From a virus: DNA of 64,000 nucleotides. This document shows positions 1 through 64,000 of this stretch, one piece after another (within the stretch, counting starts at the first letter, position 1; every line of letters starts with the position of its first letter). A program made the translations under genes and the position numbers. The notes below the pieces were generated by a model that saw only the letters and a program-made list of their open reading frames with translations, was not told the origin of the DNA and searched no databases. The stretch is taken from the IMG/VR virus record IMGVR_UViG_3300005748_000026, positions 2,808 through 66,807 of that record, one strand, 5' to 3'.

Positions 1-58
1 ACATTATTCGATACAAGAGACTTAATCTGTTCCATAACCTTTTTTTACAAAGATAAGG

Positions 59-451
59 CTATTTATGACCATGATTTCGTCTTGCTAAATTTCCCTTCTT
101 AAAATTCTTCTTGTCTGCTTTCTTAAAACCTTCAAATTTCTTCTTCTTATTCTTCTTAGCCTTAGCTTTTATTTTGGAAAGACTTTTTTCTGTCATATTA
201 CCCTCCAACTCTTCATTTAGCTTTTCGCCTAACAATTTGTTAATGCTTGGCTTATCTATAACATATTCATCAGTAATGTATATTTTCTCTAAAACCTCTG
301 GAATGAAGTTTATCTTACCCATGTTGTAATAACACCAACGAAGATACCTTGTCTTCTTCATTAATATTAAATCGGATACTGTTTTGTCAGGGAATTTACC
401 CACTTTCATTACGCTTTTAAAAGTTAGCGTTCTCATTAGAATTGTACTCAT
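59..451 (-). CDS. hypothetical basic protein
   Basis: 130-aa ORF with a Lys-rich C-terminus; no recognised motif. Confidence 0.6.
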   Translation of the reverse strand: MSTILMRTLTFKSVMKVGKFPDKTVSDLILMKKTRYLRWCYYNMGKINFIPEVLEKIYITDEYVIDKPSINKLLGEKLNEELEGNMTEKSLSKIKAKAKKNKKKKFEGFKKADKKNFKKGNLARRNHGHK

Positions 452-817
452 ATCTACCTTTTTTGTTCACGATTAAACATACCGATACTTATACTTGTAA
501 CCCTACTAATCCTTACTTACAGGACTATAGTATTCAAGTTGTAGCTAGCATCTATTTAGTATCCCCTTCGTTCTTTTTATTGGCGAACTACACTTTAGAA
601 TGTCTTTTACGAACTGTTCTAAAAATACTAAACCCTTTTTCCCTCTATACCAATAATGTTACAAATTATCGAGGAGCGTGTATGTGTCGGTGCATTTACA
701 CTAAGGTTTTCAACTATAAAATTCTTGAGATTGTTTATTAAGGCGCAAGCTTAGTATGAGGTCAAGATGTATTAACACCCCATTGTATGTTTTGCTAAAT
801 TACAAAAAGTTTATGAC

Positions 818-851
818 AAAAAAAAGAGGAGCTGAACTTAATCAACCCCTC
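818..851 (-). terminator. intrinsic terminator
   Basis: minus strand GAGGGGTTGA-TTAAGT-TCAGCTCCTC followed by a T-run. Confidence 0.7.
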
Positions 852-889
852 AGTCAAGCTTGCGACTTAACAGCCTTACGGCAGAGCCT

Positions 890-897
890 CAAAGGTA
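890..897 (-). promoter_or_regulatory. Bacteroidota -7 promoter element (TACCTTTG)
   Basis: matches TAnnTTTG, about 40 nt upstream of the terminator at 818-851. Confidence 0.5.
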
Positions 898-930
898 TGA
901 ATAAACATTAATATATCGAAATTATAAAAC

Positions 931-969
931 AAAAAAAAAGAGTCTGAACAACTTAATGCCCAGACCCTC
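931..969 (-). terminator. intrinsic terminator
   Basis: minus strand GAGGGTCTGGGCA-TTAAGT-TGTTCAGACTC followed by T9. Confidence 0.75.
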
Positions 970-1009
970 TTCCTAACTTTAACTCAAAACTATGAAACAA
1001 CTAGATATT

Positions 1010-1017
1010 CAAATATA
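1010..1017 (-). promoter_or_regulatory. Bacteroidota -7 promoter element (TATATTTG)
   Basis: matches TAnnTTTG, about 40 nt upstream of the terminator at 931-969. Confidence 0.55.
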
Positions 1018-1025
1018 CAAATTTT

Positions 1026-1391
1026 TCACATCAATCCTAATTCCCTAATCTCTTTTTTAAGAGCAATCAACTTTTGCTTCTTGGCTTTTAATAAAGATTG
1101 CAATACAAATAACCCTTCTTGGTTATCAACATTAAAAACATCCATAGAGCATTTTGAAGCAGGTAAGTCAATCAATTCATCTTCATCATCCATTTCAGCA
1201 GACTCTTGGAGAGTAGTGAATAAATTATTTTGATAGTTCCTTATGTTTTCAAATGTATCATGGACGAAATTCAACTCAATAGCCCTCTCCTTTCCAGAAA
1301 ACTTCTTTGCTAAAGACTTTATAGACTCAACTTCATTTAGAAGTATCTCATATTCAGTATGTAATTGTGATGCTCTTCTTAACTTTTCCAT
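1026..1391 (-). CDS. hypothetical protein
   Basis: 121-aa ORF co-oriented with the structural block. Confidence 0.65.
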   Translation of the reverse strand: MEKLRRASQLHTEYEILLNEVESIKSLAKKFSGKERAIELNFVHDTFENIRNYQNNLFTTLQESAEMDDEDELIDLPASKCSMDVFNVDNQEGLFVLQSLLKAKKQKLIALKKEIRELGLM

Positions 1392-1418
1392 AAATTAAAA
1401 ATACGAAAATATAGCCAA

Positions 1419-4400
1419 CTACTGATTAGTAAATTGACTTAATTCGTTTCTAATTGTCGTAGAAAACATTCTTACGTAGTCAGTACTATCGTTTTCTAAT
1501 GTTAAGGTCATGGTGTGGCATCTCATTGGGTCTCCCTCAAGCAAAGGAAGCTCTACACCGCTGTTTTCGTCCATTAAAAATGGTGAGTAATACGTTCCCT
1601 CCAACTCTTCAAAATCTGCCTTAATAAGAGAGGTTTTTTGTCCAAACTGGTTGGTCGCTTCGGGCATATCCCAAACGCTATTAGTATCTTGATATATTCC
1701 AACGTAAAACTTAATTGATTTAGGGTCGTTGTTGGAAACAATAGTAACTCTACTAGGTGTAAAAATAGCCTTGTCATAGTTTACCTTATCGTAGAATGTG
1801 TTGTAAGATTCATTTGTGTTGTGAGTGTATATTTTACCACTTGAATAAGACACCAAACCATCTCCTGCTTGCCCTATCATTTCAGGATAGTAACTGTAGA
1901 ATGTTACCCATCTCTTTTTAGGCTCACTCCATGCTATTGTAGTAGGCTCTTCTGCATCTCCACCTAATCCCTTGAATAAAGGACTACTCATACATAGTAT
2001 GTACTCATCATGTCGTATGTCGTATGTTCCTAAGAATCTTGTATATTTTGGTGTGGTGTCTGACCAATAAACTTTCATGGCAGCATCACTAATTACTTCG
2101 TAGCCACTTTGCCCTAGACGCAACACCTTACGCTTATTCGTATCTACATGATACTTATTAAAGCCATGTACTGCAAAACTCTCTGGCGCATCTCCAATAC
2201 CATACTCTCCTGCATAGTAGTTTATTTTTGATAGCACAAGGTTTTCTACGTTTACTTGAACTGTAGATACTCCATCTGAATTGTAAAGTATGTTTTCTCC
2301 TATTAGTGAGAATCCTGTCTTTAGCTTTTGGAAGATAATCATTCTATTATCCTCTGAGTACATCTTTTGTATTGCTCCGTAACGTCTATCGTAGTCTCTA
2401 AATCCATCTCCAAAGAAAGATGAAGCACCATTTATAAAGGTGTTGGATATGTACTCTTCTGAGAATCTAACTGTAGCTTCGTTAAACTGCTGTTTAGCAT
2501 CAGCATTGTAGGCAAATCCTCTACCAAAGTCTGTGTAGGCTGAGAAGTAAGCGTCTTCTGAATGGTAATCTTCTACTACTATTGATGGTTCATTAAATAC
2601 TAAACTTCTCTCTTTTATAAATACGTCACCAACATTATTTAGGTTTAATGACAAAGGAATATCTAATGATATATCTTGGTTAACGTCATCAATATGATTG
2701 CCACTTAAATGATTCCCTTCTGAATCAATTTCATAAGACTCTCCTACAGTATAGTATAATTTTTCGTCATCCTCCTCAAATTTTTTAGGTCTATATATTT
2801 CAGCTAAATATATTTTTTGGTCTAAATTAAATGAATCCTCATTAGTTCTTACCTTTAAAACCTTTGTATCTTCATTAAAACTAAGTATGGAATAATCCTT
2901 ATAATCAGTTAAATAAGTGCCAACATCATCTCTTATTAATCTAATTCTATCTCCTTCTTGAAATGAGTAGAATAATTTAGAGAATCCATTATTAATTGCA
3001 TAATCAAATACACTTGATAAATTTACATTTGAATATATAGACACATTGTCAATAACAAATTTAATCTCAGCCTGTAGGAATCCTGAAAAACCATCAATTA
3101 AATTCTTTGTTATGCTATTATTACCATTATACAATATATCATAGTACTTAGCCCAAGATGGTGCTTTTGACCTTATCTTTATAATTGGGTAAACTTTAGA
3201 GTTATTGTCTACAACATCATACCAATTAACAATAGCTCTCATATTTTCTGGATTCTGAACGCTTCCAACCCTACCTAATTCATCCTTATATAATACTGAA
3301 AAAGCATGATAAGCACCTCTCTTTAATGATACTTCATTTGTAGATGAGTATGCTTCTACTTTAATCCCTATCCTTTTAACATCTCCAGTTGGTTTATTAG
3401 CGTAATTAAAATACCTGTTTACAAATACACTTTGGGGGTCTCCCATTTGGTCATTTATAGCTTGGAATGAATTATCTATACTTAAAGTATATCCTATATC
3501 AGAACCTACAACAAAGAAATTACTTCTTATTACAATGTCTTCTCTAAATAAAGTAATAGACCCACCCGTGAATACAGAGAAAGATAAATCTCCAACTAAA
3601 GCATTTAAGTTATCCGCTACATCTTGAAGAGTATCATCTGCTGATACTGATAAAACAAAAGATTCTGGAGCTAATGTATAATGCTGAATACCACCATCAT
3701 ACTTGAATTGATACCCTATAGCAATATTGTTTACTCTAATAACGAAACTACTCTCTATATCTGGAGTTTCTAAAAAAATAGATGAAAAATTAAAGAATAA
3801 AGAAGAATCGTTAACACCTAAGCTATTTACAGGTATAACTCCAGAAAAAACAGTATTATAAAACCCTGTATCTGAATCTTCAAAACTTTCTCTAGTAAAA
3901 TTAAAACCTGTATCTGGATAAGAAAAAGAGTCTGTTTGAAACTTTTCAAAATCATCAAGAAGCTCTACCCTGTCTTCATTACCATATTTATAATCCACAC
4001 TAGCATTTACGAAAGGAGTATCATAACCCTCTAAAACACCTCCATATCCAATCCTGTTATTAAACTCGTCTTGTGTATTAGCTCTTAATGGCAAAAATTC
4101 ATTAACTCTATCAGATTCTCTTACATCAATAGCAGTTAGTACATCAGTATTGTAGAAGTCAAATATGTATTCAGAATTGTCAGGTAAATTGTAGTAGTCC
4201 TTATCAAAAGCCCTTATCAATTTATAATCCCCATTATTTTGTCTAACAGATAAGTTTATTGATTTTACATTGCAATTACCTGTATTGAATGATACTTGTA
4301 TGGCATTTTCATTGTAAGAAAAATAATTTGATTGATTAACTAACGCTTGAGTTTCGGTAAATATTTTAACAGGTCTTTTTGAATCGTATGACCAATAACT

Positions 4401-5267
4401 CTTTGAGTTGTCATCATAAACATATTGATACCTAAACTGCCAAGTAGAGCCATAAAGGTTGTTGGTCTTAAACTCTTCATCTGACACATAATTAACTTTT
4501 GGTGATTTTAGTGGTGGTATTGCAGAATTTATAATATCTGTTTCTATTATATCTCTATAATGATAGATATAACCATAATATTGATTAGCTTGATTGAAAG
4601 AATTTATAGGTAAAAATGTTATAGACAACTCTAAGCTAAAGTCAGATGGTATAGCCACTATTACTGCATTGCCATCAAAATTATCAGTTTCTTCTGATGG
4701 TTTAGATAAAAAAACTTTAACAACATCACCTACGTTATATTGATTAGCATTTCCAACTACGCTAGTAACAGCAATAGTTCCTACATTAGACTTTGATGCT
4801 GAATTAAACACAAAATCCTTAACAAGAACTTCGTCAGCAATAGTGCTTAGATTTATCTTTCTAGGTTCATTTACCCTGTCATTAAAATAAAGATTGTTCT
4901 CTATCCTGTCAGAGTCTATAATAAGCATATCCTCCTCAAAAGCTAATACGCTTGATTGTAACACTTTCGTTACGGTGTTCTGTGTTGTATCAAACCTTTG
5001 TATGGTATGTTCACCAAACTTATTCCAAACGTAGAAATAAACATGACTCCTTACTTCATCCTCAAAAGTTCCTATACATCTGTTCTCATCGTCTGGTAAG
5101 TCAAATTCAACCAAAGTATTTCCCTTCACGTTCTCAATAGAACCCGTTGAACTTGTGTCATTTACTCCATTACGAATGTTTATTGCATAACGATAATCAG
5201 ATTCAGGCAACACCCTATCTTCTAAATCGCTATTTAAACCACCAACAAATGTTTTTATTTCTATCAT
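1419..5267 (-). CDS. tail stabilisation (muzzle, P22 gp10-like) protein of crAss-like phages
   Basis: 1282 aa; N-terminus FVGGLNSDLEDR..YRYAINIR and C-terminal EYGIG..PESFA..G...Y.VD and W.TFYSY.PE resemble crAss-like stabilisation proteins; follows the ring proteins. Confidence 0.75.
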   Translation of the reverse strand: MIEIKTFVGGLNSDLEDRVLPESDYRYAINIRNGVNDTSSTGSIENVKGNTLVEFDLPDDENRCIGTFEDEVRSHVYFYVWNKFGEHTIQRFDTTQNTVTKVLQSSVLAFEEDMLIIDSDRIENNLYFNDRVNEPRKINLSTIADEVLVKDFVFNSASKSNVGTIAVTSVVGNANQYNVGDVVKVFLSKPSEETDNFDGNAVIVAIPSDFSLELSITFLPINSFNQANQYYGYIYHYRDIIETDIINSAIPPLKSPKVNYVSDEEFKTNNLYGSTWQFRYQYVYDDNSKSYWSYDSKRPVKIFTETQALVNQSNYFSYNENAIQVSFNTGNCNVKSINLSVRQNNGDYKLIRAFDKDYYNLPDNSEYIFDFYNTDVLTAIDVRESDRVNEFLPLRANTQDEFNNRIGYGGVLEGYDTPFVNASVDYKYGNEDRVELLDDFEKFQTDSFSYPDTGFNFTRESFEDSDTGFYNTVFSGVIPVNSLGVNDSSLFFNFSSIFLETPDIESSFVIRVNNIAIGYQFKYDGGIQHYTLAPESFVLSVSADDTLQDVADNLNALVGDLSFSVFTGGSITLFREDIVIRSNFFVVGSDIGYTLSIDNSFQAINDQMGDPQSVFVNRYFNYANKPTGDVKRIGIKVEAYSSTNEVSLKRGAYHAFSVLYKDELGRVGSVQNPENMRAIVNWYDVVDNNSKVYPIIKIRSKAPSWAKYYDILYNGNNSITKNLIDGFSGFLQAEIKFVIDNVSIYSNVNLSSVFDYAINNGFSKLFYSFQEGDRIRLIRDDVGTYLTDYKDYSILSFNEDTKVLKVRTNEDSFNLDQKIYLAEIYRPKKFEEDDEKLYYTVGESYEIDSEGNHLSGNHIDDVNQDISLDIPLSLNLNNVGDVFIKERSLVFNEPSIVVEDYHSEDAYFSAYTDFGRGFAYNADAKQQFNEATVRFSEEYISNTFINGASSFFGDGFRDYDRRYGAIQKMYSEDNRMIIFQKLKTGFSLIGENILYNSDGVSTVQVNVENLVLSKINYYAGEYGIGDAPESFAVHGFNKYHVDTNKRKVLRLGQSGYEVISDAAMKVYWSDTTPKYTRFLGTYDIRHDEYILCMSSPLFKGLGGDAEEPTTIAWSEPKKRWVTFYSYYPEMIGQAGDGLVSYSSGKIYTHNTNESYNTFYDKVNYDKAIFTPSRVTIVSNNDPKSIKFYVGIYQDTNSVWDMPEATNQFGQKTSLIKADFEELEGTYYSPFLMDENSGVELPLLEGDPMRCHTMTLTLENDSTDYVRMFSTTIRNELSQFTNQ

Positions 5268-6211
5268 AATTTAATAGACAATTTGAAGCCTGTATTATAC
5301 TCTTGAACTAACTCTCTTAAATTGAAGTTGTTTAATCTTCTCTTAGCTTTTTTCTTCTCAATAACCCATTGCTGCTTCGCCATTTGCTTCTCTACAGCAG
5401 GTATTCTAAAGTTATCCATTCTAATTATCCAACGGATGTAAGACTTTATAGCATCCCTTAAATAATAGTGAACCTTGATGTTGCAATCTTCATCTACATC
5501 AATATCTCCTAAATACTCTAGTATAATCTTGTCTCCACAAAACCCTTGTAAAGCAATTCTTCCCTCTCTTGGGAATATCTTGTAAAATCCGTATTGGTTT
5601 CCTCCTCCACCAATTCCATACCTTTTACCTACATTAGTGCCATTGTCAGTATTTTGATACCTACCATATAAAGGGTAAAGATGGTTGTATCCTTTCTTAG
5701 AACACTTACCTCTTGCTACTTGGCTTCCAAAGTTTTTCTTTTCGTGAATGTCTCCCTCTTGATTTTCTCCACCTGAACCTTCTGCTCCTAATGGTGTAAA
5801 GTCCTCCCAATTCTCGCCTATAGTTTCCCAAATGTCAGGTACTTCCTCCCAATTCAAAGGTCTTTGCCCTCCTGTTCCACTAGAATCAGCATTAAGCTCA
5901 AACTCCTCTATCTCTTTTACACACTCGTAATCTTTGGGCATACACATATTCTTGTTTAATCCTAAAGAATACATCGTACCATTACAATCACAAATAGCTA
6001 TCTTCATGTAGTCAATATAGTCTGGTGGAAGTATTGCCGTATCATTAGGCAAAACCTCTAACTCCTTTATTTTAGCTACACCTCCTCTAGTATCCATGTT
6101 AAGTTCTCGCATACCGCTTATGGCAATCTGCAACACCCTAGCATATTTATACTCAGTAGTCTCTCCCGACTCTATAAGGTACTCTCTAACTATTTGGTCT
6201 AATGTCTGCAT
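5264..6211 (-). CDS. tail ring/adaptor structural protein
   Basis: 315 aa; LPPDYIDY.KI motif; 4-bp overlap with the stabilisation gene; synteny. Confidence 0.6.
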   Translation of the reverse strand: MQTLDQIVREYLIESGETTEYKYARVLQIAISGMRELNMDTRGGVAKIKELEVLPNDTAILPPDYIDYMKIAICDCNGTMYSLGLNKNMCMPKDYECVKEIEEFELNADSSGTGGQRPLNWEEVPDIWETIGENWEDFTPLGAEGSGGENQEGDIHEKKNFGSQVARGKCSKKGYNHLYPLYGRYQNTDNGTNVGKRYGIGGGGNQYGFYKIFPREGRIALQGFCGDKIILEYLGDIDVDEDCNIKVHYYLRDAIKSYIRWIIRMDNFRIPAVEKQMAKQQWVIEKKKAKRRLNNFNLRELVQEYNTGFKLSIKL

Positions 6212-6834
6212 TAGTTAATGTCTTTACTGTTATTGTCTACATCCTCTGGGTTTCGTGTGGCAGCGAAGAAGTCATAAGTCATTCTAACTAAGTCCGACTG
6301 CATATCATCTGGAATCTCAAACTCTTCCTCTTCATCCAAGTCTCCAAATGGTAGTATCATTGTAATATCAATATCCTTTGGAACTCTCCAATCTTCTATA
6401 CCTGTGAAGTATAATCTACTACCCTCTTTGTAATAACCCTTTCTACCAGATAAGCAATGAGAAGTTAATCCGTTGAACATGGTGTGGAATGTTATGCCTA
6501 CAGGTACATAGCTAGATTTTCTATTACTGCTATCCGTAACATTCTTAATATCAACACCATTAGGCAAATCAACACCACTAGAAGGTATTTCCAAATAATA
6601 CTCCCCACCTTCGTTAGATAACTTATTGCCTCTTGAACGAAAGTAAATCCTGTCATCCAAACCATTAAATTCAAGACTCTTATTCTCATAATATCTTTTC
6701 CTCAATAGGCTAGCAAGATTCTGACTAAGAGCAAGGGATATTTCTCTTATATCTAAGTTGCTATCATCTGATGGGTCTCCACCTGACAATAACCTCTTAA
6801 CTTGTTCTGCTAATTTATACTTAGTGGTTTTCAT
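6211..6834 (-). CDS. tail ring/structural protein
   Basis: 207 aa, translationally coupled within the tail operon. Confidence 0.55.
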   Translation of the reverse strand: MKTTKYKLAEQVKRLLSGGDPSDDSNLDIREISLALSQNLASLLRKRYYENKSLEFNGLDDRIYFRSRGNKLSNEGGEYYLEIPSSGVDLPNGVDIKNVTDSSNRKSSYVPVGITFHTMFNGLTSHCLSGRKGYYKEGSRLYFTGIEDWRVPKDIDITMILPFGDLDEEEEFEIPDDMQSDLVRMTYDFFAATRNPEDVDNNSKDIN

Positions 6835-7574
6835 ATTCCTTGCCTTTTCATTTCTTCGCTATAAGACAATAATTTGTCGTCTCTCATGTTGATTCCTAAG
6901 AAACCTAATGCCCTAACTAATATCTCATTATAAGCTATCTCAGGAGCATCTATATCTACTGAACCAACCTTATTGTAAACAGGTCTTCCATCTACAATAT
7001 CAAAATTCCATACAGGGGCTTTTGGCTCTCTTAAATATGTAAAGTCTACTTGTGTTGCCTCCTTTGGATAAACGTCTACAAAACCATTGTAAAAAGTGGC
7101 TATGGGGTATTTGTAGCTTGGAGCAACTATGGCACTATCCAATCTTTCAGCTAATTCATCATCAGTTACTATCTTACAGTCTCTAATAGATGCTTTTATG
7201 TCTCCACATTTTTTCTTTCTCTTGTAATAAATTCTTAATGAGCTATGGTGCTTGTATTGGGGTGGTATGTTGCCTAAAATGTCTTTAACATCTTTTCCAT
7301 TAGGAAGCTGAAAACTCCCCGAAGTAACTTTTAAGTTAACTCTCTCTTTAAGATAACTAAGCCTATCTATTACCGCTTGAGTAGATTCGTATTGAACCTT
7401 AGACAATTTCATTCCAATTTGATACTCTCTATGATTGTCATACATAGATTCAATCCAAGAGGTTAACGCTCTCTGAACTAACCTATTGAATTTAGCAGCT
7501 GATACATAATTTCCTCTACCATTTTTATTAGAAACATAGTCGAAGAATTGTTTGAAGTCGTTTATGTCTATCAT
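6831..7574 (-). CDS. tail tubular/ring protein (P22 gp4-like)
   Basis: 247 aa; NKNGRGNY...FN and YLREP..P.W motifs typical of crAss-like ring proteins. Confidence 0.6.
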   Translation of the reverse strand: MIDINDFKQFFDYVSNKNGRGNYVSAAKFNRLVQRALTSWIESMYDNHREYQIGMKLSKVQYESTQAVIDRLSYLKERVNLKVTSGSFQLPNGKDVKDILGNIPPQYKHHSSLRIYYKRKKKCGDIKASIRDCKIVTDDELAERLDSAIVAPSYKYPIATFYNGFVDVYPKEATQVDFTYLREPKAPVWNFDIVDGRPVYNKVGSVDIDAPEIAYNEILVRALGFLGINMRDDKLLSYSEEMKRQGI

Positions 7575-8635
7575 AATTCAATCACGTATAATTTTGCTTG
7601 TGTTGCAAATAACTTACTATCTAAATATGCTATAATAGTGTCGTTAGAATTACTCGTAATGTCAGCAATATAAATGTCATTACCCTCAACTAACAATTCT
7701 TGCTCTAAAGGATAGTTGTCAAACCCATCGTTAGCGTAAACCCTTATCTTATAAGGAGTTAGGTTGTAGATGTTTTCAAAAACTCTATCTCCAGAAGATG
7801 TGTAGCATATTCTTTTCTCTCCAAATAAAGCAGTATGAACCTCAGTCCATGAAGAACCACTCTTAGACGCCACAACAGAATATCCCGCACTACCCGTAGC
7901 TCCAGTTACAAAAGATACGTAGTCTCCATCATCACTAACAAAAAGAGAACTTGAAGAACCATCAGAAACAGAATAGTCTGGATATATACCATTACCAACA
8001 CTAGGTATTATCTCTGATAAATAATCAAATGTAGCTCCATTAAAAGAGTAAGTCTGTATAGTGTTAGAATCCCTATCAAAAATAGCAACGGTATCTCCAC
8101 CATCATAAGAACATGAAACCCCCATTTGTGTAGAAGCAGGTAATGTTGCTACAGTTATAGGAGTAGGGTTTAATGTATCTGTTCCGTAATTGTATGAGTA
8201 AAATACCACATCATTACCAACCTTAGAGGCTATGTAATACAAGCTGCCACTCTTGAATATAGCAGGCTCTTTTATCAAACCACTAGAAGTTATGGACTCT
8301 GTAGATACAGAATATGTTGACCCATCTTTCCTCCAAATGTAGATGTTAGAAAACTTATCTACTACTAGAATTACATTTCCATCTCTTGAAGCCTTTATGT
8401 GCAATCCAAACATATCTCCTGACGTTGGATGTGCATAGCTATATATAGAAGTTATACTCCCACTATTATACCCTAAAACTCTAAAACCTCCTGCCGAAGA
8501 ATTTTCAAATGGAGAACTTGCAAATATAGTAGAACCATCAGCAGTCATCTCTATTGATGTCATTCCTTCCGCAAAAGAGTCGTCATTAACCTTCTTCCCT
8601 AGAAGAAACCAATATTGTTGTAAAGCAGGTATCAT
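7571..8635 (-). CDS. beta-propeller-like virion protein
   Basis: repeated S.DG..V/I blade-like motifs (MTADGST, ASRDGNV, VSDDGDY). Confidence 0.5.
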   Translation of the reverse strand: MIPALQQYWFLLGKKVNDDSFAEGMTSIEMTADGSTIFASSPFENSSAGGFRVLGYNSGSITSIYSYAHPTSGDMFGLHIKASRDGNVILVVDKFSNIYIWRKDGSTYSVSTESITSSGLIKEPAIFKSGSLYYIASKVGNDVVFYSYNYGTDTLNPTPITVATLPASTQMGVSCSYDGGDTVAIFDRDSNTIQTYSFNGATFDYLSEIIPSVGNGIYPDYSVSDGSSSSLFVSDDGDYVSFVTGATGSAGYSVVASKSGSSWTEVHTALFGEKRICYTSSGDRVFENIYNLTPYKIRVYANDGFDNYPLEQELLVEGNDIYIADITSNSNDTIIAYLDSKLFATQAKLYVIEL

Positions 8636-8638
8636 ATA

Positions 8639-10327
8639 TTATGCAAAGTTTTCTCCGATTGTCCAATAGTAAGTTGCTCCAAATCTTGTTACTCCCAATA
8701 CCCAAGTCTCACCGTCTGGAATTGTAACCGTATCTCCACCCCCATTAATGCTTACAGAAGTTGCAGGTAACTGAACCTCTACAGGCTGACCCGAAGCAGT
8801 TACTTTGTAAAGACCTGTTCTACCATCAGATAAATCGTTAATAGATAGGTTGAAATCTCCTGTGGCAGTTGTTTGAGCTTGATACCCGTTTAAATAATTC
8901 CAAGTTATATTAGCAGAATATCCTATCGACTGAGTATCTTGGTATATCTGCTCATTCTCAATATGGAATGTTTCACTATCTCTAGCTACTTTAACTCTTC
9001 CACCTTCACCTACAGGCTCAAAGAAAACAACAGCGTTACCTCCTACTGTAGTAGATGCTATAGCGTCAGCATTGGATATTCCATTTGCTTGTAAAGAGAA
9101 TAAGTATGATTGAATACCTAAGTGAGTTCCAAATTCTGCAATAGTAATCCTTTCTGTTACATTCGTAATGTCAGTAGTTTGAAATATTATAGCGTTCTCT
9201 TGAACTTGAATTAAACTCGTATTAGTAGTAGTAGAAAATATAGAAGCAGTACCTCCCGAAATATCCACACCTAATTCAAGGTTTCCATTTGTAGGATTGA
9301 TTATAGCAGGACTAGCTTGACTACCTGTAATAACATCTCCATCAGATACTATCATATCAGTACCTCCTGTAGTGTTTCCTAAAACAAGTGTTTGCGCTAA
9401 GGTTTCTCCTCCACCTCCACCACTAATAGCAGAACCATCAATGGTTATAGTGTCTGTAGCAGGTGTGGCGGTTACGACTATTCCTCCTGTTCCTGTGAAT
9501 GTTAATGTGTCTGTAAGGCTATCTGCCACAACATCATTAGAACCATCAGTAACAGTTTGAAATTTATATCCTTGCGCTCCCTCAAGTACATCTATCCTTG
9601 TATCTAAGTTAGTAATGTCTCCATTAATAGTAGTTACATCACCACTTTGGTCATACCCACTTAAATCTACGTTAAATGTAGCAGGAGCATCAGTTTCTAA
9701 GGTTAATGTATCTCCAGTTAAGTTGAATTGAGTTACATTATCTCCTACACCACCCGTATTTATTGCGTTCTCTAAATCAATAATCCTAAGTTCGTGGTCG
9801 TTAATTACTGTATCGTAATTGTACTTTGATAGGTTTACAGTTTGACTTGGCTTATTCAGCACACCAAGTATTAAGGAATCTCCAGATAAAGTAGCACTAT
9901 TTAAGTAGCTATCATTCCCTATACTTCCCTCTAATACAGTAACTCTAGCATCAATATCATTTAGCTCTGTAGTGAGGTCTAAATCATCAATATCTATATC
10001 ATAAGTAGCAGTAGAAGTTACTAATCTTATGGTGTTGCCTGTTCTAAAGAAATTGGTAACTACAGATAGTCCATTCCCAACTTCATCAACCAAGTCAGTA
10101 GCAGTAATGTACTTAACAACATCATTGCTATCAACAACAACTATTTTATCTGAAACACTACCTACTCCTACGTTGGCAATCTTTAAAGATGTCTTGTTTA
10201 GAGAAAGTGGACTAAAACCACCATCCCCATCCATAACTCTCTTAAAAGAAGTTGTTAAACCCGTGTCTCCCTCAAGCTGAATCAATGATTCGTATGAGAA
10301 CTTTATCTTGTTTCCTGTTAGTGGCAT
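8639..10327 (-). CDS. tail fibre-like protein
   Basis: 562 aa, G/T/D-rich; short coiled coils (LDTRIDVLEG); ETLAQTLVLGNTT motif. Confidence 0.6.
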   Translation of the reverse strand: MPLTGNKIKFSYESLIQLEGDTGLTTSFKRVMDGDGGFSPLSLNKTSLKIANVGVGSVSDKIVVVDSNDVVKYITATDLVDEVGNGLSVVTNFFRTGNTIRLVTSTATYDIDIDDLDLTTELNDIDARVTVLEGSIGNDSYLNSATLSGDSLILGVLNKPSQTVNLSKYNYDTVINDHELRIIDLENAINTGGVGDNVTQFNLTGDTLTLETDAPATFNVDLSGYDQSGDVTTINGDITNLDTRIDVLEGAQGYKFQTVTDGSNDVVADSLTDTLTFTGTGGIVVTATPATDTITIDGSAISGGGGGETLAQTLVLGNTTGGTDMIVSDGDVITGSQASPAIINPTNGNLELGVDISGGTASIFSTTTNTSLIQVQENAIIFQTTDITNVTERITIAEFGTHLGIQSYLFSLQANGISNADAIASTTVGGNAVVFFEPVGEGGRVKVARDSETFHIENEQIYQDTQSIGYSANITWNYLNGYQAQTTATGDFNLSINDLSDGRTGLYKVTASGQPVEVQLPATSVSINGGGDTVTIPDGETWVLGVTRFGATYYWTIGENFA

Positions 10328-10328
10328 A

Positions 10329-13052
10329 TTACGCTATTTTAACCCAACCGCTTGTCGCGCCTTTGTAATAATATAAATCTGTTTCGCTTCCGTTTATTAA
10401 TGACACCATCGTACCATTTCTAGGATTTGTTATGTTACCTAAATTTGCAGTTAATGGTGTACCAAAACCTTTATCAGCATTGTCTATGAAAACACCTAAT
10501 CCATTAACAGTTAACTTCGCTGTATCTGTATTGTCTAATGGGTTAGTGTATAACAACTCCACACCATCAGATGAAGTAGCTTTAACAGCCCCATCAATAG
10601 CTTGTAAGTTGATGTCATAAGTTATTTTTGGAGTTCCGAATAAGTTTATTGTTTCCTTATTAAAGTAAATCCTAGCCTTATCTTCTTCGTCATTTATTCT
10701 TGTTGAAGAGTAATTACTTCCTCCCCCTCCAATTCCTGCACTTAAAACTATGTTGTTAAGACCTGTAGTGTTACCTGCATCTAATACATCTGACAATGTA
10801 GGATTTGCTAATGTCTCTGTGTGTGAACCTAAATCTGTATTGATTGTTAAATCCTTAGTAACAGGGTCAAATACTAAACTTGTAATAGTATCACCACCAG
10901 ACAATCCACCACCTGCTGTAGAGTTAATTGTAACCTCTCTTACTCCACCTATAATGTTTTCTGTAATGGTTACGTTTGTTCCTTCTATAAAAGTAATTGG
11001 AACTACATCATCCTCTGTAGCAAACTTCTTCTTTGTTCCAGAAATGTTACCATAATAAGCGTCATCAGTTGAATCGTAAACTATCCATCCATTTCTAGCT
11101 ACTGAAATAGTAGATGAATCTGTAGCTAAAGGCAAATACAATGGCTTGTTGATAGCATCAGCGTAAATACCGCTAGCATCACAAGAAATAGAAACCTCTG
11201 TATTGGTGTCTTTTTGCCTCAATACTGCACCATTGTTAGAACTTAAAAGTAACGCTCCATTATCGGCTAATATGTTTACAACATTACTTCTTACTGTTGC
11301 AGCAATGTAATTGAAACCTGTTCCTGCAATAATTCTGTCTTCAAAGAATATTTGACCTTTATTCTCGTTACCCTTTAAAACAATCTTATTTGTAGATATG
11401 TTTTTATCGTCATTTGAAGGAGATAACGCAATGTAATTATCAGTTACATCATTTCCAGAATCTAATACTTCATTTAATGTTTGAGAGAAACTTGTTCCGC
11501 TAATAATGCTTGAAACATAGCTTTCGGTTGCAAATGGACTCCATGATGTAGAATATCCATAAAACTTTCCACTATCACTCTCAAATCCAATAGAACCATC
11601 TTCGGGTGTGGTGGCTTGAGATACGTTTGTGTATAAAGGAATCCTAAACACACCTCCATCAGCACCATTCTCTAACTTAATACTTGAGTCAGAGTTATCA
11701 ACTATAAGGTGATTGTTAGCACTAAACTTCCCGTCAACAAATGTAAGTGCAGATTTTAATGTTAGAACCGAACTTGCCACACCAAGATTTCCAAACTCAT
11801 TAAAACCTATATGTGCAAGACCTGTCTTACTCTTTATCTTGTTAGAATCACCAATAAGGTTGTCTAAAATGATATTTCTACCATTTGTCTTGTTTCCTAC
11901 ATCTAAAACTGTACTTAATGAAAGTCCTAAAACATCCACAGTATAAGTCTTCTTACCTCCTACAATGCTCTCAGTAACATTTACATTAGCTCCTGCCAAG
12001 ACTTCTACATCTTTCAAAGAGTTAATCTTGTTTACTAATGTGCTTGCTACATTGAATTGGTAAGTTCTAATTCCTCCCAATTCTGTTTCTGTAACAGATA
12101 TTGTTGGAGTATTAGTAACATTGAAAGTATCACCAGATACCCCCGAACCTGTAACTAAAAACATTCCCTCAGTCTTAACGTCTGGAATATGAATTTTAGA
12201 TACCTGCTTTACTTTAATTAAAATATCTTTAACAGCAGAATAGTCTCCACAATCTTGAGCTAACTCCGCTTCTTGAGCTAATGAAGCTACTAATAGATAG
12301 TCAAATAAGAACTTATTAGCAGTCGTTTGATTCCTGTGGTATAAATCATCAAACTCTTCTCTTTTTCGCTTTAAATAGCAATATATAGTGCATAAGGCAT
12401 CATGGCAGAAAACATCTTCCAAACCAAATGTCTCAATCTCATCTATTACACACCAATCTACAAAGTCATAAGTTAAGTTAGATAACAACTCAAATCTATG
12501 CCTTGCCCCATCCTTATTCTCTGCATAAAATACAGAAGTGTTAAGAACCTCAGTAGAAACTATGATTGAATCATCACTTGTTCCAGATGGATAGTGTAGT
12601 GTATGAGTTCTTACAATCTCAGGCAACACACCACCAACCAAATAATTAGTAGTATCTTTCGATACCAACAATGGCTTAGAACAATCGTAGTCTGTACTTA
12701 AAGTAGCTGTTGGAGATTTATAGTTGTACTTAATCTCTTTTACTATTGAAGTAACATTTAAGTCAACATCAACAAAGCTGTAGTATATCTGATATGTACC
12801 ACACTCTACCTCTCCACCATTAATAGTAGGGATAGGAATTGTTGTGCTTGCTGTGTCTCCTGTAGAAAATACAAAGTCTGGACTTCCACTCGTTACAGGA
12901 TTCTCATATAGTACAATACCACTTGGAGAAATGACTTTTGTTAAATACCCCGTTGAAGAGGACTTATCTATATTTGGGTCTAAATTGGATATGTCTTCAA
13001 ATTCCAAGAAACCCGAAACAAGATTGAATATGGTTTTTACGTTTAAACCCAT
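10329..13052 (-). CDS. tail fibre/virion structural protein
   Basis: 907 aa; repeated TL..VLD.GN and G.NVT.TE.I.GG motifs. Confidence 0.6.
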   Translation of the reverse strand: MGLNVKTIFNLVSGFLEFEDISNLDPNIDKSSSTGYLTKVISPSGIVLYENPVTSGSPDFVFSTGDTASTTIPIPTINGGEVECGTYQIYYSFVDVDLNVTSIVKEIKYNYKSPTATLSTDYDCSKPLLVSKDTTNYLVGGVLPEIVRTHTLHYPSGTSDDSIIVSTEVLNTSVFYAENKDGARHRFELLSNLTYDFVDWCVIDEIETFGLEDVFCHDALCTIYCYLKRKREEFDDLYHRNQTTANKFLFDYLLVASLAQEAELAQDCGDYSAVKDILIKVKQVSKIHIPDVKTEGMFLVTGSGVSGDTFNVTNTPTISVTETELGGIRTYQFNVASTLVNKINSLKDVEVLAGANVNVTESIVGGKKTYTVDVLGLSLSTVLDVGNKTNGRNIILDNLIGDSNKIKSKTGLAHIGFNEFGNLGVASSVLTLKSALTFVDGKFSANNHLIVDNSDSSIKLENGADGGVFRIPLYTNVSQATTPEDGSIGFESDSGKFYGYSTSWSPFATESYVSSIISGTSFSQTLNEVLDSGNDVTDNYIALSPSNDDKNISTNKIVLKGNENKGQIFFEDRIIAGTGFNYIAATVRSNVVNILADNGALLLSSNNGAVLRQKDTNTEVSISCDASGIYADAINKPLYLPLATDSSTISVARNGWIVYDSTDDAYYGNISGTKKKFATEDDVVPITFIEGTNVTITENIIGGVREVTINSTAGGGLSGGDTITSLVFDPVTKDLTINTDLGSHTETLANPTLSDVLDAGNTTGLNNIVLSAGIGGGGSNYSSTRINDEEDKARIYFNKETINLFGTPKITYDINLQAIDGAVKATSSDGVELLYTNPLDNTDTAKLTVNGLGVFIDNADKGFGTPLTANLGNITNPRNGTMVSLINGSETDLYYYKGATSGWVKIA

Positions 13053-13070
13053 TTTTTATAGTGCTTTTCA

Positions 13071-13078
13071 CAAAGATA
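13071..13078 (-). promoter_or_regulatory. Bacteroidota -7 promoter element (TATCTTTG)
   Basis: TAnnTTTG about 19 nt upstream of the ATG at 13052. The same motif occurs on the minus strand at 48-55, 16788-16795, 23174-23181, 38827-38834, 50994-51001 and 57439-57446, and on the plus strand at 16802-16809, 24651-24658 and 37173-37180, nearly all just upstream of a start codon. Confidence 0.7.
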
Positions 13079-13080
13079 AT

Positions 13081-13118
13081 AAAAAGAAAGGCAGTAAACT
13101 ATATGTAAACTGCCTTTC
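13081..13118 (-). terminator. intrinsic terminator
   Basis: GAAAGGCAGT...ACTGCCTTTC hairpin plus a T-run, after the 337-aa gene. Confidence 0.7.
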
Positions 13119-13143
13119 AAATAACTCAATATTAAGATAGTAA

Positions 13144-14157
13144 CTAACTTTCTACATCAGCTTTGATATATTCAAACAACTGAGAATCCTCGTAGATTTT
13201 ATCAATAGCAGCTTCTCTCTTAATAGCTAAAGAAGTATCTCCATATTTATACCATAGAGCATTTTTACTGATAACATTAGATTCTAACGCTTTATCAAAC
13301 ACAGCTTCTACCTGCTCTCTTGTAATACCTTCTTCATTGATTTCAATTTTTGGTGTGGCAGATAGGCTATTCAACTTAGCATTAATATCAGCATAAGTCT
13401 CTTTAACTTGACTGTTTTCGTTAACAAGAGAAGCAAAGTAATCTACAGCATCTTTACCCACAGGAGCAGCTAAAATGTCTTGATTTGTCTCTCCCCATGC
13501 AATACTACGTCTTTGTCTATTGTAAGATAAAATGCCTCTATAAATAGCTTCTCTAAGTACCGCTTTGTAAGCAGTCTCAACCTCATCCATAGCGTTTAAA
13601 AACTTCTTAGGATTAGAAGCAACTATTTTAGATACTCTAAGTTTCAATTCATCCGCTTCTGCCGTCATAGCAAAATTGATTTCAGAATTGTCTAACGATA
13701 CCGATAAAACAAACCTTCTTAAAGATTCAAAGTCCATGTTGAGTATCTTATACTCCACACCAAGTTCTTCTTTCTTCTTAGCTACAACCTCAGCAGATTT
13801 CTTACGCTTATCAAATCTTGTGAAAATTGTTCTTGAACCTTTTCTCTTATGCTCATTTTCTTTAACGAAGTTCGTTAAGTCCATGAATCTCTTTAAAGTG
13901 TCATTTTGATGGTCAACCATGAATAGGTTGTTATGAACTCTAAGGTATTTAACATCAGAATCTTTTACATCATCTCCTTGTTCGTCAACAAAAATACTTG
14001 ACTCCCCTGCAATGTATCTGATTTTCTTAGTTACAAACCTACCTTTATTCTTCTCGTCTGGGATTGAAATTACATCAATCGGCTTGAATGATTCAAAAGC
14101 ACTATTACTGTTTTTTCTTTTAGACAACACATAGATGTCCTGACCTACTATACTCAT
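13144..14157 (-). CDS. capsid-adjacent protein of crAss-like phages
   Basis: 337 aa, immediately downstream of the major capsid gene; IRYIAGESSIFVDEQ motif. Confidence 0.55.
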   Translation of the reverse strand: MSIVGQDIYVLSKRKNSNSAFESFKPIDVISIPDEKNKGRFVTKKIRYIAGESSIFVDEQGDDVKDSDVKYLRVHNNLFMVDHQNDTLKRFMDLTNFVKENEHKRKGSRTIFTRFDKRKKSAEVVAKKKEELGVEYKILNMDFESLRRFVLSVSLDNSEINFAMTAEADELKLRVSKIVASNPKKFLNAMDEVETAYKAVLREAIYRGILSYNRQRRSIAWGETNQDILAAPVGKDAVDYFASLVNENSQVKETYADINAKLNSLSATPKIEINEEGITREQVEAVFDKALESNVISKNALWYKYGDTSLAIKREAAIDKIYEDSQLFEYIKADVES

Positions 14158-14182
14158 TTTATTTTATTTAATTGATTTTAAG

Positions 14183-14218
14183 AAAAAAATAAGAGGGAGT
14201 GTATTTCAACCCCCTCTA
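14183..14218 (-). terminator. intrinsic terminator after the major capsid gene
   Basis: AGAGGGGGT-TGAAATAC-ACTCCCTCT hairpin plus a T-run. Confidence 0.7.
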
Positions 14219-14226
14219 TTATTATG

Positions 14227-15636
14227 TTATGCGTTTGCACTCAAATAGATTGCTCTGTTAAGCGCATAAGTTTGAAGACCACAATGAGAACGGTATCTGA
14301 AACCTTTCTTACCTTCACCAGACTCTAACTTATCGTAGTCAATATAATTAACTACCATTTCGTTTCCTGCTAGGTATCTCAAACGAGCTACAGGTACATT
14401 CTCCCCGTTAGTTGGGTTTACAGAAGTGTCCATTGGTAAAATCATACCCTCGTTTCTGTATCCAAATCCACCTGCACCTAAAGTCTGAATATCAGAGAAA
14501 GCAGGAAGTTTCTTCTTATGGAATACGAAGTCACCAATCTTGAATGAACTGAATCCGAAGTCAATCTTCTTTTGCTCATCCCAATTAAACATTCCGTAGT
14601 TGATTCCACCACCTACAAGACCTGCCTCAGAACGCATCTCTTTGTCAATTAAGTGGTTTAAGTCGTTACCAACCCATAGCATATTCTCTACTGCTCCCTT
14701 TTGAACATCAAGAATCTTAGCAGCCTCTTCTAATTCATCATATCCGAATGAAGCACCACCGTAATTAAGTGTGTTACCTCTACTAAGAATAGCAGGAATT
14801 AAACCTTCTGTTTTAGAAACAGGCTTATCTCCTTGTGCATCTGCATAAGTAGTGTTAGTCAATTTTTGACCTACTAAAAGTTGCAACTCTTTATAGTTCA
14901 AGAACTTAACATACTCCTCAGCTTCCGCTTTAGAACTCCACATTGGCTTACCATTAACCTCGAACCAAGTCATTGCAGCATCAGCCTCAATAGTTAATTG
15001 GTACTCGTTTTTAATAGTTTGTAATTGACCTTGAATTTGGTCTACACCACTGTCTTGAGATTTTGGATAACCAGAACCTTCTCCTGAAACTCTACCGATA
15101 ATAGCAATCTCTTCTGCTGCTGCGATTGCAGGAATAGCGTCTGTTGCAATTACAGGAATAGCGTTAAATTCACCAGAAGATAATCCATCATCCACACCTG
15201 ATGCTGTTACAATAGCCTCAACGTAGTCTCCATGAGAAACACCGCCATTAAGAATTAAAATAACATCACCTTTGTTTGGAGTAAATGTATCTTTACTTCC
15301 TGTTCCAATGTAAGGATTGTATTGTCCGTAACTAATAGACTCATTGATTCCTGCTCCTACAGTTAAAGTAACCTCAGCACCCGCTAATCCACCTAGGGTA
15401 GTTGCAGTAACTTTAGGCATTAAACGTCTCTTCTCGTAGTGGTAGAACTCAATGTTTGAAGTTTCAGCTTTCGCGTCTACTGCATCTAAAATTCCGATTA
15501 AACGCTCTGTTCCAAATGGAGAAACTAAGGTTGAATCTTTATCTTCTTTAATCGCATCATATGTCGATAAGAAGTTCAAGTCTGTAGGCTGATAACCTAC
15601 TTTACCTGCTTTAAAATAATCTGTGTACGTTGGCAT
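14227..15636 (-). CDS. major capsid protein
   Basis: 469 aa; ELQLLVG, TEGLIPAI.SRGN and DFGFSSF motifs; lies after the portal and scaffold-like genes and is followed by a strong terminator. Confidence 0.85.
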   Translation of the reverse strand: MPTYTDYFKAGKVGYQPTDLNFLSTYDAIKEDKDSTLVSPFGTERLIGILDAVDAKAETSNIEFYHYEKRRLMPKVTATTLGGLAGAEVTLTVGAGINESISYGQYNPYIGTGSKDTFTPNKGDVILILNGGVSHGDYVEAIVTASGVDDGLSSGEFNAIPVIATDAIPAIAAAEEIAIIGRVSGEGSGYPKSQDSGVDQIQGQLQTIKNEYQLTIEADAAMTWFEVNGKPMWSSKAEAEEYVKFLNYKELQLLVGQKLTNTTYADAQGDKPVSKTEGLIPAILSRGNTLNYGGASFGYDELEEAAKILDVQKGAVENMLWVGNDLNHLIDKEMRSEAGLVGGGINYGMFNWDEQKKIDFGFSSFKIGDFVFHKKKLPAFSDIQTLGAGGFGYRNEGMILPMDTSVNPTNGENVPVARLRYLAGNEMVVNYIDYDKLESGEGKKGFRYRSHCGLQTYALNRAIYLSANA

Positions 15637-15655
15637 TTTTCTTTGCTTTTAAAAA

Positions 15656-16759
15656 TTAAAATCTTTTGCCAAGATGACTGATAACACTTCTTGCTGCATC
15701 GCTTCCTTTTGGAGTGCTGTCTGCATTGTTCCCCGTTTTGGAATTGCTGTAATCAATGTTGTTGATGTCCTTAACTTGAGACTCTGCACCTTCTGACCTA
15801 GCTTGAGCTGTCGCTGCACTTATATACTTGTCAAAATGTGTTAGCCTGTGGGCATCTTTAATCATCTTATCAAAATCTACTTTCCCGTCCTTAACCCAAC
15901 CAAATGACTCAAGAACTCTGTCTGGCTCTGATACTAAACTCAAAGAGTCTTTAACATCTTCACCATCTATTTTAAACTTAAACTCCTTGCCTTCTCCATA
16001 GGTTACAACGTCTTCGCCTACGTTCTTAGCTTTGGTGTTTAATTCTTTTTGGTATTCTGTCCAATCAAACTTTTGAGGTGTGGCTTCTTGCTTTGCTTGT
16101 GGAGTAGATAATTCTACCATCTTCTCCTCTCTAACTTTCGTTAATTCAGCTCTTGCTTTTCTTTCTAGCCTTCCCCATTCTATCTTTAACGATTTTAGCT
16201 TCCTTTCAGTTAGCTCACCGTTTTCAATTAATTCATCAGCTCTTTCTTCGCTAAATACAGCTTCGTACTTATCTAAATCGAAGTCTATTTCTTCATCAGT
16301 AGTTTCAGGGTCTATATGCCTCCAATAAGCATCTACAACATCTATAGCGTTCATTGTGCTATAGTCCACACCACTTAATTTAATATACTCCTGTAAGTCT
16401 GTTAAAGAACCATCGTTTAATTTGTCATTAAGCTCCTTTAGCGAAGGATGTATCCCAACTACTTCTTCTGTTGGTTTATCTTCAACTACTTGTTCCGTAA
16501 CTTCCTCTACAACTTCTTCCTTAGCTTCTGGTAAAGTTTCCTCCTTATCTGTTGTGGTGTCTTGCTCGACATCTTCACTAACAACCTCAGATTTTTCTTC
16601 AACCACTTCTTCAACTACCTCTTCTTGAGTAGATTCTTTTACTTCTTCAACAACATCTTCCCTAACTTCGTCAGGCTGTTGCTCTTGCTCATTAGATTCA
16701 AAATCTATCCTTTTAAGAGAAGATTGACCTAATGCTTGTTCAAATTCACCTAATGCCAT
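15656..16759 (-). CDS. acidic scaffold-like protein
   Basis: very E/V-rich N-terminus; directly upstream of the major capsid gene. Confidence 0.6.
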   Translation of the reverse strand: MALGEFEQALGQSSLKRIDFESNEQEQQPDEVREDVVEEVKESTQEEVVEEVVEEKSEVVSEDVEQDTTTDKEETLPEAKEEVVEEVTEQVVEDKPTEEVVGIHPSLKELNDKLNDGSLTDLQEYIKLSGVDYSTMNAIDVVDAYWRHIDPETTDEEIDFDLDKYEAVFSEERADELIENGELTERKLKSLKIEWGRLERKARAELTKVREEKMVELSTPQAKQEATPQKFDWTEYQKELNTKAKNVGEDVVTYGEGKEFKFKIDGEDVKDSLSLVSEPDRVLESFGWVKDGKVDFDKMIKDAHRLTHFDKYISAATAQARSEGAESQVKDINNIDYSNSKTGNNADSTPKGSDAARSVISHLGKRF

Positions 16760-16836
16760 AATAAAATTTTACTTAATTTATATTACACAAAATTAAATTA
16801 TTACATTTGGGGCATAATTCTTATATAAGAATAGCT

Positions 16837-17064
16837 ATGGTTAAAAATGAAAGGTATCTAGTTAAGGGAGATGTATTTAGGGAAGCTAGAGAAAGTAGAG
16901 ATTTAAGGTATAGAGAGGTGTATTACGATACTGATATATCCACATCTATAATACACAAGATTGAGAACTGTGTCTTTTACAATCCAACAATTAAAGTCCT
17001 ACTTGCTTTATGTGACTATTATGAGTTAGATATTAATGATGTTGTTTATCATTTTCGGGAGTGA
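16837..17064 (+). CDS. XRE/Cro-like helix-turn-helix protein
   Basis: FREARESRDL.YREV...TDISTSIIHKIEN....NPTIKVLLALCDYY; own TACATTTG promoter; ATG at 16837. Confidence 0.7.
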   Translation: MVKNERYLVKGDVFREARESRDLRYREVYYDTDISTSIIHKIENCVFYNPTIKVLLALCDYYELDINDVVYHFRE

Positions 17065-18310
17065 AGAAATAAACTCCTTCTAAAACATTGTTATCATGCT
17101 TTGGAACAATATCGTAGGATACTCCTGCTCTTGTCCATCCAAAGTTAGTATGAATCCATTTGCTTGCTCCAAATAGGCTTGTGCAATTCCTATATCTAAA
17201 ACTATTGCAGTTGTCTTTACAATCTACGTGAAGGTCTCCTTTTACAAAATGACAATGCCCTTTCAGATTCCTTTCTGTTATAAAGTCCTTTATATATAGT
17301 TCTGTTTTTACGTCTAAATGCTTAGGAAATCCATGCTTCATTTCTTTCTTGTCCTTTCCATGACAATACATGAACGTATGCTCTCCGTAACACTCCACAC
17401 CAATAAAATCCTCCTCTATATGAAAATCAATACTTGGTATGGCAGATTTTATATACTGTTCTAACACATAGTAAGCAGCATACTCAAAGTCTCCACCATG
17501 ATTAGAATCAGCACAACATCTAATTGATATATTGTTACATACATCCATATCTACTATTGAATGTATAAGTTTGGCGTGTTCCTCAAAGAAGCACCTAATC
17601 ACTTCGTTGTTAGTCATATTCTGAGGTAGCTTGTGACCACCTCTGGTTGTGAATCCATCCATACCATCTAATGAATCACCTAGAAAAAACAATGCTATCC
17701 TATCTATTCGACCATAAAGACCATGTACGTTCTTTACAATATTTGTCATTTGGTGTAGCCTAGAAGAAAAAACATCTCTGTTGTATTCATTCTTATACAG
17801 ACTACCTTTAACATCACAACCTATATGCTCATCAGCTATGTATAGGTTTAAAGATATTTCTGTTGCAGAAGGAAATTTAGGCAGTCTTATTGGAGTTACC
17901 TTTTCGTGAAAGAAACCTTTTATTTCATTCTTAAACCTCTCTAAGTCAAAACCCTTTGATTCATCATAGTCTAATACTATATTGAACTTTTGCTGCCCTT
18001 GATGGTTTACATATTTAGCTGACTTGACTTTTTTAATGTCAATACCCTCGTCATTACAATACTCTTTGAAAGAATCTAATTTGGTAACATCTTCAAAATA
18101 ACCAACATTATTCTCTGAATTTGAATAATCGTTAGAATATTTATTCTTGATATAGTTTCCTATATACCTTCTTAGATTAACATGGCTTCCCTTGTAATTA
18201 CAGTTTTCTATAATGAAATCCGTAAGGTCTGTTCTATTCAATCCTAATCCTAATTCACCTATCTTCTCCTCTATTATAGAATCGTACTCACTACATTTGC
18301 TTTGGCGCAT
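17033..18310 (-). CDS. calcineurin-like metallophosphoesterase
   Basis: ADEHIG, LGDSLDG, SNHG, HG and GDLH metal-binding motifs. Confidence 0.75.
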   Translation of the reverse strand: MRQSKCSEYDSIIEEKIGELGLGLNRTDLTDFIIENCNYKGSHVNLRRYIGNYIKNKYSNDYSNSENNVGYFEDVTKLDSFKEYCNDEGIDIKKVKSAKYVNHQGQQKFNIVLDYDESKGFDLERFKNEIKGFFHEKVTPIRLPKFPSATEISLNLYIADEHIGCDVKGSLYKNEYNRDVFSSRLHQMTNIVKNVHGLYGRIDRIALFFLGDSLDGMDGFTTRGGHKLPQNMTNNEVIRCFFEEHAKLIHSIVDMDVCNNISIRCCADSNHGGDFEYAAYYVLEQYIKSAIPSIDFHIEEDFIGVECYGEHTFMYCHGKDKKEMKHGFPKHLDVKTELYIKDFITERNLKGHCHFVKGDLHVDCKDNCNSFRYRNCTSLFGASKWIHTNFGWTRAGVSYDIVPKHDNNVLEGVYFFTPENDKQHH

Positions 18311-20727
18311 TATGGTGTTATGTTTGGTTTGGAGCTAACTATAGCATCATCAGCAGGTTTAGGACTTACTTTTAACATTGAGCCTACTCCCTCTTTCATA
18401 TTATTGCCCTCTCCCATCTTTCCCTTAAACTCTTCTGCCAACATATCCTCTTCTGTAGCCTGTTCGATATGTATAGATTTGATTTGACCTTCCAATTTAA
18501 GTTGAGCCATTTTGTTTTGGTGTTTAACCATCTCAATATTAATCTCTTTCTCCTCTTCTACTTTTAACAGTTGAGCCTTAGATTGGGTTGTCATTTGAAT
18601 CTTTTGTGCTTCTGCTTGAGCCGCTACCATTGCAGATTGTTGGTCTGCTTGCGCTCTCGATTGTTGAAGCATCATTTGTTCCTCTTGTTTAGCCTTGTCA
18701 AACTTACGTCTCTTAACGGCTAAGAATCTTTCTGCTTTCTTCTGGTTTTTAATCCTTCTAGCAGTAAAAGCATCCTCTAATCTTAAAGTGTTGTTTGATA
18801 TTTCCCTATCTAGGTAAGCATCAAACTTAACTCTATCTTCGTCAGTAACATCTATTTCTATATGGATTCCATATTTTCTAACATGAACGTCTTTTATGTC
18901 CTCCATACTCTTAACTCCTGCTGCACCAATTACATTTTCGTAATCTTTTCTAAACCCTTCAAGGTCAAATCTGCTTCTTTGCTGCAACATTGATACAATT
19001 ACCTCAGCAGTTTTTTCTACTTGAAATATTGACCATTGAAACAATTCTCTAGTGGAGTTATTTGAAGATAGTAACGCTTGCTGCCTAACACCCTTTAAAT
19101 CCTTTGAATTAGGACTTGAACCATCCCTAACTTCATTTATACCTGTAACTGCTCTAATTTGGTCTAATTGGTATCTGTATAGCTCTATAAATTGAACGAT
19201 ACTTCTTGACACACCATTGTCTAAAGGTGTAATTGGAACTCCCTGTCTCATTTGACCTGTCTCAGAGTCCACACCATTATATAAGACAATACCCTTTTGT
19301 TCGTACAGCTTAATAGCTTCATGTGGCTCAAGTGTTTGCCCTTTTGAGCCTATATCCAAATCTGAAATGGCAGATAAGTCTACAGCAATACCAGATGGTG
19401 CTGCTTGAGCTAAGAACTGCTGAATCTTTAAGTTAAGTATTTGGATTTGGTCTGCGTGAGGTCTCATCCTGTCAACCAAAGACTTAGAAACCATATTCCT
19501 AGAGTTAGGCATTATGGCTATGAACTGCTTAGTAACGTATGGACTCATGCCATGAAACTCATTAGGTCTTATGATATTTTTAGACCTACCATACTTTACA
19601 AGTTTACTCATACCCAAAATATAAAGACCTTCGTAAGATGTCTCTACACTCTTTTCATACAAGTTTCCTTTAACCTTTCCTTTGTGCTTAAATTTCTTTT
19701 TGTTGAAGAAGAAACCATCATACTTATTAGGCTTTTTCTCCCACTTATTTACATCAATACTATAGTAAACAAAATCCAAGCAATCAACTAAGTAATTATC
19801 GTAGTTGTAGATGTTAGAGTCATACCTATCCTCTCTATAAGTATCTCCATAAAGCCATTTGTCGCCATTGTTCTTTGCTGTTGCTTTAGCTATCTCAAAT
19901 AAATCAAACTCAGTAATATGAGAGCCTGCCATTTGTCTTATTTGACGAATAGATAACTTCTGCTTTTCAGCTTCAAAGTCTACATCTGAAAGGTCTGGTT
20001 GGTCTGAGAATGAGCTAACGTAGTTTACGATGTCAACATATCTTAAAACTATTCGGTTTGCCGTATCGTACTTAACACGCAACACCGCCTTCTTATTCTC
20101 TACTAAATCTCTACACAGTCTAGGGTAAATCTTCTTCTTAAAGTAGTTTGACTTCATTACCTCTGAAATCAACTGCTCCATTGCAATTTCACCTGCTTGC
20201 TTCTCGTTTAAGTCAACGTATATTTCAATGTCGTCATCATCCTCTGGAATGTAATCCCCCTCTGGAATAATAGACATACCCGTAATCTCTTTTTGCTGTT
20301 CGTTATAATCCTTTAAGGTCATGTTGATAAACAACTCATCCTTTCTCCTCTTTTTTTCTCCTAAAGAAATAGGGTCTATAGAATTACATTCAATGCTCCA
20401 ATCAGCATTAATCATCTCACCTACGATAATGTCAACGAACTTAGGTACTATAGGAATAATAGAGAAGTCCATGTTAAGATAACTCTCATCACTATCACCA
20501 TTCAGTTTAGGCTTATAAACATTAGGGTCATTAGTTCCTTCTGCATATTGCCTATTGAGAATATACCTGTCAATGTTTGACGTATCTCCATTTAAGTCAT
20601 ACAAGTACCTCGCCTCTATAGCCTTAGCTACTTTCATCCCAAAGTCAAGATTTTCTTTAACTTTTGGGTCTATGTGGTCATTCGGAAACGGGTTCTCGTC
20701 TATTTTGCTCCTATACTTCTCAGACAT
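18310..20727 (-). CDS. portal protein
   Basis: 805 aa; IIPIVPKFVDIIVG and VTGINEVRDGS motifs; Q/A-rich C-terminal coil; follows the terminase gene. Confidence 0.88.
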   Translation of the reverse strand: MSEKYRSKIDENPFPNDHIDPKVKENLDFGMKVAKAIEARYLYDLNGDTSNIDRYILNRQYAEGTNDPNVYKPKLNGDSDESYLNMDFSIIPIVPKFVDIIVGEMINADWSIECNSIDPISLGEKKRRKDELFINMTLKDYNEQQKEITGMSIIPEGDYIPEDDDDIEIYVDLNEKQAGEIAMEQLISEVMKSNYFKKKIYPRLCRDLVENKKAVLRVKYDTANRIVLRYVDIVNYVSSFSDQPDLSDVDFEAEKQKLSIRQIRQMAGSHITEFDLFEIAKATAKNNGDKWLYGDTYREDRYDSNIYNYDNYLVDCLDFVYYSIDVNKWEKKPNKYDGFFFNKKKFKHKGKVKGNLYEKSVETSYEGLYILGMSKLVKYGRSKNIIRPNEFHGMSPYVTKQFIAIMPNSRNMVSKSLVDRMRPHADQIQILNLKIQQFLAQAAPSGIAVDLSAISDLDIGSKGQTLEPHEAIKLYEQKGIVLYNGVDSETGQMRQGVPITPLDNGVSRSIVQFIELYRYQLDQIRAVTGINEVRDGSSPNSKDLKGVRQQALLSSNNSTRELFQWSIFQVEKTAEVIVSMLQQRSRFDLEGFRKDYENVIGAAGVKSMEDIKDVHVRKYGIHIEIDVTDEDRVKFDAYLDREISNNTLRLEDAFTARRIKNQKKAERFLAVKRRKFDKAKQEEQMMLQQSRAQADQQSAMVAAQAEAQKIQMTTQSKAQLLKVEEEKEINIEMVKHQNKMAQLKLEGQIKSIHIEQATEEDMLAEEFKGKMGEGNNMKEGVGSMLKVSPKPADDAIVSSKPNITP

Positions 20728-20765
20728 TTATCAGACATTTACAAGGTGTTCTCACAAAAATACAA

Positions 20766-22826
20766 TTATAATTTGTATTTCTTAAATATAGGTTTCCTTA
20801 TAGTCTTAGTTTTCACTATAATAGGGTCTTTCTTTTTAGCTGCCATTAACGCTAAACCACTACTTACAGCGGAGTCAAATTCAGTCCACTTATACATATC
20901 GAAATTCATCCAATCCTCTAAAGTTTCGGAAAAATAATTTCGGCTATACACCACATCATCTACATCATAAATTCCCAACTTCTCTAAATTAAGAACTCCA
21001 ACATAATGATAAATGTAAGACGACAAGGTATCTACTAAATCTGTTCTAGCGTGTTCACCTGACATTGGAATACCATATTCTACTTTTCCTCTTTTTGTAG
21101 AGTACTTAGTTGAATCTGGTCTCTTCATTAAGAATCCCTCAAAACCATTCTCTCTAAAGTAGTTGATTATACCTATCTTATTATTCTCAATCAAAAGTTC
21201 TGAGCCATAGAATATAGCTATCTTCAAAACGTCTTCATAAAACATTGATGCTAACTCTGGTCTACCTAAGTAATGACACACAAAGCAGTTTGAGTTATAA
21301 GGGTCTAATCCATTGAACTTCCTGAATATATGGACTGAACCATCAGACCTTCTCTTGTCTGCTACATAGTTATGGTCAAATGGGTCAACTCCTCCTTTCA
21401 TTGTTGTGGAGTTCTCAGGATGCCATTTCCTGTTCTTGTAAAACATTTTATTTCTATCTTCATGGTGTGGCATCCACGATACACGACAAAACCCTTTAGG
21501 GTCATCAACAAACTCTACCGACTTGTATTTCTCTACCCAAATAAAATTACCTCTCCTTACATAATTATGAGAACCAATTTTTTCATTGTATTCTATCTGC
21601 TCTTGTATTTTGTGAACAGGAAAAGGACTTTCATCTGAATCCATCATAAAAGCCTCAGATGGGCTAAAAGGATATTTCCTCTTCTCTTTTATAAGTAAGT
21701 CGTTCTGTAAATTCCTTCTTTTATTAAGTAAGAATGTTTTAGCACCTATTACAACTTCTTTACCTTTCTCATTCTTAGTTGGTTTTTCAGGGTCTTCTAC
21801 TATCGAGTACCCATATTCATCTATGTATCCTTCAAATCCTAAATATGCAGGTTGAAAGTATCGAATAAGGCCAGATACAGTACGTCCGTTGTCGTCAACC
21901 ATGTCGGGGTTTGTAACGTCAGATTCCTTCCATAGCTTGTAACACGCCCCACCGCCACTTTCCATATCTTCAACAGTAGAAGTTAGCAATGCTTTACCGA
22001 CAATATCATCTCCTGTTTCAAGACAAGGTTTTACTACATACCATCTTTCTCTAATATCAGCGTCAGACTTCTTTCCTACCTCATCTCCATAATATCTATA
22101 CTGCTTAGTACCATCATAAGCCTCTTCATTTGATGGAGCATAATCTACATAAGAATCTAACACCTCTTTGTACTTACCCCTATTCTCTTTGGCTCTTGAT
22201 GAAGGCTCTTCAAATCTTAATGCTGACTTTGGGTTTGTTTCTCCTGAATCGGTTGGTCTCCAGAAGTATGGCATCTTTCTCCATCCAAAAACTAACTTCC
22301 CAAATATTTTCTTAGCATCAGTATTTGTCTTACTTTGAATACCGCAATGAGCGTTCTTTTTTCTTGTGATAGAGTCGTATAAGTAACTAATAGCCTTGTA
22401 CGTCTTACCCTGTCTACGTTGGGCAATAAACAACACCCCATGAATACTATCGCTTTTCTCAGCGTAATCTACTAAGTAGTAAAAATCCCTATCTGTTTCT
22501 CTCCATTTAGGTAGTCCAACATCTAGCTTCCAATAGTTACAATAGAAGTAGTGCGCTCCTGTCATGTACTCAATGTTCCCATTGTTGTAGAACCAATATC
22601 CATTCTTACGCCTATCCATCTCCCTAAAAATGAACTCCCTCTGCTCTTCTTGACTTCTGTTTTCTAAGTCGTTAGGAATTTCTACAGGAACAAATCTTTG
22701 TTTTTTAATAGGTAAATCATGCCCATCAATATCTTTTACAGGAGGTGGTTTTGGCAACACAATCTCATGGTCGCCTATCTTTCGCTCTCGAATAAAGTTA
22801 TTTGGGGATAGTTTCTTTTTAGCCAT
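20766..22826 (-). CDS. terminase large subunit
   Basis: Walker A QRRQGKT, Walker B YYGDE, coupling motif TST, nuclease motifs GGVDPFD and LIENNK. Confidence 0.92.
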   Translation of the reverse strand: MAKKKLSPNNFIRERKIGDHEIVLPKPPPVKDIDGHDLPIKKQRFVPVEIPNDLENRSQEEQREFIFREMDRRKNGYWFYNNGNIEYMTGAHYFYCNYWKLDVGLPKWRETDRDFYYLVDYAEKSDSIHGVLFIAQRRQGKTYKAISYLYDSITRKKNAHCGIQSKTNTDAKKIFGKLVFGWRKMPYFWRPTDSGETNPKSALRFEEPSSRAKENRGKYKEVLDSYVDYAPSNEEAYDGTKQYRYYGDEVGKKSDADIRERWYVVKPCLETGDDIVGKALLTSTVEDMESGGGACYKLWKESDVTNPDMVDDNGRTVSGLIRYFQPAYLGFEGYIDEYGYSIVEDPEKPTKNEKGKEVVIGAKTFLLNKRRNLQNDLLIKEKRKYPFSPSEAFMMDSDESPFPVHKIQEQIEYNEKIGSHNYVRRGNFIWVEKYKSVEFVDDPKGFCRVSWMPHHEDRNKMFYKNRKWHPENSTTMKGGVDPFDHNYVADKRRSDGSVHIFRKFNGLDPYNSNCFVCHYLGRPELASMFYEDVLKIAIFYGSELLIENNKIGIINYFRENGFEGFLMKRPDSTKYSTKRGKVEYGIPMSGEHARTDLVDTLSSYIYHYVGVLNLEKLGIYDVDDVVYSRNYFSETLEDWMNFDMYKWTEFDSAVSSGLALMAAKKKDPIIVKTKTIRKPIFKKYKL

Positions 22827-23154
22827 GTGATAATATTACTGAGTCCGCTATATTACCATACTCTTTAGATATTTCATCTGCCTTCTGAGGAGTTATCTTC
22901 TCAGACAAATAGGCTATGGTTTCTGCAATAGATTTAGACTTTAAAACTATCTGTAGGTATCTATCAAACACTTTGTCGTCTTTGCTTTCTAGTGTGGCTG
23001 TATTTATGGTGAAGTTCTTGCAAAGTTCCTCCATATCAACAATCATCTTTATCTGTATTTTGTAAAGACGAGCTAACATGGACTGACTTCTAAAAGCCTC
23101 AAGCTCTTGCTTCAACTCTTCTATCTCAGACTCTAATTCTTTTACTTTACTCAT
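22819..23154 (-). CDS. small helical protein, possible terminase small subunit
   Basis: 111 aa; overlaps the terminase large-subunit start; function inferred from position only. Confidence 0.4.
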   Translation of the reverse strand: MSKVKELESEIEELKQELEAFRSQSMLARLYKIQIKMIVDMEELCKNFTINTATLESKDDKVFDRYLQIVLKSKSIAETIAYLSEKITPQKADEISKEYGNIADSVILSHG

Positions 23155-23193
23155 GCTTACTTATTTCTATATACAAATATACTTAAAAACAAC

Positions 23194-24582
23194 CTACTCA
23201 AAGAAAGTGTCATCTACATCAAAATCTACACTTCCACCAAATTCTGTAGATGGTGACAATGTTGACATAGGAATATCATCTTCATAAAACCTTGTGAGTT
23301 TACCATTCCACCTTAAATTAACCTCTCCTAATGTTCCTTGCCTAAACTTACAGAATATCCATACCGCAAAATTATCTGTTGGTGTCTTGTCTCCATCGGG
23401 TAATACATACTCAGTTATTCCATATTGCTCTGGTCTATGCAACATTATTATACAATCAGCCGCGTTCTCAATACCTCCAGACTCTCTCAAGTCACTCATT
23501 TGAGGCTTCTTATCCTCTCTTTGGTCTACACTTCTTCCTAATTGTGCTAATGCTATAGTTGCCACACCAAGCTCTTTGCTTACAGCCTTTATCTCAGCAG
23601 ATATTTGGTCAATGGCAGTAACTCTATTTGCTGTCTTACTCTTAACAAGTTGTAAATAGTCAATAATAAAACACTTAACTCCATGCTTTCTACTAAGAAG
23701 TCTCATCCTAGCCACTAAATCTTCTATGTATAAAGAAGCTGTGTCATCTATAAATAGTTTTCTGCTCCTTAAATCATCAAGCCTACTTCCATAAACATCC
23801 ATGTCCAAAACTTCTTTCCCTAAATCTCTGTAGGACTTATCAACCCTCTCAGAAACTAAACGAGCCATAACCTCCTCAGAACTCATTTCCATTGAGAATA
23901 CACCACAAGGCATTTTAGCAGACAAGCATCCGTTTATTATGTTTTTTATAGCAGAAGATTTACCAATAGAAGGTCTAGCTGCAATTACTGTAAGTGTTCC
24001 AAATCCAAAACCTCCTGTATGCCTATTAATTACAGGTAAATCAGTAGGAACTCCAGTTATTGTATTGTTTTTTAAAGCGTCTACTTTCCTCTTAGAGTCT
24101 TCCATAAATAAATCAAATACAGTAGCACCATCCTTTTCTACTGCGTTTGAATTATCTACACTTAATGTCAATATATCACCACCTAACTTAGCTGCCACAT
24201 CAGATGCTAAAATCCCTAAGTCATCAATTTTACTAACGCCATTTTTAATAAGTTTCTTTACTTTATCCCTAACACTATAGTCAACTAAAATAGCAGCATA
24301 TTCTTCTAATCTAGCAGGAGAATACATTTGGGATAACTCTGAAATATAAATCACATTTACAATGGAATCTAATTGATTATCTCTAACATACCTTGATATG
24401 TAAACTAAATCTGGCTCTGTTCCTTTTTGAAAACCATCCTTTATAGCCTTGTATATAATTCTATGTCTCCTATCCGAAAATAAATCCTCATTCAACTTAT
24501 GGGAAACCTCAAAGTACTTTTTAGGAAAAGCAAGTATCGTACCTAATAAATACTGCTCCTCCTTAATTCTAATGTCGCTCAT
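23194..24582 (-). CDS. dnaB: replicative DNA helicase DnaB
   Basis: AARPSIGKS, FSMEMS, IIDYLQLV, LAQLGR and DLRESGGIENAAD motifs, plus a DnaB-type N-terminal domain. Confidence 0.93.
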   Translation of the reverse strand: MSDIRIKEEQYLLGTILAFPKKYFEVSHKLNEDLFSDRRHRIIYKAIKDGFQKGTEPDLVYISRYVRDNQLDSIVNVIYISELSQMYSPARLEEYAAILVDYSVRDKVKKLIKNGVSKIDDLGILASDVAAKLGGDILTLSVDNSNAVEKDGATVFDLFMEDSKRKVDALKNNTITGVPTDLPVINRHTGGFGFGTLTVIAARPSIGKSSAIKNIINGCLSAKMPCGVFSMEMSSEEVMARLVSERVDKSYRDLGKEVLDMDVYGSRLDDLRSRKLFIDDTASLYIEDLVARMRLLSRKHGVKCFIIDYLQLVKSKTANRVTAIDQISAEIKAVSKELGVATIALAQLGRSVDQREDKKPQMSDLRESGGIENAADCIIMLHRPEQYGITEYVLPDGDKTPTDNFAVWIFCKFRQGTLGEVNLRWNGKLTRFYEDDIPMSTLSPSTEFGGSVDFDVDDTFFE

Positions 24583-24675
24583 GTTTTATCTAGTTTTTGG
24601 CAAATATGAAAAAAAATTCTCAATACACTTTGTATTTCAGTTAAAATTATTACTTTTGGCTAAAACAAATACGAA

Positions 24676-24975
24676 ATGAATATAGGAAAAGTTATTAAAG
24701 AACAGCGAAAGAAGTTGAAACTTACTCAGATGGAGTTTTCTAAGATGGTTGGATTGTCTCAAACTTATGTTTCTCAGGTGGAGCATGGTCATAAGACAAT
24801 TAGTTTACCAACTTTAGAGGCAGTATGCCACACCTTAAAGATGCCCATGCCTGTTTTAATCTGGATGTCTTTAGAGAAGAAAGATGTTAGTAAAGATAAG
24901 CGAGAGGCTTTTGATTTATTAAAACCACAGATAGACGATTTAATTTCAAATCTTTATTACTTGAAAAATGACTGA
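24676..24975 (+). CDS. XRE-family HTH transcriptional regulator
   Basis: IKEQRKKLKLTQMEFSKMVGLSQTYVSQVEHG. Confidence 0.88.
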   Translation: MNIGKVIKEQRKKLKLTQMEFSKMVGLSQTYVSQVEHGHKTISLPTLEAVCHTLKMPMPVLIWMSLEKKDVSKDKREAFDLLKPQIDDLISNLYYLKND

Positions 24976-25126
24976 GGGTTATAGACAAGAGCAGCTAGAT
25001 GATTACTTTGCTTCGCAAGACACCACAACAGAAATTTGCGAAAAATGTGGAGAAGTCACATCTTTTAACGTAGAAGACGAGAATCCTATATGTAACCATT
25101 GCTTCGAGAGTTTGTGCGAAGAATAA
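24968..25126 (+). CDS. small zinc-ribbon protein (52 aa)
   Basis: translated by hand: MTEGYRQ...CEKC...CNHC...; overlaps the HTH gene stop. Confidence 0.55.
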   Translation: MTEGYRQEQLDDYFASQDTTTEICEKCGEVTSFNVEDENPICNHCFESLCEE

Positions 25127-25357
25127 CTATTTATATGTTTTTGCGTATGAAATATCATTCATTACTCAAATTATATGCGATAACGTATGAAATGTCATTC
25201 ATAACGGTTTGTATAAGATTTGAAGCGGATTAAACGCACGAACCAAACGATTAAAAACAGAATTAAATAAATAATATTAACCAATGAAAAAGCAATTACA
25301 CCGCTTTTAATTTTATATGGTGTTACCATTAGTTTTTTCGATAAATCACAAACAAAA

Positions 25358-25639
25358 ATGAATATACCTTTAATAATCAAAGAAATTAAAAAACTGTTAC
25401 CTAAAGATACTCGCGAGTATTCGGATTATAAAAAATGGAAAGCATATTGCACTTTCTATGGAAGTGATGAAGATGGTTATTTTGACTTATATTTTAGGGA
25501 AACTTTGTGCGGTAGGCAAACCATTGAAATAGCGAGACAAACCGATAACCCAATGAAGTACGTAGAAATGATTAAAGAAATAGACCAAAAAGCGGTTATT
25601 CTTTATTATAAAACTACACAAATAGAAGTTACTGCCTAA
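25358..25639 (+). CDS. cassette A1 hypothetical protein
   Basis: 93-aa ORF filling the cassette body. Confidence 0.7.
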   Translation: MNIPLIIKEIKKLLPKDTREYSDYKKWKAYCTFYGSDEDGYFDLYFRETLCGRQTIEIARQTDNPMKYVEMIKEIDQKAVILYYKTTQIEVTA

Positions 25640-25728
25640 TTAATGGTAACGTAGCGGCTATGAATTGCGAAGCGAAGCGGAGTTGTTTATAGCTAATGTT
25701 AGTAATAATTATTTTAAAAAAAAATGTA

Positions 25729-26610
25729 ATGGATAAGAAAATAATTGGATGGTGGTCTGGTGGAATAACATCAGCCGTAGCTTGTAAAATATCTATAGAA
25801 TTGTATGGTAAAGATAATGTTAAGGTTATTTTTATTGATACAAGAAACGAAGACGATGATACTTACAGGTTTATGAAGGATTGTTCTGAATGGTACGGTT
25901 TACATATAGAAACAATAAGTAGTGATAAACACGATAGCATTCAAGATGTATGGTTGAAATACAAGGCTTTGAATAATGCGAATGGTGCTGTTTGTAGTTC
26001 TGAAATGAAAAGAAGGGTTAGAGAAACTTGGGAAAAAAATAACGAATGGGAGCATCAAGTTTTTGGCTTTGAGTTAGATGAATACAAGAGAGCTAAAGGG
26101 ATGGTATTAAATCATCCTCACACGAAACCTATATTTCCGTTGATGATGTTTGGGATGAATAAAAAACAGTGTATTGATATAGTTTCAGAAGCAGGAATAA
26201 CACCTCCAAGAATGTATCAATTAGGTTTTTTAAATAATAACTGTTTTAAAACAGGATGCGTTCAAGGGGGAATAGGTTACTGGCAAAAGATGGGTAGAGA
26301 TTTTCCAGATAAGTTTGATAAAATGGCTGAAATGGAGCATAAGCTGACTGATGAAAAAGGAAGCCCTGTTACAATGTTAAAAGACCAAAGTAAAGAAGCG
26401 AAAGATGCTGTAAGTGAGAGTGGCAATAAATGGTCTCAATTTGTTTTCTTGAAACCGCATCCAGATTACCCTAATATTAAAGATATATCTATGATGAAAG
26501 GGAGAGAACCTAAACCTTTATTTGAGTGTAATGGTTTATGCGGAATAAATGACCTTGAAAAAAGAAGTGATACTGAGAGTGAGATAAATATGCAGCGTAC
26601 GCTATTTTAA
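25729..26610 (+). CDS. cassette A2 PAPS-reductase-family (PP-loop) protein
   Basis: WWSGGITSA PP-loop; CS.EMK and NNCFKTGCV Cys motifs; ATG at 25729. Confidence 0.75.
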   Translation: MDKKIIGWWSGGITSAVACKISIELYGKDNVKVIFIDTRNEDDDTYRFMKDCSEWYGLHIETISSDKHDSIQDVWLKYKALNNANGAVCSSEMKRRVRETWEKNNEWEHQVFGFELDEYKRAKGMVLNHPHTKPIFPLMMFGMNKKQCIDIVSEAGITPPRMYQLGFLNNNCFKTGCVQGGIGYWQKMGRDFPDKFDKMAEMEHKLTDEKGSPVTMLKDQSKEAKDAVSESGNKWSQFVFLKPHPDYPNIKDISMMKGREPKPLFECNGLCGINDLEKRSDTESEINMQRTLF

Positions 26611-26757
26611 TTATTACTAACGGCTAAGTATATGAAGCGGTGGCGATTAATAGCTAATAGATTGCCGACACGCTTAAACTAAATTAAATAGCTAAAAGTG
26701 GTTAAATAGACGTACAACGCCACTGATTTATATACAATGTTGTGCGCAGTTATTATT

Positions 26758-27123
26758 ATGAATATTTCACTTACGTTATGTGATAAAAAATTAAATGGTG
26801 ACATACCTAATTATCAATTTAAAAATGTTTTAAAAGGCGAAAACTTAAACGAAGCGCAAGAACTTTTTTATCACTGGTTAGAAGGCAAAGACTTAGAAAA
26901 AAGCGTCTTAGTTTGCTTTGAAAATATTAGAGAATTACCAAACGAACAATTAAGGAATGAGCAAAAATCAATTTTAGTTAGCCATAACTGGGATGATATT
27001 ACAGATTTTTGTGAAAAGCATTTAGATGGAAATGCAGATTATGATATTGATTTTGCGGTGTTTGAGTTTAGCGATTATCAAGACGCTTTTAGTTATTGCA
27101 AAGACCTTAGGGAAAGTTTCTAA
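26758..27123 (+). CDS. cassette A3 hypothetical protein
   Basis: ORF filling the cassette body. Confidence 0.7.
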   Translation: MNISLTLCDKKLNGDIPNYQFKNVLKGENLNEAQELFYHWLEGKDLEKSVLVCFENIRELPNEQLRNEQKSILVSHNWDDITDFCEKHLDGNADYDIDFAVFEFSDYQDAFSYCKDLRESF

Positions 27124-27233
27124 TTGCGCACAACGGCTAGGCTATGCGTATGTGCCGTTAAACCATGCGCTTAAATTTATAACAAGACCTTACAAGTCAT
27201 TACGTATAGCCATTGTTAGGCACTTTTAAAATT

Positions 27234-27404
27234 ATGGAAATATATAAAATAGACTTTGAAAGTAATTACAACGATGGAGGCGATAAAGAATGCTTTTTTA
27301 TAGTAAAAGACTTTAAGGAATTAATGGACGATTTAATTGAAAATACAGATTTAGATAATGTAACAATCAAAAGCATTATTTTTTTAGGCAGGAAATATAA
27401 TTAA
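27234..27404 (+). CDS. cassette A4 small hypothetical protein
   Basis: 56-aa ORF in the cassette body. Confidence 0.6.
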   Translation: MEIYKIDFESNYNDGGDKECFFIVKDFKELMDDLIENTDLDNVTIKSIIFLGRKYN

Positions 27405-27559
27405 CAATTTTAATTGTGCCTAACGTTTCGATGGTATGAAATGTAGGCGATATAGAGTAATACCCTTTCAAATTACACAGGCGTTAATTGGTGCTAAAAG
27501 GCTGACATCACCACTAAACCGCCTATATTTTATACCATGTGTTAGCCACCGTTTTTATT

Positions 27560-27751
27560 ATGATGACAATAAACTTGAACATAAAAGCAAATGTAAATAA
27601 CCTATCTCTTTCGCAGATTTACGAACTGTTGCAAAAATACAGCCTTGAAAAAGTGAAAGACCAAAAAGTTTATGAGTTTAACGGCTATAAATTCCAAATT
27701 GAAACAGAAATAAATATGGCTATAAATTATGTGATTACCGAGCTTCCTTAA
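27560..27751 (+). CDS. cassette A5 small hypothetical protein
   Basis: 63-aa ORF in the cassette body. Confidence 0.6.
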   Translation: MMTINLNIKANVNNLSLSQIYELLQKYSLEKVKDQKVYEFNGYKFQIETEINMAINYVITELP

Positions 27752-27800
27752 ATGGTGGCTAACAACTGGCTATATGCACTTTTACCTATACGATAAACGA

Positions 27801-28016
27801 ATGAAAACACTACAAAAGAAATATAGAATTAAGTGGATTATTGAAGGGTATTCAATATCTGAATGTAACAAGATTTTCAACTCTAAAAATGGAAGGGAAT
27901 TAAAACAGTCTATGGTCAATTATTCAATAGGTTATTACCTTAATGGGAAATTCAGAACATTATCTTGGATTAAAAAGAATTGTAAAAAAGTAGAAAGAAT
28001 TAAATTACCATTTTAA
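27801..28016 (+). CDS. small protein, NUMOD4-like
   Basis: IEGYSISECNKIFNSKNGRELK resembles NUMOD4-type N-termini. Confidence 0.45.
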   Translation: MKTLQKKYRIKWIIEGYSISECNKIFNSKNGRELKQSMVNYSIGYYLNGKFRTLSWIKKNCKKVERIKLPF

Positions 28017-28018
28017 CC

Positions 28019-28159
28019 ATGAGCGAACAAGAAAGAAATGAGAACTTAATCCTAATTATTAGGAAGCAACTAAAAACAGATACTAATACCGCTAAGAAGT
28101 ACCTTCACGTATTTAAAGGGTTTTCTGATAAGTGGATAAAACAACAACTATGGAACTAA
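28019..28159 (+). CDS. small hypothetical protein (46 aa)
   Basis: translated by hand, MSEQERNENL...; tightly packed with neighbours. Confidence 0.45.
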   Translation: MSEQERNENLILIIRKQLKTDTNTAKKYLHVFKGFSDKWIKQQLWN

Positions 28160-28437
28160 AGACAGCAATAGATAGATTTCAAAATGAGTGCGCTAAAGTA
28201 ATCACAGAAGTAAAAAATTACGAGTTTAAAAATCTTGATTCGGATGAACACATATTCAACTTCAAGAACGGAGAGTGTGAGGACTATACGATTCAATTAA
28301 AGGATACCATGATTTATAGCCATTCATGCCCTACTGGAACAACAACATTCAATACAGTGAATGATATGATAGCTTTCGCTAATGGTGACTTTAGCAGAGG
28401 TAAGAGAAAGTCTAATCCTAAACATTGGTCTTATTAA
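28150..28437 (+). CDS. hypothetical protein
   Basis: ORF track; ATG at 28150. Confidence 0.6.
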   Translation: MELKTAIDRFQNECAKVITEVKNYEFKNLDSDEHIFNFKNGECEDYTIQLKDTMIYSHSCPTGTTTFNTVNDMIAFANGDFSRGKRKSNPKHWSY

Positions 28438-28450
28438 ATTAACGAAAGAT

Positions 28451-28687
28451 ATGAAGAGATTAAAAATTGAATGGATAAAATGTGAAGACCAACTCCCTAA
28501 GTACGGAGAAAAGGTTTTGATAGGTAGTAAATCATCTGTTTTTGGAAGAGGAGGTGTATTTATTGGTAAATTACTAAGAGTAGAAACAAATAAATTAGGA
28601 ACATCATTCGTTTGGGAATATGAAAACCCTACATACAACGCTAGGTTGAAGTATTGGAGTCCTCTTCCTTATTGCCCAGAAGATTAA
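28451..28687 (+). CDS. DUF551-like phage protein
   Basis: EWIKCEDQLP....VL ... YWSPLP pattern. Confidence 0.65.
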   Translation: MKRLKIEWIKCEDQLPKYGEKVLIGSKSSVFGRGGVFIGKLLRVETNKLGTSFVWEYENPTYNARLKYWSPLPYCPED

Positions 28688-28705
28688 CAGTAAACACACC
28701 ACACC

Positions 28706-28879
28706 ATGAGCGAAACAGAAGAAACACTAAGTAAAATAAGAAAACTAGAAGCATTTGAGCTATTTGTTATAAACCAAATTACACATAGCGAAGTAATTCT
28801 GGAAAAAGGGATTAAAGGAAGAGATGTCATCAAATCAATATTTGAGTATATAGATTGGGCGGATAAACATGACTGGTAA
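28706..28879 (+). CDS. small hypothetical protein (57 aa)
   Basis: translated by hand, MSETEETLSK...; precedes a terminator. Confidence 0.5.
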   Translation: MSETEETLSKIRKLEAFELFVINQITHSEVILEKGIKGRDVIKSIFEYIDWADKHDW

Positions 28880-28969
28880 CACACCAAAACCCCTTCTCAG
28901 ATACATACAACAGATATGTCAAGTAGATGACACAAAAAACTTGACAAGTAATACACCACACACTAAATC

Positions 28970-28997
28970 AGCACATCATCTCAGGTGTGCTTTTTTT
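28970..28997 (+). terminator. intrinsic terminator
   Basis: AGCACATC-ATCTCA-GGTGTGCT plus a T-run. Confidence 0.75.
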
Positions 28998-29820
28998 ATG
29001 CCCAATTTTAACCCCATAAACCCGTCTCCAACCCGTGTAACATCCTGACCAATCCCAATAATACCGCCAATCCTAAAATTACAAAACAACCAATTCCAAC
29101 CACAAATCATCCGCAAAACCAACACACCACATACTAAACAATCACAATACAACCTAAATAACCCACTTTACCAAATTATATTCCGACTAAACCACAGAAA
29201 ACAAACAACTTCTTTGTATCCACTCGGTAACACACAAAATTATATTCTTATAAATGCCTGTTTTACATCAATATTTATAGCATATTCTAATAAACGCCTT
29301 AAATATCTCTTAACTCAATTCATATAGTCCAATCTACCTTCAAAAATATAAAAGCCTTTAAAAAGCCCTTCAAAATCAGTTGTAGAGGGTAGTCAATATG
29401 TTTTGGGGAGGGATAGAAAAAATTGGAGGGTGGAGAGAAAAAATGGTAGGGGAGTAGAGAGATGGGGTTATAGTACATTACACGGGGGTGGGGTGGCGAA
29501 AAGAAAACGGCTTTATTTCATGGGGGTGGGGTGCGTTTCCGCGTCTCCCATTCCCTCGCGTGGGATTCATTGCCGCCCGTGTCCGCGTGTGAGCTTGGTT
29601 GGCTTGCTTCCCTTGATATTACTTAGCTGCATACTCTCGCGGTGTGGCGTGTTCCCTTCCTTCCATCCTGTTCAGTATATTCTATTTCATTCGCTGCCAT
29701 TCGCCGCATTTTATGTGGTTATGTATGCCAGTATATTGTATTGCTAGGCTTTTACAGGATTCTGTTTAGCTGCGAACCCTTGTAATATATTAACACTCAA
29801 TTAGTTAGGGCATTTTCTAT

Positions 29821-29848
29821 TTGTCAAATAATTATTATTATGTTAAGT
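29821..29848 (+). other. dif-like XerC/XerD site
   Basis: TTGTCAAATAA-TTATTA-TTATGTTAAGT (11-6-11); the right arm matches the E. coli XerD arm TTATGTTAAAT at 10/11. Confidence 0.65.
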
Positions 29849-30400
29849 GACCTAAAAAAGTGACAGTATTTTATTCTGTTGGTGTGATGTTGTTAGATGT
29901 GTTGATATTGTTGGGGTTGAGTGGTGGTTTCTGGTGGGTTATTAGCTTGTTTTGTGGTGTTTTGTGTGTTGGTTGGGTTGTGGGGTTATTCTCCTTCTTA
30001 ATTCTATTCCCTTGACTGTTATTTTTGTTTGGTTTCTCCCTTGCTTTTTTAGTGGGGTGTTTTATTGTTTTGCTTTCCTTGTTTATTACTTTCTTATGTA
30101 CTGGTTTTATTTGTTGGTGTGGTGTCCTGCTAATTAATTTCACTTCCTTGCCTGTTGTTTTCGCTTGGTTTGTTTTGGTTGGGTTGGTTACTTGTTTTTT
30201 GTTCCGCTATGTTTGTTTATTGTCTTTTCTTTTTAGTTGTTTCTCTTTCTGATGTGGTGTGTTGGTTGTCATTCCTGTTTGGCTTCCTATTTGGTTGGTT
30301 GGTTGGTCGGTTGGCCGGTTGGCTTGTGTGCTTTTATCTTATTCCTGTTACTTCTTATTTACCTGTATTGTTCTTTGCTTACCTTTCTGTTGTGGCATCT

Positions 30401-30482
30401 TGCTAACTTTATTAGCACATTACTAAACATATTAGCAGCCTTTTTAACTAACTATTTTAGCATTTTGCTAACGTAATTAGTT
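30401..30482. promoter_or_regulatory. four tandem 17-bp palindromic operators/iterons (nnCTAA-N5-TTAGnn)
   Basis: copies start at 30401, 30421, 30446 and 30466. Confidence 0.7.
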
Positions 30483-30754
30483 TTTTCAATTTTCTTTGTT
30501 TTGCTCAACCCGTTGGTATTATTAGGATGTAGCACTATTCAGTTAATTCTTAGCGTTATTTATATTGATTCTTAATAGTTTTATTCGGTATTTAGCACCG
30601 TCAAACGATAACAACCAACGCGTTATCAACTGACCAGATGCTTGACAACCTGTGATTCAAGCCCACGTGTGAGCCACGTATAAAGCTCTGGAAGTTGAAG
30701 TCCCAGTAAGTCGCACTTCGCACAGTCCTGCAAAAGACATAGCAGTTAGGTGAA

Positions 30755-30818
30755 TGTTTATTAATGCAGCCGCAATAATGCGATAGTTACAAGCCTATTA
30801 AATGCAGAGTAGTAAACA
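30755..30818 (+). ncRNA. twister ribozyme (type P1)
   Basis: P1 TGTTTAT/GTAAACA, TAA, P2 TGCA/TGCA, GC, P3 CGCA/TGCG, P4 ATAG/CTAT with loop TTACAAGC, then GAGT (T1 pseudoknot AC/GT). Confidence 0.85.
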
Positions 30819-30848
30819 ATTTTATTATTAACCTATAAATTTAAAACA

Positions 30849-31094
30849 ATGGACATCGTAAATTTAAACAACGGTATTGATGGAAATCCTAGAAAAGCTA
30901 TTCACTTTTTAGAATTTACAAAGGAAATAGGCGAAGACTTTACAACAGCTTTAAACAGAGCTAAACAATTTCAAAGCACTGCAAAAGCTTACAGGGGCAA
31001 AAAATATGGAGGCATGATTGTATTTACAGACCTTTGGATGAGCAAAAGTCAAATTGAAGAGGCTATTAATGGATTTATGAGTAACTGTGAATAA
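30849..31094 (+). CDS. early-region hypothetical protein
   Basis: 81 aa, A-rich leader. Confidence 0.7.
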   Translation: MDIVNLNNGIDGNPRKAIHFLEFTKEIGEDFTTALNRAKQFQSTAKAYRGKKYGGMIVFTDLWMSKSQIEEAINGFMSNCE

Positions 31095-31117
31095 CAAGGT
31101 GTGGCATCTTGCCAAAA

Positions 31118-31171
31118 GTAATACTGAAGAGGCTTCACTAGCCGAAACCTAGCTTTTGCTAGGTCTATTAC
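31118..31171 (+). ncRNA. hammerhead ribozyme type I (HH1)
   Basis: GTAATA-CTGAAGA-GGCT(TCACT)AGCC-GAAA-CCTAGC(TTTT)GCTAGG-TC-TATTAC. Confidence 0.92.
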
Positions 31172-31192
31172 AAACTTAAAAACTAAAGCAAA

Positions 31193-31348
31193 ATGGACGA
31201 AATTAAAGAAAGATTTGAAATATTCGAGGAAATAGAAAGAGACCAATATTCTACTGTTTTTGAAGCATATGACAAAATTAAAAAATGCTATTGCTATTTA
31301 GAATTACCAAACATAAAAACAAGCTGGCAATTTGATGTTACATATTAA
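31193..31348 (+). CDS. small hypothetical protein (51 aa)
   Basis: translated by hand, MDEIKERFEIF...; A-rich leader after HH1. Confidence 0.6.
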   Translation: MDEIKERFEIFEEIERDQYSTVFEAYDKIKKCYCYLELPNIKTSWQFDVTY

Positions 31349-31383
31349 CTATTTACCTATAAATTTTAAAAAAACTAAACAAT

Positions 31384-31617
31384 ATGAAAACAACTGAACC
31401 AATTTACAACGGATACAGCATAAGACAGATACTAAACAACTTTCCTGAAACCTTTAGCAGTGCCGAAAAAAGGTTTTATATAAAAAACTGCATCGAAGTT
31501 AACCGGATTGAAAAAAGCGGGCTAAACAGGCACTTATTGGAGGGATTAAGGAATTTTAATTTTGCAATGATTAGAAGACACTACGAAATGAACAAAAGTA
31601 ATACTGATGAGGATTAA
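31384..31617 (+). CDS. hypothetical protein
   Basis: 77 aa; the 3' end overlaps HH2. Confidence 0.6.
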   Translation: MKTTEPIYNGYSIRQILNNFPETFSSAEKRFYIKNCIEVNRIEKSGLNRHLLEGLRNFNFAMIRRHYEMNKSNTDED

Positions 31618-31652
31618 ATATCCGAAACTGGGCGCAATGCTCAGTCTATTAC
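31598..31652 (+). ncRNA. hammerhead ribozyme type I (HH2)
   Basis: GTAATA-CTGATGA-GGAT(TAAAT)ATCC-GAAA-CTGGGC(GCAAT)GCTCAG-TC-TATTAC. Confidence 0.92.
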
Positions 31653-31671
31653 AATTTAAAACTTAAACAAC

Positions 31672-31905
31672 ATGGAATTTACAATCGAACTTGGTGCAAA
31701 CGAAAAAGTCTTTTTAATAACTACTAGCACAGGCAAAAGCCAATTTTGCAACTTACTAGATATACCTTACATGATTGAGAAATTAGGAACAACGGAAGGT
31801 TATTACAAGGTATTTCATTTCTGGAACAACAAAATGAGAGTAGCAAGTGTAAAATACATTAATGAAATGCTTAAAGCTGCTGGAGTTAATGAAGTAATTT
31901 ATTAA
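31672..31905 (+). CDS. hypothetical protein
   Basis: 77 aa, A-rich leader. Confidence 0.65.
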   Translation: MEFTIELGANEKVFLITTSTGKSQFCNLLDIPYMIEKLGTTEGYYKVFHFWNNKMRVASVKYINEMLKAAGVNEVIY

Positions 31906-31945
31906 TCTGGTGGGGTGTGTTGCCTCACCAAAAAAACTAAACAAT

Positions 31946-32146
31946 ATGAAAACTTTAGCAAAAATACACAAAGAAGAAATTACAAAAATGATTAAAGATA
32001 ACGAGCCTGTAAGATGCTTCAAAGCATATTGCAAAGGAGCTGGATTTGACACAGATAGTTACTCTAGTCCAATCCATATTTCAGAAGACGGGAAATTAAC
32101 AATGAGATATAGAACTATTAACACCTACCACTATATTAGATTGTAG
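31946..32146 (+). CDS. hypothetical protein
   Basis: ATG at 31946 after an A-rich leader. Confidence 0.6.
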   Translation: MKTLAKIHKEEITKMIKDNEPVRCFKAYCKGAGFDTDSYSSPIHISEDGKLTMRYRTINTYHYIRL

Positions 32147-32198
32147 TGGTTTTATAAGTACAAGAAACAATGAAAGACTTAATAAATAACATAAAACG

Positions 32199-32516
32199 AT
32201 GACAACAGCAGAATTAAATACAAAGATAGAAGAAGGAACTAAAAAACATGGTAGCAAAAATGCTTATTTATGTTCGATTGAATATCAAATGGCATATAGA
32301 AAATGGCAAAGAGCAGATAATAGCAATACCGTAAAAAAAGAAGTTAAGGAAGTAGAGATATTGAAACGTGAAGATGGATATGTTGTAAGTTTTGGCAACA
32401 ATAGGTATTTAGCGCATACTGGAACTGGTTTTGGTATGCTTGCTGGAATGAGTATTTTTAAAACATATATACAAGCTAAAAAAGTATGTAACGATTTAAA
32501 TTATAAAGTAAAATAA
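32199..32516 (+). CDS. hypothetical protein
   Basis: 105 aa. Confidence 0.65.
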   Translation: MTTAELNTKIEEGTKKHGSKNAYLCSIEYQMAYRKWQRADNSNTVKKEVKEVEILKREDGYVVSFGNNRYLAHTGTGFGMLAGMSIFKTYIQAKKVCNDLNYKVK

Positions 32517-32556
32517 TAAGGTGGGGCATATTGCCTCATCAAAAAATCAAAACAAC

Positions 32557-32706
32557 ATGAAACGAATCTACAAAATGACCTTAGAGCAAATCTATTTAGA
32601 GTACGTAAACAATTATTTAACAGTAGCTAAAATGGCTGAACATTACGGGATAGATGAAAGCCTATTAAATAGCTTAATAAATGAAGTTAGACCATCTAAA
32701 AACTAA
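32557..32706 (+). CDS. small HTH-like protein
   Basis: YLEYVNNYLTVAKMAEHYGI. Confidence 0.55.
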   Translation: MKRIYKMTLEQIYLEYVNNYLTVAKMAEHYGIDESLLNSLINEVRPSKN

Positions 32707-32711
32707 ACAAC

Positions 32712-32936
32712 ATGAACAAAGAAAAATTAAACCTACTCCCAAACAAATGCACTCTGGAAGAATTAAGCGAAGCTATTAAAAAGCTAAAGCAAGTTGAAGC
32801 AATCATAAATACATTTGACGAAAATGAGCCGATGTACTCAGAATGTATAAGAATTGATAACGAACTGAGCGTATTAGGTTTCTCAATAGAATATGGATTA
32901 TGTGGAACAATAACGGATTTAATAAAGATAGCATGA
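32712..32936 (+). CDS. hypothetical protein
   Basis: 74 aa. Confidence 0.6.
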   Translation: MNKEKLNLLPNKCTLEELSEAIKKLKQVEAIINTFDENEPMYSECIRIDNELSVLGFSIEYGLCGTITDLIKIA

Positions 32937-33088
32937 AAAATTTAAAAAGAATACTAGCGGCAATATGCGCTATAATAGCAATACTTTGTTTAGTCTTCCT
33001 TATGGATGCGGATAATGACAAAGAGACAATAACTGGAGTAATCCTATTTAATGTATATACTCTAATGGGGTATTTTTTAATCAAATAA
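32933..33088 (+). CDS. small membrane protein (two TM segments)
   Basis: two hydrophobic segments; 4-bp overlap with the previous ORF. Confidence 0.55.
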   Translation: MKNLKRILAAICAIIAILCLVFLMDADNDKETITGVILFNVYTLMGYFLIK

Positions 33089-33130
33089 GGTGTGGCATCT
33101 TGCCCACCTCCACCCAATGAACAGGTGTTA

Positions 33131-33172
33131 CCCGAAATAATAAGTGTTGGAAGTTCGATTCTTCCCTTTGGG
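33131..33172 (+). ncRNA. tRNA-like minihelix (acceptor-like stem + T-arm)
   Basis: CCCGAAA...GGAAG-TTCGATT-CTTCC-CTTTGGG; no D or anticodon arm. Confidence 0.5.
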
Positions 33173-33196
33173 GCTAACTTAAAAACAAACAACAAA

Positions 33197-33511
33197 ATGA
33201 ACTTACTTAAACAACTTGAAATGGCAAACATTAAAAGTAAAATAGACTTAAATAGTTTGTCAATAGAGGAATTAAACAAGGTTATTGCTGATGCAAATAG
33301 GCTTTTAAGGCTCAAAGAATATGAATCGAGAGTGCAAAGGAAAGAAGCAGCGAAAACCAACCTAAAAATAGGTGACATTGTTACCGTATCAAGCAAAAGG
33401 TTTGATGGTGAAATATGGGAGGTGTTAAAGCTAAATCCTAAGAAAGTAAAATGCAAAAGAGAAAATGGTGAGGTGTGGCATATACCTTATTCAAACATAA
33501 TAATCAACTAA
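33197..33511 (+). CDS. hypothetical protein with SH3/KOW-like C-terminus
   Basis: LKIGDIVTV...VLKLNPKKVKC...W.IPYS. Confidence 0.6.
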   Translation: MNLLKQLEMANIKSKIDLNSLSIEELNKVIADANRLLRLKEYESRVQRKEAAKTNLKIGDIVTVSSKRFDGEIWEVLKLNPKKVKCKRENGEVWHIPYSNIIIN

Positions 33512-33537
33512 CGGCAACACGCCACAACAAACAAGAC

Positions 33538-33732
33538 ATGAAAGTGAGAGAAATATTTGAAGAGAAAATTAAGATTGAGAAGATTGAGAAAGGTATTGGA
33601 GGGTTGGTGGAAATAACAGCCAACACACCATACCAGAGCATTAATATATCATGCTCAAAATCCTACTTAAACTTACTTACAAAAGAATTTTTAGGTAAAA
33701 AGGTGAATGATTTGAAAATATACAAAGGGTAA
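33538..33732 (+). CDS. hypothetical protein
   Basis: its TAA stop forms the first TAAC of array B. Confidence 0.55.
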   Translation: MKVREIFEEKIKIEKIEKGIGGLVEITANTPYQSINISCSKSYLNLLTKEFLGKKVNDLKIYKG

Positions 33733-33842
33733 CGAAAACATATAAGATACGTTGCCTTTTTCGGCAATGGATTTTATACAGTGTTAGCAGTATGTATTTT
33801 TAAACTTTTTGAGCGTAGGATTTAATAACAAAAAAATATAAA

Positions 33843-34250
33843 ATGAAAGTATTTGTAGCAGAAATAAGAGAAAAAGGAAACTACTCGCCAACCGATTACC
33901 ATTGGTGTGATGACAATGATTTGCTTATGTTCGGGCAGTTTCAGTTAGGAAATGGAAACCCGTCAGAAGTAGCGATGTGTGGTATTCAAAGCAGGAAGTT
34001 TACAACCCATATTTTGGTAAAGGACTTAAAAATTGATAAAGACTTTTATCGTGAGTTAATTACTGAAAGTGTAGAAAAAGCAATGGGTTGTACTATTGAC
34101 AGAAATGGTGATTATGAAATTGAGATGGGTTTCTCGCATCATTTTAACATCTACGATATTATGAATGAATTACTTGAAAAAGCAAATCATTTTGAAGATG
34201 GTGAAAAAGTGAAATGCTTTGGTAGAACGCTGAGTGCGGTGGCAGTTTAA
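33843..34250 (+). CDS. cassette B1 hypothetical protein
   Basis: 135 aa, fills the cassette body. Confidence 0.75.
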   Translation: MKVFVAEIREKGNYSPTDYHWCDDNDLLMFGQFQLGNGNPSEVAMCGIQSRKFTTHILVKDLKIDKDFYRELITESVEKAMGCTIDRNGDYEIEMGFSHHFNIYDIMNELLEKANHFEDGEKVKCFGRTLSAVAV

Positions 34251-34383
34251 AAATATTACTGCTAACGATTTGTATATGGTGTGTAGCCGAAGCACCAAAA
34301 TTATTCGGTTAAAAACAAAACATTAATAGGCTATACATTATATACTTTGTTATATTTTAGTGCGGTTAATTAAAAACAGAATT

Positions 34384-34611
34384 ATGAAAAATATAGAGAT
34401 TAAACCAAGAGAAAATGAGAGCAGAAAAGATTATTTAATTAGAGTAGCTGTTGCTTATTTAAAAGAAGTTGACCATACGGGGCAGTTTCAAACAAACTAC
34501 CCTGACACAATTAAATATGATGATGCAGATTGTGATGGGTGTTGTTTAGCTGATGACTTAGAAAATGAGTTTTCTCATATAGAATTTGATGACTTAACAG
34601 GCGAGTGGTAG
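34384..34611 (+). CDS. cassette B2 hypothetical protein
   Basis: YDDADCDGCCLADD motif. Confidence 0.7.
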   Translation: MKNIEIKPRENESRKDYLIRVAVAYLKEVDHTGQFQTNYPDTIKYDDADCDGCCLADDLENEFSHIEFDDLTGEW

Positions 34612-34679
34612 CATTAAATATAACGATTTGTATATGGTTAGTATTACCATTGAATTATAAACGAATTAAATAAATAAAG

Positions 34680-34901
34680 ATGAAAAATATATTAAAAACA
34701 GAAGATTTTAAAGAAGAAGGAATATTAACTATATACGGTGTTATGGGTATGTTGCCTGATGCCGAAAAAGTTGATGAATTGGCTGAAAAATGGTGTGATG
34801 AAAATGCGGAATCTTGGAATGCACAAAACTCTGCTTACATAGCTGGTATGACTGATTTAATTGAAGCAATAAAAGAACTTGGCAAACTAAACAGGTACTA
34901 A
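34680..34901 (+). CDS. cassette B3 hypothetical protein (starts in hairpin loop)
   Basis: ORF reads through the GTT at 34740. Confidence 0.65.
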   Translation: MKNILKTEDFKEEGILTIYGVMGMLPDAEKVDELAEKWCDENAESWNAQNSAYIAGMTDLIEAIKELGKLNRY

Positions 34902-34984
34902 GGCAATTACCCATAACGTATATGGTATGGTGACGTTGCGACCTTATAGCACGAACTTAATTAATAATTACAAAACTTTGAATT

Positions 34985-35281
34985 ATGAATACAGATAGAA
35001 AAAAAACAGAAACCAAGCAATGCACTATACCAAGTGTTAGCGGTAGTTTTATTTTTGATAAGAACTTAATTGAAAGAGCAATGACTGCTGACAAGCCTTA
35101 TTATGCGATAGGTGTTGATACTTATGACAAAAGTAATCTTGCTTATTGCCTTACCCGAAAAATAGATGGTGTGATTGAGGTATTACTATCTAAAACAATG
35201 AGAGACGAAACTGAATTTAAGCAAGATGTTGAAACACTCGCAAAGTGCTTTGAAGCAGATGTATTTACAAGTGGTGACTAA
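34985..35281 (+). CDS. cassette B4 hypothetical protein (starts in hairpin loop)
   Basis: ORF reads through the GTT at 35036 (QCTIPSVSGS). Confidence 0.7.
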   Translation: MNTDRKKTETKQCTIPSVSGSFIFDKNLIERAMTADKPYYAIGVDTYDKSNLAYCLTRKIDGVIEVLLSKTMRDETEFKQDVETLAKCFEADVFTSGD

Positions 35282-35392
35282 ATTACCGCTAACGGTTTGG
35301 CTAAGAAGCGTAGCCACGTAATCACGCTTCATTAAAAGACAAAAAAGTCGCATATCTATGCTTATTAGCTGTTGTTGTGCGCAGTACGGATT

Positions 35393-35587
35393 ATGATGAC
35401 GATAAAAGATTTAAAGAAAAAAATCGCAAACTACCACGATGATATGCCTATTGTAATAGTTCCCGAAAATGATGACAGAGATGAATCACAGGTAGTAATG
35501 ACAAACGAAATGTGGGATAGGTTAAGAACTAAAAAAGCTAACGGAGTATCAAAAAGTGTTGCGATTTTATGCGTGCCGTTCGGGTAG
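35393..35587 (+). CDS. cassette B5 hypothetical protein
   Basis: MTIKDLKKKIANYHDDMPIV, a common small phage-protein start. Confidence 0.65.
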   Translation: MMTIKDLKKKIANYHDDMPIVIVPENDDRDESQVVMTNEMWDRLRTKKANGVSKSVAILCVPFG

Positions 35588-35646
35588 TATTGCGCACAAC
35601 GGTTTAGCTATGCACCGTAAAGCATAGCGTATGGTGTATAGGTGTT

Positions 35647-35848
35647 GTTGTGTGTATGTTAAAATGCGGTAATGGTTGTAAGTTGGTTCGATTCTAACTA
35701 CCGCAACGAGAGAGGTTCGAATCCTCAAACCCTTGTAGTCAGCAGGTGTCGAGTACTGCATTAGCCGAAACAGGTAGTTAGGTTGTAAATGGAGCATGGC
35801 TTTGCAAGGTGACGGCTCGGAAAGACGAGCATTTTTATTACACACAAC
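35647..35848 (+). ncRNA. cassette B6: non-coding structured RNA with tRNA-like T-arms
   Basis: TGCGGTA..GTTGG-TTCGATT-CTAAC-TACCGCA; GAGG-TTCGAAT-CCTC; GCTCG-GAAAGA-CGAGC; no credible sense ORF. Confidence 0.6.
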
Positions 35849-35896
35849 GGAATCGGCTATGCTTAGTGCGAATATTAACGATAAAATTTAATTGAA

Positions 35897-36187
35897 ATGG
35901 AAGATGTAAAACTAACGAAAGAACAAGAGATACTATTTGAGGTATATGATAAAGGTGTGCAAAATGAAGATTGCGACCTAGATGCTTATATTGAAAAGAT
36001 GAAGCAAGCATTAAGTATAGCCAATGTTACCTGCCGTTTTTTATTTATTTACGTAGATGGTGACTACAAGCTAATACAATATGTGGAAGCTAAAAACCAA
36101 GAAGAAGCTGAAAGTAAAATGGAAGAGGGTTGGGCTAGGATTGTTGAACTAGAAGAAGACATGCAAGTTGTTTATAATGGTAGGTAA
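35897..36187 (+). CDS. cassette B7 hypothetical protein (starts in hairpin loop)
   Basis: reads through the GTT at 36026; its stop is the TAA of the terminal TAAC. Confidence 0.7.
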   Translation: MEDVKLTKEQEILFEVYDKGVQNEDCDLDAYIEKMKQALSIANVTCRFLFIYVDGDYKLIQYVEAKNQEEAESKMEEGWARIVELEEDMQVVYNGR

Positions 36188-36229
36188 CTAACATATATAT
36201 TACACCTACTATAACTAATTGATAATCAA
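36186..36229 (+). other. attI-like site, copy 1
   Basis: AACTAACATATATATTACACCTACTATAACTAATTGATAATCAA, between array B and the integrase; exact inverted copy at 40003-40046. Confidence 0.8.
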
Positions 36230-36240
36230 AAAGAAACGGC

Positions 36241-37065
36241 ATGGATATTCCCAACTTAACCGAAAGACTTAGGAGAGAATTAGAGTTTGCTAACTATAGT
36301 AATTCTACAATTAATCAATATGAGTCATGTTTAAAACAATTCATCAATTACTTTAACTCCAAGTATAATGAGCCTAAGAAGATACCTACATCAGCTATCA
36401 AAGAATATGTAACAAGTCTACACGGAATAGCTAAAAAGAAACAGGCTATAGGATGTTTGAAGCTATTCTATAAACACGTTTGTAAACAACCGAAAAAACT
36501 ATCTGGTGTGGCGTATCCGAAAGGAGAGTCAAAGAAAGCAATCATCCTAAGTGATAGTGAACTTCGAGCATTGTTTGGAGCTTGCACTAACCTTAAACAT
36601 AGAACTATTATGGAGGTCATGTATGGTACTGGTGTACGTGTATCAGAACTTCTCAACATCAAACTATCAGATATTGACAGAGCTAATGGAGTTATTCACA
36701 TACATGATGGTAAAGGGTGTAAGCAAAGGCACGTAACATTGTCTTCTAAACTTCTTAGTAGTATTACTAGGTATTGGAGAGCGTATAGGAGTGAGGTTTA
36801 TTTATTTGAAGGTGTGGCGTGTAGAAAATACTCAGCATCAAGCATTAACCAATTCTTAAAGAAGTACGCTGCCAAAGCAGGTGTTAAGAAGCGTATCTAC
36901 GCTCATTTACTACGCCACAACTACACAACTTCTTCTTTAAAAAATGGTGAGAACTTATACATTACCCAAAAATGCTTAGGGCATAAAAGTCCATCTACAA
37001 CTTCTAACTACTATTACCATATAAGCCCTGAGATAGTCTCTGGTGCTTTTCAACCAACAATCTAA
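36241..37065 (+). CDS. IntI-like tyrosine recombinase (N-terminal SAM-like domain + catalytic domain)
   Basis: NYS.STI.QY N-terminus; GTGVRVSE (R), GKG (K), HLLRH, LGH and STTSNYY (Y). Confidence 0.92.
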   Translation: MDIPNLTERLRRELEFANYSNSTINQYESCLKQFINYFNSKYNEPKKIPTSAIKEYVTSLHGIAKKKQAIGCLKLFYKHVCKQPKKLSGVAYPKGESKKAIILSDSELRALFGACTNLKHRTIMEVMYGTGVRVSELLNIKLSDIDRANGVIHIHDGKGCKQRHVTLSSKLLSSITRYWRAYRSEVYLFEGVACRKYSASSINQFLKKYAAKAGVKKRIYAHLLRHNYTTSSLKNGENLYITQKCLGHKSPSTTSNYYYHISPEIVSGAFQPTI

Positions 37066-37070
37066 AAATT

Positions 37071-37172
37071 ATGGCATCAATTATAGGAACAACATTCGCT
37101 TTAATGGCTTTTTGCTTTATCTTAATAACTATTGGTGTGGTGTGTTTCACACTATTAGACCGAGATGAATAG
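37071..37172 (+). CDS. small membrane peptide (33 aa)
   Basis: MASIIGTTFALMAFCFILITIGVVCFTLLDRDE. Confidence 0.45.
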   Translation: MASIIGTTFALMAFCFILITIGVVCFTLLDRDE

Positions 37173-37194
37173 TATATTTGTAAAAACAATTATC

Positions 37195-37407
37195 ATGGAA
37201 AGAAAAGATTACACAGGAGGAAAGAACTTCTTCCAATGGGTTTTAGCCCAAAAGAAATTAGCAGCAGGTGGAGTAATTATACTTCCTTTACTAGCATTAG
37301 TAATGGGATTCCCACTAGAAGCTCTTATCCTAAGTTCAATGACCATCATAACATTTGTTATGCTAGTGTCTCAGTATCGAAAACTTAAAAGAGGATTTAG
37401 AGAATGA
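37195..37407 (+). CDS. small membrane protein
   Basis: two hydrophobic segments; TATATTTG promoter at 37173. Confidence 0.6.
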   Translation: MERKDYTGGKNFFQWVLAQKKLAAGGVIILPLLALVMGFPLEALILSSMTIITFVMLVSQYRKLKRGFRE

Positions 37408-37913
37408 GATATACTATTAGAAAGGGGAGGAACTATTCTTCCCCTATTTTAGCTAAGATTAGAGGTTTTTTTGGTGTGGCATCTTGGAATGTATCATTCA
37501 AAATACCTACTAACTTCAATGTAGCTCAAGAAGATGCTATAAGTAAATTATGGGGAGTTTCCTTAAATGGATACCACCACAAAAACTCTTATAGAATAGG
37601 CATAAGACCTTATTCATCTAACTTAGCTCAACTATACCACTATTCATATCAAAATGGAGAAAGAATATACAAGCCATTTGGAGTTGTTCTTCTTGGTAAA
37701 AAGTATAAGATGAATGTATCCATTAAAAATGGTATGGTAACTATTAAAACTATCGAAGGTAACATTGACCCGATACCAGAGGGAGGTTCTAAATTCCCAA
37801 TCAAAGTGGATAGGATTAAATATGGATATTACCTATATCCTTATCATGGTGGTGAGGACAAAGCAAAAGAAACTATGAAATTTGATTTGAAAATATGCTC
37901 TATCAGAAAGTAA
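37404..37913 (+). CDS. hypothetical protein (possible beta-sandwich fold)
   Basis: 169 aa, aromatic and beta-rich, YLYPYHGG. Confidence 0.55.
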   Translation: MRYTIRKGRNYSSPILAKIRGFFGVASWNVSFKIPTNFNVAQEDAISKLWGVSLNGYHHKNSYRIGIRPYSSNLAQLYHYSYQNGERIYKPFGVVLLGKKYKMNVSIKNGMVTIKTIEGNIDPIPEGGSKFPIKVDRIKYGYYLYPYHGGEDKAKETMKFDLKICSIRK

Positions 37914-38275
37914 AGAAAATAATAGAGTCTTCAAAAGAGGACAATATAAAAGACCACAAAGAAAAGAATCTAGTAAACAAATATGTTTTTGTCTCTTACT
38001 TTGATACGGTAATTTTTGATTTTGTTACTGTTACAATATCTAAAGGGAATACTTATAAAACTGAGGTGGAAATATATTGTCCTAAAACTAATTTTAAAAC
38101 AAGAGGTGTGGCAGACTGCATGATTATGAGGCAATCTGTTCACACCGCTTTTGAATATGCAGGAGTCAAGTTCCTTAGACCTGTATTAGCAAGTCAAAAA
38201 GGAATTGAAGATGCTGTAGCTGCTATTGCTAAAAAACTAAAGCACACAAAACTCCACACCGTAAAGTTACTCTAG
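37895..38275 (+). CDS. hypothetical protein
   Basis: 126 aa; last plus-strand gene before the convergence point. Confidence 0.6.
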   Translation: MLYQKVKKIIESSKEDNIKDHKEKNLVNKYVFVSYFDTVIFDFVTVTISKGNTYKTEVEIYCPKTNFKTRGVADCMIMRQSVHTAFEYAGVKFLRPVLASQKGIEDAVAAIAKKLKHTKLHTVKLL

Positions 38276-38599
38276 TATATACTTATCAAATATATGCTTA
38301 TAGTCTTTATCTAAGGCAAAAGGTATTTCCACTCCTTTTCTTTTTAATTCTTCATGGGTGTGGAGTATTGTTAAAGCAAATCTAGCTAACTCTTCATCAG
38401 CTACCTTAAAACAATTAACCAACCTTTTCATCTCTTGTAACTTATACTCTCTCTTATTAAAGTCTGATTGGCTTAACAACCTTTGATTCAACTTACCCTG
38501 TATAGTCTCCCAAGACTTCTGAATCTTATACTCAAACTTTAGTATCTCTTGACTTAAAGATGTTGTGTCAATATTTCGTTGACTTTCCGTTACTCCCAT
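38267..38599 (-). CDS. hypothetical protein
   Basis: 110 aa. Confidence 0.55.
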   Translation of the reverse strand: MGVTESQRNIDTTSLSQEILKFEYKIQKSWETIQGKLNQRLLSQSDFNKREYKLQEMKRLVNCFKVADEELARFALTILHTHEELKRKGVEIPFALDKDYKHIFDKYILE

Positions 38600-38822
38600 T
38601 TCTTGCTCTGTTTTTAGATTTGTTCTCTAATACATATCCACCAGACTTAGTATGACTTACATCATCACCACCTTTGCCCATAACACCCCTCTTCCTACGC
38701 TCCTTATTTAGTTGCGCTCTATATTTACGTCTCTTAGCTGTGCTATGGTACTTCTTATCGTAGGCAGCTTTCTTTTTCCTAGCCTCTGGATTCTCTTTAT
38801 AATATTTCGCTGATTTCTTCAT
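38568..38822 (-). CDS. small basic protein, degenerate HNH-like
   Basis: GGDDVSHTKSGG...KNRARNG. Confidence 0.55.
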   Translation of the reverse strand: MKKSAKYYKENPEARKKKAAYDKKYHSTAKRRKYRAQLNKERRKRGVMGKGGDDVSHTKSGGYVLENKSKNRARNGSNGKSTKY

Positions 38823-38834
38823 CTAACAAAGATA

Positions 38835-39977
38835 CTACTTAACAGCAAAATACTCTCTAGCTCTATGCTCATCCTTCCTTTTAAATACTACCTCTCCTTC
38901 TTCTCCATACTCTTCCCAATTCATTCTTTGATTATCCTTTAAGGCTTGGAGTAGCTTGTTTTTTAGCTCAGACTTCTTGTTGCGCATCTGAGTTTCTAAA
39001 TCTTTCACCTCAATATACTCGTTCCTAATTTTCAATGTATCTAAGTCTCCTTGAATAACAGACTCTTCTTCAATATTCTTCCACTTATCTTTTAAGAACT
39101 TCTCTTCATTCTCACCGCCTTGTGCTATTGGCTCGTTAGAGTAAATTCTACTCATAATCTCAGCTCTAATATCAGCGTCTTCATTCTCATCATACAAGCT
39201 ATAAAGCTCTCTGCATAATTGTACGTTATCCCAAAATTCTTTCGCTTTTAATAACACCTCAGCTACATCATCCTCTGTAATAGTTACAGATTGAACCTTA
39301 AACTCTCTCTCTACTAAGTATGCTATTTCTCCATAGTCTACCTCCATTACTATACATTGCTCCTTTATCTGGTCAAAGTAGTTTGGCGGAAGTCCTGCTT
39401 CGTACATATCTGATACTATCTTTTTGATAGCCTTACACTCTACAGGGAATGGGTGTGGTATGTTGCTTCCTGTAAATGGGCTTTCTTGATTACCATGAGC
39501 CATGTAGTCAATAGACGCGGATAAGTAAGGGAATTTAGTGTTTACCGCAAAGCAATTAATGTTACGTAACTTTCTTACTTCAACACTATTTACAATGTTA
39601 TCTATCCAAGACTCCACACCATCATAATGCTCCCAATACTTTCCAATTATAGGCTCTGCAAATCTTCCGTATATAGTATCTGCATTATTGAATTGAGGTG
39701 GTATCTCTTTAAACACTTTCTCATGCCATACTTTTAGAGTAGAACCATACTTATTATTCCCAAGTACTGTACCTATCTCAGAACTTCCAATTACTTCTGT
39801 TCTAAAGTCAAGCCAATCATAATTAATGTTATTTGTACCTTCTATAAATTGAGGGATGTAAAATCCCCATACTGTACCTTTAATTCTCTTTGCATATCCT
39901 GAGAATCTTTCTAAGTGTGATAATTCTTCTGGTAGTTTCATAATATTTAGGTATTTACCCCAAGTTATTTGTGACAC
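38835..39977 (-). CDS. YqaJ/lambda-exonuclease-family recombination nuclease
   Basis: WL.FR...IGSSEIG.VLG, YLSASID, VECK, then Q. Confidence 0.85.
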   Translation of the reverse strand: MSQITWGKYLNIMKLPEELSHLERFSGYAKRIKGTVWGFYIPQFIEGTNNINYDWLDFRTEVIGSSEIGTVLGNNKYGSTLKVWHEKVFKEIPPQFNNADTIYGRFAEPIIGKYWEHYDGVESWIDNIVNSVEVRKLRNINCFAVNTKFPYLSASIDYMAHGNQESPFTGSNIPHPFPVECKAIKKIVSDMYEAGLPPNYFDQIKEQCIVMEVDYGEIAYLVEREFKVQSVTITEDDVAEVLLKAKEFWDNVQLCRELYSLYDENEDADIRAEIMSRIYSNEPIAQGGENEEKFLKDKWKNIEEESVIQGDLDTLKIRNEYIEVKDLETQMRNKKSELKNKLLQALKDNQRMNWEEYGEEGEVVFKRKDEHRAREYFAVK

Positions 39978-40002
39978 TTGGGAGTTTTAATGTTCTTTCG
40001 TA

Positions 40003-40046
40003 TTGATTATCAATTAGTTATAGTAGGTGTAATATATATGTTAGTT
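40003..40046 (-). other. attI-like site, copy 2
   Basis: exact reverse complement of 36186-36229; abuts array C. Confidence 0.8.
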
Positions 40047-40048
40047 AT

Positions 40049-40438
40049 CTACAAGGCTAACTTTGTGCTATCATAAAGAATATTTCCCAACTTAATACAA
40101 AAACGCACTTCATCATCTGCACCCCATTCTTTATTTCCTTTACCAATTCTTATTCCATCAAATTCAACTACCATTGTAGGTGCGTTTTTTGCGTAACCGT
40201 TTTTAAAAACAATTTTATCATAAGGTATAAAGGCGTGGAATGGCTCTTGTAAACTCATATCTTTTAATCGCTTAATCCAGTAGTCTTTTATTTCTCTATA
40301 TTCTTCTTTCTTCACGCCTTTTGAAATCATATCGAACCATTGTTTTTTAAGGGTCATGTGTAAAATCCGCCCAGTAGATAACAATGTATATAATTCAGGC
40401 TGTGCATCTGCTTTTTTATAATCTTCTGTACTTATCAT
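40049..40438 (-). CDS. cassette C1 ASCH/PUA-like domain protein
   Basis: LHMTLKKQWFDMI.KG.KKEEYRE...YW..RL ... F.NGY. Confidence 0.75.
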   Translation of the reverse strand: MISTEDYKKADAQPELYTLLSTGRILHMTLKKQWFDMISKGVKKEEYREIKDYWIKRLKDMSLQEPFHAFIPYDKIVFKNGYAKNAPTMVVEFDGIRIGKGNKEWGADDEVRFCIKLGNILYDSTKLAL

Positions 40439-40508
40439 AGTTTTGTATTTATCTGTTATTTAATGGCTTTAAAAACGCCCGAAATCATATACTCAACGTT
40501 ACCCACCA

Positions 40509-40715
40509 TTAGAGTCCCTGTTCTAAGGCGAGTTTGGCAGCTTCACCCTCTTTGAGCATTTTCTTTAATCCTTTAAGGTCGTCTTGCCACGCATGGTCAG
40601 ATTGATACTCGCCACTTGCTTTATGCTTTCCATTTATAGTAATACTATAATCGAATGTGTAGTACCATTGGTCGGTATCTATGTTTGTAATCTCTACTTC
40701 TATTGTTGTTTTCAT
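40509..40715 (-). CDS. cassette C2 hypothetical protein
   Basis: 68 aa, fills the cassette body. Confidence 0.7.
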   Translation of the reverse strand: MKTTIEVEITNIDTDQWYYTFDYSITINGKHKASGEYQSDHAWQDDLKGLKKMLKEGEAAKLALEQGL

Positions 40716-40798
40716 TTCTTAAATTTTAACGGTGGGTAACACTATATAAAAACAAGTTCGTACCTCACCAGATTTTTATACTCAACGTTGTGTGTAAT

Positions 40799-40885
40799 AG
40801 GTGGGGATTGGATTCGAACCAATGCAAGTACCAACCATTTTTCAGGTCATTCCTACCACAGGTCAATTACGGTAAACGCCCACCT
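40799..40885 (-). ncRNA. cassette C3: tRNA-like RNA
   Basis: minus strand AGGTGGG...ATTGG-TTCGAAT-CCAAT-CCCCACCT; D and anticodon regions are irregular. Confidence 0.55.
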
Positions 40886-40931
40886 ACTACTAAGCCTTTC
40901 GGCACACAACAAAAGCTATAAATAATAAATA

Positions 40932-41081
40932 TTACTTACCATTTTTGTAAATAAAATGCAGAAGCAACCAACCAAAGGCATATCCCTTTATAACATCTTT
41001 GTCCCATTTTGTACCAACACTAGCCCAATATGGTAGTATACTTATTTGTGGTTTTAATTCTAAATAAAATCTAACTTTCAT
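40932..41081 (-). CDS. 49-aa ORF nested inside an attC-like loop
   Basis: translated by hand: MKVRFYLELKPQISILPYWASVGTKWDKDVIKGYAFGWLLLHFIYKNGK. Confidence 0.5.
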   Translation of the reverse strand: MKVRFYLELKPQISILPYWASVGTKWDKDVIKGYAFGWLLLHFIYKNGK

Positions 41082-41133
41082 ATTTCGTAATTTTTAAAAT
41101 TCATAGCCAAATACGTTGTAGGCAATAGCCTTG

Positions 41134-41382
41134 CTAAAGTTCTTCACCGCATTTAAGACATTTGTTTATTTCCCCATTGCATTTACTCATTACCGAAGCA
41201 AAAGGGTGTTCGCAAGGCAACTGTTCGCTTTGCCCTACAACACTGTGTAAACGTAATTGCTCAAGCATATAATCGTAAGCAGTATCGTTTATTTGTTGTC
41301 GCTTTTCTATTGGTACTTCTGCTAAATCAAATAGCTGTGCTAATATTCCAATCGCTTGTTTTTCTAATTTGTTTTTATCCAT
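41134..41382 (-). CDS. cassette C4 hypothetical protein with C-terminal Cys cluster
   Basis: starts in the hairpin loop and reads through the site (LRLHSVVGQSEQL); CEH...C....CLKC. Confidence 0.65.
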   Translation of the reverse strand: MDKNKLEKQAIGILAQLFDLAEVPIEKRQQINDTAYDYMLEQLRLHSVVGQSEQLPCEHPFASVMSKCNGEINKCLKCGEEL

Positions 41383-41429
41383 AATATTCGTTTTTAATGT
41401 CGGTCAAAAACTACCCATATCTGTTTACG

Positions 41430-41684
41430 TTAATCAGATAGTTCTTTAGCTTTATTCTCATACCACTTAGCCTTTTCTAAATCTCTCTCTATAGGTTGGT
41501 GTGGCTTGTTTCCTAATCTAAGTCTATACTTAAATGCACACATCTCACAATGGGCTATGAACTTATCCTTTCCCCATACCTTTAACATCATTTCCCAAAC
41601 TTCTATACTTGAGTTCTTGTAATGCTCTGGATTGACATAATCATAGTTCTCACTATCAATATTCCTTGACATGAAATCTCCCAT
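41430..41684 (-). CDS. DUF3310 (SaV-like) protein
   Basis: VNPEHY..., AFKY..R.G.K....DLEKA.WY. Confidence 0.8.
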   Translation of the reverse strand: MGDFMSRNIDSENYDYVNPEHYKNSSIEVWEMMLKVWGKDKFIAHCEMCAFKYRLRLGNKPHQPIERDLEKAKWYENKAKELSD

Positions 41685-41685
41685 A

Positions 41686-42204
41686 CTAATTAAATCTTGG
41701 CTCTTGAAACGACAAAGACTTCATAACTTTTTTGTCTGACTCTCTTCTAACTATCCAAAAGCTGCCATTCCTTTGAATGTAACAATCTATCTTTTCATTA
41801 GGCTTATTTGGGTGAGTTCCGTTTCCGTATGCTTTTACAGTATTTCTTGCTTCATCTATAGTCTTACATAGCTTGGACATATTAGACTCGTAAACAGCCT
41901 CAGTAACGTCTTTAATATCTATATTGCAGCACTCCATTAACTGTATTAGACTAAACAATACATCAGCACCACCATCTTTAACTTCTCTTACGTTCCCCTC
42001 CATTAAAGCGGTCATCAATTCATCTACTTCCTCATTAAGCAAGTCAACACATGAATTAATTACATCATTTTCTGGCATGGATGGTCTGCCGTCTGATAGT
42101 TTTAATCCAAATACACTTCTCCAATGCCTTACTAAATCTACTACGTCTCTTTTCTCGTATTTACCTATTGTATTCATCTCTTCTGATTCTTGTGTTATGT
42201 TCAT
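41686..42204 (-). CDS. MazG-like/all-alpha NTP pyrophosphohydrolase
   Basis: LLNEEVDEL, DGGADV and VYESNMSK motifs. Confidence 0.8.
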   Translation of the reverse strand: MNITQESEEMNTIGKYEKRDVVDLVRHWRSVFGLKLSDGRPSMPENDVINSCVDLLNEEVDELMTALMEGNVREVKDGGADVLFSLIQLMECCNIDIKDVTEAVYESNMSKLCKTIDEARNTVKAYGNGTHPNKPNEKIDCYIQRNGSFWIVRRESDKKVMKSLSFQEPRFN

Positions 42205-42923
42205 ATACCGAAGGCTTGTATTGTATGTTTAAAAGGATTCCCTTCAATGTTTTTAACGGCATCAACCATATCAGATGCTATTTCTCTAATCTCTAACTGA
42301 GCTGCATCATCTCTCCTTAAACTTATAAAGTTGTAAAAGCAACTCATATTCATCATTACAGATAATGTTATTTGAGAGTTCATTGTCTTGAAGTACCTAG
42401 CAGATTCCTTTGCTCTTTTTCTGCCTAAAATTGGGGTTAATTCTTTTAATGACTGATGGTATAAGGCATTGCCTAACTTAGTGTACTCTTCTAAAACTTT
42501 ACTCCAATCAGTCCACCCTTTTCCATTTTTAAAATTTGTTGAAGTATCATCTCCGATGAGATAACCTTGAGTCATTGTTATAGGTAAATCACAAGTAATG
42601 CCTTTCCAATCTTTTGGAATGTAGTATTTATCATGCTTTAATTCCTTGTACCTAGCACTCTCTCCATTTATATTAGCTAAACGATGCTTGATGGCATGAA
42701 TATGTGAAGCCTGCTCGCATACTATATTAAACTCTACTATACCTCTTTCAAATGGAGATTTATGGGGATTGCCTGAACTATTGTTCCATAGTTTCTCATT
42801 AATAAGTACTCCAATTTCTTCATCTGTTTTAGAGTCTACCTCTATTTGAGTAGATGTCCAAGCTGCTCTTGCTATAGCTTTATCTCCACCATACCAACCT
42901 ATTAACTCAACTTCATTTACCAT
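42201..42923 (-). CDS. thyX: flavin-dependent thymidylate synthase
   Basis: HKSPFE, KHR....NGESARY and R....AQLEIREIA motifs. Confidence 0.88.
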   Translation of the reverse strand: MVNEVELIGWYGGDKAIARAAWTSTQIEVDSKTDEEIGVLINEKLWNNSSGNPHKSPFERGIVEFNIVCEQASHIHAIKHRLANINGESARYKELKHDKYYIPKDWKGITCDLPITMTQGYLIGDDTSTNFKNGKGWTDWSKVLEEYTKLGNALYHQSLKELTPILGRKRAKESARYFKTMNSQITLSVMMNMSCFYNFISLRRDDAAQLEIREIASDMVDAVKNIEGNPFKHTIQAFGI

Positions 42924-43126
42924 TCCTTTCTCAAGTATTTCCTTTTTATTTCTTCTGGGTCTCTTCCTTTCTTGTAACTGATTACCATACCATTAACCAC
43001 AATAGTCTCTAAATCATCTTCATTAACCTTAGATTTTAATTCCTCTAAGTAAATTCTTGAGGCTGATTTCTCTTCTTCCTGTTCGGTGTTCTTTATCATA
43101 GTATTAGATGTAAAAAGGGGCAGCAA
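42917..43126 (-). CDS. hypothetical protein
   Basis: short ORF; true start probably at MIKNTEQ. Confidence 0.5.
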   Translation of the reverse strand: MLPLFTSNTMIKNTEQEEEKSASRIYLEELKSKVNEDDLETIVVNGMVISYKKGRDPEEIKRKYLRKEW

Positions 43127-43146
43127 TACACCACCCCTTATTAGTA

Positions 43147-43425
43147 TTACTCAGCTTTCTCTTCTTCTACACTACTCTTTAGTTTAGAATTTAATTCCTC
43201 CAACTCTTTAGCTGCCTTAGCATAAAACTCTGACATCTGTGTTAAGAAGTCTGGATGAACTCGCATTTCAACTATGCTAAACTGAGGAACTAACTCAATA
43301 TCATTCTTTTTGTTTAACTCTGCTGATACGCTCTCTACTGTTTGAGATACATTTACATAAGGAGATAACCCTTTTTCTGTTTTTTCGTAAACAATTCCGT
43401 AAGATACTGTTCTTAAATGATTCAT
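43147..43425 (-). CDS. hypothetical protein
   Basis: 92 aa, coupled to the ERF gene. Confidence 0.6.
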   Translation of the reverse strand: MNHLRTVSYGIVYEKTEKGLSPYVNVSQTVESVSAELNKKNDIELVPQFSIVEMRVHPDFLTQMSEFYAKAAKELEELNSKLKSSVEEEKAE

Positions 43426-44078
43426 TTCTTTTTTGGTTTTGATATTAACGTTTTGAATTTTCTTTTCTCTGCATCTGTAGTTGATATAACATCGTCTATA
43501 GTTTTGTACTTACCTTCTGTTAAGCCTTCTATGTCTGATTCTTTATATCCTCCCTTCATTAGTAATGCAGTTAGTACTTCTTTTGCTCCCGCTTTTGGTG
43601 TGGCAGGTTGCTTTGGTGTGGCAGTTTTGTTTGAGTTTGATGTCCTATTCTTTAAGTCAGGGTCATTCTCATCAGTTGGAATACCAAACAAGTTAAGCCA
43701 AAAGTATCTTTGACCATAAGTGTAAGCAGAACCTACTCCTTGCTCCTCATTATTACAACCGCTTGAGAACCACGGAATCTCAACAGACTCATTATCCTCA
43801 GTATCAACGATAGTATATACCATTGATATAGTGTATAGGGTTTCGTGCTTAATTACCGTCTCTCCTGTTTTGTTGTTTATCTTCTCGCCAGTAACTACTC
43901 TTTCATAGCTAGAATCAACAACTCTTGGAAATACAAATAAATTATGCTTTTCCAATAAAGGATTTACTGTAGATAGTATGTTCATTCCACTTACATACTT
44001 GTATCCGTAACCAGACTTATCCTTCTTTAAGAACGGAAGTTCCCCTTTTACTTTTAATAACTTAGCGTGAACTGCCAT
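43422..44078 (-). CDS. ERF-family single-strand annealing protein
   Basis: YGYKY, GSAYTYGQRY..LNLFGI.TDE.DPD. Confidence 0.85.
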   Translation of the reverse strand: MAVHAKLLKVKGELPFLKKDKSGYGYKYVSGMNILSTVNPLLEKHNLFVFPRVVDSSYERVVTGEKINNKTGETVIKHETLYTISMVYTIVDTEDNESVEIPWFSSGCNNEEQGVGSAYTYGQRYFWLNLFGIPTDENDPDLKNRTSNSNKTATPKQPATPKAGAKEVLTALLMKGGYKESDIEGLTEGKYKTIDDVISTTDAEKRKFKTLISKPKKK

Positions 44079-44080
44079 GA

Positions 44081-44416
44081 TTAAAATGGTAAATCGTCCT
44101 CAGTTTCAGCTTGTGGTTGAATGTCGGCAGTTCCTCCAATCATCTGAACGCCTACTGCCTTCAAAGAATTAAAGTACTTTGTTCCATCTTTACCATCCCA
44201 CTTTCTACCTCCTACATAGAAAGCAACTTCTACTACAGAATTTAATTCTGCCTTGTCTACTTCACTTCCTTTTTCTCCCCACAATTCAAACTTAATGTGG
44301 TTTGGATAGTTAGAGTCTAGGTCTTTACCTAGAATAAACTCTGTCTTTGTAGTTTTACCTACTTGAATTGGGTCTTGAACTTCTAACAAGACTCCCTCGA
44401 TTTTAAACGGTGTCAT
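44081..44416 (-). CDS. DUF3127-type single-stranded DNA-binding protein
   Basis: V.F.VGGRKW.G....YFNSL; acidic DDLPF tail. Confidence 0.8.
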   Translation of the reverse strand: MTPFKIEGVLLEVQDPIQVGKTTKTEFILGKDLDSNYPNHIKFELWGEKGSEVDKAELNSVVEVAFYVGGRKWDGKDGTKYFNSLKAVGVQMIGGTADIQPQAETEDDLPF

Positions 44417-44419
44417 AAT

Positions 44420-44740
44420 TTACCTGTTTTGATTATATACTTGTTTTAACTTTTCTTTCTTGTCATACACCACACTCCAGTCACATTTCATTCTTTTAGC
44501 GTAAGCCTCTCTTTGAGCTATTGTTCCTGCATCTAAAAGGTTATGCTCCTCAAATGTCAAAAGCATGATGTTATCCTTGTTTAATCTTTCGGATGAATAG
44601 TACCCTTTGTTTAGAAGGTGAGCGAAATTACTTACGTTAAAGTATGGTAGATATATGCCAGACAACTCACTCTTATGAGGTCTTTCATTCCATATCTCTT
44701 TAAACATCTCTAACTCGCCTGTTTTCTTACGCCTTTTCAA
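44420..44740 (-). CDS. HNH-like small nuclease
   Basis: IWNERPH.SELSG...FAHLL.KG.Y....LN..NI.LL...EH. Confidence 0.55.
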   Translation of the reverse strand: MKRRKKTGELEMFKEIWNERPHKSELSGIYLPYFNVSNFAHLLNKGYYSSERLNKDNIMLLTFEEHNLLDAGTIAQREAYAKRMKCDWSVVYDKKEKLKQVYNQNR

Positions 44741-45326
44741 AAGCTAGTAATGTTCTGTTATCAACTCTCCAATAATGCTCTCCCTCTACTAATATATCGT
44801 AGTTAGGATGAGAACCGAAGTAACACTTATCTCCTGACTCTACTCCTTCCTCTTCCATTTCTGGGCTTGGGTGTGCCATGTTGCCATACTCCATTATATA
44901 CTCAGGCTTGTTTTCAACACCAACAATTCCACTATCACTTTCATAAATCTCTCTTTTAATAGGCTTAATCAAGTTCCAATTAGGCATAGTTATCAACTCA
45001 CCATCTCTAACTATGCAATATACAGAAGCACCTCTTATTTCATATAGAGTTTCGTTGTCAAACACTATTTGTTGGTCTTCTCTCAATCCATTATGAGTGA
45101 AATAGACCTTATCTCCTTCTTTAATTTGTGGTATCTTGGCTGTAGGATATTTTACAATACCAAATTGCCTTACGTACTTGTAATTAAATGGGTCAAATTT
45201 AGTGTCTATAACTAAATCTATCTCATTACCATCTTCGCCTTTTATTGAAACAGTATCGTTACGCTCTTTATCTACGTCAACGTATATGTATCCATTGATT
45301 GCTCTGAAATTCTCTGTTGTATTCAT
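44727..45326 (-). CDS. tandem GroES-like protein
   Basis: two GroES-like repeats (IKEGDKVYF; ESDSGIV..VESGDKCYF). Confidence 0.6.
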   Translation of the reverse strand: MNTTENFRAINGYIYVDVDKERNDTVSIKGEDGNEIDLVIDTKFDPFNYKYVRQFGIVKYPTAKIPQIKEGDKVYFTHNGLREDQQIVFDNETLYEIRGASVYCIVRDGELITMPNWNLIKPIKREIYESDSGIVGVENKPEYIMEYGNMAHPSPEMEEEGVESGDKCYFGSHPNYDILVEGEHYWRVDNRTLLAFEKA

Positions 45327-45363
45327 AACTTATTTTAGCTGCAATTTAAAAATAATATTCTAT

Positions 45364-45834
45364 CTACGAAAATCTATGTGACTTTTCTCTAAAATATCTA
45401 GCCCTAGTTTCTACTTGTATTTTTTTATCTAAATGTGTACCTATCTCTTGCCCTACTTCTATTGGGTCGTATCCTAACTTTAAATACTTTACAATGTCTT
45501 GCCCCTCATTATCTAAATACTTCTTCAACAACTCTACTTCCTCTCTCTTTTGTTGCCTTGTTAATTCGTATAATTCGGTGTCGGAGTCTGGGGTTAATGT
45601 TTCTTTATGTTGTGGTATGTTGCTTGCATACAAAGTACTATCCCACTCCCATTGATTTAAAACAGAAGTAGCTTCTTCTTCAATATCACACCACACCAGA
45701 TAGTCCTCGCAGTCAACTTTAATTACATTTCCATTCTGCACATGAACATCTAAGTCTAATGTATTACCATTAACATCAAACTTTACTGAGAAAACTTTAG
45801 TTGTAGTTTTTAGTATGTCAGATATTATTCTCAT
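45364..45834 (-). CDS. hypothetical protein
   Basis: 156 aa. Confidence 0.6.
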   Translation of the reverse strand: MRIISDILKTTTKVFSVKFDVNGNTLDLDVHVQNGNVIKVDCEDYLVWCDIEEEATSVLNQWEWDSTLYASNIPQHKETLTPDSDTELYELTRQQKREEVELLKKYLDNEGQDIVKYLKLGYDPIEVGQEIGTHLDKKIQVETRARYFREKSHRFS

Positions 45835-46319
45835 CGTATTTGCTTGCTTGTTGGTGATTTTTTTGTTGGCTTCTTCAACTCCATCATTCTTTTTACATCA
45901 GCCCTATAGTCTGTTGTGTAATATTTCTGGTTAATATACTTGGATAAACTAGCAGGCTCAGGAACGAAAGAACCTTCTTCCTTTTTAAGCTCTCTATACT
46001 TTAACTCAATAGCGTAGACTTTCCTTAGATGTGGAACTACCTTACTATAGTCTTTAATCTTCTTTTTAAGATTACTCCACTCTACATCTAATCCTCTCTT
46101 TGTTCCAATATACATTAGTCTGAATAAATTAAACTCTTGTTTAAGTTCTGATTCATTAGTCTCTTCTGTTTTAACGAATCCATATTTAGTTAGCTTAAAT
46201 GTTCCCTCAGAACTTACCCATTCATTATTTCCCATATCCATCATACCTAGATGTTGGGCTAAGTCTAAATAGCATTTGTTTTCGTACATGGTGTGGTGTG
46301 TTAAAATTAGAAAGCTCAA
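45831..46319 (-). CDS. putative replication-initiator-like protein
   Basis: F..F..MY..TKRG ... FVPEPASLSKYINQKYY resembles replisome-organiser C-termini; start uncertain. Confidence 0.45.
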   Translation of the reverse strand: MSFLILTHHTMYENKCYLDLAQHLGMMDMGNNEWVSSEGTFKLTKYGFVKTEETNESELKQEFNLFRLMYIGTKRGLDVEWSNLKKKIKDYSKVVPHLRKVYAIELKYRELKKEEGSFVPEPASLSKYINQKYYTTDYRADVKRMMELKKPTKKSPTSKQIR

Positions 46320-46352
46320 GAGTTAACTTTCTAAAATAAATATGTTAAATAC

Positions 46353-46396
46353 TTGATAGTTAGTTGGTTGGATTAGATGCACTATATATGTTAGTT
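46353..46396 (-). other. attI-like site, copy 3 (diverged)
   Basis: 33/44 ungapped identity to copy 1, first 14 nt identical. Confidence 0.75.
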
Positions 46397-46702
46397 AGTG
46401 GCAATTAAAATGACTAGCTACTACCTACGCCATATTTGGTATGCAGTTTTTTTGCTGCGTATATTTCTTGTTTTTGCTTTTCAGATATTTTTCTGTAAAA
46501 CGTTGAACGGTTTATACCAAATTTGGCTAAAGCATCACTTATATTCCATCCTTCTTCAACTAATTTAAGTATCGAAGAATAACTGCCACTAACACTATGT
46601 AAAGTGCATTGCGTAGTAGTTTTGTTTTTGTTTTTGCTCATAATATTTAAGTTTTATTCTTTGTTTAACATTGGTGCAGCAACGCACCTTACATTCAACG
46701 TT
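46394..46702 (-). mobile_element. integron-like array D (single cassette)
   Basis: GTTAGTGGCA 46394/TGCCACTAAC 46593; hairpin arms ATGTAAAGTGCATTGC/GCAACGCACCTTACAT ending at GTT 46700-46702. Confidence 0.85.
46414..46641 (-). CDS. cassette D1 HTH protein
   Basis: WNISDALAKFGINRSTFYRK; starts in the hairpin loop. Confidence 0.7.
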   Translation of the reverse strand: MSKNKNKTTTQCTLHSVSGSYSSILKLVEEGWNISDALAKFGINRSTFYRKISEKQKQEIYAAKKLHTKYGVGSS

Positions 46703-47138
46703 AATTATGCTTGTAAAATATGAATGGGGCAGCTATTTCACTTAGCCTTACAAATTTCCCTTTCTCTTCAAGAACACAATCTATTACACCATCATTATTC
46801 TCTAAAAATACAATCATGCTTTCTTCTATAGCTCTTGCTGTATTTACCTTCTTTTCTGAATCTTCAACTTCTTTGGAAAATAAATCTATAAGTCTTTGGC
46901 GAGTATTTGGTGTGGCAGATAAGAAGTCTTCCTTAGTAAAGTCTCCAGATAAATAAAGCTGCAAAGATTCAAACCTGCATATAAGGTCTGTTAAATCATC
47001 TCTCATTCTAACAACCTCAGTTTCAAACGAAACATCCTCCAATAATGATTCAAGCCTACTTCTTTCCGATAAGTCTTGAGTAATTGTTCTTAAACTATCT
47101 TTTAAGCTCTCTATTGTATGAGTGTAAAATCCTTCCAT
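46701..47138 (-). CDS. hypothetical protein
   Basis: 145 aa; its TAA stop forms the first TAAC of array D. Confidence 0.65.
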   Translation of the reverse strand: MEGFYTHTIESLKDSLRTITQDLSERSRLESLLEDVSFETEVVRMRDDLTDLICRFESLQLYLSGDFTKEDFLSATPNTRQRLIDLFSKEVEDSEKKVNTARAIEESMIVFLENNDGVIDCVLEEKGKFVRLSEIAAPFIFYKHN

Positions 47139-47410
47139 TATGAAATAGTATATGTGTTATCTATGTTTTTAGTCATTACTGGTACTCCTGTTAATTTCTT
47201 AACATTATGAGTAAGCATCCTCTTTTCAAATTTATTTCTCTCTAACTCTCTTAATAAATGGTTTCTCTTTTCAATACAACAACACCCATCCTCAGTAAAC
47301 AAACCATTAATCATACGCTCTTCAACATTGTCAAGAAGACTTCTGATGTCTTTTATTTGAGAATTTAAAACATCCACCTCTTCCCGTTCTTTTTTATTCA
47401 GAGACTTCAT
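47138..47410 (-). CDS. hypothetical protein
   Basis: 90 aa, coupled. Confidence 0.55.
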   Translation of the reverse strand: MKSLNKKEREEVDVLNSQIKDIRSLLDNVEERMINGLFTEDGCCCIEKRNHLLRELERNKFEKRMLTHNVKKLTGVPVMTKNIDNTYTIS

Positions 47411-47750
47411 CTTCTCTAAGTATTAAGTTAGTTCCGTTTCTCATAACCTCTGATGCTTCTGCTAATGTAAACAACTGACTAGGAGTTATCTTACCTATAT
47501 TCCTAGCAAGTATATCAAAGGACTTTGAAACCTCTACATAAGTATCTGAGTTTCCTTCGTATATGGCTTTACCATAGTCATCCATGATACTCTCTGCTGT
47601 CTTTAAAAAGTTGTTGGCTGAGTTTTTGAACTTATGCTTAAAAACCTTATACCCAGAAAGCTCGTCATAAGCCTCTAAAAATGCTTGCGCTCCCAATACA
47701 CTCATGGTTACATAAAGCATCTCCCTTTTAATCCTATCCTCTCTTGTCAT
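47394..47750 (-). CDS. hypothetical protein
   Basis: 118 aa. Confidence 0.6.
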   Translation of the reverse strand: MTREDRIKREMLYVTMSVLGAQAFLEAYDELSGYKVFKHKFKNSANNFLKTAESIMDDYGKAIYEGNSDTYVEVSKSFDILARNIGKITPSQLFTLAEASEVMRNGTNLILREDEVSE

Positions 47751-48123
47751 ATTGATTTAATTTTATTTTTAAATAATCCTTGTAATAATCTACTTCTGAT
47801 TCCACAACCATATAACCTACTCCATTTATAGTAATAATAGCATTGGCTTCTAATACCATTTGGAAATTAATCTCCTTTATCTTCTCATTTCCCTTGTAGA
47901 ACTTGGTGGTGTTGCATCTTGTCTCAACATAATACAATGCTTCATCGTCAAACTCATTATTTGTAAATGCTGCCCTTGATACCAATAGATTCTTAATAAC
48001 AGACTTGATGAAATTTAACTCAGTCAAAGCATCAACACCAGTACCTTCAAATACACCCTCATGCTCTTTAATTAAATTAATTGCTAACTCTTCTCCCTTC
48101 ATTTGTTCCTTTGTTTGGTGCAA
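47734..48123 (-). CDS. hypothetical protein
   Basis: 129 aa. Confidence 0.6.
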   Translation of the reverse strand: MHQTKEQMKGEELAINLIKEHEGVFEGTGVDALTELNFIKSVIKNLLVSRAAFTNNEFDDEALYYVETRCNTTKFYKGNEKIKEINFQMVLEANAIITINGVGYMVVESEVDYYKDYLKIKLNQYDKRG

Positions 48124-48137
48124 TATAGTAATTATTT

Positions 48138-48530
48138 TTAATTCACAGTAATACTCACTTCTATTCTTGGATTTTTTTTGTCGATACTAAATGTTTCTTC
48201 CCATCCATCTATCTCAGCCCATCCATCATTATCCATTTTCTTTGCTGTTACCAACCCATCAAATATGAATTTCTTAGCAGCGGATATATTATCCTTGTCT
48301 TTGCGTTTAGAAGAGCAATAGTATGTTATTGAGAAGAAAGCATCTTTGGGTATGGCAGGCAACTTGCCGCAACATAAAGCTACATATCCAGTCCATTTCT
48401 TTTTCATCTTAGAGTAGTTCCCATAGTGTGACTTTGCAGCTTTCACTATCTCGTTCATAGATGGTAACTCTCCTTGTATTGTGAAGTGTAGATTAGATTG
48501 ACTCAAGGATGTTTTGGTTTGTAAGACCAC
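48138..48530 (-). CDS. RusA-like Holliday junction resolvase
   Basis: LPSMNE, RKDKDNI....K.I.DGL....DNDG, PRIEV. Confidence 0.8.
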   Translation of the reverse strand: MVLQTKTSLSQSNLHFTIQGELPSMNEIVKAAKSHYGNYSKMKKKWTGYVALCCGKLPAIPKDAFFSITYYCSSKRKDKDNISAAKKFIFDGLVTAKKMDNDGWAEIDGWEETFSIDKKNPRIEVSITVN

Positions 48531-48885
48531 TTACTATTTCTAGTAGCCTGTTGTTAAGGTATTTTTCTTTGATACTATCAGATGGTGTGGCGTGTAGCCT
48601 TATCACTTCCATACATTCATCCAACAATTTTTTTACACTTTTATTCTGTTCTATTTCGTAGAACTTGCTCATGGCGTAATGTACTGTTGAATGGTCTCTA
48701 TTCACCTCACTACCTATGTCTTGTGAAGAATATGATGTGTGGTTTTTAGCAATGTAAAAGTACACCAACCTTGCAAATACGTGTTTTGTTCTTCTGCTTT
48801 TTGAAGACAAATCTACTCCTGCTTTTGACTCTACAAGTCTTTTTATCTGTTTAAGTGTCATTATGTATTGAAGATTAGTTCGCAT
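48493..48885 (-). CDS. DnaA C-terminal HTH domain protein
   Basis: SKSRR...VFAR..Y.Y ... IG..VNRDHSTV.YA. Confidence 0.8.
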   Translation of the reverse strand: MRTNLQYIMTLKQIKRLVESKAGVDLSSKSRRTKHVFARLVYFYIAKNHTSYSSQDIGSEVNRDHSTVHYAMSKFYEIEQNKSVKKLLDECMEVIRLHATPSDSIKEKYLNNRLLEIVSGLTNQNILESI

Positions 48886-49133
48886 GGTTGGTCTATAATC
48901 ATTCTCAAGACTTTTTTCTCTTCTGTTTTGTCTGTTGTTCCGATAATCTGGTAAGCCACCACACCAAATAGTTCATAATAATTAGAATCCATTACAATAT
49001 CAGTAATTCTTATTCTACCTGAGTTCATTTCTTGACCTACACATAATGACATCTTACCACCGCCTGCCGAAGCATAAGGGTATGTTATTTTATAAATGTC
49101 AAATGAGTCCATGTATTCTGTTAACTTGTTCAT
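48861..49133 (-). CDS. hypothetical protein
   Basis: 90 aa. Confidence 0.6.
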   Translation of the reverse strand: MNKLTEYMDSFDIYKITYPYASAGGGKMSLCVGQEMNSGRIRITDIVMDSNYYELFGVVAYQIIGTTDKTEEKKVLRMIIDQPCELIFNT

Positions 49134-49144
49134 GTTGTTTTATT

Positions 49145-49474
49145 TTAATTAACTATCCACACCGTAGCAGGAGTACAATGTGCTTTAGGATTACTTACTG
49201 ATTTATATCCACCTCGTCTTATCAATCCACTTTTAGCAGCACTTCTTACAATGCCACCCCAAGCTCTTGCACTAGGAGGTGAGGGAACTTCGCCTACAGA
49301 CGCTTCCCTAACTTCTTCTATCATAAATAAACGATGAGACTTTGCGTACTTAACTAAGAAACTATACGCAATTTCACTCCAAGAAGGCTCTACTTCATTT
49401 GCATGGTCTAAGGCTTTCTGAATACCTATCTCCATCTGAATAGAGCCATTGAAAATATCTAATTGATTCCCCAT
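49145..49474 (-). CDS. hypothetical protein (winged-helix-like)
   Basis: PPSARAWGGIVR.AAK.GLI. Confidence 0.6.
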   Translation of the reverse strand: MGNQLDIFNGSIQMEIGIQKALDHANEVEPSWSEIAYSFLVKYAKSHRLFMIEEVREASVGEVPSPPSARAWGGIVRSAAKSGLIRRGGYKSVSNPKAHCTPATVWIVN

Positions 49475-49500
49475 AACAAGTTGTTTATGGGTGCAATGTA

Positions 49501-49971
49501 CTAAAATATATTACTCTCAGCAAAACAATTTGAACGTAACCACTCAGAAACATCGAAACTTGGGCAGGCTTTTGAAGCTACTTGGTTATGACCCAATACT
49601 TTAACGTCTGGATTGTTTTCTATCTCTTCTCTGATTAATCTTTTGAGTGTAGCTATTTGAGCATCCGTTCTTGTGTCTTTAGGCTTCATCTTACTATCAC
49701 ACCCTCCTATGTAACAGAAGTGCCTTGTAACGCTGTTATATCCTCTTGCTCCATTGGTTATTTCGTTAGCATCTATCCAAGAATCTTCATTATAGTCATG
49801 TAGTACATCTACTTCTCCATCTAACTTTATTACTTTGGAATATCCTGCTCTTTTCCATCCTCTACCTCTTGGTTTTGGTGCGGTGTGCATCAGCTTTATA
49901 TCCTCTCCGTCTAAATCTCTACCTTCTGGTGTGGCAGAACAATGAATCATTAAATACTTGTACTTTCCCAT
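49501..49971 (-). CDS. endolysin, N-acetylmuramoyl-L-alanine amidase (T7-lysozyme-like)
   Basis: IHCSAT, CYIGG, GHNQ and KACPSFDV motifs. Confidence 0.9.
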   Translation of the reverse strand: MGKYKYLMIHCSATPEGRDLDGEDIKLMHTAPKPRGRGWKRAGYSKVIKLDGEVDVLHDYNEDSWIDANEITNGARGYNSVTRHFCYIGGCDSKMKPKDTRTDAQIATLKRLIREEIENNPDVKVLGHNQVASKACPSFDVSEWLRSNCFAESNIF

Positions 49972-49972
49972 A

Positions 49973-50398
49973 CTACTTAACTATTGCGTAAATTATTAAT
50001 GCTCCTCCAATTATCTTAACAACATCTCTTTCCCACCACTTCTTATCTTCATTTAACTCAATCAACTTCTGAATCTTATCTCCTAACTGTTTGTTTCTTT
50101 TATCTAACAACAACATAGAAGACTCAAGAGTATCTAAGGTGGTTCTGTATGACGAAATTATGGTGTGCTGTGTTGCGTAAGTGCTATCAAATGCAACGCT
50201 TAAATCGTCACAAGCCCTACTCTTTATAACTAATGAATTGTAAATGGTTGTTGGTAATGTAACAGTTAAACCGTCACTACTCAACTTCTGGGAATAAAGG
50301 CAATTCCCCAATGTTAGAACTAACAGAATCAATAATAACTTTCGCATCTCTCCCTTTTTGGTAATACACCACAACACGTTTTGACAAAGAAGAATCAA
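49973..50398 (-). CDS. spanin-like membrane/coiled-coil protein
   Basis: signal-like N-terminus (MRKLLLILLVL), coiled coil, C-terminal TM; overlaps the upstream gene. Confidence 0.5.
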   Translation of the reverse strand: MILLCQNVLWCITKKGEMRKLLLILLVLTLGNCLYSQKLSSDGLTVTLPTTIYNSLVIKSRACDDLSVAFDSTYATQHTIISSYRTTLDTLESSMLLLDKRNKQLGDKIQKLIELNEDKKWWERDVVKIIGGALIIYAIVK

Positions 50399-50597
50399 TT
50401 ACTCCCATCCTTTTCATAACGGAAACAGAACTTACATATATACTATCTATATCTTGGCTTATAGTTCCTATTTCGGTGTGGAGTATTGAAACTTCATCTC
50501 TAAGTTCTTCATTCTTATTGCTTAAATCTGAAATGAAATACCCTAGACACAACACCAACAATATCAAAACTATTTGAAGTATAGTATCAGTCTTCAT
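50277..50597 (-). CDS. i-spanin-like protein
   Basis: N-terminal TM plus coiled coil, within the lysis cluster. Confidence 0.5.
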   Translation of the reverse strand: MKTDTILQIVLILLVLCLGYFISDLSNKNEELRDEVSILHTEIGTISQDIDSIYVSSVSVMKRMGVIDSSLSKRVVVYYQKGRDAKVIIDSVSSNIGELPLFPEVE

Positions 50598-50799
50598 CTT
50601 CTACAAATAAATCCTTTGCCCACATTGATACTACCGCTAATACTAAGAATATATATCCAACATAATCAGAAGGAGCTTTCATTATGTCAAAAGCAGAAAT
50701 ACCACCGAATATTGACGATGTTACTTTAGCTAACGAAACAATCCAATCAGGAGTTTTCTTAGCTCTTCTCTCCTTTATTTTTGTTACGACTTTTATCAA
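50587..50799 (-). CDS. holin-like membrane protein
   Basis: R..KTP.W followed by two TM segments. Confidence 0.5.
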   Translation of the reverse strand: MIKVVTKIKERRAKKTPDWIVSLAKVTSSIFGGISAFDIMKAPSDYVGYIFLVLAVVSMWAKDLFVEDED

Positions 50800-50986
50800 T
50801 TCTTATCTTTTGACGGATTATAAAATACATATTAACACAAGCCATTACAGATAGTATTGCTCCTGCTATTATGCCTATTGGCTTAAACACATTCGACACA
50901 TCTAACAACAACCCTGTGGCTGTACTAGCAGTACCTAATACCGCTGCTAAATAAGTCTTTATGTTAGATATACTTTCGTGCATCAT
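50759..50986 (-). CDS. holin-like membrane protein
   Basis: two TM segments and a basic C-terminus; promoter at 50994. Confidence 0.5.
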   Translation of the reverse strand: MMHESISNIKTYLAAVLGTASTATGLLLDVSNVFKPIGIIAGAILSVMACVNMYFIIRQKIRIDKSRNKNKGEKS

Positions 50987-51009
50987 CTTAATACAAATAT
51001 ACGGATTTA

Positions 51010-53397
51010 TCACCCAACTAAATATTTCTTAATCGTTAAAGACGCTTCTCCTGTAGTTATGTTTGTCCCTGTGTTTTCATAAGCTCTAACTGAAAGACTT
51101 ATATTTCCCCCTACCACACTAAATTGTGCTTTAGATGACACACCTGCATCTGAGGTAGAACCAGCACCTAAACCACCAGATGTAACAACACCATACTGTC
51201 TATAAGTTCTTCCTGTAGAACCTCCTATCTCTACCCCATCTGCAAACAAAGCTAATGAACCTTTATCATCTGAACCAATATTCATCCAACCACTATAAAG
51301 AACCTCGTATAAATCAGCAGGAGGGAGAGTAATAGTAAGACCTGATAATTCGGTATAAGTTCCTGTTAATGCCTGCCCCCCATTATGTTCTAAATCTAAA
51401 TTACCCACTAGGTCAAATCTTACAGGTCTTGCAGAGTGAACTCTTACACTTAAAATACCATTAACTGTATTTGTGACAACCTGCCCTATTTCAACTACAT
51501 AATTAGGGTCTGCTGTAATTGCAGATACAGGTGGTTTTGTATTAGATAACCCACCAACTACTGTGTGAGATAGGTAAAGTATATCTCCTACATTAAATGA
51601 ACTTAAATCCATACCTAACCTACCTATAGATGTAGCATATCCTTTTGTGCCATCTGGAACATCATGTGTTGCTACTCCAATAGGATTATTCCCTGCAAAG
51701 GTAGAATCTGCTATTGCAGGTACAGCATTTCTATATAAGCCTGTAACAGTACCGTCTGCTGAAACTACTGTTCCATTTGTAATTGTAGAACCTGTATCAT
51801 TCCAAAACTCTACTAATGTCTCTTTACCTACCTGAATACTCATGTCAGATACTTCATTGTAGTAAGAAAGACCATATTCTTGGTCGTAATACATTCTGCC
51901 CTCTTGATGAGTTGGGTTAGCAATACTTGTTTCTAAATCTATACCATTAAACTTCCAAATGTTAGTTATGGTTTGGACTGTTGTTTTAATATTAGACCAC
52001 CATGCTCCCAATTTACTTGGGGTAATAATTCTAGTATTATCTGATTCAGCTATTGTTTCAGCATTAGTAGCTATTTCTGCAATACCTTGTACCGATTCTG
52101 TAGCCTGAACTTCATCTCCTGTATTGGTTGCAGCATCAGCATATCTTCCATCTAAATCAACTACTACATCTGATTGATTTAATACGTTTAAAGTAAGTTC
52201 TCCGTTAGAAGTATTAAAACTCCCTCCATTTAAGTAATCATTTCCATCACCTCCTGCCCCACTAATATCTGTGAAGTTAGCAGTTAAAGTACCTCCGTCT
52301 TGTTGTGTTAATGTTATTGTTTTAGTAGTTGTTCCCGATACAGATACACCTACTATATGATTATCATAAGCCGTATTCCAATCAGTAGAATTATCAGTAA
52401 ACCCATAGTCGGTTAGCAAGTTGCTAGGTGTGAAATGAGATAAGTCTGATATTTGACTTTCTGTAATTGTTATTGCGCTCTCATGTTGAGTAACGTCTAG
52501 CTCTGTAACAGTATAAGATGATATGTAACCACTATCATTTGTTAATTCAGATATGTTATCTCCACTTTGCAAAGCACTATCTGCTAATGCTCCTTGTGCG
52601 GCAGTAGCATAATCAGCATCATTAAAATCCGTTATGTCTGCTTTTACATGAGTGTGGTTTAGTAAAGAATATCTCCCATCTATACTCTCTACAATGTTTG
52701 GCTGACCTGTTACTTGGAATGTTAAATCTCCTGTTGTATTGTTGAATGTAACACTACTTAAAAAGTCATTACCATCTGCGCCAATGCCAGATAAATCATT
52801 AAAGTTAGCTGTTAATGTTCCACCATCTTGCTGTGTTAGCGTAATTGTCTTTGTTGTTGTTCCAGTAACCTCTATATCGACAATATGATTATCATAAGCT
52901 ACATTCCAATCAGTAGAATTATCAGTAAACCCGTAATCAGTTAAAAGGTTACTTGGTGTAAAGTGAGATAAATCACTTATTTGGCTTTCTGTAATTGTTA
53001 ATGCTGCTTCGTGCTGTGTTACATCTGATTCTGATACCGAAGTTAAGTATCCACTATCATTTACTAACTCAGAAATATTATCCCCACTTTCTAAAGCACC
53101 CACATCAGAAGCGGTTGTACCATGTGGATTAGTACCATCATCTAAGTTTAATGCACTATGTTCTGTTACTCCACCGCCTAAAACCTTTGCCACAAGGTCT
53201 CCATCTGCAATAGTGGGATGATACCAATATTCAGTTCCGTTAATTGAAACTGTTAAATTAGGGTATCTTAATACTGCGCTTATACCTGCATTTACCTCTG
53301 CTACGCTAGTCCAAGGAGTATTATCTGCTCTATGGTATCTAGGGTCTTGTGGCTTATTAGCTTGTACGGATATATTATCATTTAAAGGTATTGCCAT
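51010..53397 (-). CDS. tail fibre protein with internal duplication
   Basis: 795 aa; 176-aa-period repeat; ATESVQGIAEIAT.AE ... RIITPSKL fibre motif. Confidence 0.7.
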   Translation of the reverse strand: MAIPLNDNISVQANKPQDPRYHRADNTPWTSVAEVNAGISAVLRYPNLTVSINGTEYWYHPTIADGDLVAKVLGGGVTEHSALNLDDGTNPHGTTASDVGALESGDNISELVNDSGYLTSVSESDVTQHEAALTITESQISDLSHFTPSNLLTDYGFTDNSTDWNVAYDNHIVDIEVTGTTTKTITLTQQDGGTLTANFNDLSGIGADGNDFLSSVTFNNTTGDLTFQVTGQPNIVESIDGRYSLLNHTHVKADITDFNDADYATAAQGALADSALQSGDNISELTNDSGYISSYTVTELDVTQHESAITITESQISDLSHFTPSNLLTDYGFTDNSTDWNTAYDNHIVGVSVSGTTTKTITLTQQDGGTLTANFTDISGAGGDGNDYLNGGSFNTSNGELTLNVLNQSDVVVDLDGRYADAATNTGDEVQATESVQGIAEIATNAETIAESDNTRIITPSKLGAWWSNIKTTVQTITNIWKFNGIDLETSIANPTHQEGRMYYDQEYGLSYYNEVSDMSIQVGKETLVEFWNDTGSTITNGTVVSADGTVTGLYRNAVPAIADSTFAGNNPIGVATHDVPDGTKGYATSIGRLGMDLSSFNVGDILYLSHTVVGGLSNTKPPVSAITADPNYVVEIGQVVTNTVNGILSVRVHSARPVRFDLVGNLDLEHNGGQALTGTYTELSGLTITLPPADLYEVLYSGWMNIGSDDKGSLALFADGVEIGGSTGRTYRQYGVVTSGGLGAGSTSDAGVSSKAQFSVVGGNISLSVRAYENTGTNITTGEASLTIKKYLVG

Positions 53398-53400
53398 TTC

Positions 53401-54867
53401 TTAGCTATTTCTTAACTGCATAGAACCACTTGTATTTGTGGCATAGTTTGATACATAAAATTTGTATTCAATATTATTCCAAAATACACTAGGGCTGTCT
53501 ATTAAAAGTAATTGTTCATCTCCAAATAAGTTAGCTCCCCCTCCTATACTTCCATTATTTAGTGCATCTACATACCATTTAGTTTTACTAGTAGATGTTG
53601 AAGGTATTGCAAACCATATATACTCAGCACTTGCTCCAAATGTTACAGTCACCGTCCCTGTAGATGTAGATACTTGCTTTGTAGCTCCGTTTACTAATGC
53701 TTGATTGATTGTTGGGGAAGATACTGATGTTCCAAAAAATACAGGGTAAATACCTACTACTGTTCTATCTGTTGAATCCACCGAACCTGCTAGTATCTTA
53801 CCTGTTGGGTCTGGTACTCCTAAGTTGTTGTTTTTTGTTGCTCCTTCATCATAATAAACTGTACCATCATACACAGTGTTTCCTAATGGCACGGTCAATG
53901 TTTCGCTGAATACGTTTGTGGCTGATACTATTACTCCATTCTTTTTAATTTCCTCACTATTCTTAGCACCTGCATCATTCTGATTAAAGGTTTGAGTAAT
54001 ATTTATACTTTCATCAGTACCTACCTCTCTTGTTCTGTTTACATTTGTTATACTTGCAGTAGGCTGTGTGTATGTAGGTGGTTCTGAAATTTCAGCTAGT
54101 ATCACACCTATTGTATCATTTGCAACTACATCCGTCAAATAGGTATGCTCATCCTCTGTTATGTGATAGTACTCATTTGCTATACCTCCTTGTAGTCCAT
54201 TTAAGTCGTTGTGGTCTATTGCTGATAATGACGTTAAATATCCACTATCATTTACTAATTCACTTATATTATCCCCACTTTGAAGTGAAGAATCAGCTAA
54301 TAAACCTTGTGCTGACGTTGCATAATCAGCATCGCTAAAGTCGGTTATATCAGCTTTTAAGTGCGTGTGTCCTAATAAAGAGTATCTACCATCTATGTTT
54401 TCTACAATGTCTGGCTGACCTGTTACGCTATAAGTTACATCTCCCGTTGTTGGATTGAAAGATACCGAAGATAAATAATCATTCCCATCAGCACCAACAC
54501 CACTTAAATCTACAAAGTTTGCGCTTAATGTACCTCCACTTCTTTGAGTTAATGTTATTGTCTTATTTGTTGTGCCTGTAACTTCTATATCTGTTATAGT
54601 CTCGTTATAAGCATCATTCCAATCAAATGAGTTGTCTAACTCTTCGGCAATAGCCTCTCTACTTGTTATCCACTCACCACCTTCATATTGATACCAACCA
54701 CTCGGATAATAAGTGCCTCCAAGTGAATAAGGTAGCCAACTAGTTCCTTGAGATTGTCTTACATAAGCCAAGTCTCCTTCTTCACCTGCAACTAAATCAT
54801 TATAAGTACCTACATTTTGATATGCAGGGGCAGTAGAAGGTGGTGTATATGATAATCCTTGAGCCAT
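53401..54867 (-). CDS. tail fibre-related protein
   Basis: shares a block of about 130 aa with the 795-aa protein; HNDL.GLQGG...EYYH motif. Confidence 0.65.
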   Translation of the reverse strand: MAQGLSYTPPSTAPAYQNVGTYNDLVAGEEGDLAYVRQSQGTSWLPYSLGGTYYPSGWYQYEGGEWITSREAIAEELDNSFDWNDAYNETITDIEVTGTTNKTITLTQRSGGTLSANFVDLSGVGADGNDYLSSVSFNPTTGDVTYSVTGQPDIVENIDGRYSLLGHTHLKADITDFSDADYATSAQGLLADSSLQSGDNISELVNDSGYLTSLSAIDHNDLNGLQGGIANEYYHITEDEHTYLTDVVANDTIGVILAEISEPPTYTQPTASITNVNRTREVGTDESINITQTFNQNDAGAKNSEEIKKNGVIVSATNVFSETLTVPLGNTVYDGTVYYDEGATKNNNLGVPDPTGKILAGSVDSTDRTVVGIYPVFFGTSVSSPTINQALVNGATKQVSTSTGTVTVTFGASAEYIWFAIPSTSTSKTKWYVDALNNGSIGGGANLFGDEQLLLIDSPSVFWNNIEYKFYVSNYATNTSGSMQLRNS

Positions 54868-55196
54868 TAATCTACTGTATCATCGTGGGTAAACTGGTCA
54901 TCAAATACAGGAATAATTTGATTATTCTTTACTTGGTCTCTGTCAGCTTTTACACTACTATGTAGTTTTCTAAATGATGCTAAGTTAAGTTGGAAGTTTC
55001 TACCTGTTTCCCTGTAAAGTACTTCATTACCTTCTTCATCTTTATTACCTAAGCAACCATAATACTTTGCTTCCTTACCTGATTCTGTGGTAATAGGGTA
55101 ATCAATTACTCTAAAGTAAATTCTGTTACATGGCTTCTCGCCTAATAATGCAGGTAAAGTCATTGGGCTTAATCCTACTGCTTCGTGATTATTCAT
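54867..55196 (-). CDS. hypothetical protein
   Basis: 109 aa, in the fibre cluster. Confidence 0.55.
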   Translation of the reverse strand: MNNHEAVGLSPMTLPALLGEKPCNRIYFRVIDYPITTESGKEAKYYGCLGNKDEEGNEVLYRETGRNFQLNLASFRKLHSSVKADRDQVKNNQIIPVFDDQFTHDDTVD

Positions 55197-55215
55197 TGTT
55201 TATTTGTTTTTATTG

Positions 55216-56934
55216 TTATAATTTAATTCTTAGCTCTCCTGTTGCAGTCATATAAATATCTCCTTGTACTAACCCTCCTACACCTGCTGCTGCATCATCA
55301 ACATAGGTAGATAATTGAGAAGCATTTATAGTTCCTTTAGCATAAGTATGTGTGATACTATCATTACCAATAGTAACTGTATTAGAACCTTTACCTTCAG
55401 CTAAATGCCCTATAACAATCTGATTGGTTTGGTTAATGTCTTGAGGTTTTGTTAATGCACCTAAGAACAATGAATTATTTGATTTAGTATTGTTGCCACC
55501 AACTACAACTTCTCTACCCGCATAGTACCCTATTGATACTGTATTTAAACCAACTGAATATCTAAGTGATTCTGTACCTATTGCTATGTTTTGATAAACT
55601 TGTGTAGAGCCATCAACAGCGTCCCTCATAGCGGATGTCCCTAATGCTATGTTTTGATACCCTAAAAAGGGAGTGGTTATATTCGTTAAAAGTGAACTAT
55701 GTCCTATTGCTATATTTAATTGACTATTATCTAAATACCTTGCAGCCCTATATCCGAGTGCTGTGTTACCACTGTTTCCAACTACCTCAAGTGATTCTTT
55801 ACCTACAGATGTATTGAAACTCGCTAAAAGGTTATTTGTTTGTGAACCTCTACCTATTGCAGTATTATCATTACCTCCCGTTTTATTAGACATGGATAAT
55901 ACCCCAACTGCTGTATTTGATGAAGCATTGTTTAGGGATTTTAATGTTTGGTAGCCAATAGCAACATTAGAGCTGATACTATCCCCATCGCTCAATGTTT
56001 GGTATCCAATAGCAACATTTGAAGTACTATCAACCACCGAATTTAATGCTCGAAATCCAAATCCAGTATTGCTTCTATTTGCTAAATCATCATTAACACC
56101 TGCTCCTTCACCAAAATAGGTACTAAACCCTAATCCTGTCTGTGATACTAAACCTTGGAATAAGGTATTACCTTCTACCTGCAACTCTTCCCCTGTTGAA
56201 GCTACAGAACGATTTATCATTACTTTACCTAAAACATCTAAGGCTTCTCTTGGGGTATCAGTTACATCTGCTGCATTTAATAGTGTGTTACCTCTATAAG
56301 ACTGGTAAGTGTTATCCATGTACCAATCATCATTATTAGTAGTACCTCTATATTTCAATGAATAATTAGACGTATCATAGATAAAGTATCTTGCTGATGC
56401 CCCAGATGTTATCCCGTTAGACATTATAATTTGAGAATCATCAGGAGCTATTAAGTCAATAGGGTATGAGTCTGATTTTACTATAAATCTATTAGTCCTA
56501 ATCCCGATTTCACCTCTTAGTGTAGCTCCTTGATAAAAGGACATCCAAGCATTTCTCGTCCCTGAACTTCCCATATTGAACCTTAATTCAGGGTCTTCTG
56601 CTACAAGTGTTAGCACATTATTGGTACTTCCTGTAAGATATGTATCTCCTAATACATTTAAAGAATAATTAGCATCATCATTGCCATCTAATACACCTAT
56701 ATTTAACCTATCACTTATCCAAGCATTAGAAGTAGTTTGAGGAGAAGCTATTTGATTTTGGATAAAGTCGTCTTCAAGATTTACAAAGTCCGTATTTACC
56801 CCATTAGGGTCATCATACTCAATCTCAATAATATATGGGTTTGAAGGATTTTTTCTAAAGTCTAAAACCGTTAAACCGCCATTTTCTCCTACAACTGCGC
56901 CTCCACGCGAAAAATCTAATCCTTGTCCTCCCAT
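55216..56934 (-). CDS. fibre/adhesin with NxAIG (YadA-head-like) beta-roll repeats
   Basis: repeated SNVAIG/NTAVG/NTAIG/NIAIG units. Confidence 0.7.
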   Translation of the reverse strand: MGGQGLDFSRGGAVVGENGGLTVLDFRKNPSNPYIIEIEYDDPNGVNTDFVNLEDDFIQNQIASPQTTSNAWISDRLNIGVLDGNDDANYSLNVLGDTYLTGSTNNVLTLVAEDPELRFNMGSSGTRNAWMSFYQGATLRGEIGIRTNRFIVKSDSYPIDLIAPDDSQIIMSNGITSGASARYFIYDTSNYSLKYRGTTNNDDWYMDNTYQSYRGNTLLNAADVTDTPREALDVLGKVMINRSVASTGEELQVEGNTLFQGLVSQTGLGFSTYFGEGAGVNDDLANRSNTGFGFRALNSVVDSTSNVAIGYQTLSDGDSISSNVAIGYQTLKSLNNASSNTAVGVLSMSNKTGGNDNTAIGRGSQTNNLLASFNTSVGKESLEVVGNSGNTALGYRAARYLDNSQLNIAIGHSSLLTNITTPFLGYQNIALGTSAMRDAVDGSTQVYQNIAIGTESLRYSVGLNTVSIGYYAGREVVVGGNNTKSNNSLFLGALTKPQDINQTNQIVIGHLAEGKGSNTVTIGNDSITHTYAKGTINASQLSTYVDDAAAGVGGLVQGDIYMTATGELRIKL

Positions 56935-56938
56935 AATA

Positions 56939-57418
56939 TTACCTTTGTGCTGCTACTGTTAATTGCGCTCCTGTTGCATCTACTACTAAAGGATGTCTTT
57001 TTTGACCACCTACATTAGCACCTTTGTTTACATTCTCAAACGTAACTGACTTACCTACAGGAAAAGGAACTGAATCAACTGTTGGTGTTCCCGAATCGGT
57101 AACTACTGATATAGACTTGTAAGATTGTCTTGTTACCCTCTTAAAAGTAGCTCCTGCTAATGAGGATGAAAATGCTTCATCAACCCAAATCTCAGTAGGA
57201 GACACCATCTTTACAACCCTTCTAACCTCAAGTTCATCTTCTACAAATATCCAATCACCATTTTGAAAAGAAGCACCAAAATCTGTTCCTGTTCCAAATA
57301 CTCTTCGTCCAGAATTAACAGATGTGTTGTCAGTAGTTATTGTTCCTGCTACTGCTATAGATGATGGTATGGTGTCTATTTCATCTATGATTTGGTATAA
57401 AATATTGTTCTTAGGCAT
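56939..57418 (-). CDS. virion structural protein
   Basis: VFGTGTDF...FQNGDWI motif seen in tail proteins. Confidence 0.55.
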   Translation of the reverse strand: MPKNNILYQIIDEIDTIPSSIAVAGTITTDNTSVNSGRRVFGTGTDFGASFQNGDWIFVEDELEVRRVVKMVSPTEIWVDEAFSSSLAGATFKRVTRQSYKSISVVTDSGTPTVDSVPFPVGKSVTFENVNKGANVGGQKRHPLVVDATGAQLTVAAQR

Positions 57419-57478
57419 TTTAGTAAGTTTGTTTATTACAAATATACGAATATGTGGTAGACTTTTTGGTGTGGTGTG

Positions 57479-60400
57479 TTAGCGTATATCAAATTTACTT
57501 CCCCTCTTTATAGAGCCAGTATTTCTCAAGCTACTTGAATTACTATTATAACCTCTACCCCTTTTCTTTTTAGGCTTATTTTCTCTTACATTATATCCCA
57601 TTTCAGAAATATCCCTTCTTGTCTCTTTAAATAAAGGAATGTTCTTTCCTCCAAGTCTTAATGCTAAATCTATCCCTTTAAACGCTATGTTGTACGTAAG
57701 AAGTTTAGCCTTATCTTCATCACTTAAATCTTCTTGATTTTGGATTAGGTAATAACTATCAGAAACTATATTTGCGCTCTCTCTACCTAAAGATTCTAAT
57801 ATACCTGTTGATTTAGCGGCAACATCAGAGAATTGTCTTGGTGCTTTTGTAAAGAATTGGTCTTTCATAATCTTATCTATAGCATCCTTTTCTTCTTTTG
57901 TTTTTGCGTTTTTATATGCTATGTGAGACCAATATAAAGCCCCTATCTTTGCTAAAGAACCCATTTGACCAGACACCCAATACATTGACACTCCAATAGA
58001 TTGCTTCAACCAATACTCTGAATCCTCTAAAGACTCGTATTCCTTCTCTATTTTATCAATCTTATCTTCATCCTCTTCATCATCTCCCAACATCATTTTA
58101 GCTATAATCGTACCTGCCACACCATAAGATATTGCTGACGAAAACAAAACTGATAAATTGTATAAAGAGCTACCTACATTTTGACCTGTTATAACATTTC
58201 CAAAATTCCTCTTTACTGCTGACGAATCTACAAATGCTTGCCCCATAAGATTTGTCCATAAAGCAGACCAAACTCTATTTGAATCAATACCTTTATTTAC
58301 AAATGGCAACAACTTAGTTTTAGTTCTACCTTCTCCTGACTGTGGTTTTCTAAATTGACCCCATTCACTATCAGCATAATCCATAGCCTTCAATATAGCG
58401 TCTCTATATTTATTCTTATACTCTTCTGTTCTGAATTTATTAGGATTAAAGTTTTCACCAGTAATTTTCTTAAACTCACTAGCAAACATAGTTTGATGAG
58501 CTAACAACTTCATAGATGATGTAGTTAAGCCTAACAAGTCTCCTGTAGATGAGAATAGAGTTCCTAGTGTTATTTTCTTTTTTTCATAACCATCAGATTT
58601 TTTCTTAAATCTTGAAAAATCATTCTTCACAGTACTATTTGTGAAATCCATTAACTCTGATGTCAAGCTATTATTAAAGAAACTCTCGAAGTTATATCTA
58701 ATAGATGACGGGAGTCCTTTTATGTGCTTAACAATAGTAGCTCCGTTTAATATGGTGTGGGTTATTGCCTCTTTAAAAACTCTCTCACCGAATAAAACAC
58801 CTAAACTTGCTCCACTTAATGCTTTTTTAGCCATAGAGTTATAGTCACTCTTCTCTGAATCAAACTTGCTTTTCATTCTATCAGATATAATATCCATAGC
58901 TGAACTGAATTGTCTTGAAGACATTCTTGTAGATTCTTTTTGCGCTCCTTTTATTCTATCAGCCAATCTTCTTTTAAATGTAGCTAAATGGTAATCTCTT
59001 AATGTCCTTTCAGCGGTATAATTCATTAAGGTTATTAAATTAGGATTTATAGCTTTGGCTGAATGTTCTGTTCTTGCATTAGATGAACCACTCTCTAGCG
59101 AAACACCATCTCCAACAGACATCTCTCCATCAGAAACCCTGCCTACAGTATCTATTCTCATATACATTTTCAAAGGCTCAAACCCAATTCCTTTTTGAAA
59201 CAAATTAGACTCTTGCATCATTGGAGAATATTCATCCCCCATCTTTAAAGCCTTGTCATATAATTTTCTTTCTCTTGGAGTTAATTTAGATATAGCCTTG
59301 TCTGTATCTATAACATACGCTACAGAACCAACATCTTTAGAAGATAACATATCATTCCAATCAGAAGTATTGTACGTTACTTCTATTTCAGTATCTATAC
59401 CACCGCTTTTGTTGTATTTAATCGTTGGCTTTTCTGATTTAATAATATCTATATCTGGTAGAAACTCACTTGTTGTTCTTACTGTAGTAGTTCCATCTCC
59501 ATTATCAGTAACATTATATGCGCTTGTTTCTAATTTAGCCTTGTTAAACATTACATCAGACTTCTTGAATTTTTTAGGCAAATCAGTCCATATCTTTATT
59601 AATTGGTCAAAGTCTATTCCAGATTTTCCCTTGATATTATCCCAAGCTGAACCATCTCTCAACTGTCTCCATACATTTTCTATCCTTTCATTGCTTTCCC
59701 AATGTAGCTGCATAAATATCATGCCTACTTTAGATGCTTTTTTATCATCAATAATTCTTTTACCCAATCTATTATGAGTAATATTTAACATTGAATTTCT
59801 AAAACTATCTATAGACCTGCTATAATTAGCTAATGCCTTTTGATAAGGTCTAACTACTATATCTTTCCATATTTCTTGCTGCTCTATCTTTGGAAATATT
59901 TTTGAAGCTATATCTGATAGATTTGAAAATGAAGTAGACTTTTTAAGGTTATTCAAGTCTATTTTAAAGTTGTATAATCCATGAATAAACTTTACCAACT
60001 TGCTAGTTCCAAGACTTATCTCTTCTACTTGAGAACTGGCTTTAGAACCTAATATATTGTCATGTTTTTCTCTGAATTTTGAGAACGTACCATCCAAACT
60101 CTTCCCATCTGAAAATACTAAGTTAGAAATTTGATGCAAATACATTTCAGCATATCTGTAATCTCCGTCTAAAGGACTTCTAAGATATTCGTTAAAAATA
60201 TCCTTCATCATTCCATCTAGCTTTGAAATTAAGTTTGAATCTTTTATTAAATCCTTAGCAGATTCCATCAACTCTTTCTTGTAAACCTCTTCTAACTCTT
60301 CAAATACATCTAAGTCATAATCAGTCATTTTCTTAATGTCTAAGAATTGAACTTCACTTATTTTACCTTCATTAAATGATATTTCAGCTTGTCTGATTAT

Positions 60401-63400
60401 TTTATTAACTCTTCTTCTGCCTTTAGAACCATCAAACATATCTATAAGTTCAGAGTATGATTTTGGCTTTACTTCTTTTGGTGTGGTATATTGCTCTACC
60501 TTATTTTTTATTTCATTATTCCAATCTTTATGATTCAATAACTTACTCAAAGTATTTTCAACAAAATCGTTAAGTTCGTCTATATCCTCTATGGTTTTCA
60601 AGTCTACGTTTGATGCGTTTGTTATAACATCTCTCATTTCTTTATCTAAGAAATTACCATAGTGATTGCTTTTTATTTGCTTCTTTAACTTCTTCTGTAT
60701 AGCCTTCCCTTTTGATACAGCCTCTTTAACTTCTCTCTTTGAGACAACATTATCTATCATCTCTTTTAACATCTTCATTCTGGCAAATGTCTTTAAAACA
60801 CCACTCTCTGTAACATTAGTTTTACCTATGTAAGCAGCCATTTTAATTATGCCTTTGTAGATTGGAGTATTTGACTTAAAGTTGTCTTTAATATATCCTA
60901 TAGCTTCTGCTATAAATTCATTCTTAACATCATTCAACTCTTTTATAGCCGCCTCTCTATCTTTCGCTTCTTGTCTTATCTGTTCTTTGCTTTCCTTTGT
61001 TTTTTCTTTTACTTCGGCAGCTTTTTTCTTAGCTTCTTCTTGAGCTTCTTTCTTTCCTAATCTACCTCCGATATTCATAGCTCTTAGACGCTCTTTATAA
61101 ACGTCATAAGTACTAAATCTCTTCTTACTATCAGTAGCAGAAGCCCTTTTGTCTGTAGATTCTTTAATAACTTCTTTTGTAGTCTTTTTAACTGGCTTTA
61201 CTACGTTCTCTGAAAATGGAGTTAAAGATTCTCTTACTTTGTCCTCAAAGTTCTTTATTTTAGGTGTCATCTTTCTTTTTTCAGATGCACTTAAACTTTG
61301 ATACCATTCTGAATTTCTAATCTCTCTTGATGCCTTTCTTATGGCAACATTTATATTACCAGACACTTCAATAGATGTAGCTACAGTCTCTACAGCACCA
61401 TTCCAAACAACCATAGGAATAGCTGCTATATTGCTTTGAAGATTGTCACCACCTAGTTTTAGCTTTCTAACTGTATCAGCAGCAGATTTTGTTTTGTCTT
61501 TGATTATTTTGTTTTGCTGCTCGAAGGCTTCTTCTTCTAATTCTGTTGTGGTGTCTTGCTCTTCATCTGTTTTGCCATCTCCAACAACATCCTCTTCTGC
61601 TTGTTGTTCATTTGTGAAAAACGGGTCTTGAGACGCTCGTTCAACTGTTCTTCTTGCTTCTTCATCTAAACTGCTTAATGTTTCTTCAAATACCTCCCAT
61701 GAAATATCACTCTCCTCTTTTAAGGATTCTGTTCTTTCATTAGAAAGTTCTGATAGTCTTTTATCTATTTGATTTAATTCGTTATCTCTTGTTACCGACT
61801 CCTTGAAGTCATTCTTTTTTAGTTGGATAACATCAATTATTCTATCCCTTATTTCTTGTACTCCATAATTTTCTAATACTTGAGAATTGTCACCATAAGC
61901 CTCTGCTAGATTTTCATGTATCATCTCAGCAGCTCTCTGAATGGATACTCCATTTTTACTTAGCCAAGATAATGGAATATCTCTATTAGCCCCTGTTTTT
62001 GCCCCTGTTTCTTTTTTAGCTGATTCTGGATTTATCTTAGGAAGCCTATCTAATATGATTTGGTCTAGGTCAAATTCTGAAACTTCCCTTTTAGCTTGAA
62101 TCTCTGCTCTTCTTTGTATTAAAGATATTTCTTCTTGTTCTGTTTCAGATAATGGTGTGGCATCTTGCTCCTCTAACACCTCTTGAACAGGCTCTTCTTT
62201 TATTACTTCTTTTGGTAACTCGTTTTTTTCTACAAGCTCTAATTCTTTATTTATTTCAGATATTCTTTCCTTCTTATCTTTATTAAAAGCCTTATCTGTC
62301 TTAGCTGATTCATTCTCTAATTTCTTTCTTTCTAAAATTAGTTTTACAGCAGCATTTCTCTGTTCTCTATTAAACTCTTGAGGTATTGAATTTGTTGTCT
62401 CTAAAAAATCCTTTGTTCTATCTATTAAATCATTCGCTTGCTCTTCATCTATATTCCCCTCTATAACTTCTGCTTTTAAATAAGATTCAATGTCATTCAA
62501 ATCATTTTCATCAACCAAAGCTCTTTCTGCTAATTCAATCTCTAAATCTTTTGCTGATTTAGGAAACATAGATATTGCTGATGGAGATTTCATCATAAAC
62601 CCACCTAATGCCTCTTGCGCTCCTGCCTTTAAAACATCTTTTCCGTATTCAATTAAAGATTTAGTCTCAAATATTTCTTCATCTTTAATAGCGTTATAAA
62701 TCTCCTTTTGAGATATAGCTGCTACTTCTTGAGCTGCTCCTGTGGCAAACTCAGCTCCACCTGCTTGAAGCAATGAAGTTCCTGCATCTATAGCATACTT
62801 CTCTATAAGTGTTGGCGCAGCTTTTTTACCTGACTCTAATACTTTCTCAACTACTTGCTTAGTTATCTTAGACACCACACCAGAACCGAAAGCCTCTATA
62901 ATACCAACTCTCTCTAAAGCTGATGAAACTATACCTCCTACAGAAGCATAGGCTAACTTTTCTTTTTCCGTCAACTTATCACCTGCCGCTTGGTCAATTT
63001 CTTTATAGATGCTTTCAGATGACTGAAAGTACATTGATGTAGGTTGAAATAAAGTAGGTAATGTTTTAATCATACCCACATAAGCACCACCCGTAAAACC
63101 TTCCTGTACTTTCTCTACATATTCTTTAGTTGTTGATTCTGAGCTAATATATTCAGACATTTTATCGAATGTCTTAAACATCTCAGACGAAGCTTCTTCT
63201 ACAGATACATCTTCACCTTTTGGAGCAAACATTTCTTCTGGCATTATGTATTTCATAACGCCCATAGTATTCCTTACAGCTCCTTTCATTATCTCGTTAT
63301 ACCCATCAACTAAAGTATTCCAAGTTAATCCACCTATATTCCCTTTATCTGCTCTTTTTATCTTTAAGTCTCCTAATGACTTTTTAAGAGTTTCTATGGA

Positions 63401-64000
63401 GTTTTTATATTGAGCTTCTGATACCTTTCTGCTATTTTGGACTGTATTATACTCGTCAACTAAAGAATTGTAATCATTTAATAACGACTGTTTTTCTTCA
63501 TCATTAGATGATAAATCAATCATTTCTTTAACACCCTCTAACTCTGATGACTTTAATTCAGCTAGTTTATTTAAGTCTCTCAATTCCTTTTCTGACCTAA
63601 CAATAAACCTTTCAGCATTATCTTTTTGAAGTACAATATCTTCTTCTGGAGTGTTGGATATATCTATATAGTTATTATACTCTGATAGTTGAGAATCTAA
63701 CTCCTCTTGTTCTATTACAGGTGCTATGACATCTCTTGAATCTACACTGCTATCTATTTTAGTATTCTCTAATAAATCAGCTATTCTAACTCTATCTGAA
63801 TTTTCATCTGCTTGTGAAATTTCTTCTTCTACTTTAGATATAGTTTCACTATCATAAGTGTTGCCTAGTGATTCTTCTAAGTTTGACTCAGGATTTTCTT
63901 CCGTTGGAACATTACTAGGAAACGACTCAGCTCTTCCCTGACCTGCCATAGCAGACCCAATCCCAAAACCTTTTGTTGATTCTTCTGTAGAAGTTGGCTG
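57479..64000 (-). CDS. giant (>2170 aa) virion/ejection protein, 5' end beyond the window
   Basis: frame stays open from 63949 to the window end; helical and acidic; EFATGAAQE-type motifs of large internal virion proteins. Confidence 0.7.
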   Translation of the reverse strand, partial: QPTSTEESTKGFGIGSAMAGQGRAESFPSNVPTEENPESNLEESLGNTYDSETISKVEEEISQADENSDRVRIADLLENTKIDSSVDSRDVIAPVIEQEELDSQLSEYNNYIDISNTPEEDIVLQKDNAERFIVRSEKELRDLNKLAELKSSELEGVKEMIDLSSNDEEKQSLLNDYNSLVDEYNTVQNSRKVSEAQYKNSIETLKKSLGDLKIKRADKGNIGGLTWNTLVDGYNEIMKGAVRNTMGVMKYIMPEEMFAPKGEDVSVEEASSEMFKTFDKMSEYISSESTTKEYVEKVQEGFTGGAYVGMIKTLPTLFQPTSMYFQSSESIYKEIDQAAGDKLTEKEKLAYASVGGIVSSALERVGIIEAFGSGVVSKITKQVVEKVLESGKKAAPTLIEKYAIDAGTSLLQAGGAEFATGAAQEVAAISQKEIYNAIKDEEIFETKSLIEYGKDVLKAGAQEALGGFMMKSPSAISMFPKSAKDLEIELAERALVDENDLNDIESYLKAEVIEGNIDEEQANDLIDRTKDFLETTNSIPQEFNREQRNAAVKLILERKKLENESAKTDKAFNKDKKERISEINKELELVEKNELPKEVIKEEPVQEVLEEQDATPLSETEQEEISLIQRRAEIQAKREVSEFDLDQIILDRLPKINPESAKKETGAKTGANRDIPLSWLSKNGVSIQRAAEMIHENLAEAYGDNSQVLENYGVQEIRDRIIDVIQLKKNDFKESVTRDNELNQIDKRLSELSNERTESLKEESDISWEVFEETLSSLDEEARRTVERASQDPFFTNEQQAEEDVVGDGKTDEEQDTTTELEEEAFEQQNKIIKDKTKSAADTVRKLKLGGDNLQSNIAAIPMVVWNGAVETVATSIEVSGNINVAIRKASREIRNSEWYQSLSASEKRKMTPKIKNFEDKVRESLTPFSENVVKPVKKTTKEVIKESTDKRASATDSKKRFSTYDVYKERLRAMNIGGRLGKKEAQEEAKKKAAEVKEKTKESKEQIRQEAKDREAAIKELNDVKNEFIAEAIGYIKDNFKSNTPIYKGIIKMAAYIGKTNVTESGVLKTFARMKMLKEMIDNVVSKREVKEAVSKGKAIQKKLKKQIKSNHYGNFLDKEMRDVITNASNVDLKTIEDIDELNDFVENTLSKLLNHKDWNNEIKNKVEQYTTPKEVKPKSYSELIDMFDGSKGRRRVNKIIRQAEISFNEGKISEVQFLDIKKMTDYDLDVFEELEEVYKKELMESAKDLIKDSNLISKLDGMMKDIFNEYLRSPLDGDYRYAEMYLHQISNLVFSDGKSLDGTFSKFREKHDNILGSKASSQVEEISLGTSKLVKFIHGLYNFKIDLNNLKKSTSFSNLSDIASKIFPKIEQQEIWKDIVVRPYQKALANYSRSIDSFRNSMLNITHNRLGKRIIDDKKASKVGMIFMQLHWESNERIENVWRQLRDGSAWDNIKGKSGIDFDQLIKIWTDLPKKFKKSDVMFNKAKLETSAYNVTDNGDGTTTVRTTSEFLPDIDIIKSEKPTIKYNKSGGIDTEIEVTYNTSDWNDMLSSKDVGSVAYVIDTDKAISKLTPRERKLYDKALKMGDEYSPMMQESNLFQKGIGFEPLKMYMRIDTVGRVSDGEMSVGDGVSLESGSSNARTEHSAKAINPNLITLMNYTAERTLRDYHLATFKRRLADRIKGAQKESTRMSSRQFSSAMDIISDRMKSKFDSEKSDYNSMAKKALSGASLGVLFGERVFKEAITHTILNGATIVKHIKGLPSSIRYNFESFFNNSLTSELMDFTNSTVKNDFSRFKKKSDGYEKKKITLGTLFSSTGDLLGLTTSSMKLLAHQTMFASEFKKITGENFNPNKFRTEEYKNKYRDAILKAMDYADSEWGQFRKPQSGEGRTKTKLLPFVNKGIDSNRVWSALWTNLMGQAFVDSSAVKRNFGNVITGQNVGSSLYNLSVLFSSAISYGVAGTIIAKMMLGDDEEDEDKIDKIEKEYESLEDSEYWLKQSIGVSMYWVSGQMGSLAKIGALYWSHIAYKNAKTKEEKDAIDKIMKDQFFTKAPRQFSDVAAKSTGILESLGRESANIVSDSYYLIQNQEDLSDEDKAKLLTYNIAFKGIDLALRLGGKNIPLFKETRRDISEMGYNVRENKPKKKRGRGYNSNSSSLRNTGSIKRGSKFDIR

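Follow-up and report, generated by a model that had tools for sequence, protein, structure and literature searches.

Introduction

Integrons are genetic platforms in which gene cassettes are captured one at a time, and they are defined by one special integrase, IntI, together with an attI site and arrays of attC-bounded cassettes. IntI is a tyrosine recombinase that carries an additional domain between patches II and III, which in integrons reads the extrahelical bases of the folded attC site. The attC sites are imperfect palindromes whose outer boxes (GTTRRRY / RYYYAAC) belong half to one cassette and half to the next, so that the start of each cassette complements its own end. Cassette ORFs are mostly promoterless, co-oriented away from intI and read from the promoter Pc, and cassettes are inserted at the attI site adjacent to the integrase gene.

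Integron parts have already been reported in phages. Qi et al. 2023 (PMC9892861) described attC clusters without IntI (CALINs) in virulent phages, including one around two methyltransferase genes in the Polaribacter phage P12002L, for which two sites are given, one of them recombined by IntI1 according to the paper. Xer-family recombinases, in turn, act on a folded single-stranded hairpin during CTX phage integration, while Xer-flanked pdif modules are described for Acinetobacter plasmids (PMC7399989).

Here, we analysed a 64,000-nt stretch (the window; positions 2,808 to 66,807 of the IMG/VR record IMGVR_UViG_3300005748_000026) of a marine flavobacterial phage carrying four rows of small gene cassettes that are joined by folded-hairpin sites. 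Three of the rows end at an attI-like site, one copy of which precedes a Xer-like tyrosine recombinase gene, and the whole looks like a phage-built counterpart of the bacterial integron. In our literature searches, no description of such a recombinase-headed system was found.

Organization of the cassette arrays

The 17 units reside in arrays A (25203–27763, 5 units), B (33731–36188, 7 units), C (40044–41431, 4 units, minus strand) and D (46394–46702, 1 unit, minus strand). Each unit has a body with its own GTT…/…AAC inverted ends (R boxes), preceded by an imperfect hairpin. The individual features are as follows.

25206–25650 (+), cassette A1: hairpin 25206–25321 plus body 25322–25650 (93-aa ORF); R ends GTTACCATTA/TAATGGTAAC; covariance model hit at 25192–25335
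25651–26621 (+), cassette A2: 47-nt hairpin plus body 25698–26621 with 14/14 matching ends; PAPS-reductase-like protein (PF01507, phrog_424)
26622–27134 (+), cassette A3: body 26739–27134 (128-aa ORF); R boxes the same as those of B5, cargo unrelated to B5
27135–27424 (+), cassette A4: body 27215–27424; 14-nt R boxes identical to those of the P12002L methyltransferase cassette
27425–27763 (+), cassette A5: body 27541–27763; last unit of array A
27764–27810 (+), end of array A: only weak likeness to the attI-like site in an alignment
33734–34266 (+), cassette B1: body 33783–34266; DUF7715 protein
34267–34624 (+), cassette B2: body 34349–34624
34625–34917 (+), cassette B3: body 34740–34917; the ORF 34680–34901 starts inside the hairpin
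34918–35293 (+), cassette B4: body 35036–35293; hairpin and R' 89% identical to a cassette of the Polaribacter phage Freya whose cargo is unrelated
35294–35600 (+), cassette B5: body 35374–35600
35601–35848 (+), cassette B6: non-coding body 35647–35848 with tRNA-like arms
35849–36188 (+), cassette B7: body 36026–36188; the ORF 35897–36187 starts inside the hairpin
36189–36240 (+), attI-like site next to the recombinase gene; perfect 45-nt copy 36185–36229
36241–37065 (+), Xer-like tyrosine recombinase, 274 aa
40003–40043 (−), second attI-like site, an inverted copy, at the end of array C
40044–40497 (−), array C cassette nearest the attI-like site: body 40044–40382, ORF 40049–40438 (phrog_625); shared with Cellulophaga phage phi19:1 gp040
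40498–40786 (−), array C cassette: body 40498–40740 (68-aa ORF)
40787–41114 (−), array C cassette: tRNA-like body 40787–40910; the 204-nt hairpin loop holds a 49-aa ORF (40932–41081)
41115–41428 (−), first cassette of array C: body 41115–41241; the ORF 41134–41382 starts inside the hairpin
46353–46393 (−), third attI-like site, at the end of array D (76% like the C copy)
46394–46699 (−), cassette D1: body 46394–46593; 75-aa HTH protein; hairpin of the same type as that of B4

The coordinates of the four arrays, the mostly unit-specific terminal repeats and the recombinase gene following array B agree with the original prediction, whose observation is confirmed. The two shared repeat pairs that it had named are also present, A3 and B5 sharing GTTGTGCGCA, and B6 and 40787–40910 sharing GTTGTGTG.

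Pairing and covariation of the sites

Perfect GTT…/…AAC inverted repeats of at least 10 bp spanning 80–1000 bp number 11 in the window, against 2.08 ± 1.38 (max 7) in 200 dinucleotide shuffles, and all 11 lie inside the four arrays. At 9 bp or more, the count is 20 against 7.82, but since the highest shuffle also reached 20, that cut-off alone is not significant; furthermore, among the 64 possible 3-nt anchors, AAA also gave 11. Extended to 14 nt, the body ends match at 9–14 of 14 positions. Each body end pairs with its own start (mean −11.5 kcal/mol), and not with the starts of the other units (−4.18) or with the start of the next unit (−4.16, n = 13); the cognate partner ranks first in 16 of 17 units, and 0 of 20,000 permutations reach the observed sum. 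The hallmark of integron cassettes that each start complements its own end is, hence, present.

The hairpin arms between the units also pair in a unit-specific way (−11.05 against −5.35 kcal/mol, cognate first in 14 of 17, 0 of 20,000 permutations). On a MAFFT alignment, a 10-pair helix is 91.1% paired, against 65.6% in shuffles (0/500) and 28–53% when slid, and has 44 doubly changed cells against 16.4 (0/500), while the count of pairs with a change on both sides (7 against 6.3, 230/500) is not significant. The site of the circular form folds better on the sense strand in 16 of 17 units (mean 3.8 kcal/mol, Wilcoxon p = 3e-5), with a G.T pair in the arm helix in 14 of 17 and at R position 11 in 10 of 17.

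A covariance model of the hairpin sites had been proposed in advance as a way to probe the prediction. Built on the window's sites, the model (R1) finds no other site in the window and 27 sites in other phage loci, all in gene orientation. However, it found nothing in P12002L, although the same site type is visible there by eye, and did not list the tail arrays of two whole-genome loci (L003 and L004), which match those of locus L012. Rfam gave no match at gathering score in the window; the published attC covariance model (IntegronFinder / HattCI) was not applied to these sites.

The recombinase and the attI-like site

The intact recombinase contains the SAM-like N-terminal domain (PF13495) and the catalytic domain (PF00589) of Xer-type enzymes, and R133, K158, H222, R225, H248 and Y258 are invariant in two alignments. 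The alignment to VchIntIA (2a3v) breaks between query 174/202 and chain 176/247, so about 43 residues are absent, while the alignment to XerA (5hxy) is continuous. TIGR02249 scores 131.5 bits in two stretches against a cut-off of 265; the best family is XerA_Arch at 188.2 bits against 220, and all curated Xer models score below their cut-offs. Since the enzyme is Xer-like and lacks the IntI-specific insertion, this is not a true integron.

The 14-mer AACTAACATATATA occurs three times in the 66.8-kb genome, each time at the end of an array (B, C and D), and the B and C copies are identical over 45 nt; one copy lies 52 nt upstream of the recombinase gene. In contrast, array A has no clear attI-like end. 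In 8 of 9 recombinase genes at 36–40% identity (from phage contigs and Flavobacterium, Chitinophagaceae and Segetibacter assemblies), AAC followed by TATAT lies 48–52 nt before the start codon; the ninth, at locus L006, has AAC at 51 nt without TATAT. Locus L005 also has cassettes upstream whose ends coincide with model R1 hits. Insertion at the corresponding site was seen only in Freya and not in the present phage, which leaves undecided whether the site acts as a genuine attI.

Cassette variation in related systems

Gain, loss or re-ordering of cassettes exactly at the AAC/GTT boundaries in related phages had been named beforehand as a comparison to make, with a fixed gene order, or indels ending elsewhere, counting against the prediction. 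For the present phage, no close relative was found and no sequencing run was listed, while contigs encoding recombinases 45–56% identical were not examined, so that activity here is inferred. The Polaribacter phages Freya and Danklef, however, have the same layout, and there the comparison came out in favour of cassette exchange. Freya_1 to _10 are 100% identical in their flanks and differ by whole cassettes, with every breakpoint lying exactly after AAC. Six different cassette ends join the same attI-like site directly after AAC, about 50 nt before the integrase, and Freya_8 lacks one internal 902-bp cassette, from AAC to AAC. Danklef and Freya_10 share a 1164-bp two-gene cassette at 99.6% identity, with homology stopping at AAC on both sides, different neighbours and a different order. 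It has to be considered that the Freya integrase is only 28% identical to the window's enzyme and that its attI-like site differs. In the window itself, the cassette at 40044–40497 is shared with phi19:1 from AAC|G to the cassette end.

Interpretation

We interpret these loci as arrays of mobile gene cassettes that are maintained by site-specific recombination of folded single-stranded hairpin sites, working like an integron but built on a short Xer-like recombinase; we assign this reading a probability of roughly 0.75. In this view, each cassette is a hairpin segment, which starts with G after AAC, has imperfect arms and a loop that often carries the start of the gene, followed by a cargo body, of which the first 14 nt (GTT-N7-RTTW) complement the last 14 nt (WAAY-N7-AAC). 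In a free circular cassette, body end, hairpin and body start would form one continuous attC-like stem. The recombinase is proposed to exchange strands in or at AAC, between such a folded site and the attI-like site, which would result in insertion or excision of whole cassettes at the gene-downstream end of each array. Our data demonstrate the anatomy, the covariation, the strand bias, the link between this recombinase clade and the attI-like site, and the cassette-exact indels and re-ordering in the Freya/Danklef phages, while it is by inference that the phage's own recombinase does the reaction, that the substrate is single-stranded DNA, and that circles exist. Given the lack of the IntI insertion, the means by which the enzyme would choose a folded strand is unknown.

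The original prediction, according to which a crAss-like phage captures and shuffles accessory cassettes at several loci with one integrase, is thus supported in part. Its core, namely cassettes bounded by attC-like folded sites and served by one phage recombinase at several loci, fits every structural test that we ran as well as the natural variation in the Freya/Danklef phages. Besides the points on integron membership and on activity made above, it needs correction in that the cassette is hairpin plus body with the crossover at the AAC end, so that the ORFs run opposite to those of usual integron cassettes, and in that integron parts in phages are already in print. The crAss-like affiliation was not established; the large terminase is only about 35% identical to Flavobacterium and Cellulophaga phage terminases, and the 2156-aa ORF matched no PHROG.

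Other explanations are considered unlikely. The hairpins and the gene-spanning complementary ends might act in RNA, as processing, stabilising or translation-control structures of the phage transcripts, e.g., RNase III-type stems bracketing each message, so that the cassette-like pattern would be selected pairing. The fixed sense-strand orientation, the conserved G.U-type pairs and the overlap of hairpins with start codons would fit such a role, which could still be an added function; however, it explains neither the whole-cassette indels ending exactly at AAC beside an integrase in Freya, nor the same cassette in different neighbourhoods, nor the attI-like site kept at a fixed distance from the recombinase genes. 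About equally unlikely is that the arrays are inherited relics, assembled elsewhere in other phages or in host chromosomes with their own enzyme, and that the recombinase is an ordinary lysogeny integrase merely sitting next to one array. This would be in line with the fact that no variation could be observed for this phage, with Danklef keeping arrays with a truncated integrase, and with Bartlau et al. 2021 (PMC8776804) reading the Freya integrase as a sign of a temperate lifestyle. It is at odds with three copies of the attI-like site, each exactly at an array end, with the spacing of AAC-TATAT to the start codon conserved across the clade, with the intact catalytic residues, and with the Freya isolates varying only at the integrase-proximal position.

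Least likely, the units are MITE-like transposable elements, or modules exchanged by homologous or microhomology-mediated recombination at conserved intergenic linkers, with no dedicated recombinase. The bodies do have terminal inverted repeats, many MITEs are reported to be shared between Flavobacteriales and their phages (PMC11602168), and some junctions share 9–11 nt, such as those of the Freya cassettes 76 and 78. However, the 7-nt cores of the inverted ends differ from unit to unit, so there is no common transposase site, no target-site duplications flank the units, most Freya junctions share only AAC, and six different cassettes join one fixed site.

A further-reaching reading, which we regard as only slightly more probable than not, is that of a complete, self-contained integron analogue that arose from a Xer-like recombinase independently of IntI and lives in Bacteroidota phages and chromosomes, with one enzyme serving several attI-like sites per genome. 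The folded site would sit upstream of the cargo and supply its promoter, start codon and first residues; new cassettes could, therefore, be made by joining any gene fragment to a ready-made hairpin leader. Phages of different families would draw on one shared cassette pool (methylases, nucleases, tRNA-like RNAs and small unknown proteins) for counter-defence.

A parallel system with a different, simpler recombinase, native to lytic-type and temperate phages, would show that folded-hairpin cassette exchange evolved more than once or is much older than IntI. It would explain part of the accessory-gene mosaicism of marine flavobacterial phages, and would expose a cassette pool that standard integron surveys miss or log as orphan attC clusters. 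Because the hairpin carries the start of the gene, the system bears on the open question of how cassettes are made. The Freya isolates, differing only by cassettes, offer a ready laboratory model.

Comparison with known systems

With integrons, the loci share arrays of cassettes whose starts complement their own ends around GTT/AAC, and junction sites that are imperfect hairpins with R- and L-type boxes and an asymmetric central spacer. When the array is read from the other strand, an attI-like site lies next to a divergently placed tyrosine recombinase, and new or lost cassettes appear at the attI-proximal position in Freya, though insertion there was not seen in the present phage. The crossover falls in AAC on the strand that folds better, which corresponds to the integron bottom strand, and site types are shared by unrelated cargo, as with Vibrio chromosomal repeats. 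They differ in the 274-aa Xer/XerA-like recombinase without the roughly 43-residue insertion, in R boxes of 14 nt with a variable 7-nt core, in the presence of three attI-like copies and four arrays per genome, and in residing in a phage genome. Moreover, all ORFs face the attI-like site and the recombinase, and 6 of the 15 coding units start inside the hairpin, so that the site lies upstream of the gene.

The genome of P12002L, with its integrase-less attC cluster (PMC9892861), carries the same hairpin/R-box type, one R-box pair being identical to that of cassette A4, although it was not confirmed here that the two sites reported are the junctions that we read. That paper treats the sites as stray integron parts lacking an integrase, and describes no phage recombinase, no attI-like site and no reversed polarity. 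Finally, the Xer-based systems likewise involve Xer-family enzymes, one acting on a folded single-stranded hairpin and the other moving gene modules bounded by inverted sites; they use, however, the host XerC/D and one conserved dif-like sequence, and have no unit-specific arms, no arrays ending at an attI-like site, and no dedicated recombinase gene next to the array.

Genome context and search for relatives

The window covers 64 kb of a 66,807-bp single-contig phage genome, which encodes a portal, a large terminase, virion proteins, DnaB, ThyX, MazG and a YqaJ-type nuclease. The terminase is about 35% identical to those of Flavobacterium "elemo" and Cellulophaga phages, and a short nucleotide match points to Cellulophaga and Polaribacter phages; the designation "crAss-like" used in the original prediction, however, was not established.

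No close relative of this phage was found. A megablast search of 25000-46800 against 50,697 phage records gave only two short matches, and scans of IMG/VR with the recombinase, with DnaB and with a 13-protein alignment gave nothing above 40% identity. One metagenome scan yielded 44% identity at best, over a partial match, and one genome scan yielded 4 loci, 3 of them at 40% identity. The contigs encoding two recombinases of 45-56% identity (P0003 and P0022) were not examined, and no sequencing run was listed for 33600-40100; hence, reads were not analysed. Further features of the window are the following.

25131-25205: two tandem 35-nt copies, each holding a small palindrome, directly before the first AAC of array A
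30246-33104 and 45120-47921: a motif of the form TGTGGCATCTTG / GGTGTGG, recurring about ten times on both strands near gene starts, which may be a phage promoter or regulator site
30758-30815 (+): a type-P1 twister ribozyme match (47.2 bits, E 8e-9), below Rfam's gathering score of 67.2, just upstream of the ORF at 30849
31101-31170 and 31586-31651 (+): two weak hammerhead (RAGATH-1) matches (27.9 and 25.7 bits, E 0.06 and 0.18), well below the gathering score of 56.3, in near-repeated stretches
35647-35848 (+) and 40787-40910 (-): two non-coding cassettes with acceptor-stem and T-arm-like hairpins, which share R boxes (the outer inverted boxes of the body)
36189-40043: a 3.8-kb segment holding the recombinase and the YqaJ-type nuclease genes

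For the two non-coding cassettes, a reading as tRNA genes was examined and rejected. ARAGORN found 0 genes; Rfam gave nothing for 35600-35900 and, for 40740-40960, only sub-threshold matches to tRNA-Sec (16.9 bits, E 0.57) and AdoCbl-II (20.9 bits, E 0.013). They are tRNA-like, not tRNA genes.

Anatomy of the cassettes

The observation of four runs of units with GTT/AAC inverted ends, separated by imperfect hairpins, is confirmed, and the runs (arrays A to D) lie where they had been placed. Perfect GTT…/…AAC inverted repeats of at least 10 bp number 11, against 2.08 ± 1.38 (max 7) in 200 shuffles, and all 11 fall inside the arrays. The 9-bp cut-off alone is not significant, because one shuffle reached the observed 20, and the anchor AAA also gives 11 in this A+T-rich DNA. 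The repeat is really 14 nt in length, with GTT-N7-RTTW at the start of the body and WAAY-N7-AAC at its end, and 9-14 of 14 positions match. Each body end pairs with its own start (-11.5 kcal/mol), but not with the starts of other units (-4.18) or of the next unit (-4.16); none of 20,000 permutations reached the observed sum.

The segment between two bodies always begins with G after AAC (17 of 17) and folds into an imperfect hairpin whose arms are also unit-specific (-11.05 against -5.35 kcal/mol; 0 of 20,000 permutations). On a MAFFT alignment of the 17 junctions, a 10-pair helix is 91.1% paired, compared with 65.6% in shuffles (0/500) and 28-53% in slid controls; since this helix was chosen from these same sequences, it is favoured over the slid controls. 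It has 44 doubly changed cells against 16.4 (0/500) and a G·T pair in 14 of 17. A strict search for perfect 7-nt hairpin arms found only 11 sites, most of them outside the arrays, and was dropped because the arms are imperfect. The covariance model of the 17 hairpins that had been proposed as a check was built on the alignment (model R1) and finds the 17 sites and nothing else in the window. It is narrow, however, giving 0 hits in Polaribacter phage P12002L and few in the bacterial loci (7 at E up to 1).

Array ends and the recombinase

Arrays B and C end in the same 45 nt, in inverted orientation, enclosing 36189-40043, whereas array D ends in a 76% similar copy. The perfect 45-nt inverted attI-like copies (94 nt at 80%) bound the 3.8-kb segment, and recombination between them would invert it. 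The 14-mer AACTAACATATATA occurs three times in the genome, exactly at the ends of B, C and D, while array A has no clear copy.

The B copy lies 52 nt before the gene of a 274-aa tyrosine recombinase with a SAM-like N-terminal domain and conserved R133, K158, H222, R225, H248 and Y258, whose best family matches are XerA, XerD and XerC. The alignment to the Vibrio integron integrase structure breaks where IntI has about 43 extra residues; a defining integron feature is, therefore, absent. Of nine genes for recombinases 36-40% identical, originating from five phage contigs, one metagenome contig and three Bacteroidota assemblies, eight have AAC followed by TATAT 48-52 nt before the start codon and the ninth has AAC at 51 nt, while a 27% identical gene has no such site. 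One IMG/VR contig (L005) also has four cassettes upstream, whose AAC ends coincide with model hits.

Cassette variation and sharing among phages

Whether related phages gain, lose or reorder cassettes exactly at the AAC/GTT boundaries had been named in advance as a test of the prediction, and the Polaribacter Freya and Danklef phages provide a natural experiment. The hairpin of cassette B4 is 89% identical to one in the Freya phages, which have the same layout of an array, a fixed site and a 271-aa integrase 28% identical to that of the window. The Freya isolates have 100% identical flanks and differ only by whole cassettes, the differences being +842, +902, +472 and +307 bp and a 4.1-kb block. 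Six different cassette ends abut the same site directly after AAC, and Freya_8 lacks one internal 902-bp cassette, from AAC to AAC. The 472-bp cassette unique to Freya_6/7 (positions 1-1000 of locus L013 and the end of locus L012 in Freya_6) carries a 71-aa ORF entirely inside its hairpin loop, plus a second ORF in the body.

Danklef phages share a 1164-bp two-gene cassette with Freya_10 at 99.6% identity; its homology stops at AAC on both sides, and its neighbours and order differ. The Danklef integrase is truncated: in Danklef_1 (locus L016, 7483-7870) it lacks its 5' half, and the break is preceded by a hairpin segment that also occurs after another cassette of the same array, suggesting an off-target cassette event that destroyed the gene. 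These comparisons place the crossover in or at AAC and define the cassette as hairpin plus body. The paper on the isolation of these phages does not mention any of this, with 0 occurrences of integron, cassette, hairpin or indel (Bartlau et al. 2021, PMC8776804).

The window cassette 40044-40497 matches gp040 of Cellulophaga phage phi19:1 (59% protein identity), with homology running from AAC|G to the cassette end and an unrelated upstream neighbour. Hairpin types recur with unrelated cargo, as in B4, D1 and Freya cassette 77, whose proteins align only over the 25 hairpin-encoded residues, and in A3 and B5; A4 and the P12002L methyltransferase cassette share identical 14-nt boxes. A second crossover point inside genes was considered; however, for B4 and Freya cassette 77, both 14-nt R boxes go with the hairpin and only the inner cargo differs, and we therefore read this as one site type with different cargo, without excluding the other view.

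Proposed mechanism and alternative explanations

We propose recombinase-mediated exchange between a folded single-stranded site and the attI-like site, with circular cassette intermediates. The strand that folds better is the gene-sense strand, in 16 of 17 units (3.8 kcal/mol, p=3e-5). While the anatomy and the comparative indels rest on direct observation, and activity is shown in relatives, activity in this phage, the role of the enzyme, the single-stranded substrate and the circles are inferences.

Other explanations account for parts of the data. A role at the RNA level fits the strand bias and the G·U pairs, but not the DNA indels, and a relic array beside a lysogeny integrase is compatible with the lack of data for this phage, but not with the three attI-like copies or their fixed spacing. 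MITEs or linker-mediated homologous exchange, in turn, do not fit the unit-specific ends or the 3-nt junctions.

Relation to phage-borne attC clusters and integrons

In a screen of 10,705 phage genomes, Qi et al. 2023 (PMC9892861) found 3 complete IntI integrons in temperate phages and 17 integrase-less attC clusters. One cluster, with two sites around the methyltransferases, is in Polaribacter phage P12002L, and one of those sites was recombined by IntI1. That genome carries the site type described here, although the coordinates of the published sites were not compared. Our literature searches found no account of a recombinase-headed cassette system in Bacteroidota phages.

The original interpretation, an integron-like system in which one phage recombinase serves several arrays, is partly supported, being largely right in mechanism but wrong in family. 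Read from the other strand, the layout is that of an integron: a recombinase gene pointing away, an attI-like site, then cassettes that each start with GTT and end with a hairpin. In that frame, the better-folding strand is the integron bottom strand, and the crossover in AAC matches the integron cleavage side. This integron-like system differs from integrons, besides the missing IntI residues of its recombinase, in that the ORFs face the recombinase, that 6 of the 15 coding units begin inside the hairpin, that two cassettes carry tRNA-like RNAs and that, in this view, three or four attachment sites are served by one gene.

Follow-up and report, generated by a model that had tools for sequence, protein, structure and literature searches.

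The twister ribozyme is said to have been described first by Roth et al. in 2014. Cleavage in this family takes place at a U-A step next to P1, in which the A is highly conserved and the U less so, and two pseudoknots are defined: T1, three Watson-Crick pairs formed by L4 with the 3′ strand of L1, and T2, in which the conserved GC of L2 pairs with two bulged letters of L4 (PMC5408937). Bacterial twisters share gene neighbourhoods with hammerhead ribozymes, the two being clustered together and near phage genes, and such neighbourhoods have been used for finding new ribozymes (PMC6765202). The processing of polycistronic transcripts was proposed as the role of bacterial hammerheads and twisters, and the same 2019 review describes the biological role of both classes, which number thousands of genome-encoded copies, as elusive (PMC6765202). 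Tandem hammerheads are found in prophage-like operons of Clostridium scindens, Azorhizobium caulinodans, and Agrobacterium tumefaciens, and they cut polycistronic RNAs of approximately 2 kb in vitro at every site (Perreault et al. 2011, PMC3088659). In the haloviruses HF1 and HF2, an early polycistronic transcript has an HHphage hammerhead 13 nt upstream of its first ORF, and the 5′ end of this transcript was mapped to at most 3 nt from the hammerhead cut (PMC3088659).

Here we analyzed a stretch of 64,000 nt (the window), which corresponds to bases 2808–66807 of a 66,807-base IMG/VR virus record (IMGVR_UViG_3300005748_000026) rated 100% complete. The window carries phage genes encoding a portal, a large terminase, a DnaB-like helicase, an integrase, a RecE-like exonuclease, an Erf-like annealing protein, a thymidylate synthase, and a PAPS-reductase-like protein. 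Its genes are on the minus strand in 1–24 kb and 38–64 kb and on the plus strand between them. The terminase matched 124 records of cultured or named phages, all with less than 60% identity (best, 34.8%), and among these relatives Flavobacterium phages (68) and Cellulophaga phages (15) predominated, whereas Tenacibaculum and Maribacter phages were few. A 140-nt piece at approximately 34915–35054 showed 88.6% identity to Polaribacter phages, and the G+C content was 32–38%. Based on the terminase relatives, the Polaribacter-phage match, and the G+C content, a host in Flavobacteriia is likely; the record is an uncultured, marine-type tailed phage of 66.8 kb, probably of such a host.

In the plus-strand region of the window, a type-P1 twister ribozyme (30755..30818) is followed by two type I hammerheads (hammerhead 1, 31118..31171; hammerhead 2, 31598..31652). 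The three ribozymes span 898 bp from the twister start to the hammerhead 2 end, and the Rfam match and the core scan described below thus bear out the claim of an earlier note on this DNA that three self-cleaving ribozymes of two classes lie within 900 bp. At least two self-cleaving ribozymes beside phage genes mark the published bacterial neighbourhoods; the window has three, together with portal, terminase, and integrase genes. None of them is a new kind of element, and twister/hammerhead clusters near phage genes have already been published. The value of the locus lies in its three-ribozyme layout, in phage twisters under the Rfam thresholds, and in the spacing statistics. In the open-access literature searched, we found no study specific to twisters of phage genomes or to ribozyme-to-start-codon spacing in phages.

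The locus resembles the bacterial tandem-ribozyme regions in that, within approximately 2 kb, several ribozymes border small genes in the vicinity of phage genes, and two unrelated ribozyme classes take an equivalent place (PMC6765202). In contrast to those chromosomal regions, the window belongs to a free phage genome, probably of Flavobacteriia, and its layout is different, with a twister first and then two paralogous type I hammerheads. HHphage of HF1 and HF2 is similar in that a ribozyme is located shortly upstream of the first ORF in a tailed virus, but it is a hammerhead, the host is archaeal, and 13 nt separate it from the start codon, whereas the distance in the window is 86 nt from the cut and 30 nt from the ribozyme end (PMC3088659). 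Moreover, the 5′ end of the HF1/HF2 transcript was mapped in vivo, whereas the cut in the window is predicted from the sequence (PMC3088659). glmS is comparable in that a self-cleaving RNA in the 5′ leader leaves a 5′-OH on the message (PMC6765202). However, glmS needs GlcN6P, exerts feedback on one gene, and has an unrelated fold; nothing suggests a ligand for the window twister.

Structure and scoring of the type-P1 twister

The whole twister (30755..30818, plus strand), whose two ends form the outermost base pair of P1 and P1′, is supported by Rfam model RF03160, a descriptor, and the minimum free energy (MFE) fold. P1 consists of seven pairs (UGUUUAU, 30755–30761, with GUAAACA, 30812–30818), the innermost being U·G. 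It is followed by the conserved UAA, in which the model alignment places U-1 at 30762 and A1 and A2 at 30763–30764. P2 has 4 bp (UGCA, 30765–30768, with UGCA, 30803–30806), and the GC of L2 that takes part in T2 is at 30769–30770. P3 (CGCA, 30771–30774, with UGCG, 30779–30782) is closed by the loop AUAA. P4 (AUAG, 30783–30786, with CUAU, 30795–30798) comprises AUA/UAU plus a G-C extension, and its inner loop is UUACAAGC (30787–30794). UAAA (30799–30802), GAG (30807–30809), and UA (30810–30811) complete the element. Therein, the alignment and the T1 definition (PMC5408937) identify UAC of L4 (30788..30790) as the T1 strand, which pairs with G30809, U30810, and A30811 (U30788-A30811, A30789-U30810, and C30790-G30809). 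By the conserved letters and the T2 definition in the same source, GC of L4 (30793..30794) is the T2 strand and pairs with G30769 and C30770 (G30769-C30794 and C30770-G30793).

The essential stems P1, P2 (4 bp), and P4 of type P1 were all found with the termini in P1, and both pseudoknots can be formed from the sequence, with three Watson-Crick pairs in T1 and GC:GC in T2. In the consensus alignment, the strongly conserved letters of L1, L2, and L4 (UAA; GC, read with the following C as GCC; G-U..C-A-A-G-C-C; UAAA; and GAG) were all there, and loop deviations from the consensus were confined to two T1 positions. The window twister is therefore like the consensus type-P1 twister of RF03160 in element order, ends in P1, 4-bp P2, optional P3, 3+1-bp P4, conserved letters, T1 and T2, and the U-A scissile site. 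It is unlike the consensus in that T1 is UAC:GUA instead of CCC:GGG, in its short A+U-rich stems, and in a score 20 bits under the threshold. The earlier note had listed all type-P1 elements at these positions and had put the cleavage between U30762 and A30763. Sequence and model alignment agree on every element, and U30762|A30763 (30762..30763) stands as the predicted scissile bond from the position of UAA in the alignment, in accordance with the U-A rule of the family (PMC5408937).

RF03160 (twister-P1) matched 30758–30815 over its full length (model positions 1–68 of 68) with 47.2 bits. Searches of 1.4 kb, of the 64-kb window, and of the 66,807-base record gave E-values of 5.2e-9, 2.4e-7, and 5.9e-11, respectively, and the twister was the sole Rfam match at E ≤ 1 in the window. 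At Rfam gathering thresholds, there was no match anywhere in the window; standard annotation is blank here because 47.2 bits is under the gathering score of 67.2 bits. The twister-P1 covariance search, which the earlier note had proposed as a check, thus returned a highly significant E-value but not a score above gathering. It should be added that the active fold is defined by its two pseudoknots, to which the covariance model is blind.

We also searched both strands of the window with a descriptor that combines the conserved letters, P1 of at least three pairs, and pairing of P2, P4, and T1. There was one match in the window (with the 7-pair P1) and none in 300 dinucleotide-preserving shuffles; the sequence-only core of the descriptor was likewise absent from the 300 shuffles. 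With the full-length match to RF03160, this result upholds the assignment to the twister class, type P1. The MFE fold of 30750–30822 consisted of P1–P4, and identical helices were formed in a 261-nt context. The folding energy was not significant (z −1.33; 23 of 200 shuffles folded equally well or better), and therefore thermodynamics gives no added support for the twister.

T2 of the window twister is unchanged from the consensus, whereas in T1 two of the three pairs are swapped on both sides, from CCC:GGG to UAC:GUA, and all still pair. To learn whether this T1 change occurs naturally, we searched IMG/VR for three patterns: the UAC:GUA form, the consensus form, and a form with the two variable T1 positions free (P2 starting with U only). 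These matched 43 loci, 88 stretches, and at least 118 stretches, respectively. Among the matches listed, there were 263 instances of phage twisters, 179 of them distinct, and both variable T1 pairs were kept in 176 of the 179. Among the matches listed, the loci that were first obtained through the unbiased pattern kept both pairs in 91 of 94. T1 of the IMG/VR twisters showed at least nine Watson-Crick combinations, UA:UA included. The UAC:GUA form had 44 instances including the window (30 distinct), of which 41 had P1 of at least three pairs; one was without P1 and one without P4, and the P1 and P4 sequences were many and different. The covariation of T1 and the varied stems indicate that the window twister is a regular member of a covarying family. 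The UAC:GUA variant was also found in 16 stretches of bacterial genomes, 8 of Bacteroidota (7 Mucilaginibacter and 1 Petrimonas) and 8 of Clostridia.

To place the score of the window twister, 11 of the 43 UAC:GUA loci, picked for diversity within a 70-kb limit and containing 12 twisters, were scored against RF03160. The scores were 39.6–56.4 bits, and all 12 were under 67.2 bits. As far as these sequences indicate, the sub-threshold score goes with the UAC:GUA variant and with short A+U-rich stems and does not reflect a flaw in the window copy. Since none of the 12 passed, phage twisters with a non-consensus T1 are systematically sub-threshold, and routine annotation therefore under-counts such twisters.

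Hammerheads, small ORFs, and spacing to start codons

Both hammerheads have the catalytic core CUGANGA...GAAA...UH with stems II and III closed and stem I open. Hammerhead 1 has the core CUGAAGA, stem II at 31131–31143, GAA at 31144–31146, and stem III at 31147–31164, and its predicted cut is after C31165. Hammerhead 2 has the core CUGAUGA, and its predicted cut is after C31646. In both, stem I is GUAAUA/UAUUAC and open (type I), stem II has 4 bp and a 5-nt loop, and stem III has 7 or 8 pairs. A scan of both strands of the window for CUGANGA–stem II–GAAA gave just these two sites, both on the plus strand. The nearest Rfam model, RAGATH-1-hammerhead (RF03152), scored hammerhead 1 at 27.9 bits and hammerhead 2 at 25.7 bits, against a gathering score of 56.3 bits (E = 0.038 and 0.11, respectively, in 1.4 kb), and neither reached E ≤ 1 in the whole-window search. 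An extra 5′ hairpin, GGCA/UGCC, is located at 31103–31113 by hammerhead 1, and hammerhead 2 aligns to RAGATH-1 with this hairpin deleted. No further ribozyme-like Rfam match at E ≤ 2 was found in 31700–38500 or 24000–30760.

The two hammerheads are paralogous from CAAAAGUAAUA across the ribozyme and the leader up to AUGGA, and their stems II and III differ by compensating changes. An identical stem I was found in 61 IMG/VR loci. Pelagibacter phage HTVC131P and its relatives have a related type I hammerhead in the early region. The 52 distinct hammerhead sequences, with the two of the window counted, all formed stems II and III; stem II had at least four pairs in 50 and stem III had at least four pairs in all 52, and there were 24 different sequences for stem II and 26 for stem III.

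The ribozymes alternate with small plus-strand ORFs. ORF1 (30849..31094; 81 aa) is the first ORF after the twister, and its ATG is 30 nt past P1′. It matched Phage_TreK of Pfam (PF24229) with 23.3 bits (E = 6.3e-5), barely over the cut-off of 22, and phrog_3164 with E = 0.0036. Phage_TreK is a terminal-repeat-encoded protein of Staphylococcus phages, and TreK-type genes are expressed early. ORF2 (31193..31348; 51 aa) starts 27 nt after the hammerhead 1 cut. ORF3 (31384..31617; 77 aa) has its stop codon inside the stem II loop of hammerhead 2, and ORF4 (31672..31905; 77 aa) starts 25 nt after the hammerhead 2 cut. Besides ORF1, nine ORFs of the small-gene row were scanned, and seven of these, ORF2 and ORF3 included, had no family match.

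Upstream of the twister, a terminator-like hairpin (28970–28991) is followed by approximately 1.76–1.85 kb without a credible ORF. This ORF-poor stretch (28992..30754, plus strand), which would contain the promoter and any leader RNA, has only short low-complexity ORFs and a strongly skewed composition. It showed no Rfam match at E ≤ 2 and no tRNA, its repeats were low-complexity only, and the fold of 30590–30850 was not significant (z −0.44). Sigma-70-like sites upstream were no commoner than in shuffles (9 versus a mean of 11.4), and Bacteroidota-type −7 motifs occurred only in a G+T-rich stretch, possibly by chance. The earlier note had put the twister at the head of a putative early operon. 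With 30 nt between its end and the ATG at 30849, the twister closes the ORF-poor stretch, and the first ORF matches Phage_TreK, but the promoter scans could not place the transcription start. A position at the head of an early operon is plausible.

Each of the three ribozymes is 25–86 nt upstream of an ATG: the ATG after the twister is 86 nt past its cut, and those after the hammerheads are 27 and 25 nt past theirs. We compared these spacings with those of other loci, using random positions of the same loci and strands as controls and leaving out any instance followed by less than 400 nt of sequence. Of 53 distinct instances of the hammerhead family, 42 had an ATG-started ORF of at least 35 aa 15–49 nt past the cut, compared with 176 of 1060 random positions. 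For twisters, an ATG-started ORF was found in the 15–49-nt range in 84 of 204 instances (779 of 4080 random positions), and the 0–14-nt range added 32 of 204 (421 of 4080); related phages are over-counted in these spacing statistics because duplicates were removed by exact local sequence only. With 30 nt past P1′ for the twister and 27 and 25 nt past the cuts for the hammerheads, the spacings in the window match the wider pattern, which is general and not peculiar to this phage. In synthetic biology, RiboJ-type insulators placed before ribosome-binding sites remove variable upstream RNA and standardise the leader. Like them, the ribozymes described here are located upstream of translation starts, although insulators are engineered parts; the ATG-spacing statistics suggest that the natural elements may share the same purpose.

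Possible roles of the three ribozymes

Membership in the twister fold and the positions relative to the ORFs are read directly from the DNA, whereas transcription through the element, its cleavage, and an effect on gene expression are inferred. Very probably, the element is a genuine and complete type-P1 twister in the 5′ leader of small plus-strand ORFs; together with the hammerheads, it would cut the transcript into units with defined 5′ ends. A transcript starting upstream of 30755 would fold co-transcriptionally into P1–P2–P3–P4 and the two pseudoknots, and the twister would cut itself between U30762 and A30763. Ribozymes of this kind leave a 2′,3′-cyclic phosphate and a 5′-OH, and for the 3′ fragment of a twister, a 5′ end hidden within the fold has been described (PMC8782182). 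The upstream RNA would therefore be freed with a 2′,3′-cyclic phosphate, and the message would begin, 86 nt before the ORF1 start, with the 5′-OH of A30763, buried in a 56-nt twister body that would be kept on it. The hammerheads would cut after C31165 and C31646, each remaining attached to the piece upstream of its cut as the 3′ end, and the next cistrons would be released with leaders of 27 and 25 nt. With three cuts, the transcript would be divided into four pieces: the leader; a 403-nt ORF1 unit (30763–31165); a 481-nt unit of ORF2 and ORF3 (31166–31646); and a last piece with the other ORFs, whose 5′ end would be 25 nt upstream of the ORF4 ATG. The most likely purpose would be to provide defined 5′ ends independently of promoters, with short A/U-rich leaders, so that the stability and translation of each cistron could be uncoupled.

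We also searched for loci related to that of the window. ORF1 had no relatives in viral contigs or metagenome contigs, and the window-specific twister pattern had no match in metagenome contigs. The PAPS-reductase-like gene is common to 80 loci, which had no other nucleotide similarity to the window; the twister was in none of the 50 records searched from these 80 loci. It was in none of the 49 records searched from the 61 loci with the hammerhead subtype. blastn of the window against loci L002–L185 gave short matches only, and beyond the shared stem I, the hammerhead-subtype loci had nucleotide similarity to the window at two places, one of 84 nt over hammerhead 2 in L173 and an unrelated one of 147 nt in L149. 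When the twister region was compared with cultured phages by blastn, there were weak matches to the A+T-rich leader only, without a twister. As for the genes downstream of the ribozymes, none of 41 window ORFs had a blastp match at E ≤ 1e-3 among 270 ORFs that follow ribozymes elsewhere. Thus, no orthologous locus was found through ORF1, the twister pattern, the PAPS-reductase-like gene, or the hammerhead subtype. Because the ATG spacing is general and the cargo is not conserved, we read the elements as portable 5′-leader modules that may give a cistron a defined 5′-OH end whatever lies upstream.

The same dispersal would also fit ribozyme and leader cassettes that are portable but largely selfish and of little benefit to the phage. 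The stem I letters of the hammerheads recur in 61 loci that are dissimilar apart from the L173 and L149 matches, hammerheads 1 and 2 were duplicated along with the leader up to the ATG, the downstream ORFs elsewhere are unrelated, and the twister is absent from both sets of records searched. On the other hand, cores have stayed intact and stems covary across dozens of divergent copies, which points to selection for activity, and the fixed start-codon spacing indicates use by the downstream gene; a selfish cassette is thus distinctly unlikely. The ribozymes could instead be active with a negative effect, in that constitutive cleavage would expose 5′-OH ends to host RNases, the first early messages would not last long, and the cuts would act as a built-in timer limiting ORF1–ORF3, in the manner of a ligand-free glmS. 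glmS mRNA is degraded by cellular RNases after cleavage (PMC6765202), and therefore a cut here could destabilise the message rather than protect it. Consistent with a timer, the ribozymes bound only the first three or four cistrons, with no others at E ≤ 2 in the flanking 31700–38500 and 24000–30760. However, the twister body would remain on the mRNA 5′ end, which it is said to bury (PMC8782182), and the tight 15–49-nt placement of 42 of the 53 hammerheads resembles the definition of a leader more than a decay signal, which makes this negative effect rather unlikely.

The 1.76 kb from the hairpin to the twister, without a credible ORF and with a strongly skewed composition, raises the further possibility that the twister mainly forms the 3′ end of a non-coding RNA from this region and does not serve the maturation of the ORF1 message. 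We consider this quite improbable, given that no Rfam family, significant fold, or clear repeat architecture was found in the region and that twisters of other phages are typically tied to a downstream ATG; the formation of a 3′ end and message maturation are, moreover, mutually compatible. A chance resemblance or a decayed, inactive relic would agree with a score under Rfam gathering, short A+U-rich stems, and a fold energy that is not significant. It is nevertheless exceedingly improbable in view of the E-value of 2.4e-7 in the window, the absence of descriptor matches in 300 shuffles, the complete set of conserved letters, the compensation of T1 on both sides, and the two adjoining hammerheads, a typical context of the family.

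Returning to the definition of leaders as the preferred role, the locus is a clean natural case in which two unrelated ribozyme classes occupy an equivalent place before the start codons of consecutive small phage genes. The linkage of both classes to an ATG over many phage contigs makes roles in processing and leader definition testable by a reporter. We tentatively propose, as a possibility that we do not favour strongly, that phage twisters and this hammerhead subtype are natural leader-setting devices, in which cleavage would be required for expression and would free each early cistron with a 5′-OH and a short unstructured leader of approximately 25–30 nt. Bacteroidota rely only weakly on Shine-Dalgarno pairing, and such leader setting, if true, could matter especially in Bacteroidota hosts. 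It would also be a prokaryotic-virus counterpart of the ribozyme-dependent translation initiation described in 2026 in fungal and plant RNA viruses (PMC13725137).

More speculatively, the 403-nt and 481-nt RNAs, with a 5′-OH and a 2′,3′-cyclic phosphate at their ends, could also be circularised by an RtcB-type ligase of the host; no RtcB was found in the phage. Ribozyme clusters were also observed beside other phage twisters, with a Pistol in L013, a near-threshold type II hammerhead in L006, and a second twister in L026.

Twisters and other ribozymes in phage contigs

Type-P1 twister ribozymes occur frequently in phage contigs: 43 plus 88 IMG/VR loci were recovered with strict patterns alone, and a further pattern scan of IMG/VR found at least 118 stretches. 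Several copies can occupy one contig: L305, for example, has four within 3.6 kb, and L026, L204, and L212 have two apiece (all IMG/VR twister loci). All 12 scored copies of the twister variant whose pseudoknot T1 reads UAC:GUA fell below the Rfam gathering score. Other ribozyme classes were found beside twisters. In the IMG/VR locus L013, a Pistol ribozyme at 981-1046 scores 61.8 bits, which exceeds its gathering score, and is ca. 550 nt 3' of a twister; in L006 a near-threshold type II hammerhead (2742-2805; 34.7 vs 37 bits) lies ca. 30 nt 5' of the twister.

Hammerheads of the window and of cultured pelagiphages

A type I hammerhead related to those of the window was found in Pelagibacter phage HTVC131P (L386, 2596-2660; ca. 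2650-2715 of the record), and also in HTVC022P and HTVC304P, which are cultured T7-like pelagiphages. Its stem II is nearly identical to that of hammerhead 1 of the window (31118-31171), and its stem I (GUUGUA/UACAAC) shows compensating changes relative to GUAAUA/UAUUAC of the window. The hammerhead occupies an unannotated gap in the early region, 5' of the genes for MarR, integrase, and RNA polymerase. These pelagiphages provide a cultured system in which this hammerhead subtype can be tested.

In the window, the end of ORF3 (31384-31617, +) lies inside hammerhead 2 (31598-31652), overlapping it at 31598-31617, and its TAA stop codon is in the stem II loop. A ribosome completing ORF3 would traverse the whole of stem I and the core as well as half of stem II, which means that translation could hinder cleavage and vice versa.

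The region ahead of the twister and a promoter candidate

The twister (30755-30818, +) is preceded by an ORF-poor stretch of 1.76 kb (28992-30750) with extreme strand composition. This stretch is A+C-rich and nearly without G at ca. 29000-29220, G-rich with repeats of GGGGGTGGGGTG at 29400-29540, and G+T-rich and nearly without A at ca. 29880-30400, where (TTGG)n occurs at 30291-30322. A direct repeat of 21 nt that includes TTGCTAAC occurs twice, at 30395-30415 and 30460-30480. Neither an Rfam match nor a tRNA was found in 28992-30750, and the stretch lacks a clear architecture of inverted repeats. It may serve as an origin or as a genome end, or may encode a non-coding RNA.

Within the plus-strand block, the best candidate for a promoter of the Bacteroidota type (24651-24658; TTG 21 nt 5' of TACTTTTG) is at the strand switch, before the first plus-strand genes; no site as good was found immediately 5' of the twister.

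Other genes of the phage

A very large ORF at 57479-64000 (-), 2156 aa counted from the first ATG, is still open at the window end and matched no PHROG family at E ≤ 1e-5. A virion structural protein of 1282 aa is encoded at 1419-5267. The plus-strand module ends with a tyrosine-integrase-like gene (36241-37065, +; phrog_1, E 5e-41), and therefore the phage may be temperate. The PAPS-reductase/PP-loop protein (25696-26610, +) is widespread: of 80 retained IMG/VR loci, 78 encode a version with 54-77% identity and two have lower or partial matches. The contigs that have this protein in common are unrelated to the window's phage elsewhere.

Follow-up and report, generated by a model that had tools for sequence, protein, structure and literature searches.

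A probable attI-like cassette-insertion site beside a Xer-like recombinase gene in a marine phage genome

In this marine phage genome, a 44-base sequence is present in three copies, and we consider it probable that it marks an attI-like site of cassette insertion, a functional analogue of attI in an IntI-independent, integron-like phage platform that works with a Xer-like recombinase. Because the recombinase is Xer-like and falls short of the IntI models, "attI" is meant as an analogy and not as membership. Four points established by sequence comparison lead us to this reading: the anatomy of the site, its conservation throughout the family, the exchange of cassettes at its orthologue in relatives, and the copying of site C from site B. 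The window is the whole stretch analysed (64,000 nt; positions 2,808 to 66,807 of virus record IMGVR_UViG_3300005748_000026).

The 44-mer and the cassette arrays

The sites and arrays are as follows:

36186..36229, plus strand: site B, the 44-mer, which aligns with the family consensus TAAC-N3-TATATGTA ... TATAA ... AATCAA
40003..40046, minus strand: site C, the identical inverted 44-mer, after the last array C cassette and before a YqaJ-type exonuclease gene
46353..46396, minus strand: site D, a 33/44 copy, after the single array D cassette and before ORF 45831-46289 and an SSB/Erf operon
25322..27774, plus strand: array A, 5 cassettes (25322-25650, 25698-26621, 26739-27134, 27215-27424, 27541-27763)
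33783..36188, plus strand: array B, 7 cassettes, bounded from R' start to R'' end; cassettes 1-4 (33783-34266, 34349-34624, 34740-34917, 35036-35293) and 5-7 (35374-35600; 35647-35848, tRNA-like and non-coding; 36026-36188)
40044..40910, minus strand: array C, cassettes 40382 to 40044 and 40740 to 40498, and a tRNA-like one from ~40910 to 40790
46394..46702, minus strand: array D, one cassette, R' at 46593 and R'' at 46394

Sites B and C match the 44-mer with 0 mismatches, against 0 matches in 100 shuffles, and the 33/44 identity of site D was reached by 0 of 20,000 random 44-mer pairs. These results agree with the first-pass annotation, which had placed the sequence after the last cassette of array B, an identical inverted copy at the end of array C and a weaker copy at the end of array D. 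It had also described an AAC-N7-TATA end to array A, and this is what stands at 27761-27774: the terminus reads TAAC-AACTGGC-TATA, its predicted fold is not significant, and it lacks the 44-mer, which counts against the attI-like reading. The first 14 nt, AACTAACATATATA, are the same in sites B, C and D and have exactly three occurrences across the 66,807 nt of the virus record. All three 44-mers lie within transcription blocks, at the ends of arrays, and in three of the four arrays (B, C and D) the crossover point at TAAC coincides with the start of the 44-mer. Since letters 1-3, AAC, are part of the R''-type arm of the last cassette, the site proper begins one base later (36189-36229 in B). 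The base after TAAC is T in all three 44-mers versus G after all 11 non-terminal R'' arms, where a TATA(T/G)-type box mostly follows a few bases on.

The sites had been described as lacking a matching hairpin arm, and we find the same: their single-stranded folds are no better than those of shuffles on the sense strand (z -1.24, -0.39, -0.98) or the opposite strand (z -0.96, +0.38, -0.03), and the L'-R' pattern TATA..GTT[AG] has no match on the relevant strand within ~150 nt downstream of any site.

The arrays themselves are real attC-like cassette arrays. Pairs of the form GTT+6/6+AAC number 23, versus 8.7 (maximum 17) in 50 shuffles, and cluster in the four arrays; all 15 curated cassettes carry TATATAC-nnT-GTTA-N6 at the 5' end and N6'-TAAC at the 3' end. 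The attC anatomy, a hairpin R''-L''...L'-R' of ~57-141 nt with AAC/GTT cores, is found for the 15 cassettes in the form GTT[AG]-N6 / N6'-[TC]AAC, with ~66-138 nt spanned from an R'' to the R' that follows. For 6 of the 10 inter-cassette stretches, the base of the predicted fold is a pairing of the form TAAC-G..[stem]..loop..[stem]..T-GTTA, and only two of the folds beat shuffles; array D has, by eye from the sequence, a complete upstream hairpin up to TCAAC at ~46702. Cassette ORFs in arrays B, C and D are all directed towards the site, which in B is also the direction of int, so the integron arrangement of ORFs transcribed away from attI/intI with a platform promoter is not found here.

The cassettes appear to be mobile units with ends at TAAC. 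In run X1, the sole public run with parts of the stretch, contigs are restricted to cassette regions, 96% of them continue into unlike sequence, and the pieces map to 34625-34917 (one full unit), up to 34269, up to 35848 and to 40281-40501. The match of metagenome contigs to array B stops at AAC boundaries. One run X1 contig is 100% identical over 40043-40310 and unlike beyond, so that the C-proximal cassette stands there with no 44-mer after it. A homologue of this cassette in Cellulophaga phage phi19:1 ends ...TAAC-TACCATATATA and is divergent beyond. Because that homologue carries them too, the first 11 nt past TAAC occur outside the 44-mer as well, a further point against the attI-like reading, and this shared part may be an ordinary cassette end. 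In the phi19:1 record, the 24 kb examined by cassette scans held no second cassette, and the record is absent among the tblastn matches listed or tallied.

The recombinase and its conserved upstream site

The genes downstream of the three sites are these:

36241..37065, plus strand: int, a 274-aa Xer-like tyrosine recombinase (Pfam Phage_integrase 6.5e-32, SAM-like N-domain)
38835..39977, minus strand: YqaJ-type exonuclease gene (Pfam YqaJ 2.3e-13), downstream of site C
45831..46289, minus strand: ORF of 152 aa, downstream of site D, heading a run with SSB and Erf
44081-44416 and 43422-44078, same run: SSB and Erf, respectively

Site B lies 52 nt upstream of int, and the end of its 44-mer is 11 nt before the int ATG. 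The best model for int is NCBIfam XerA_Arch (188.2 bits, cut-off 220), with scores of 137.7 against XerD (cut-off 329.6) and 135.1 against XerC (cut-off 335), and the best PDB match is XerA 5hxy; with no Xer model above its cut-off, the protein is Xer-like and not a Xer equivalog. An assignment to the IntI clade, with its IntI-specific extra domain, was considered and rejected: the integron integrase model TIGR02249 gives 131.5 bits in two stretches (cut-off 265) and PRK15417 gives 83.8 (cut-off 435), both below the cut-offs, and IntI4 (2a3v) aligns to residues 11-174 only, in the N-terminal half. Under a dif-like definition (two inverted ~11-bp arms, 6-8-bp spacer), the site can be read as N6-TAAC / spacer / TATAT-type box, with arms that by eye are only loosely inverted.

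Neither copies of the site nor close relatives of the phage were found in IMG/VR, JGI metagenome contigs or GTDB genomes, where the best recombinase identity was 43%. IMG/VR holds at least 126 relatives of the recombinase, of which the best 80 were kept, and the family members behind the comparative evidence have recombinases only 33-43% identical to int, which counts against our reading. Among 60 distinct loci whose upstream sequence is 75 nt or longer, a [TC]AAC ends 48-54 nt before the recombinase ATG in 48, versus 6.2% at random positions; in the other 12 it lies at 64-70 nt (5 loci) or is absent (7). This [TC]AAC is followed by TATATGTA-like boxes and usually adjoins a cassette: in the 50 loci with at least 400 nt upstream, the GTT+6 partner of the site AAC is perfect in 32 and has one mismatch in 15, versus 42 perfect and 176 one-mismatch partners in 1200 controls. 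The family consensus is TGCxxC-TAAC-TAC-TATATGTA .. TATAA .. AATAAAATCAA .. ATG, with which site B aligns in both halves, and Polaribacter phage Leef_1 and Flavobacterium and Segetibacter MAG contigs have the same layout. Site B is the orthologue of a recombinase-proximal site conserved over at least 60 distinct loci. The first-pass proposal that the sites are attI equivalents is supported in part, and as an analogy only. The attI combination of no hairpin, an adjoining integrase gene, a first-cassette junction and a crossover core is found at site B alone; sites C and D are not adjacent to the recombinase.

It had also been proposed to look in relatives for cassettes next to the site, and there unrelated cassettes do adjoin an identical site and recombinase. 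Nine near-identical phage contigs from nine metagenomes have a site and int ~100% identical over 600 nt, with four unrelated cassette sequences upstream, and the break falls at TAAC. Between loci L137 and L138, common cassettes are 98-100% identical and differ in order and distance, and the cassette that adjoins the site in L138 has a regular TAAC-G hairpin after it in L137. A break at TAAC before an identical site and int is attI-like behaviour, although homologous exchange inside the conserved boxes would produce such breaks too.

Extra copies of the site and competing explanations

Sites B and C lie within an extended inverted repeat:

36180..36273, plus strand: left arm, 94 nt, 80% identity, including int codons 1-11
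39959..40052, minus strand: right arm, with a decayed int 5' remnant in the exonuclease leader

The two agree at 44/44 positions in the core; over the 44 nt that follow, which in B are int codons 1-11, the agreement is 26/44, a level reached by 0 of 20,000 random pairs (binomial 1.2e-5). Judging by this flank, site C is a copy of B that retains codons 1-11 of the recombinase gene in decayed form, which supports the copying part of an earlier suggestion that copied sites seed satellite arrays. Locus L175 offers a parallel, with a second, inverted site copy followed by a truncated int 5' ORF. Two features sit less well with our reading: extra copies are rare in the family (one convincing case in 53 loci scanned), and a 44/44 core beside a 59% flank needs selection, gene conversion or inter-copy recombination to be added.

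It is unlikely, in our estimate, that the 44-mer is a promoter or operator only, that is, a regulatory element shared by int, the exonuclease gene and the run from the 152-aa ORF through SSB to Erf, at which cassettes merely end. That the recombinase gene, a YqaJ exonuclease gene and the operon containing SSB and Erf lie downstream speaks for such an element, as does the fixed distance of 48-54 nt between family site and recombinase ATG, with a TATAA box ~30 nt upstream of the ATG; strict ATG spacing and an A/T-rich second half would be just as compatible with a promoter, operator or leader. Moreover, TTGATAATCAA, read from the sequence, is palindromic in the manner of binding sites for dimeric regulators, and a weak sigma-70-like ATTACA-16-GATAAT (9/12) lies inside B and C. 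However, a sigma-70 scan of 35800-46800 gave 32 sites versus 42.6 in shuffles, so spaced hexamer pairs of a host sigma-70 promoter are not above chance, Bacteroidota-type promoters being outside the models of the scan. Bacteroidota promoters use TTTG / TAnnTTTG, and these elements are not seen in the site. Across the window, the second-half motif is no more frequent than in shuffles (14 versus 13.4), and the distance to the start codon is not kept (~25-61 nt at C, 33-63 nt at D). Regulation alone would also leave unexplained the precise abutment of all three copies on a cassette TAAC and the finding that, in relatives, TAAC is the exact point at which unrelated cassettes join an identical site. 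The second half may nonetheless act as promoter or operator, and such a role may exist alongside the attI-like one.

We hold it improbable that C and D are passive relics, functionless leftovers of duplicated array ends or of a second platform that lost its recombinase gene, with only B (if any) active. The ATG of the decayed int remnant at C has become ATT, a truncated int ORF follows the second site of L175, 11 of the 44 positions are lost in D, the TATAAC box among them, and the arrays are short (2-3 cassettes in C, 1 in D), all of which would suit relics. Set against this, a 44/44 core at C beside 59% flanks has a chance of ~0.59^44 under neutral decay, so the core is constrained or homogenised, and both C and D still adjoin a cassette with perfect or near-perfect own-arm pairing.

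Very unlikely is a scheme without cassette capture in which B and C bound an int-exo module of 3.86 kb that can invert or move, and D is an end standing alone: the repeat is perfect over 44 bp, extends to 94 nt and brackets convergent int and exo, its 44/44 core beside 59% flanks suggests continuing exchange between B and C, and L175 has the same geometry (second inverted copy ~8.1 kb off, on the far side of int), but one site per locus is the family rule (52 of the 53 loci scanned have no convincing second copy, and G001, G003 and G004 each have a single TAACNNNTATATGTA), D has no partner, and inversion would leave both array ends unchanged and hence have no obvious consequence. Run X1 covers 36388-39775 with nothing but a trace (depth 1.35) in the 37356-37839 bin.

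Proposed mechanism and known systems

Each cassette unit runs from just past one TAAC to the next TAAC and comprises, in order, an inner hairpin (L''...L'), T-GTTA-N6 (R'), the ORF and N6'-TAAC (R''), with the N6 of R' pairing with the same cassette's own R'', a pattern as expected for a circular cassette with a folded R/L hairpin and exchange at TAAC. Under the attI-like reading, the first half of the 44-mer would present, as ordinary duplex, a crossover box (TAAC) and a TATAT-type box with a short spacer between them; the second half is the A/T-rich block TATAACTAATTGATAATCAA, whose position is conserved with respect to the start codon of the recombinase and which probably bears the int regulatory region as well. 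The point of entry for new cassettes would lie between the last TAAC and the site. B would be the original site, C an inverted copy of it that carried along the first ~33 nt of int, and D an older or looser copy, each now at the growing end of its own array. We infer that the recombinase binds these sites, uses them as duplex and is presently active at B, C and D in this phage.

The Xer/dif system and the pdif modules of Acinetobacter plasmids combine a Xer-type recombinase with short sites and gene modules bracketed by inverted copies; pdif modules rely on XerC/D of the host, and their 28-bp duplex sites have neither cassette-specific paired arms nor inner hairpins. The phage system resembles them in its Xer-type tyrosine recombinase, short sites and discrete modules, whereas its recombinase is phage-encoded and lies at the array end, and its sites have attC-like hairpin anatomy. 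Cre/loxP, the shufflon (Rci/sfx) and further inversion or resolution systems of this kind likewise have a site beside a tyrosine recombinase gene, and the inverted B/C pair could support inversion, but the family norm here is one site and a variable cassette array, not paired sites.

The resemblance to integrons goes further. As in attI1 (its features taken from general background or from part of PMC9892861), the site is immediately upstream of the recombinase gene, has a crossover box AAC/GTT in common with the cassette sites at the first-cassette junction, and forms no hairpin of its own. The cassette sites have the R''-L''...L'-R' form of attC (66-138 nt here), with R' variable bases matching their own R''; the geometry is ...N6'-TAAC / site / ATG in the recombinase sense; and different cassettes adjoin an identical site in relatives. 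The differences are that (i) the 274-aa recombinase is Xer-like and below the IntI cut-off, with an IntI4 match in the N-terminal half only; (ii) cassette ORFs face the recombinase gene, not away from it; (iii) in the R box, 6-10 variable nt are paired, versus 4; (iv) there are three site copies, two of them far from the recombinase; and (v) the system is within a phage genome.

CALINs (attC clusters lacking an integrase) have been described in virulent phages, including Polaribacter phage P12002L with its flavobacterial host, and their attC sites were recombined by IntI1 (Qi et al. 2023, PMC9892861). They share with the present system arrays of attC-type sites in phage genomes and differ in that the portions of that article drawn on here report no dedicated phage recombinase and no attI-type site. 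Its main text is without the words Cellulophaga, Flavobacter, Bacteroid and Xer, and the supplement tabulates 17 CALINs, with which the present phage family may overlap.

The array end marked by the 44-mer is where small mobile cassettes are most likely added, in an arrangement that resembles the insertion site of bacterial integrons and has an enzyme of a different kind.

The recombinase and the four cassette arrays

The 44-nt element (the 44-mer) that ends three of the four cassette arrays in the window, array A being without one, is reasonably likely to be the attI-like insertion site of a phage platform that resembles an integron and is independent of IntI, with the copy at array B as the original, that at array C as its copy and that at array D as a looser copy. 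The second half of the element probably doubles as the regulatory region of the recombinase. The window comprises bases 2808-66807 of a 66,807-nt IMG/VR virus record with a completeness rating of 100%, and among isolated phages only Cellulophaga phage phi19:1 matches it at the nucleotide level, over 200 bp at 84% identity. No close relative was found either by exact and degenerate scans for the 44-mer, which gave zero matches in IMG/VR or JGI metagenome contigs, or by protein searches: the exonuclease encoded 3' of site C (exo) returned none, ThyX returned identities of at most 70% in unrelated larger phages without the motif, and the recombinase (int) returned only relatives of ~40% identity or less among IMG/VR, metagenome and GTDB contigs.

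Features of the window (window coordinates)
59-24582, minus: structural and packaging genes (portal, large terminase and a DnaB-type helicase among them)
24676-38275, plus: block of small ORFs
25322-27763: array A, five cassettes
33783-36188: array B, seven cassettes
36186-36229, plus: site B, 44-mer
36241-37065, plus: int, recombinase gene
38267-63949, minus: block with YqaJ exonuclease, MazG-like protein, Erf-type annealing protein, SSB and a thymidylate synthase-like ORF, read as ThyX by eye
40740 to 40044: array C, plus one further tRNA-like unit
40003-40046, minus: site C, identical to site B
46593 to 46394: array D
46353-46396, minus: site D, 33/44 identical to the 44-mer

The minus-strand block also holds a 2156-aa ORF (57479-63949) without a PHROG match at 1e-5. 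A motif, AACACACCACACC, lies immediately 5' of ATG starts at 28693-28715, 46280-46302 (minus) and elsewhere, and GGTGTGG and CCACACC recur 32 and 18 times across the window.

The product of int, whose ORF begins 11 nt past site B, is a tyrosine recombinase (Pfam Phage_integrase, 6.5e-32, with a SAM-like N-domain). Its best model is archaeal XerA, at 188 bits against a cut-off of 220, and XerA is also the nearest solved structure, the alignment with IntI4 being limited to residues 11-174. The protein falls far under the integron-integrase cut-offs (131.5 versus 265 and 83.8 versus 435); it is Xer-like and failed the IntI test. In Cellulophaga phage Ingeline_1 two integrases are annotated, the larger at the start of the locus and a 263-aa Xer-like one where the early genes end, an arrangement which suggests that lysogeny does not depend on the smaller of the two as its integrase.

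In all four arrays every small ORF lies within an inverted repeat of its own. Pairs of GTT plus 6 nt and 6 nt plus AAC, 90-1300 nt apart, number 23, against 8.7 (maximum 17) in 50 shuffles. Aligned in register, all 15 cassettes have a 5' end TATATAC-nnT-GTTA-N6, always with T as the base before GTTA, and a 3' end (TAAT)-N6'-TAAC, which in the 11 non-terminal units is followed by G and, mostly, a few bases later by a TATA(T/G)-type box. In the folded site this G and the T before GTTA would lie opposite each other, as a conserved G-T on the inner margin of the R box; the spacers are unequal (5 nt versus 3 nt). Folding predicts the basal pairing TAAC-G..stem..loop..stem..T-GTTA in 6 of 10 inter-cassette stretches, only two of which beat shuffled sequence, and the stem sequences vary between stretches. 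The inter-cassette elements have the R''-L''...L'-R' plan of an integron attC, with R'' and R' as outer arms around an inner hairpin, and their spans of ~66-138 nt agree with it. The variable bases of every R' match the R'' of the same cassette, as would be expected if cassettes have a circular stage in which the site is folded, and exchange takes place at the AAC/GTT core.

A PAPS-reductase-like gene (phrog_424, 3.6e-53; 25696-26610) forms one cassette with the arms GTTAGTAATAAT and ATTATTACTAAC, and one arm pair (TGTTGTGCGCAGT ... ATTGCGCACAACGG) recurs around two unrelated-looking ORFs of 128 and 71 aa (26739-27134 and 35374-35600). Cassettes without an ORF and with the same arms (GTTGTGTG.. 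/ ..CACACAAC) lie at 35647-35848 (plus) and ~40790-40910 (minus), and hold tRNA-like pieces with the T-arm motifs GGTTCGATTC and GGTTCGAATCC and an acceptor-like stem. Neither ARAGORN nor Rfam matched them, and the wider searches (Rfam at gathering thresholds over the whole window and at E up to 1 over 35500-41000, with ARAGORN) gave zero matches. In five cassettes a long ORF begins in the inner hairpin region and runs through L'-R' into the cassette (34680-34740, 34985-35046, 35897-36035, and on the minus strand 40438-40374 and 46641-46584); the leader peptides are homologous across arrays (MKNILKTEDFKEE / MISTEDYKKA; ..QCTIPSVSGS / ..QCTLHSVSGS), and translation may start inside the inter-cassette element.

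The 44-mer and its copies

The identity of sites B and C, reported in the first-pass annotation, was borne out, with 0 matches in 100 shuffles, and so was the likeness of site D, whose 33 matching positions were reached by 0 of 20,000 random 44-mer pairs from the window. The first 14 nt of the element occur exactly three times in the entire virus record; one near-copy, AACTTACATATATA, at 50429 is no more than chance would give. Array A ends at 27761-27774 in the half site AAC-AACTGGC-TATA, as described earlier. Sites B, C and D were also correctly said to be without a return arm: they fold no better than shuffled sequence on either strand, and an L'-R' expression found no match on the relevant strand within ~150 nt downstream of each site. 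A short return arm in B and D, first read by eye, found no support in folding.

Each 44-mer begins at the TAAC of the last cassette in its array, so the first three letters of the element as originally drawn belong to the cassette arm. The junctions, with the break after TAAC, are GGTAGG-TAAC/TAACATATATATTAC... at site B, TGTAGA-TAAC at site C and TGCCAC-TAAC at site D. After TAAC the 44-mers have T, where all 11 non-terminal sites have G, followed by a TATAT-type box and no L'-R'.

The B/C repeat is longer than was first noticed, extending over 94 nt at 80% identity. The core agrees at 44/44 positions, the next 44 nt at 26/44 (a value that 0 of 20,000 random pairs reach; binomial 1.2e-5) and the upstream flank at 17/40; flanks of 59% beside a perfect core imply that the core is constrained or homogenised. 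Downstream of B these 44 nt are the leader and codons 1-11 of int, and the counterpart at C is non-coding, its ATG being changed to ATT. The N-terminus MDI.. is common to the recombinase family, which together with the remnant of the int start at C argues that B is the original and C a copy that carried the int start with it. Site D agrees with B at 33/44 positions in the core and 18/44 downstream.

Extra copies of the site are rare elsewhere in the family, with a convincing case in only one (L175) of 53 loci scanned. Its second copy (8330-8480, minus) is inverted, lies on the far side of int and is identical over the first 17 nt; a methylase-like gene, so called from its DPFMGSGTT motif, ends ...TAAC before it, and a truncated 34-codon int-like ORF begins 51 nt after it. 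This parallel lends equal support to the copying of sites and to the alternative that C is left over from a second platform. Sites B and C, as a perfect inverted pair, flank the 3.86-kb int-exo module and could allow the module to flip.

Cassette turnover at the recombinase-proximal site in relatives

The homologues first found, at ~37-40% identity, lie in four loci from IMG/VR, five from metagenomes and two MAG contigs (Flavobacterium and Segetibacter), and all repeat the layout of the window: GTTA-N6...N6'-TAAC cassettes lie upstream of the recombinase gene in the same orientation, and the last ends TAAC-N3-TATATGT(A/G)..., ~50-54 nt before the ATG. The isolated Polaribacter phage Leef_1, whose host is known, has a recombinase of 30% identity, four such cassettes and the site AAAGC-TAAC-GCCCC-TATATACGCACC...TTATAATCAAAAATAAAAACT-ATG, the cassettes ending 54 nt ahead of int. 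Strict cassette pairs are ~100-fold enriched upstream of int, at 6 in 14,211 nt (7 loci) against 1 in 255,416 nt of control sequence (18 loci) and 1 in 42,103 nt downstream of int.

From a profile search of IMG/VR we took the 80 best of 126 recombinase relatives which, after exclusion of 2 partial matches and 4 loci with <75 nt upstream, left 74 loci, 60 of them distinct. [TC]AAC ends 48-54 nt before the ATG in 48 of these 60 (random positions, 6.2%), 64-70 nt before it in 5, and was absent from 7. For the 50 loci with >=400 nt upstream, the site AAC has a GTT+6 partner that is perfect in 32 and has one mismatch in 15; controls gave 42 and 176, respectively, of 1200. The family consensus is TGCxxC-TAAC-TAC-TATATGTA .. 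TATAA .. AATAAAATCAA .. ATG. The first half of site B, TAAC-TAA-CATAT(AT)ATTACAC, aligns with, for example, TAAC-TCC-CATATGTATTCCACAC, and its second half, TATAACTAATTGATAATCAAA, with TATAACTAAATGATAATTAAA in family locus L145; since both halves align, site B is the orthologue of the family-wide site. A scan with the family 16-mer TAACNTGTATATGTAC returned 78 loci, among them a single true family locus (the contig of L006) and two with a weak recombinase-like match. Four of its matches, which form two near-identical pairs, seemed to end cassettes; their loci lacked an int homologue and the matches were put down to chance. A site-motif match at 2083 (minus) of L030, inside a 521-aa ORF, was also taken as chance.

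Cassette change beside the site, for which the first-pass annotation had proposed to look in relatives, was found. In nine contigs, each from a different metagenome (L131, L133-L135, L137-L141), site and recombinase are ~100% identical over 600 nt, and upstream of TAAC the contigs fall into four unrelated classes of 21-47% identity, the break lying exactly after TAAC; three of the four classes are present in two or three contigs each. L137 and L138 share cassettes of 98-100% identity at differing distances from the site, in blocks whose edges lie at TAAC: the L138 cassette next to the site (...attactgcTAAC/TATTATATGTA) has a regular site after it in L137 (...attactgcTAAC/GTTCTGGCGG). Three of these phages have arrays of ~5.0, 2.7 and 1.7 kb, measured from the conserved upstream genes to the site. 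The breaks and the shuffling at TAAC indicate that the junction of last TAAC and site is an active cassette junction in the recombinase family, and by this comparison it appears to behave like an attI. Homologous exchange within the conserved boxes could produce the breaks at TAAC instead. We infer the attI-like behaviour for the window phage, whose recombinase is ~38% identical to that of the nine-contig group.

Downstream of the site, L133, L134 and L138 agree at 99.98-100% over 6.8-8.9 kb, and between L133 and L138 the arrays differ wholly and the genes upstream of the array are ~80% identical (92.5% in one 483-nt block). The site thus also marks a mosaic boundary in phage genomes.

For the window itself, the only public run with parts of it is a marine metagenome (X1; Logan contigs, share of words 0.09), which as a single run speaks to presence and boundaries, not mechanism. 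Mapped on 33000-47500, its contigs are confined to cassette regions, coverage of 36388-39775 being nil except for a trace (depth 1.35) in the 37356-37839 bin, and 96% of the mapped contigs continue into unlike sequence. One piece, 34625-34917, starts exactly at the base that follows an AAC and stops at the next AAC, and others end at 34269, 35848 and 40501. A contig identical (100%) over 40043-40310 is unlike beyond it; there, the cassette adjoining site C is thus joined to other sequence. From these boundaries the cassettes appear to be mobile units. A 158-nt contig differs at one position from 35691-35848, in a tRNA-like cassette.

Alternative readings and significance

The 44-mer could be a regulatory element, with int, exo and the ORF152..SSB..Erf units as a regulon, and such a role would be in keeping with the constant spacing from the ATG and with the A/T-rich second half. 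A pure promoter would leave the exact abutment of cassettes and their turnover in relatives unexplained; moreover, a sigma-70 scan gave fewer sites than chance, and the second-half motif is no commoner in the window than in shuffled sequence (14 versus 13.4). In phi19:1 the homologue of the C-proximal cassette has the end TTGTAGT-TAAC-TACCATATATA, beyond which it diverges; cassette scans of the 24 kb of phi19:1 examined found no other cassette, and phi19:1 is absent among the tblastn matches listed or tallied, so the 11 nt that directly follow TAAC may constitute the end of an ordinary cassette. A hairpin read after this cassette was not supported by folding.

We favor the insertion-site reading. 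The first-pass annotation had taken the 44-mers for double-stranded attI equivalents whose copying seeds satellite arrays; its observations stand, and its interpretation stands in part only. As a tentative whole, one may picture a widespread Bacteroidota phage family (at least 126 IMG/VR loci and Leef_1) with an analogue of the integron that arose without IntI, in which a small Xer-like recombinase with a conserved duplex site 48-54 nt before its own ATG captures hairpin cassettes that point at the recombinase; in this phage the site would have been copied twice, one recombinase would serve three arrays, and the B/C pair could flip the int-exo module. The platform resembles integrons in its attC-type cassettes, its putative recombinase-proximal insertion site and its shuffled arrays, and departs from them in two defining features: the recombinase is not of the IntI type, and the ORFs of the cassettes are directed towards it.

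Integrons are defined by IntI and regarded as bacterial elements, and to our knowledge the attC clusters of phages have until now been treated as integrase-less orphans. Our literature search found no account of an Xer-like recombinase with attC-type arrays in phages. The available text of Qi et al. (PMC9892861) shows that phage attC-type sites are usable by IntI1 and, in that portion, reports neither a cognate phage recombinase nor an attI for phage attC clusters; the available portion of Bartlau et al. 2021 (PMC8776804) mentions the Leef and Ingeline integrases solely as signs of a temperate lifestyle.

If an Xer-like recombinase and its own attI-type site run these arrays, cassette capture arose or persisted outside the IntI clade, and the 'CALINs' of flavobacterial phages would have a cognate enzyme. 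Phages would then have machinery of their own dedicated to the exchange of small accessory genes, among them those for a PAPS reductase, methylases and many unknown ORFs, and several copies of the insertion site per genome would be a simple route to multiple arrays under one recombinase.
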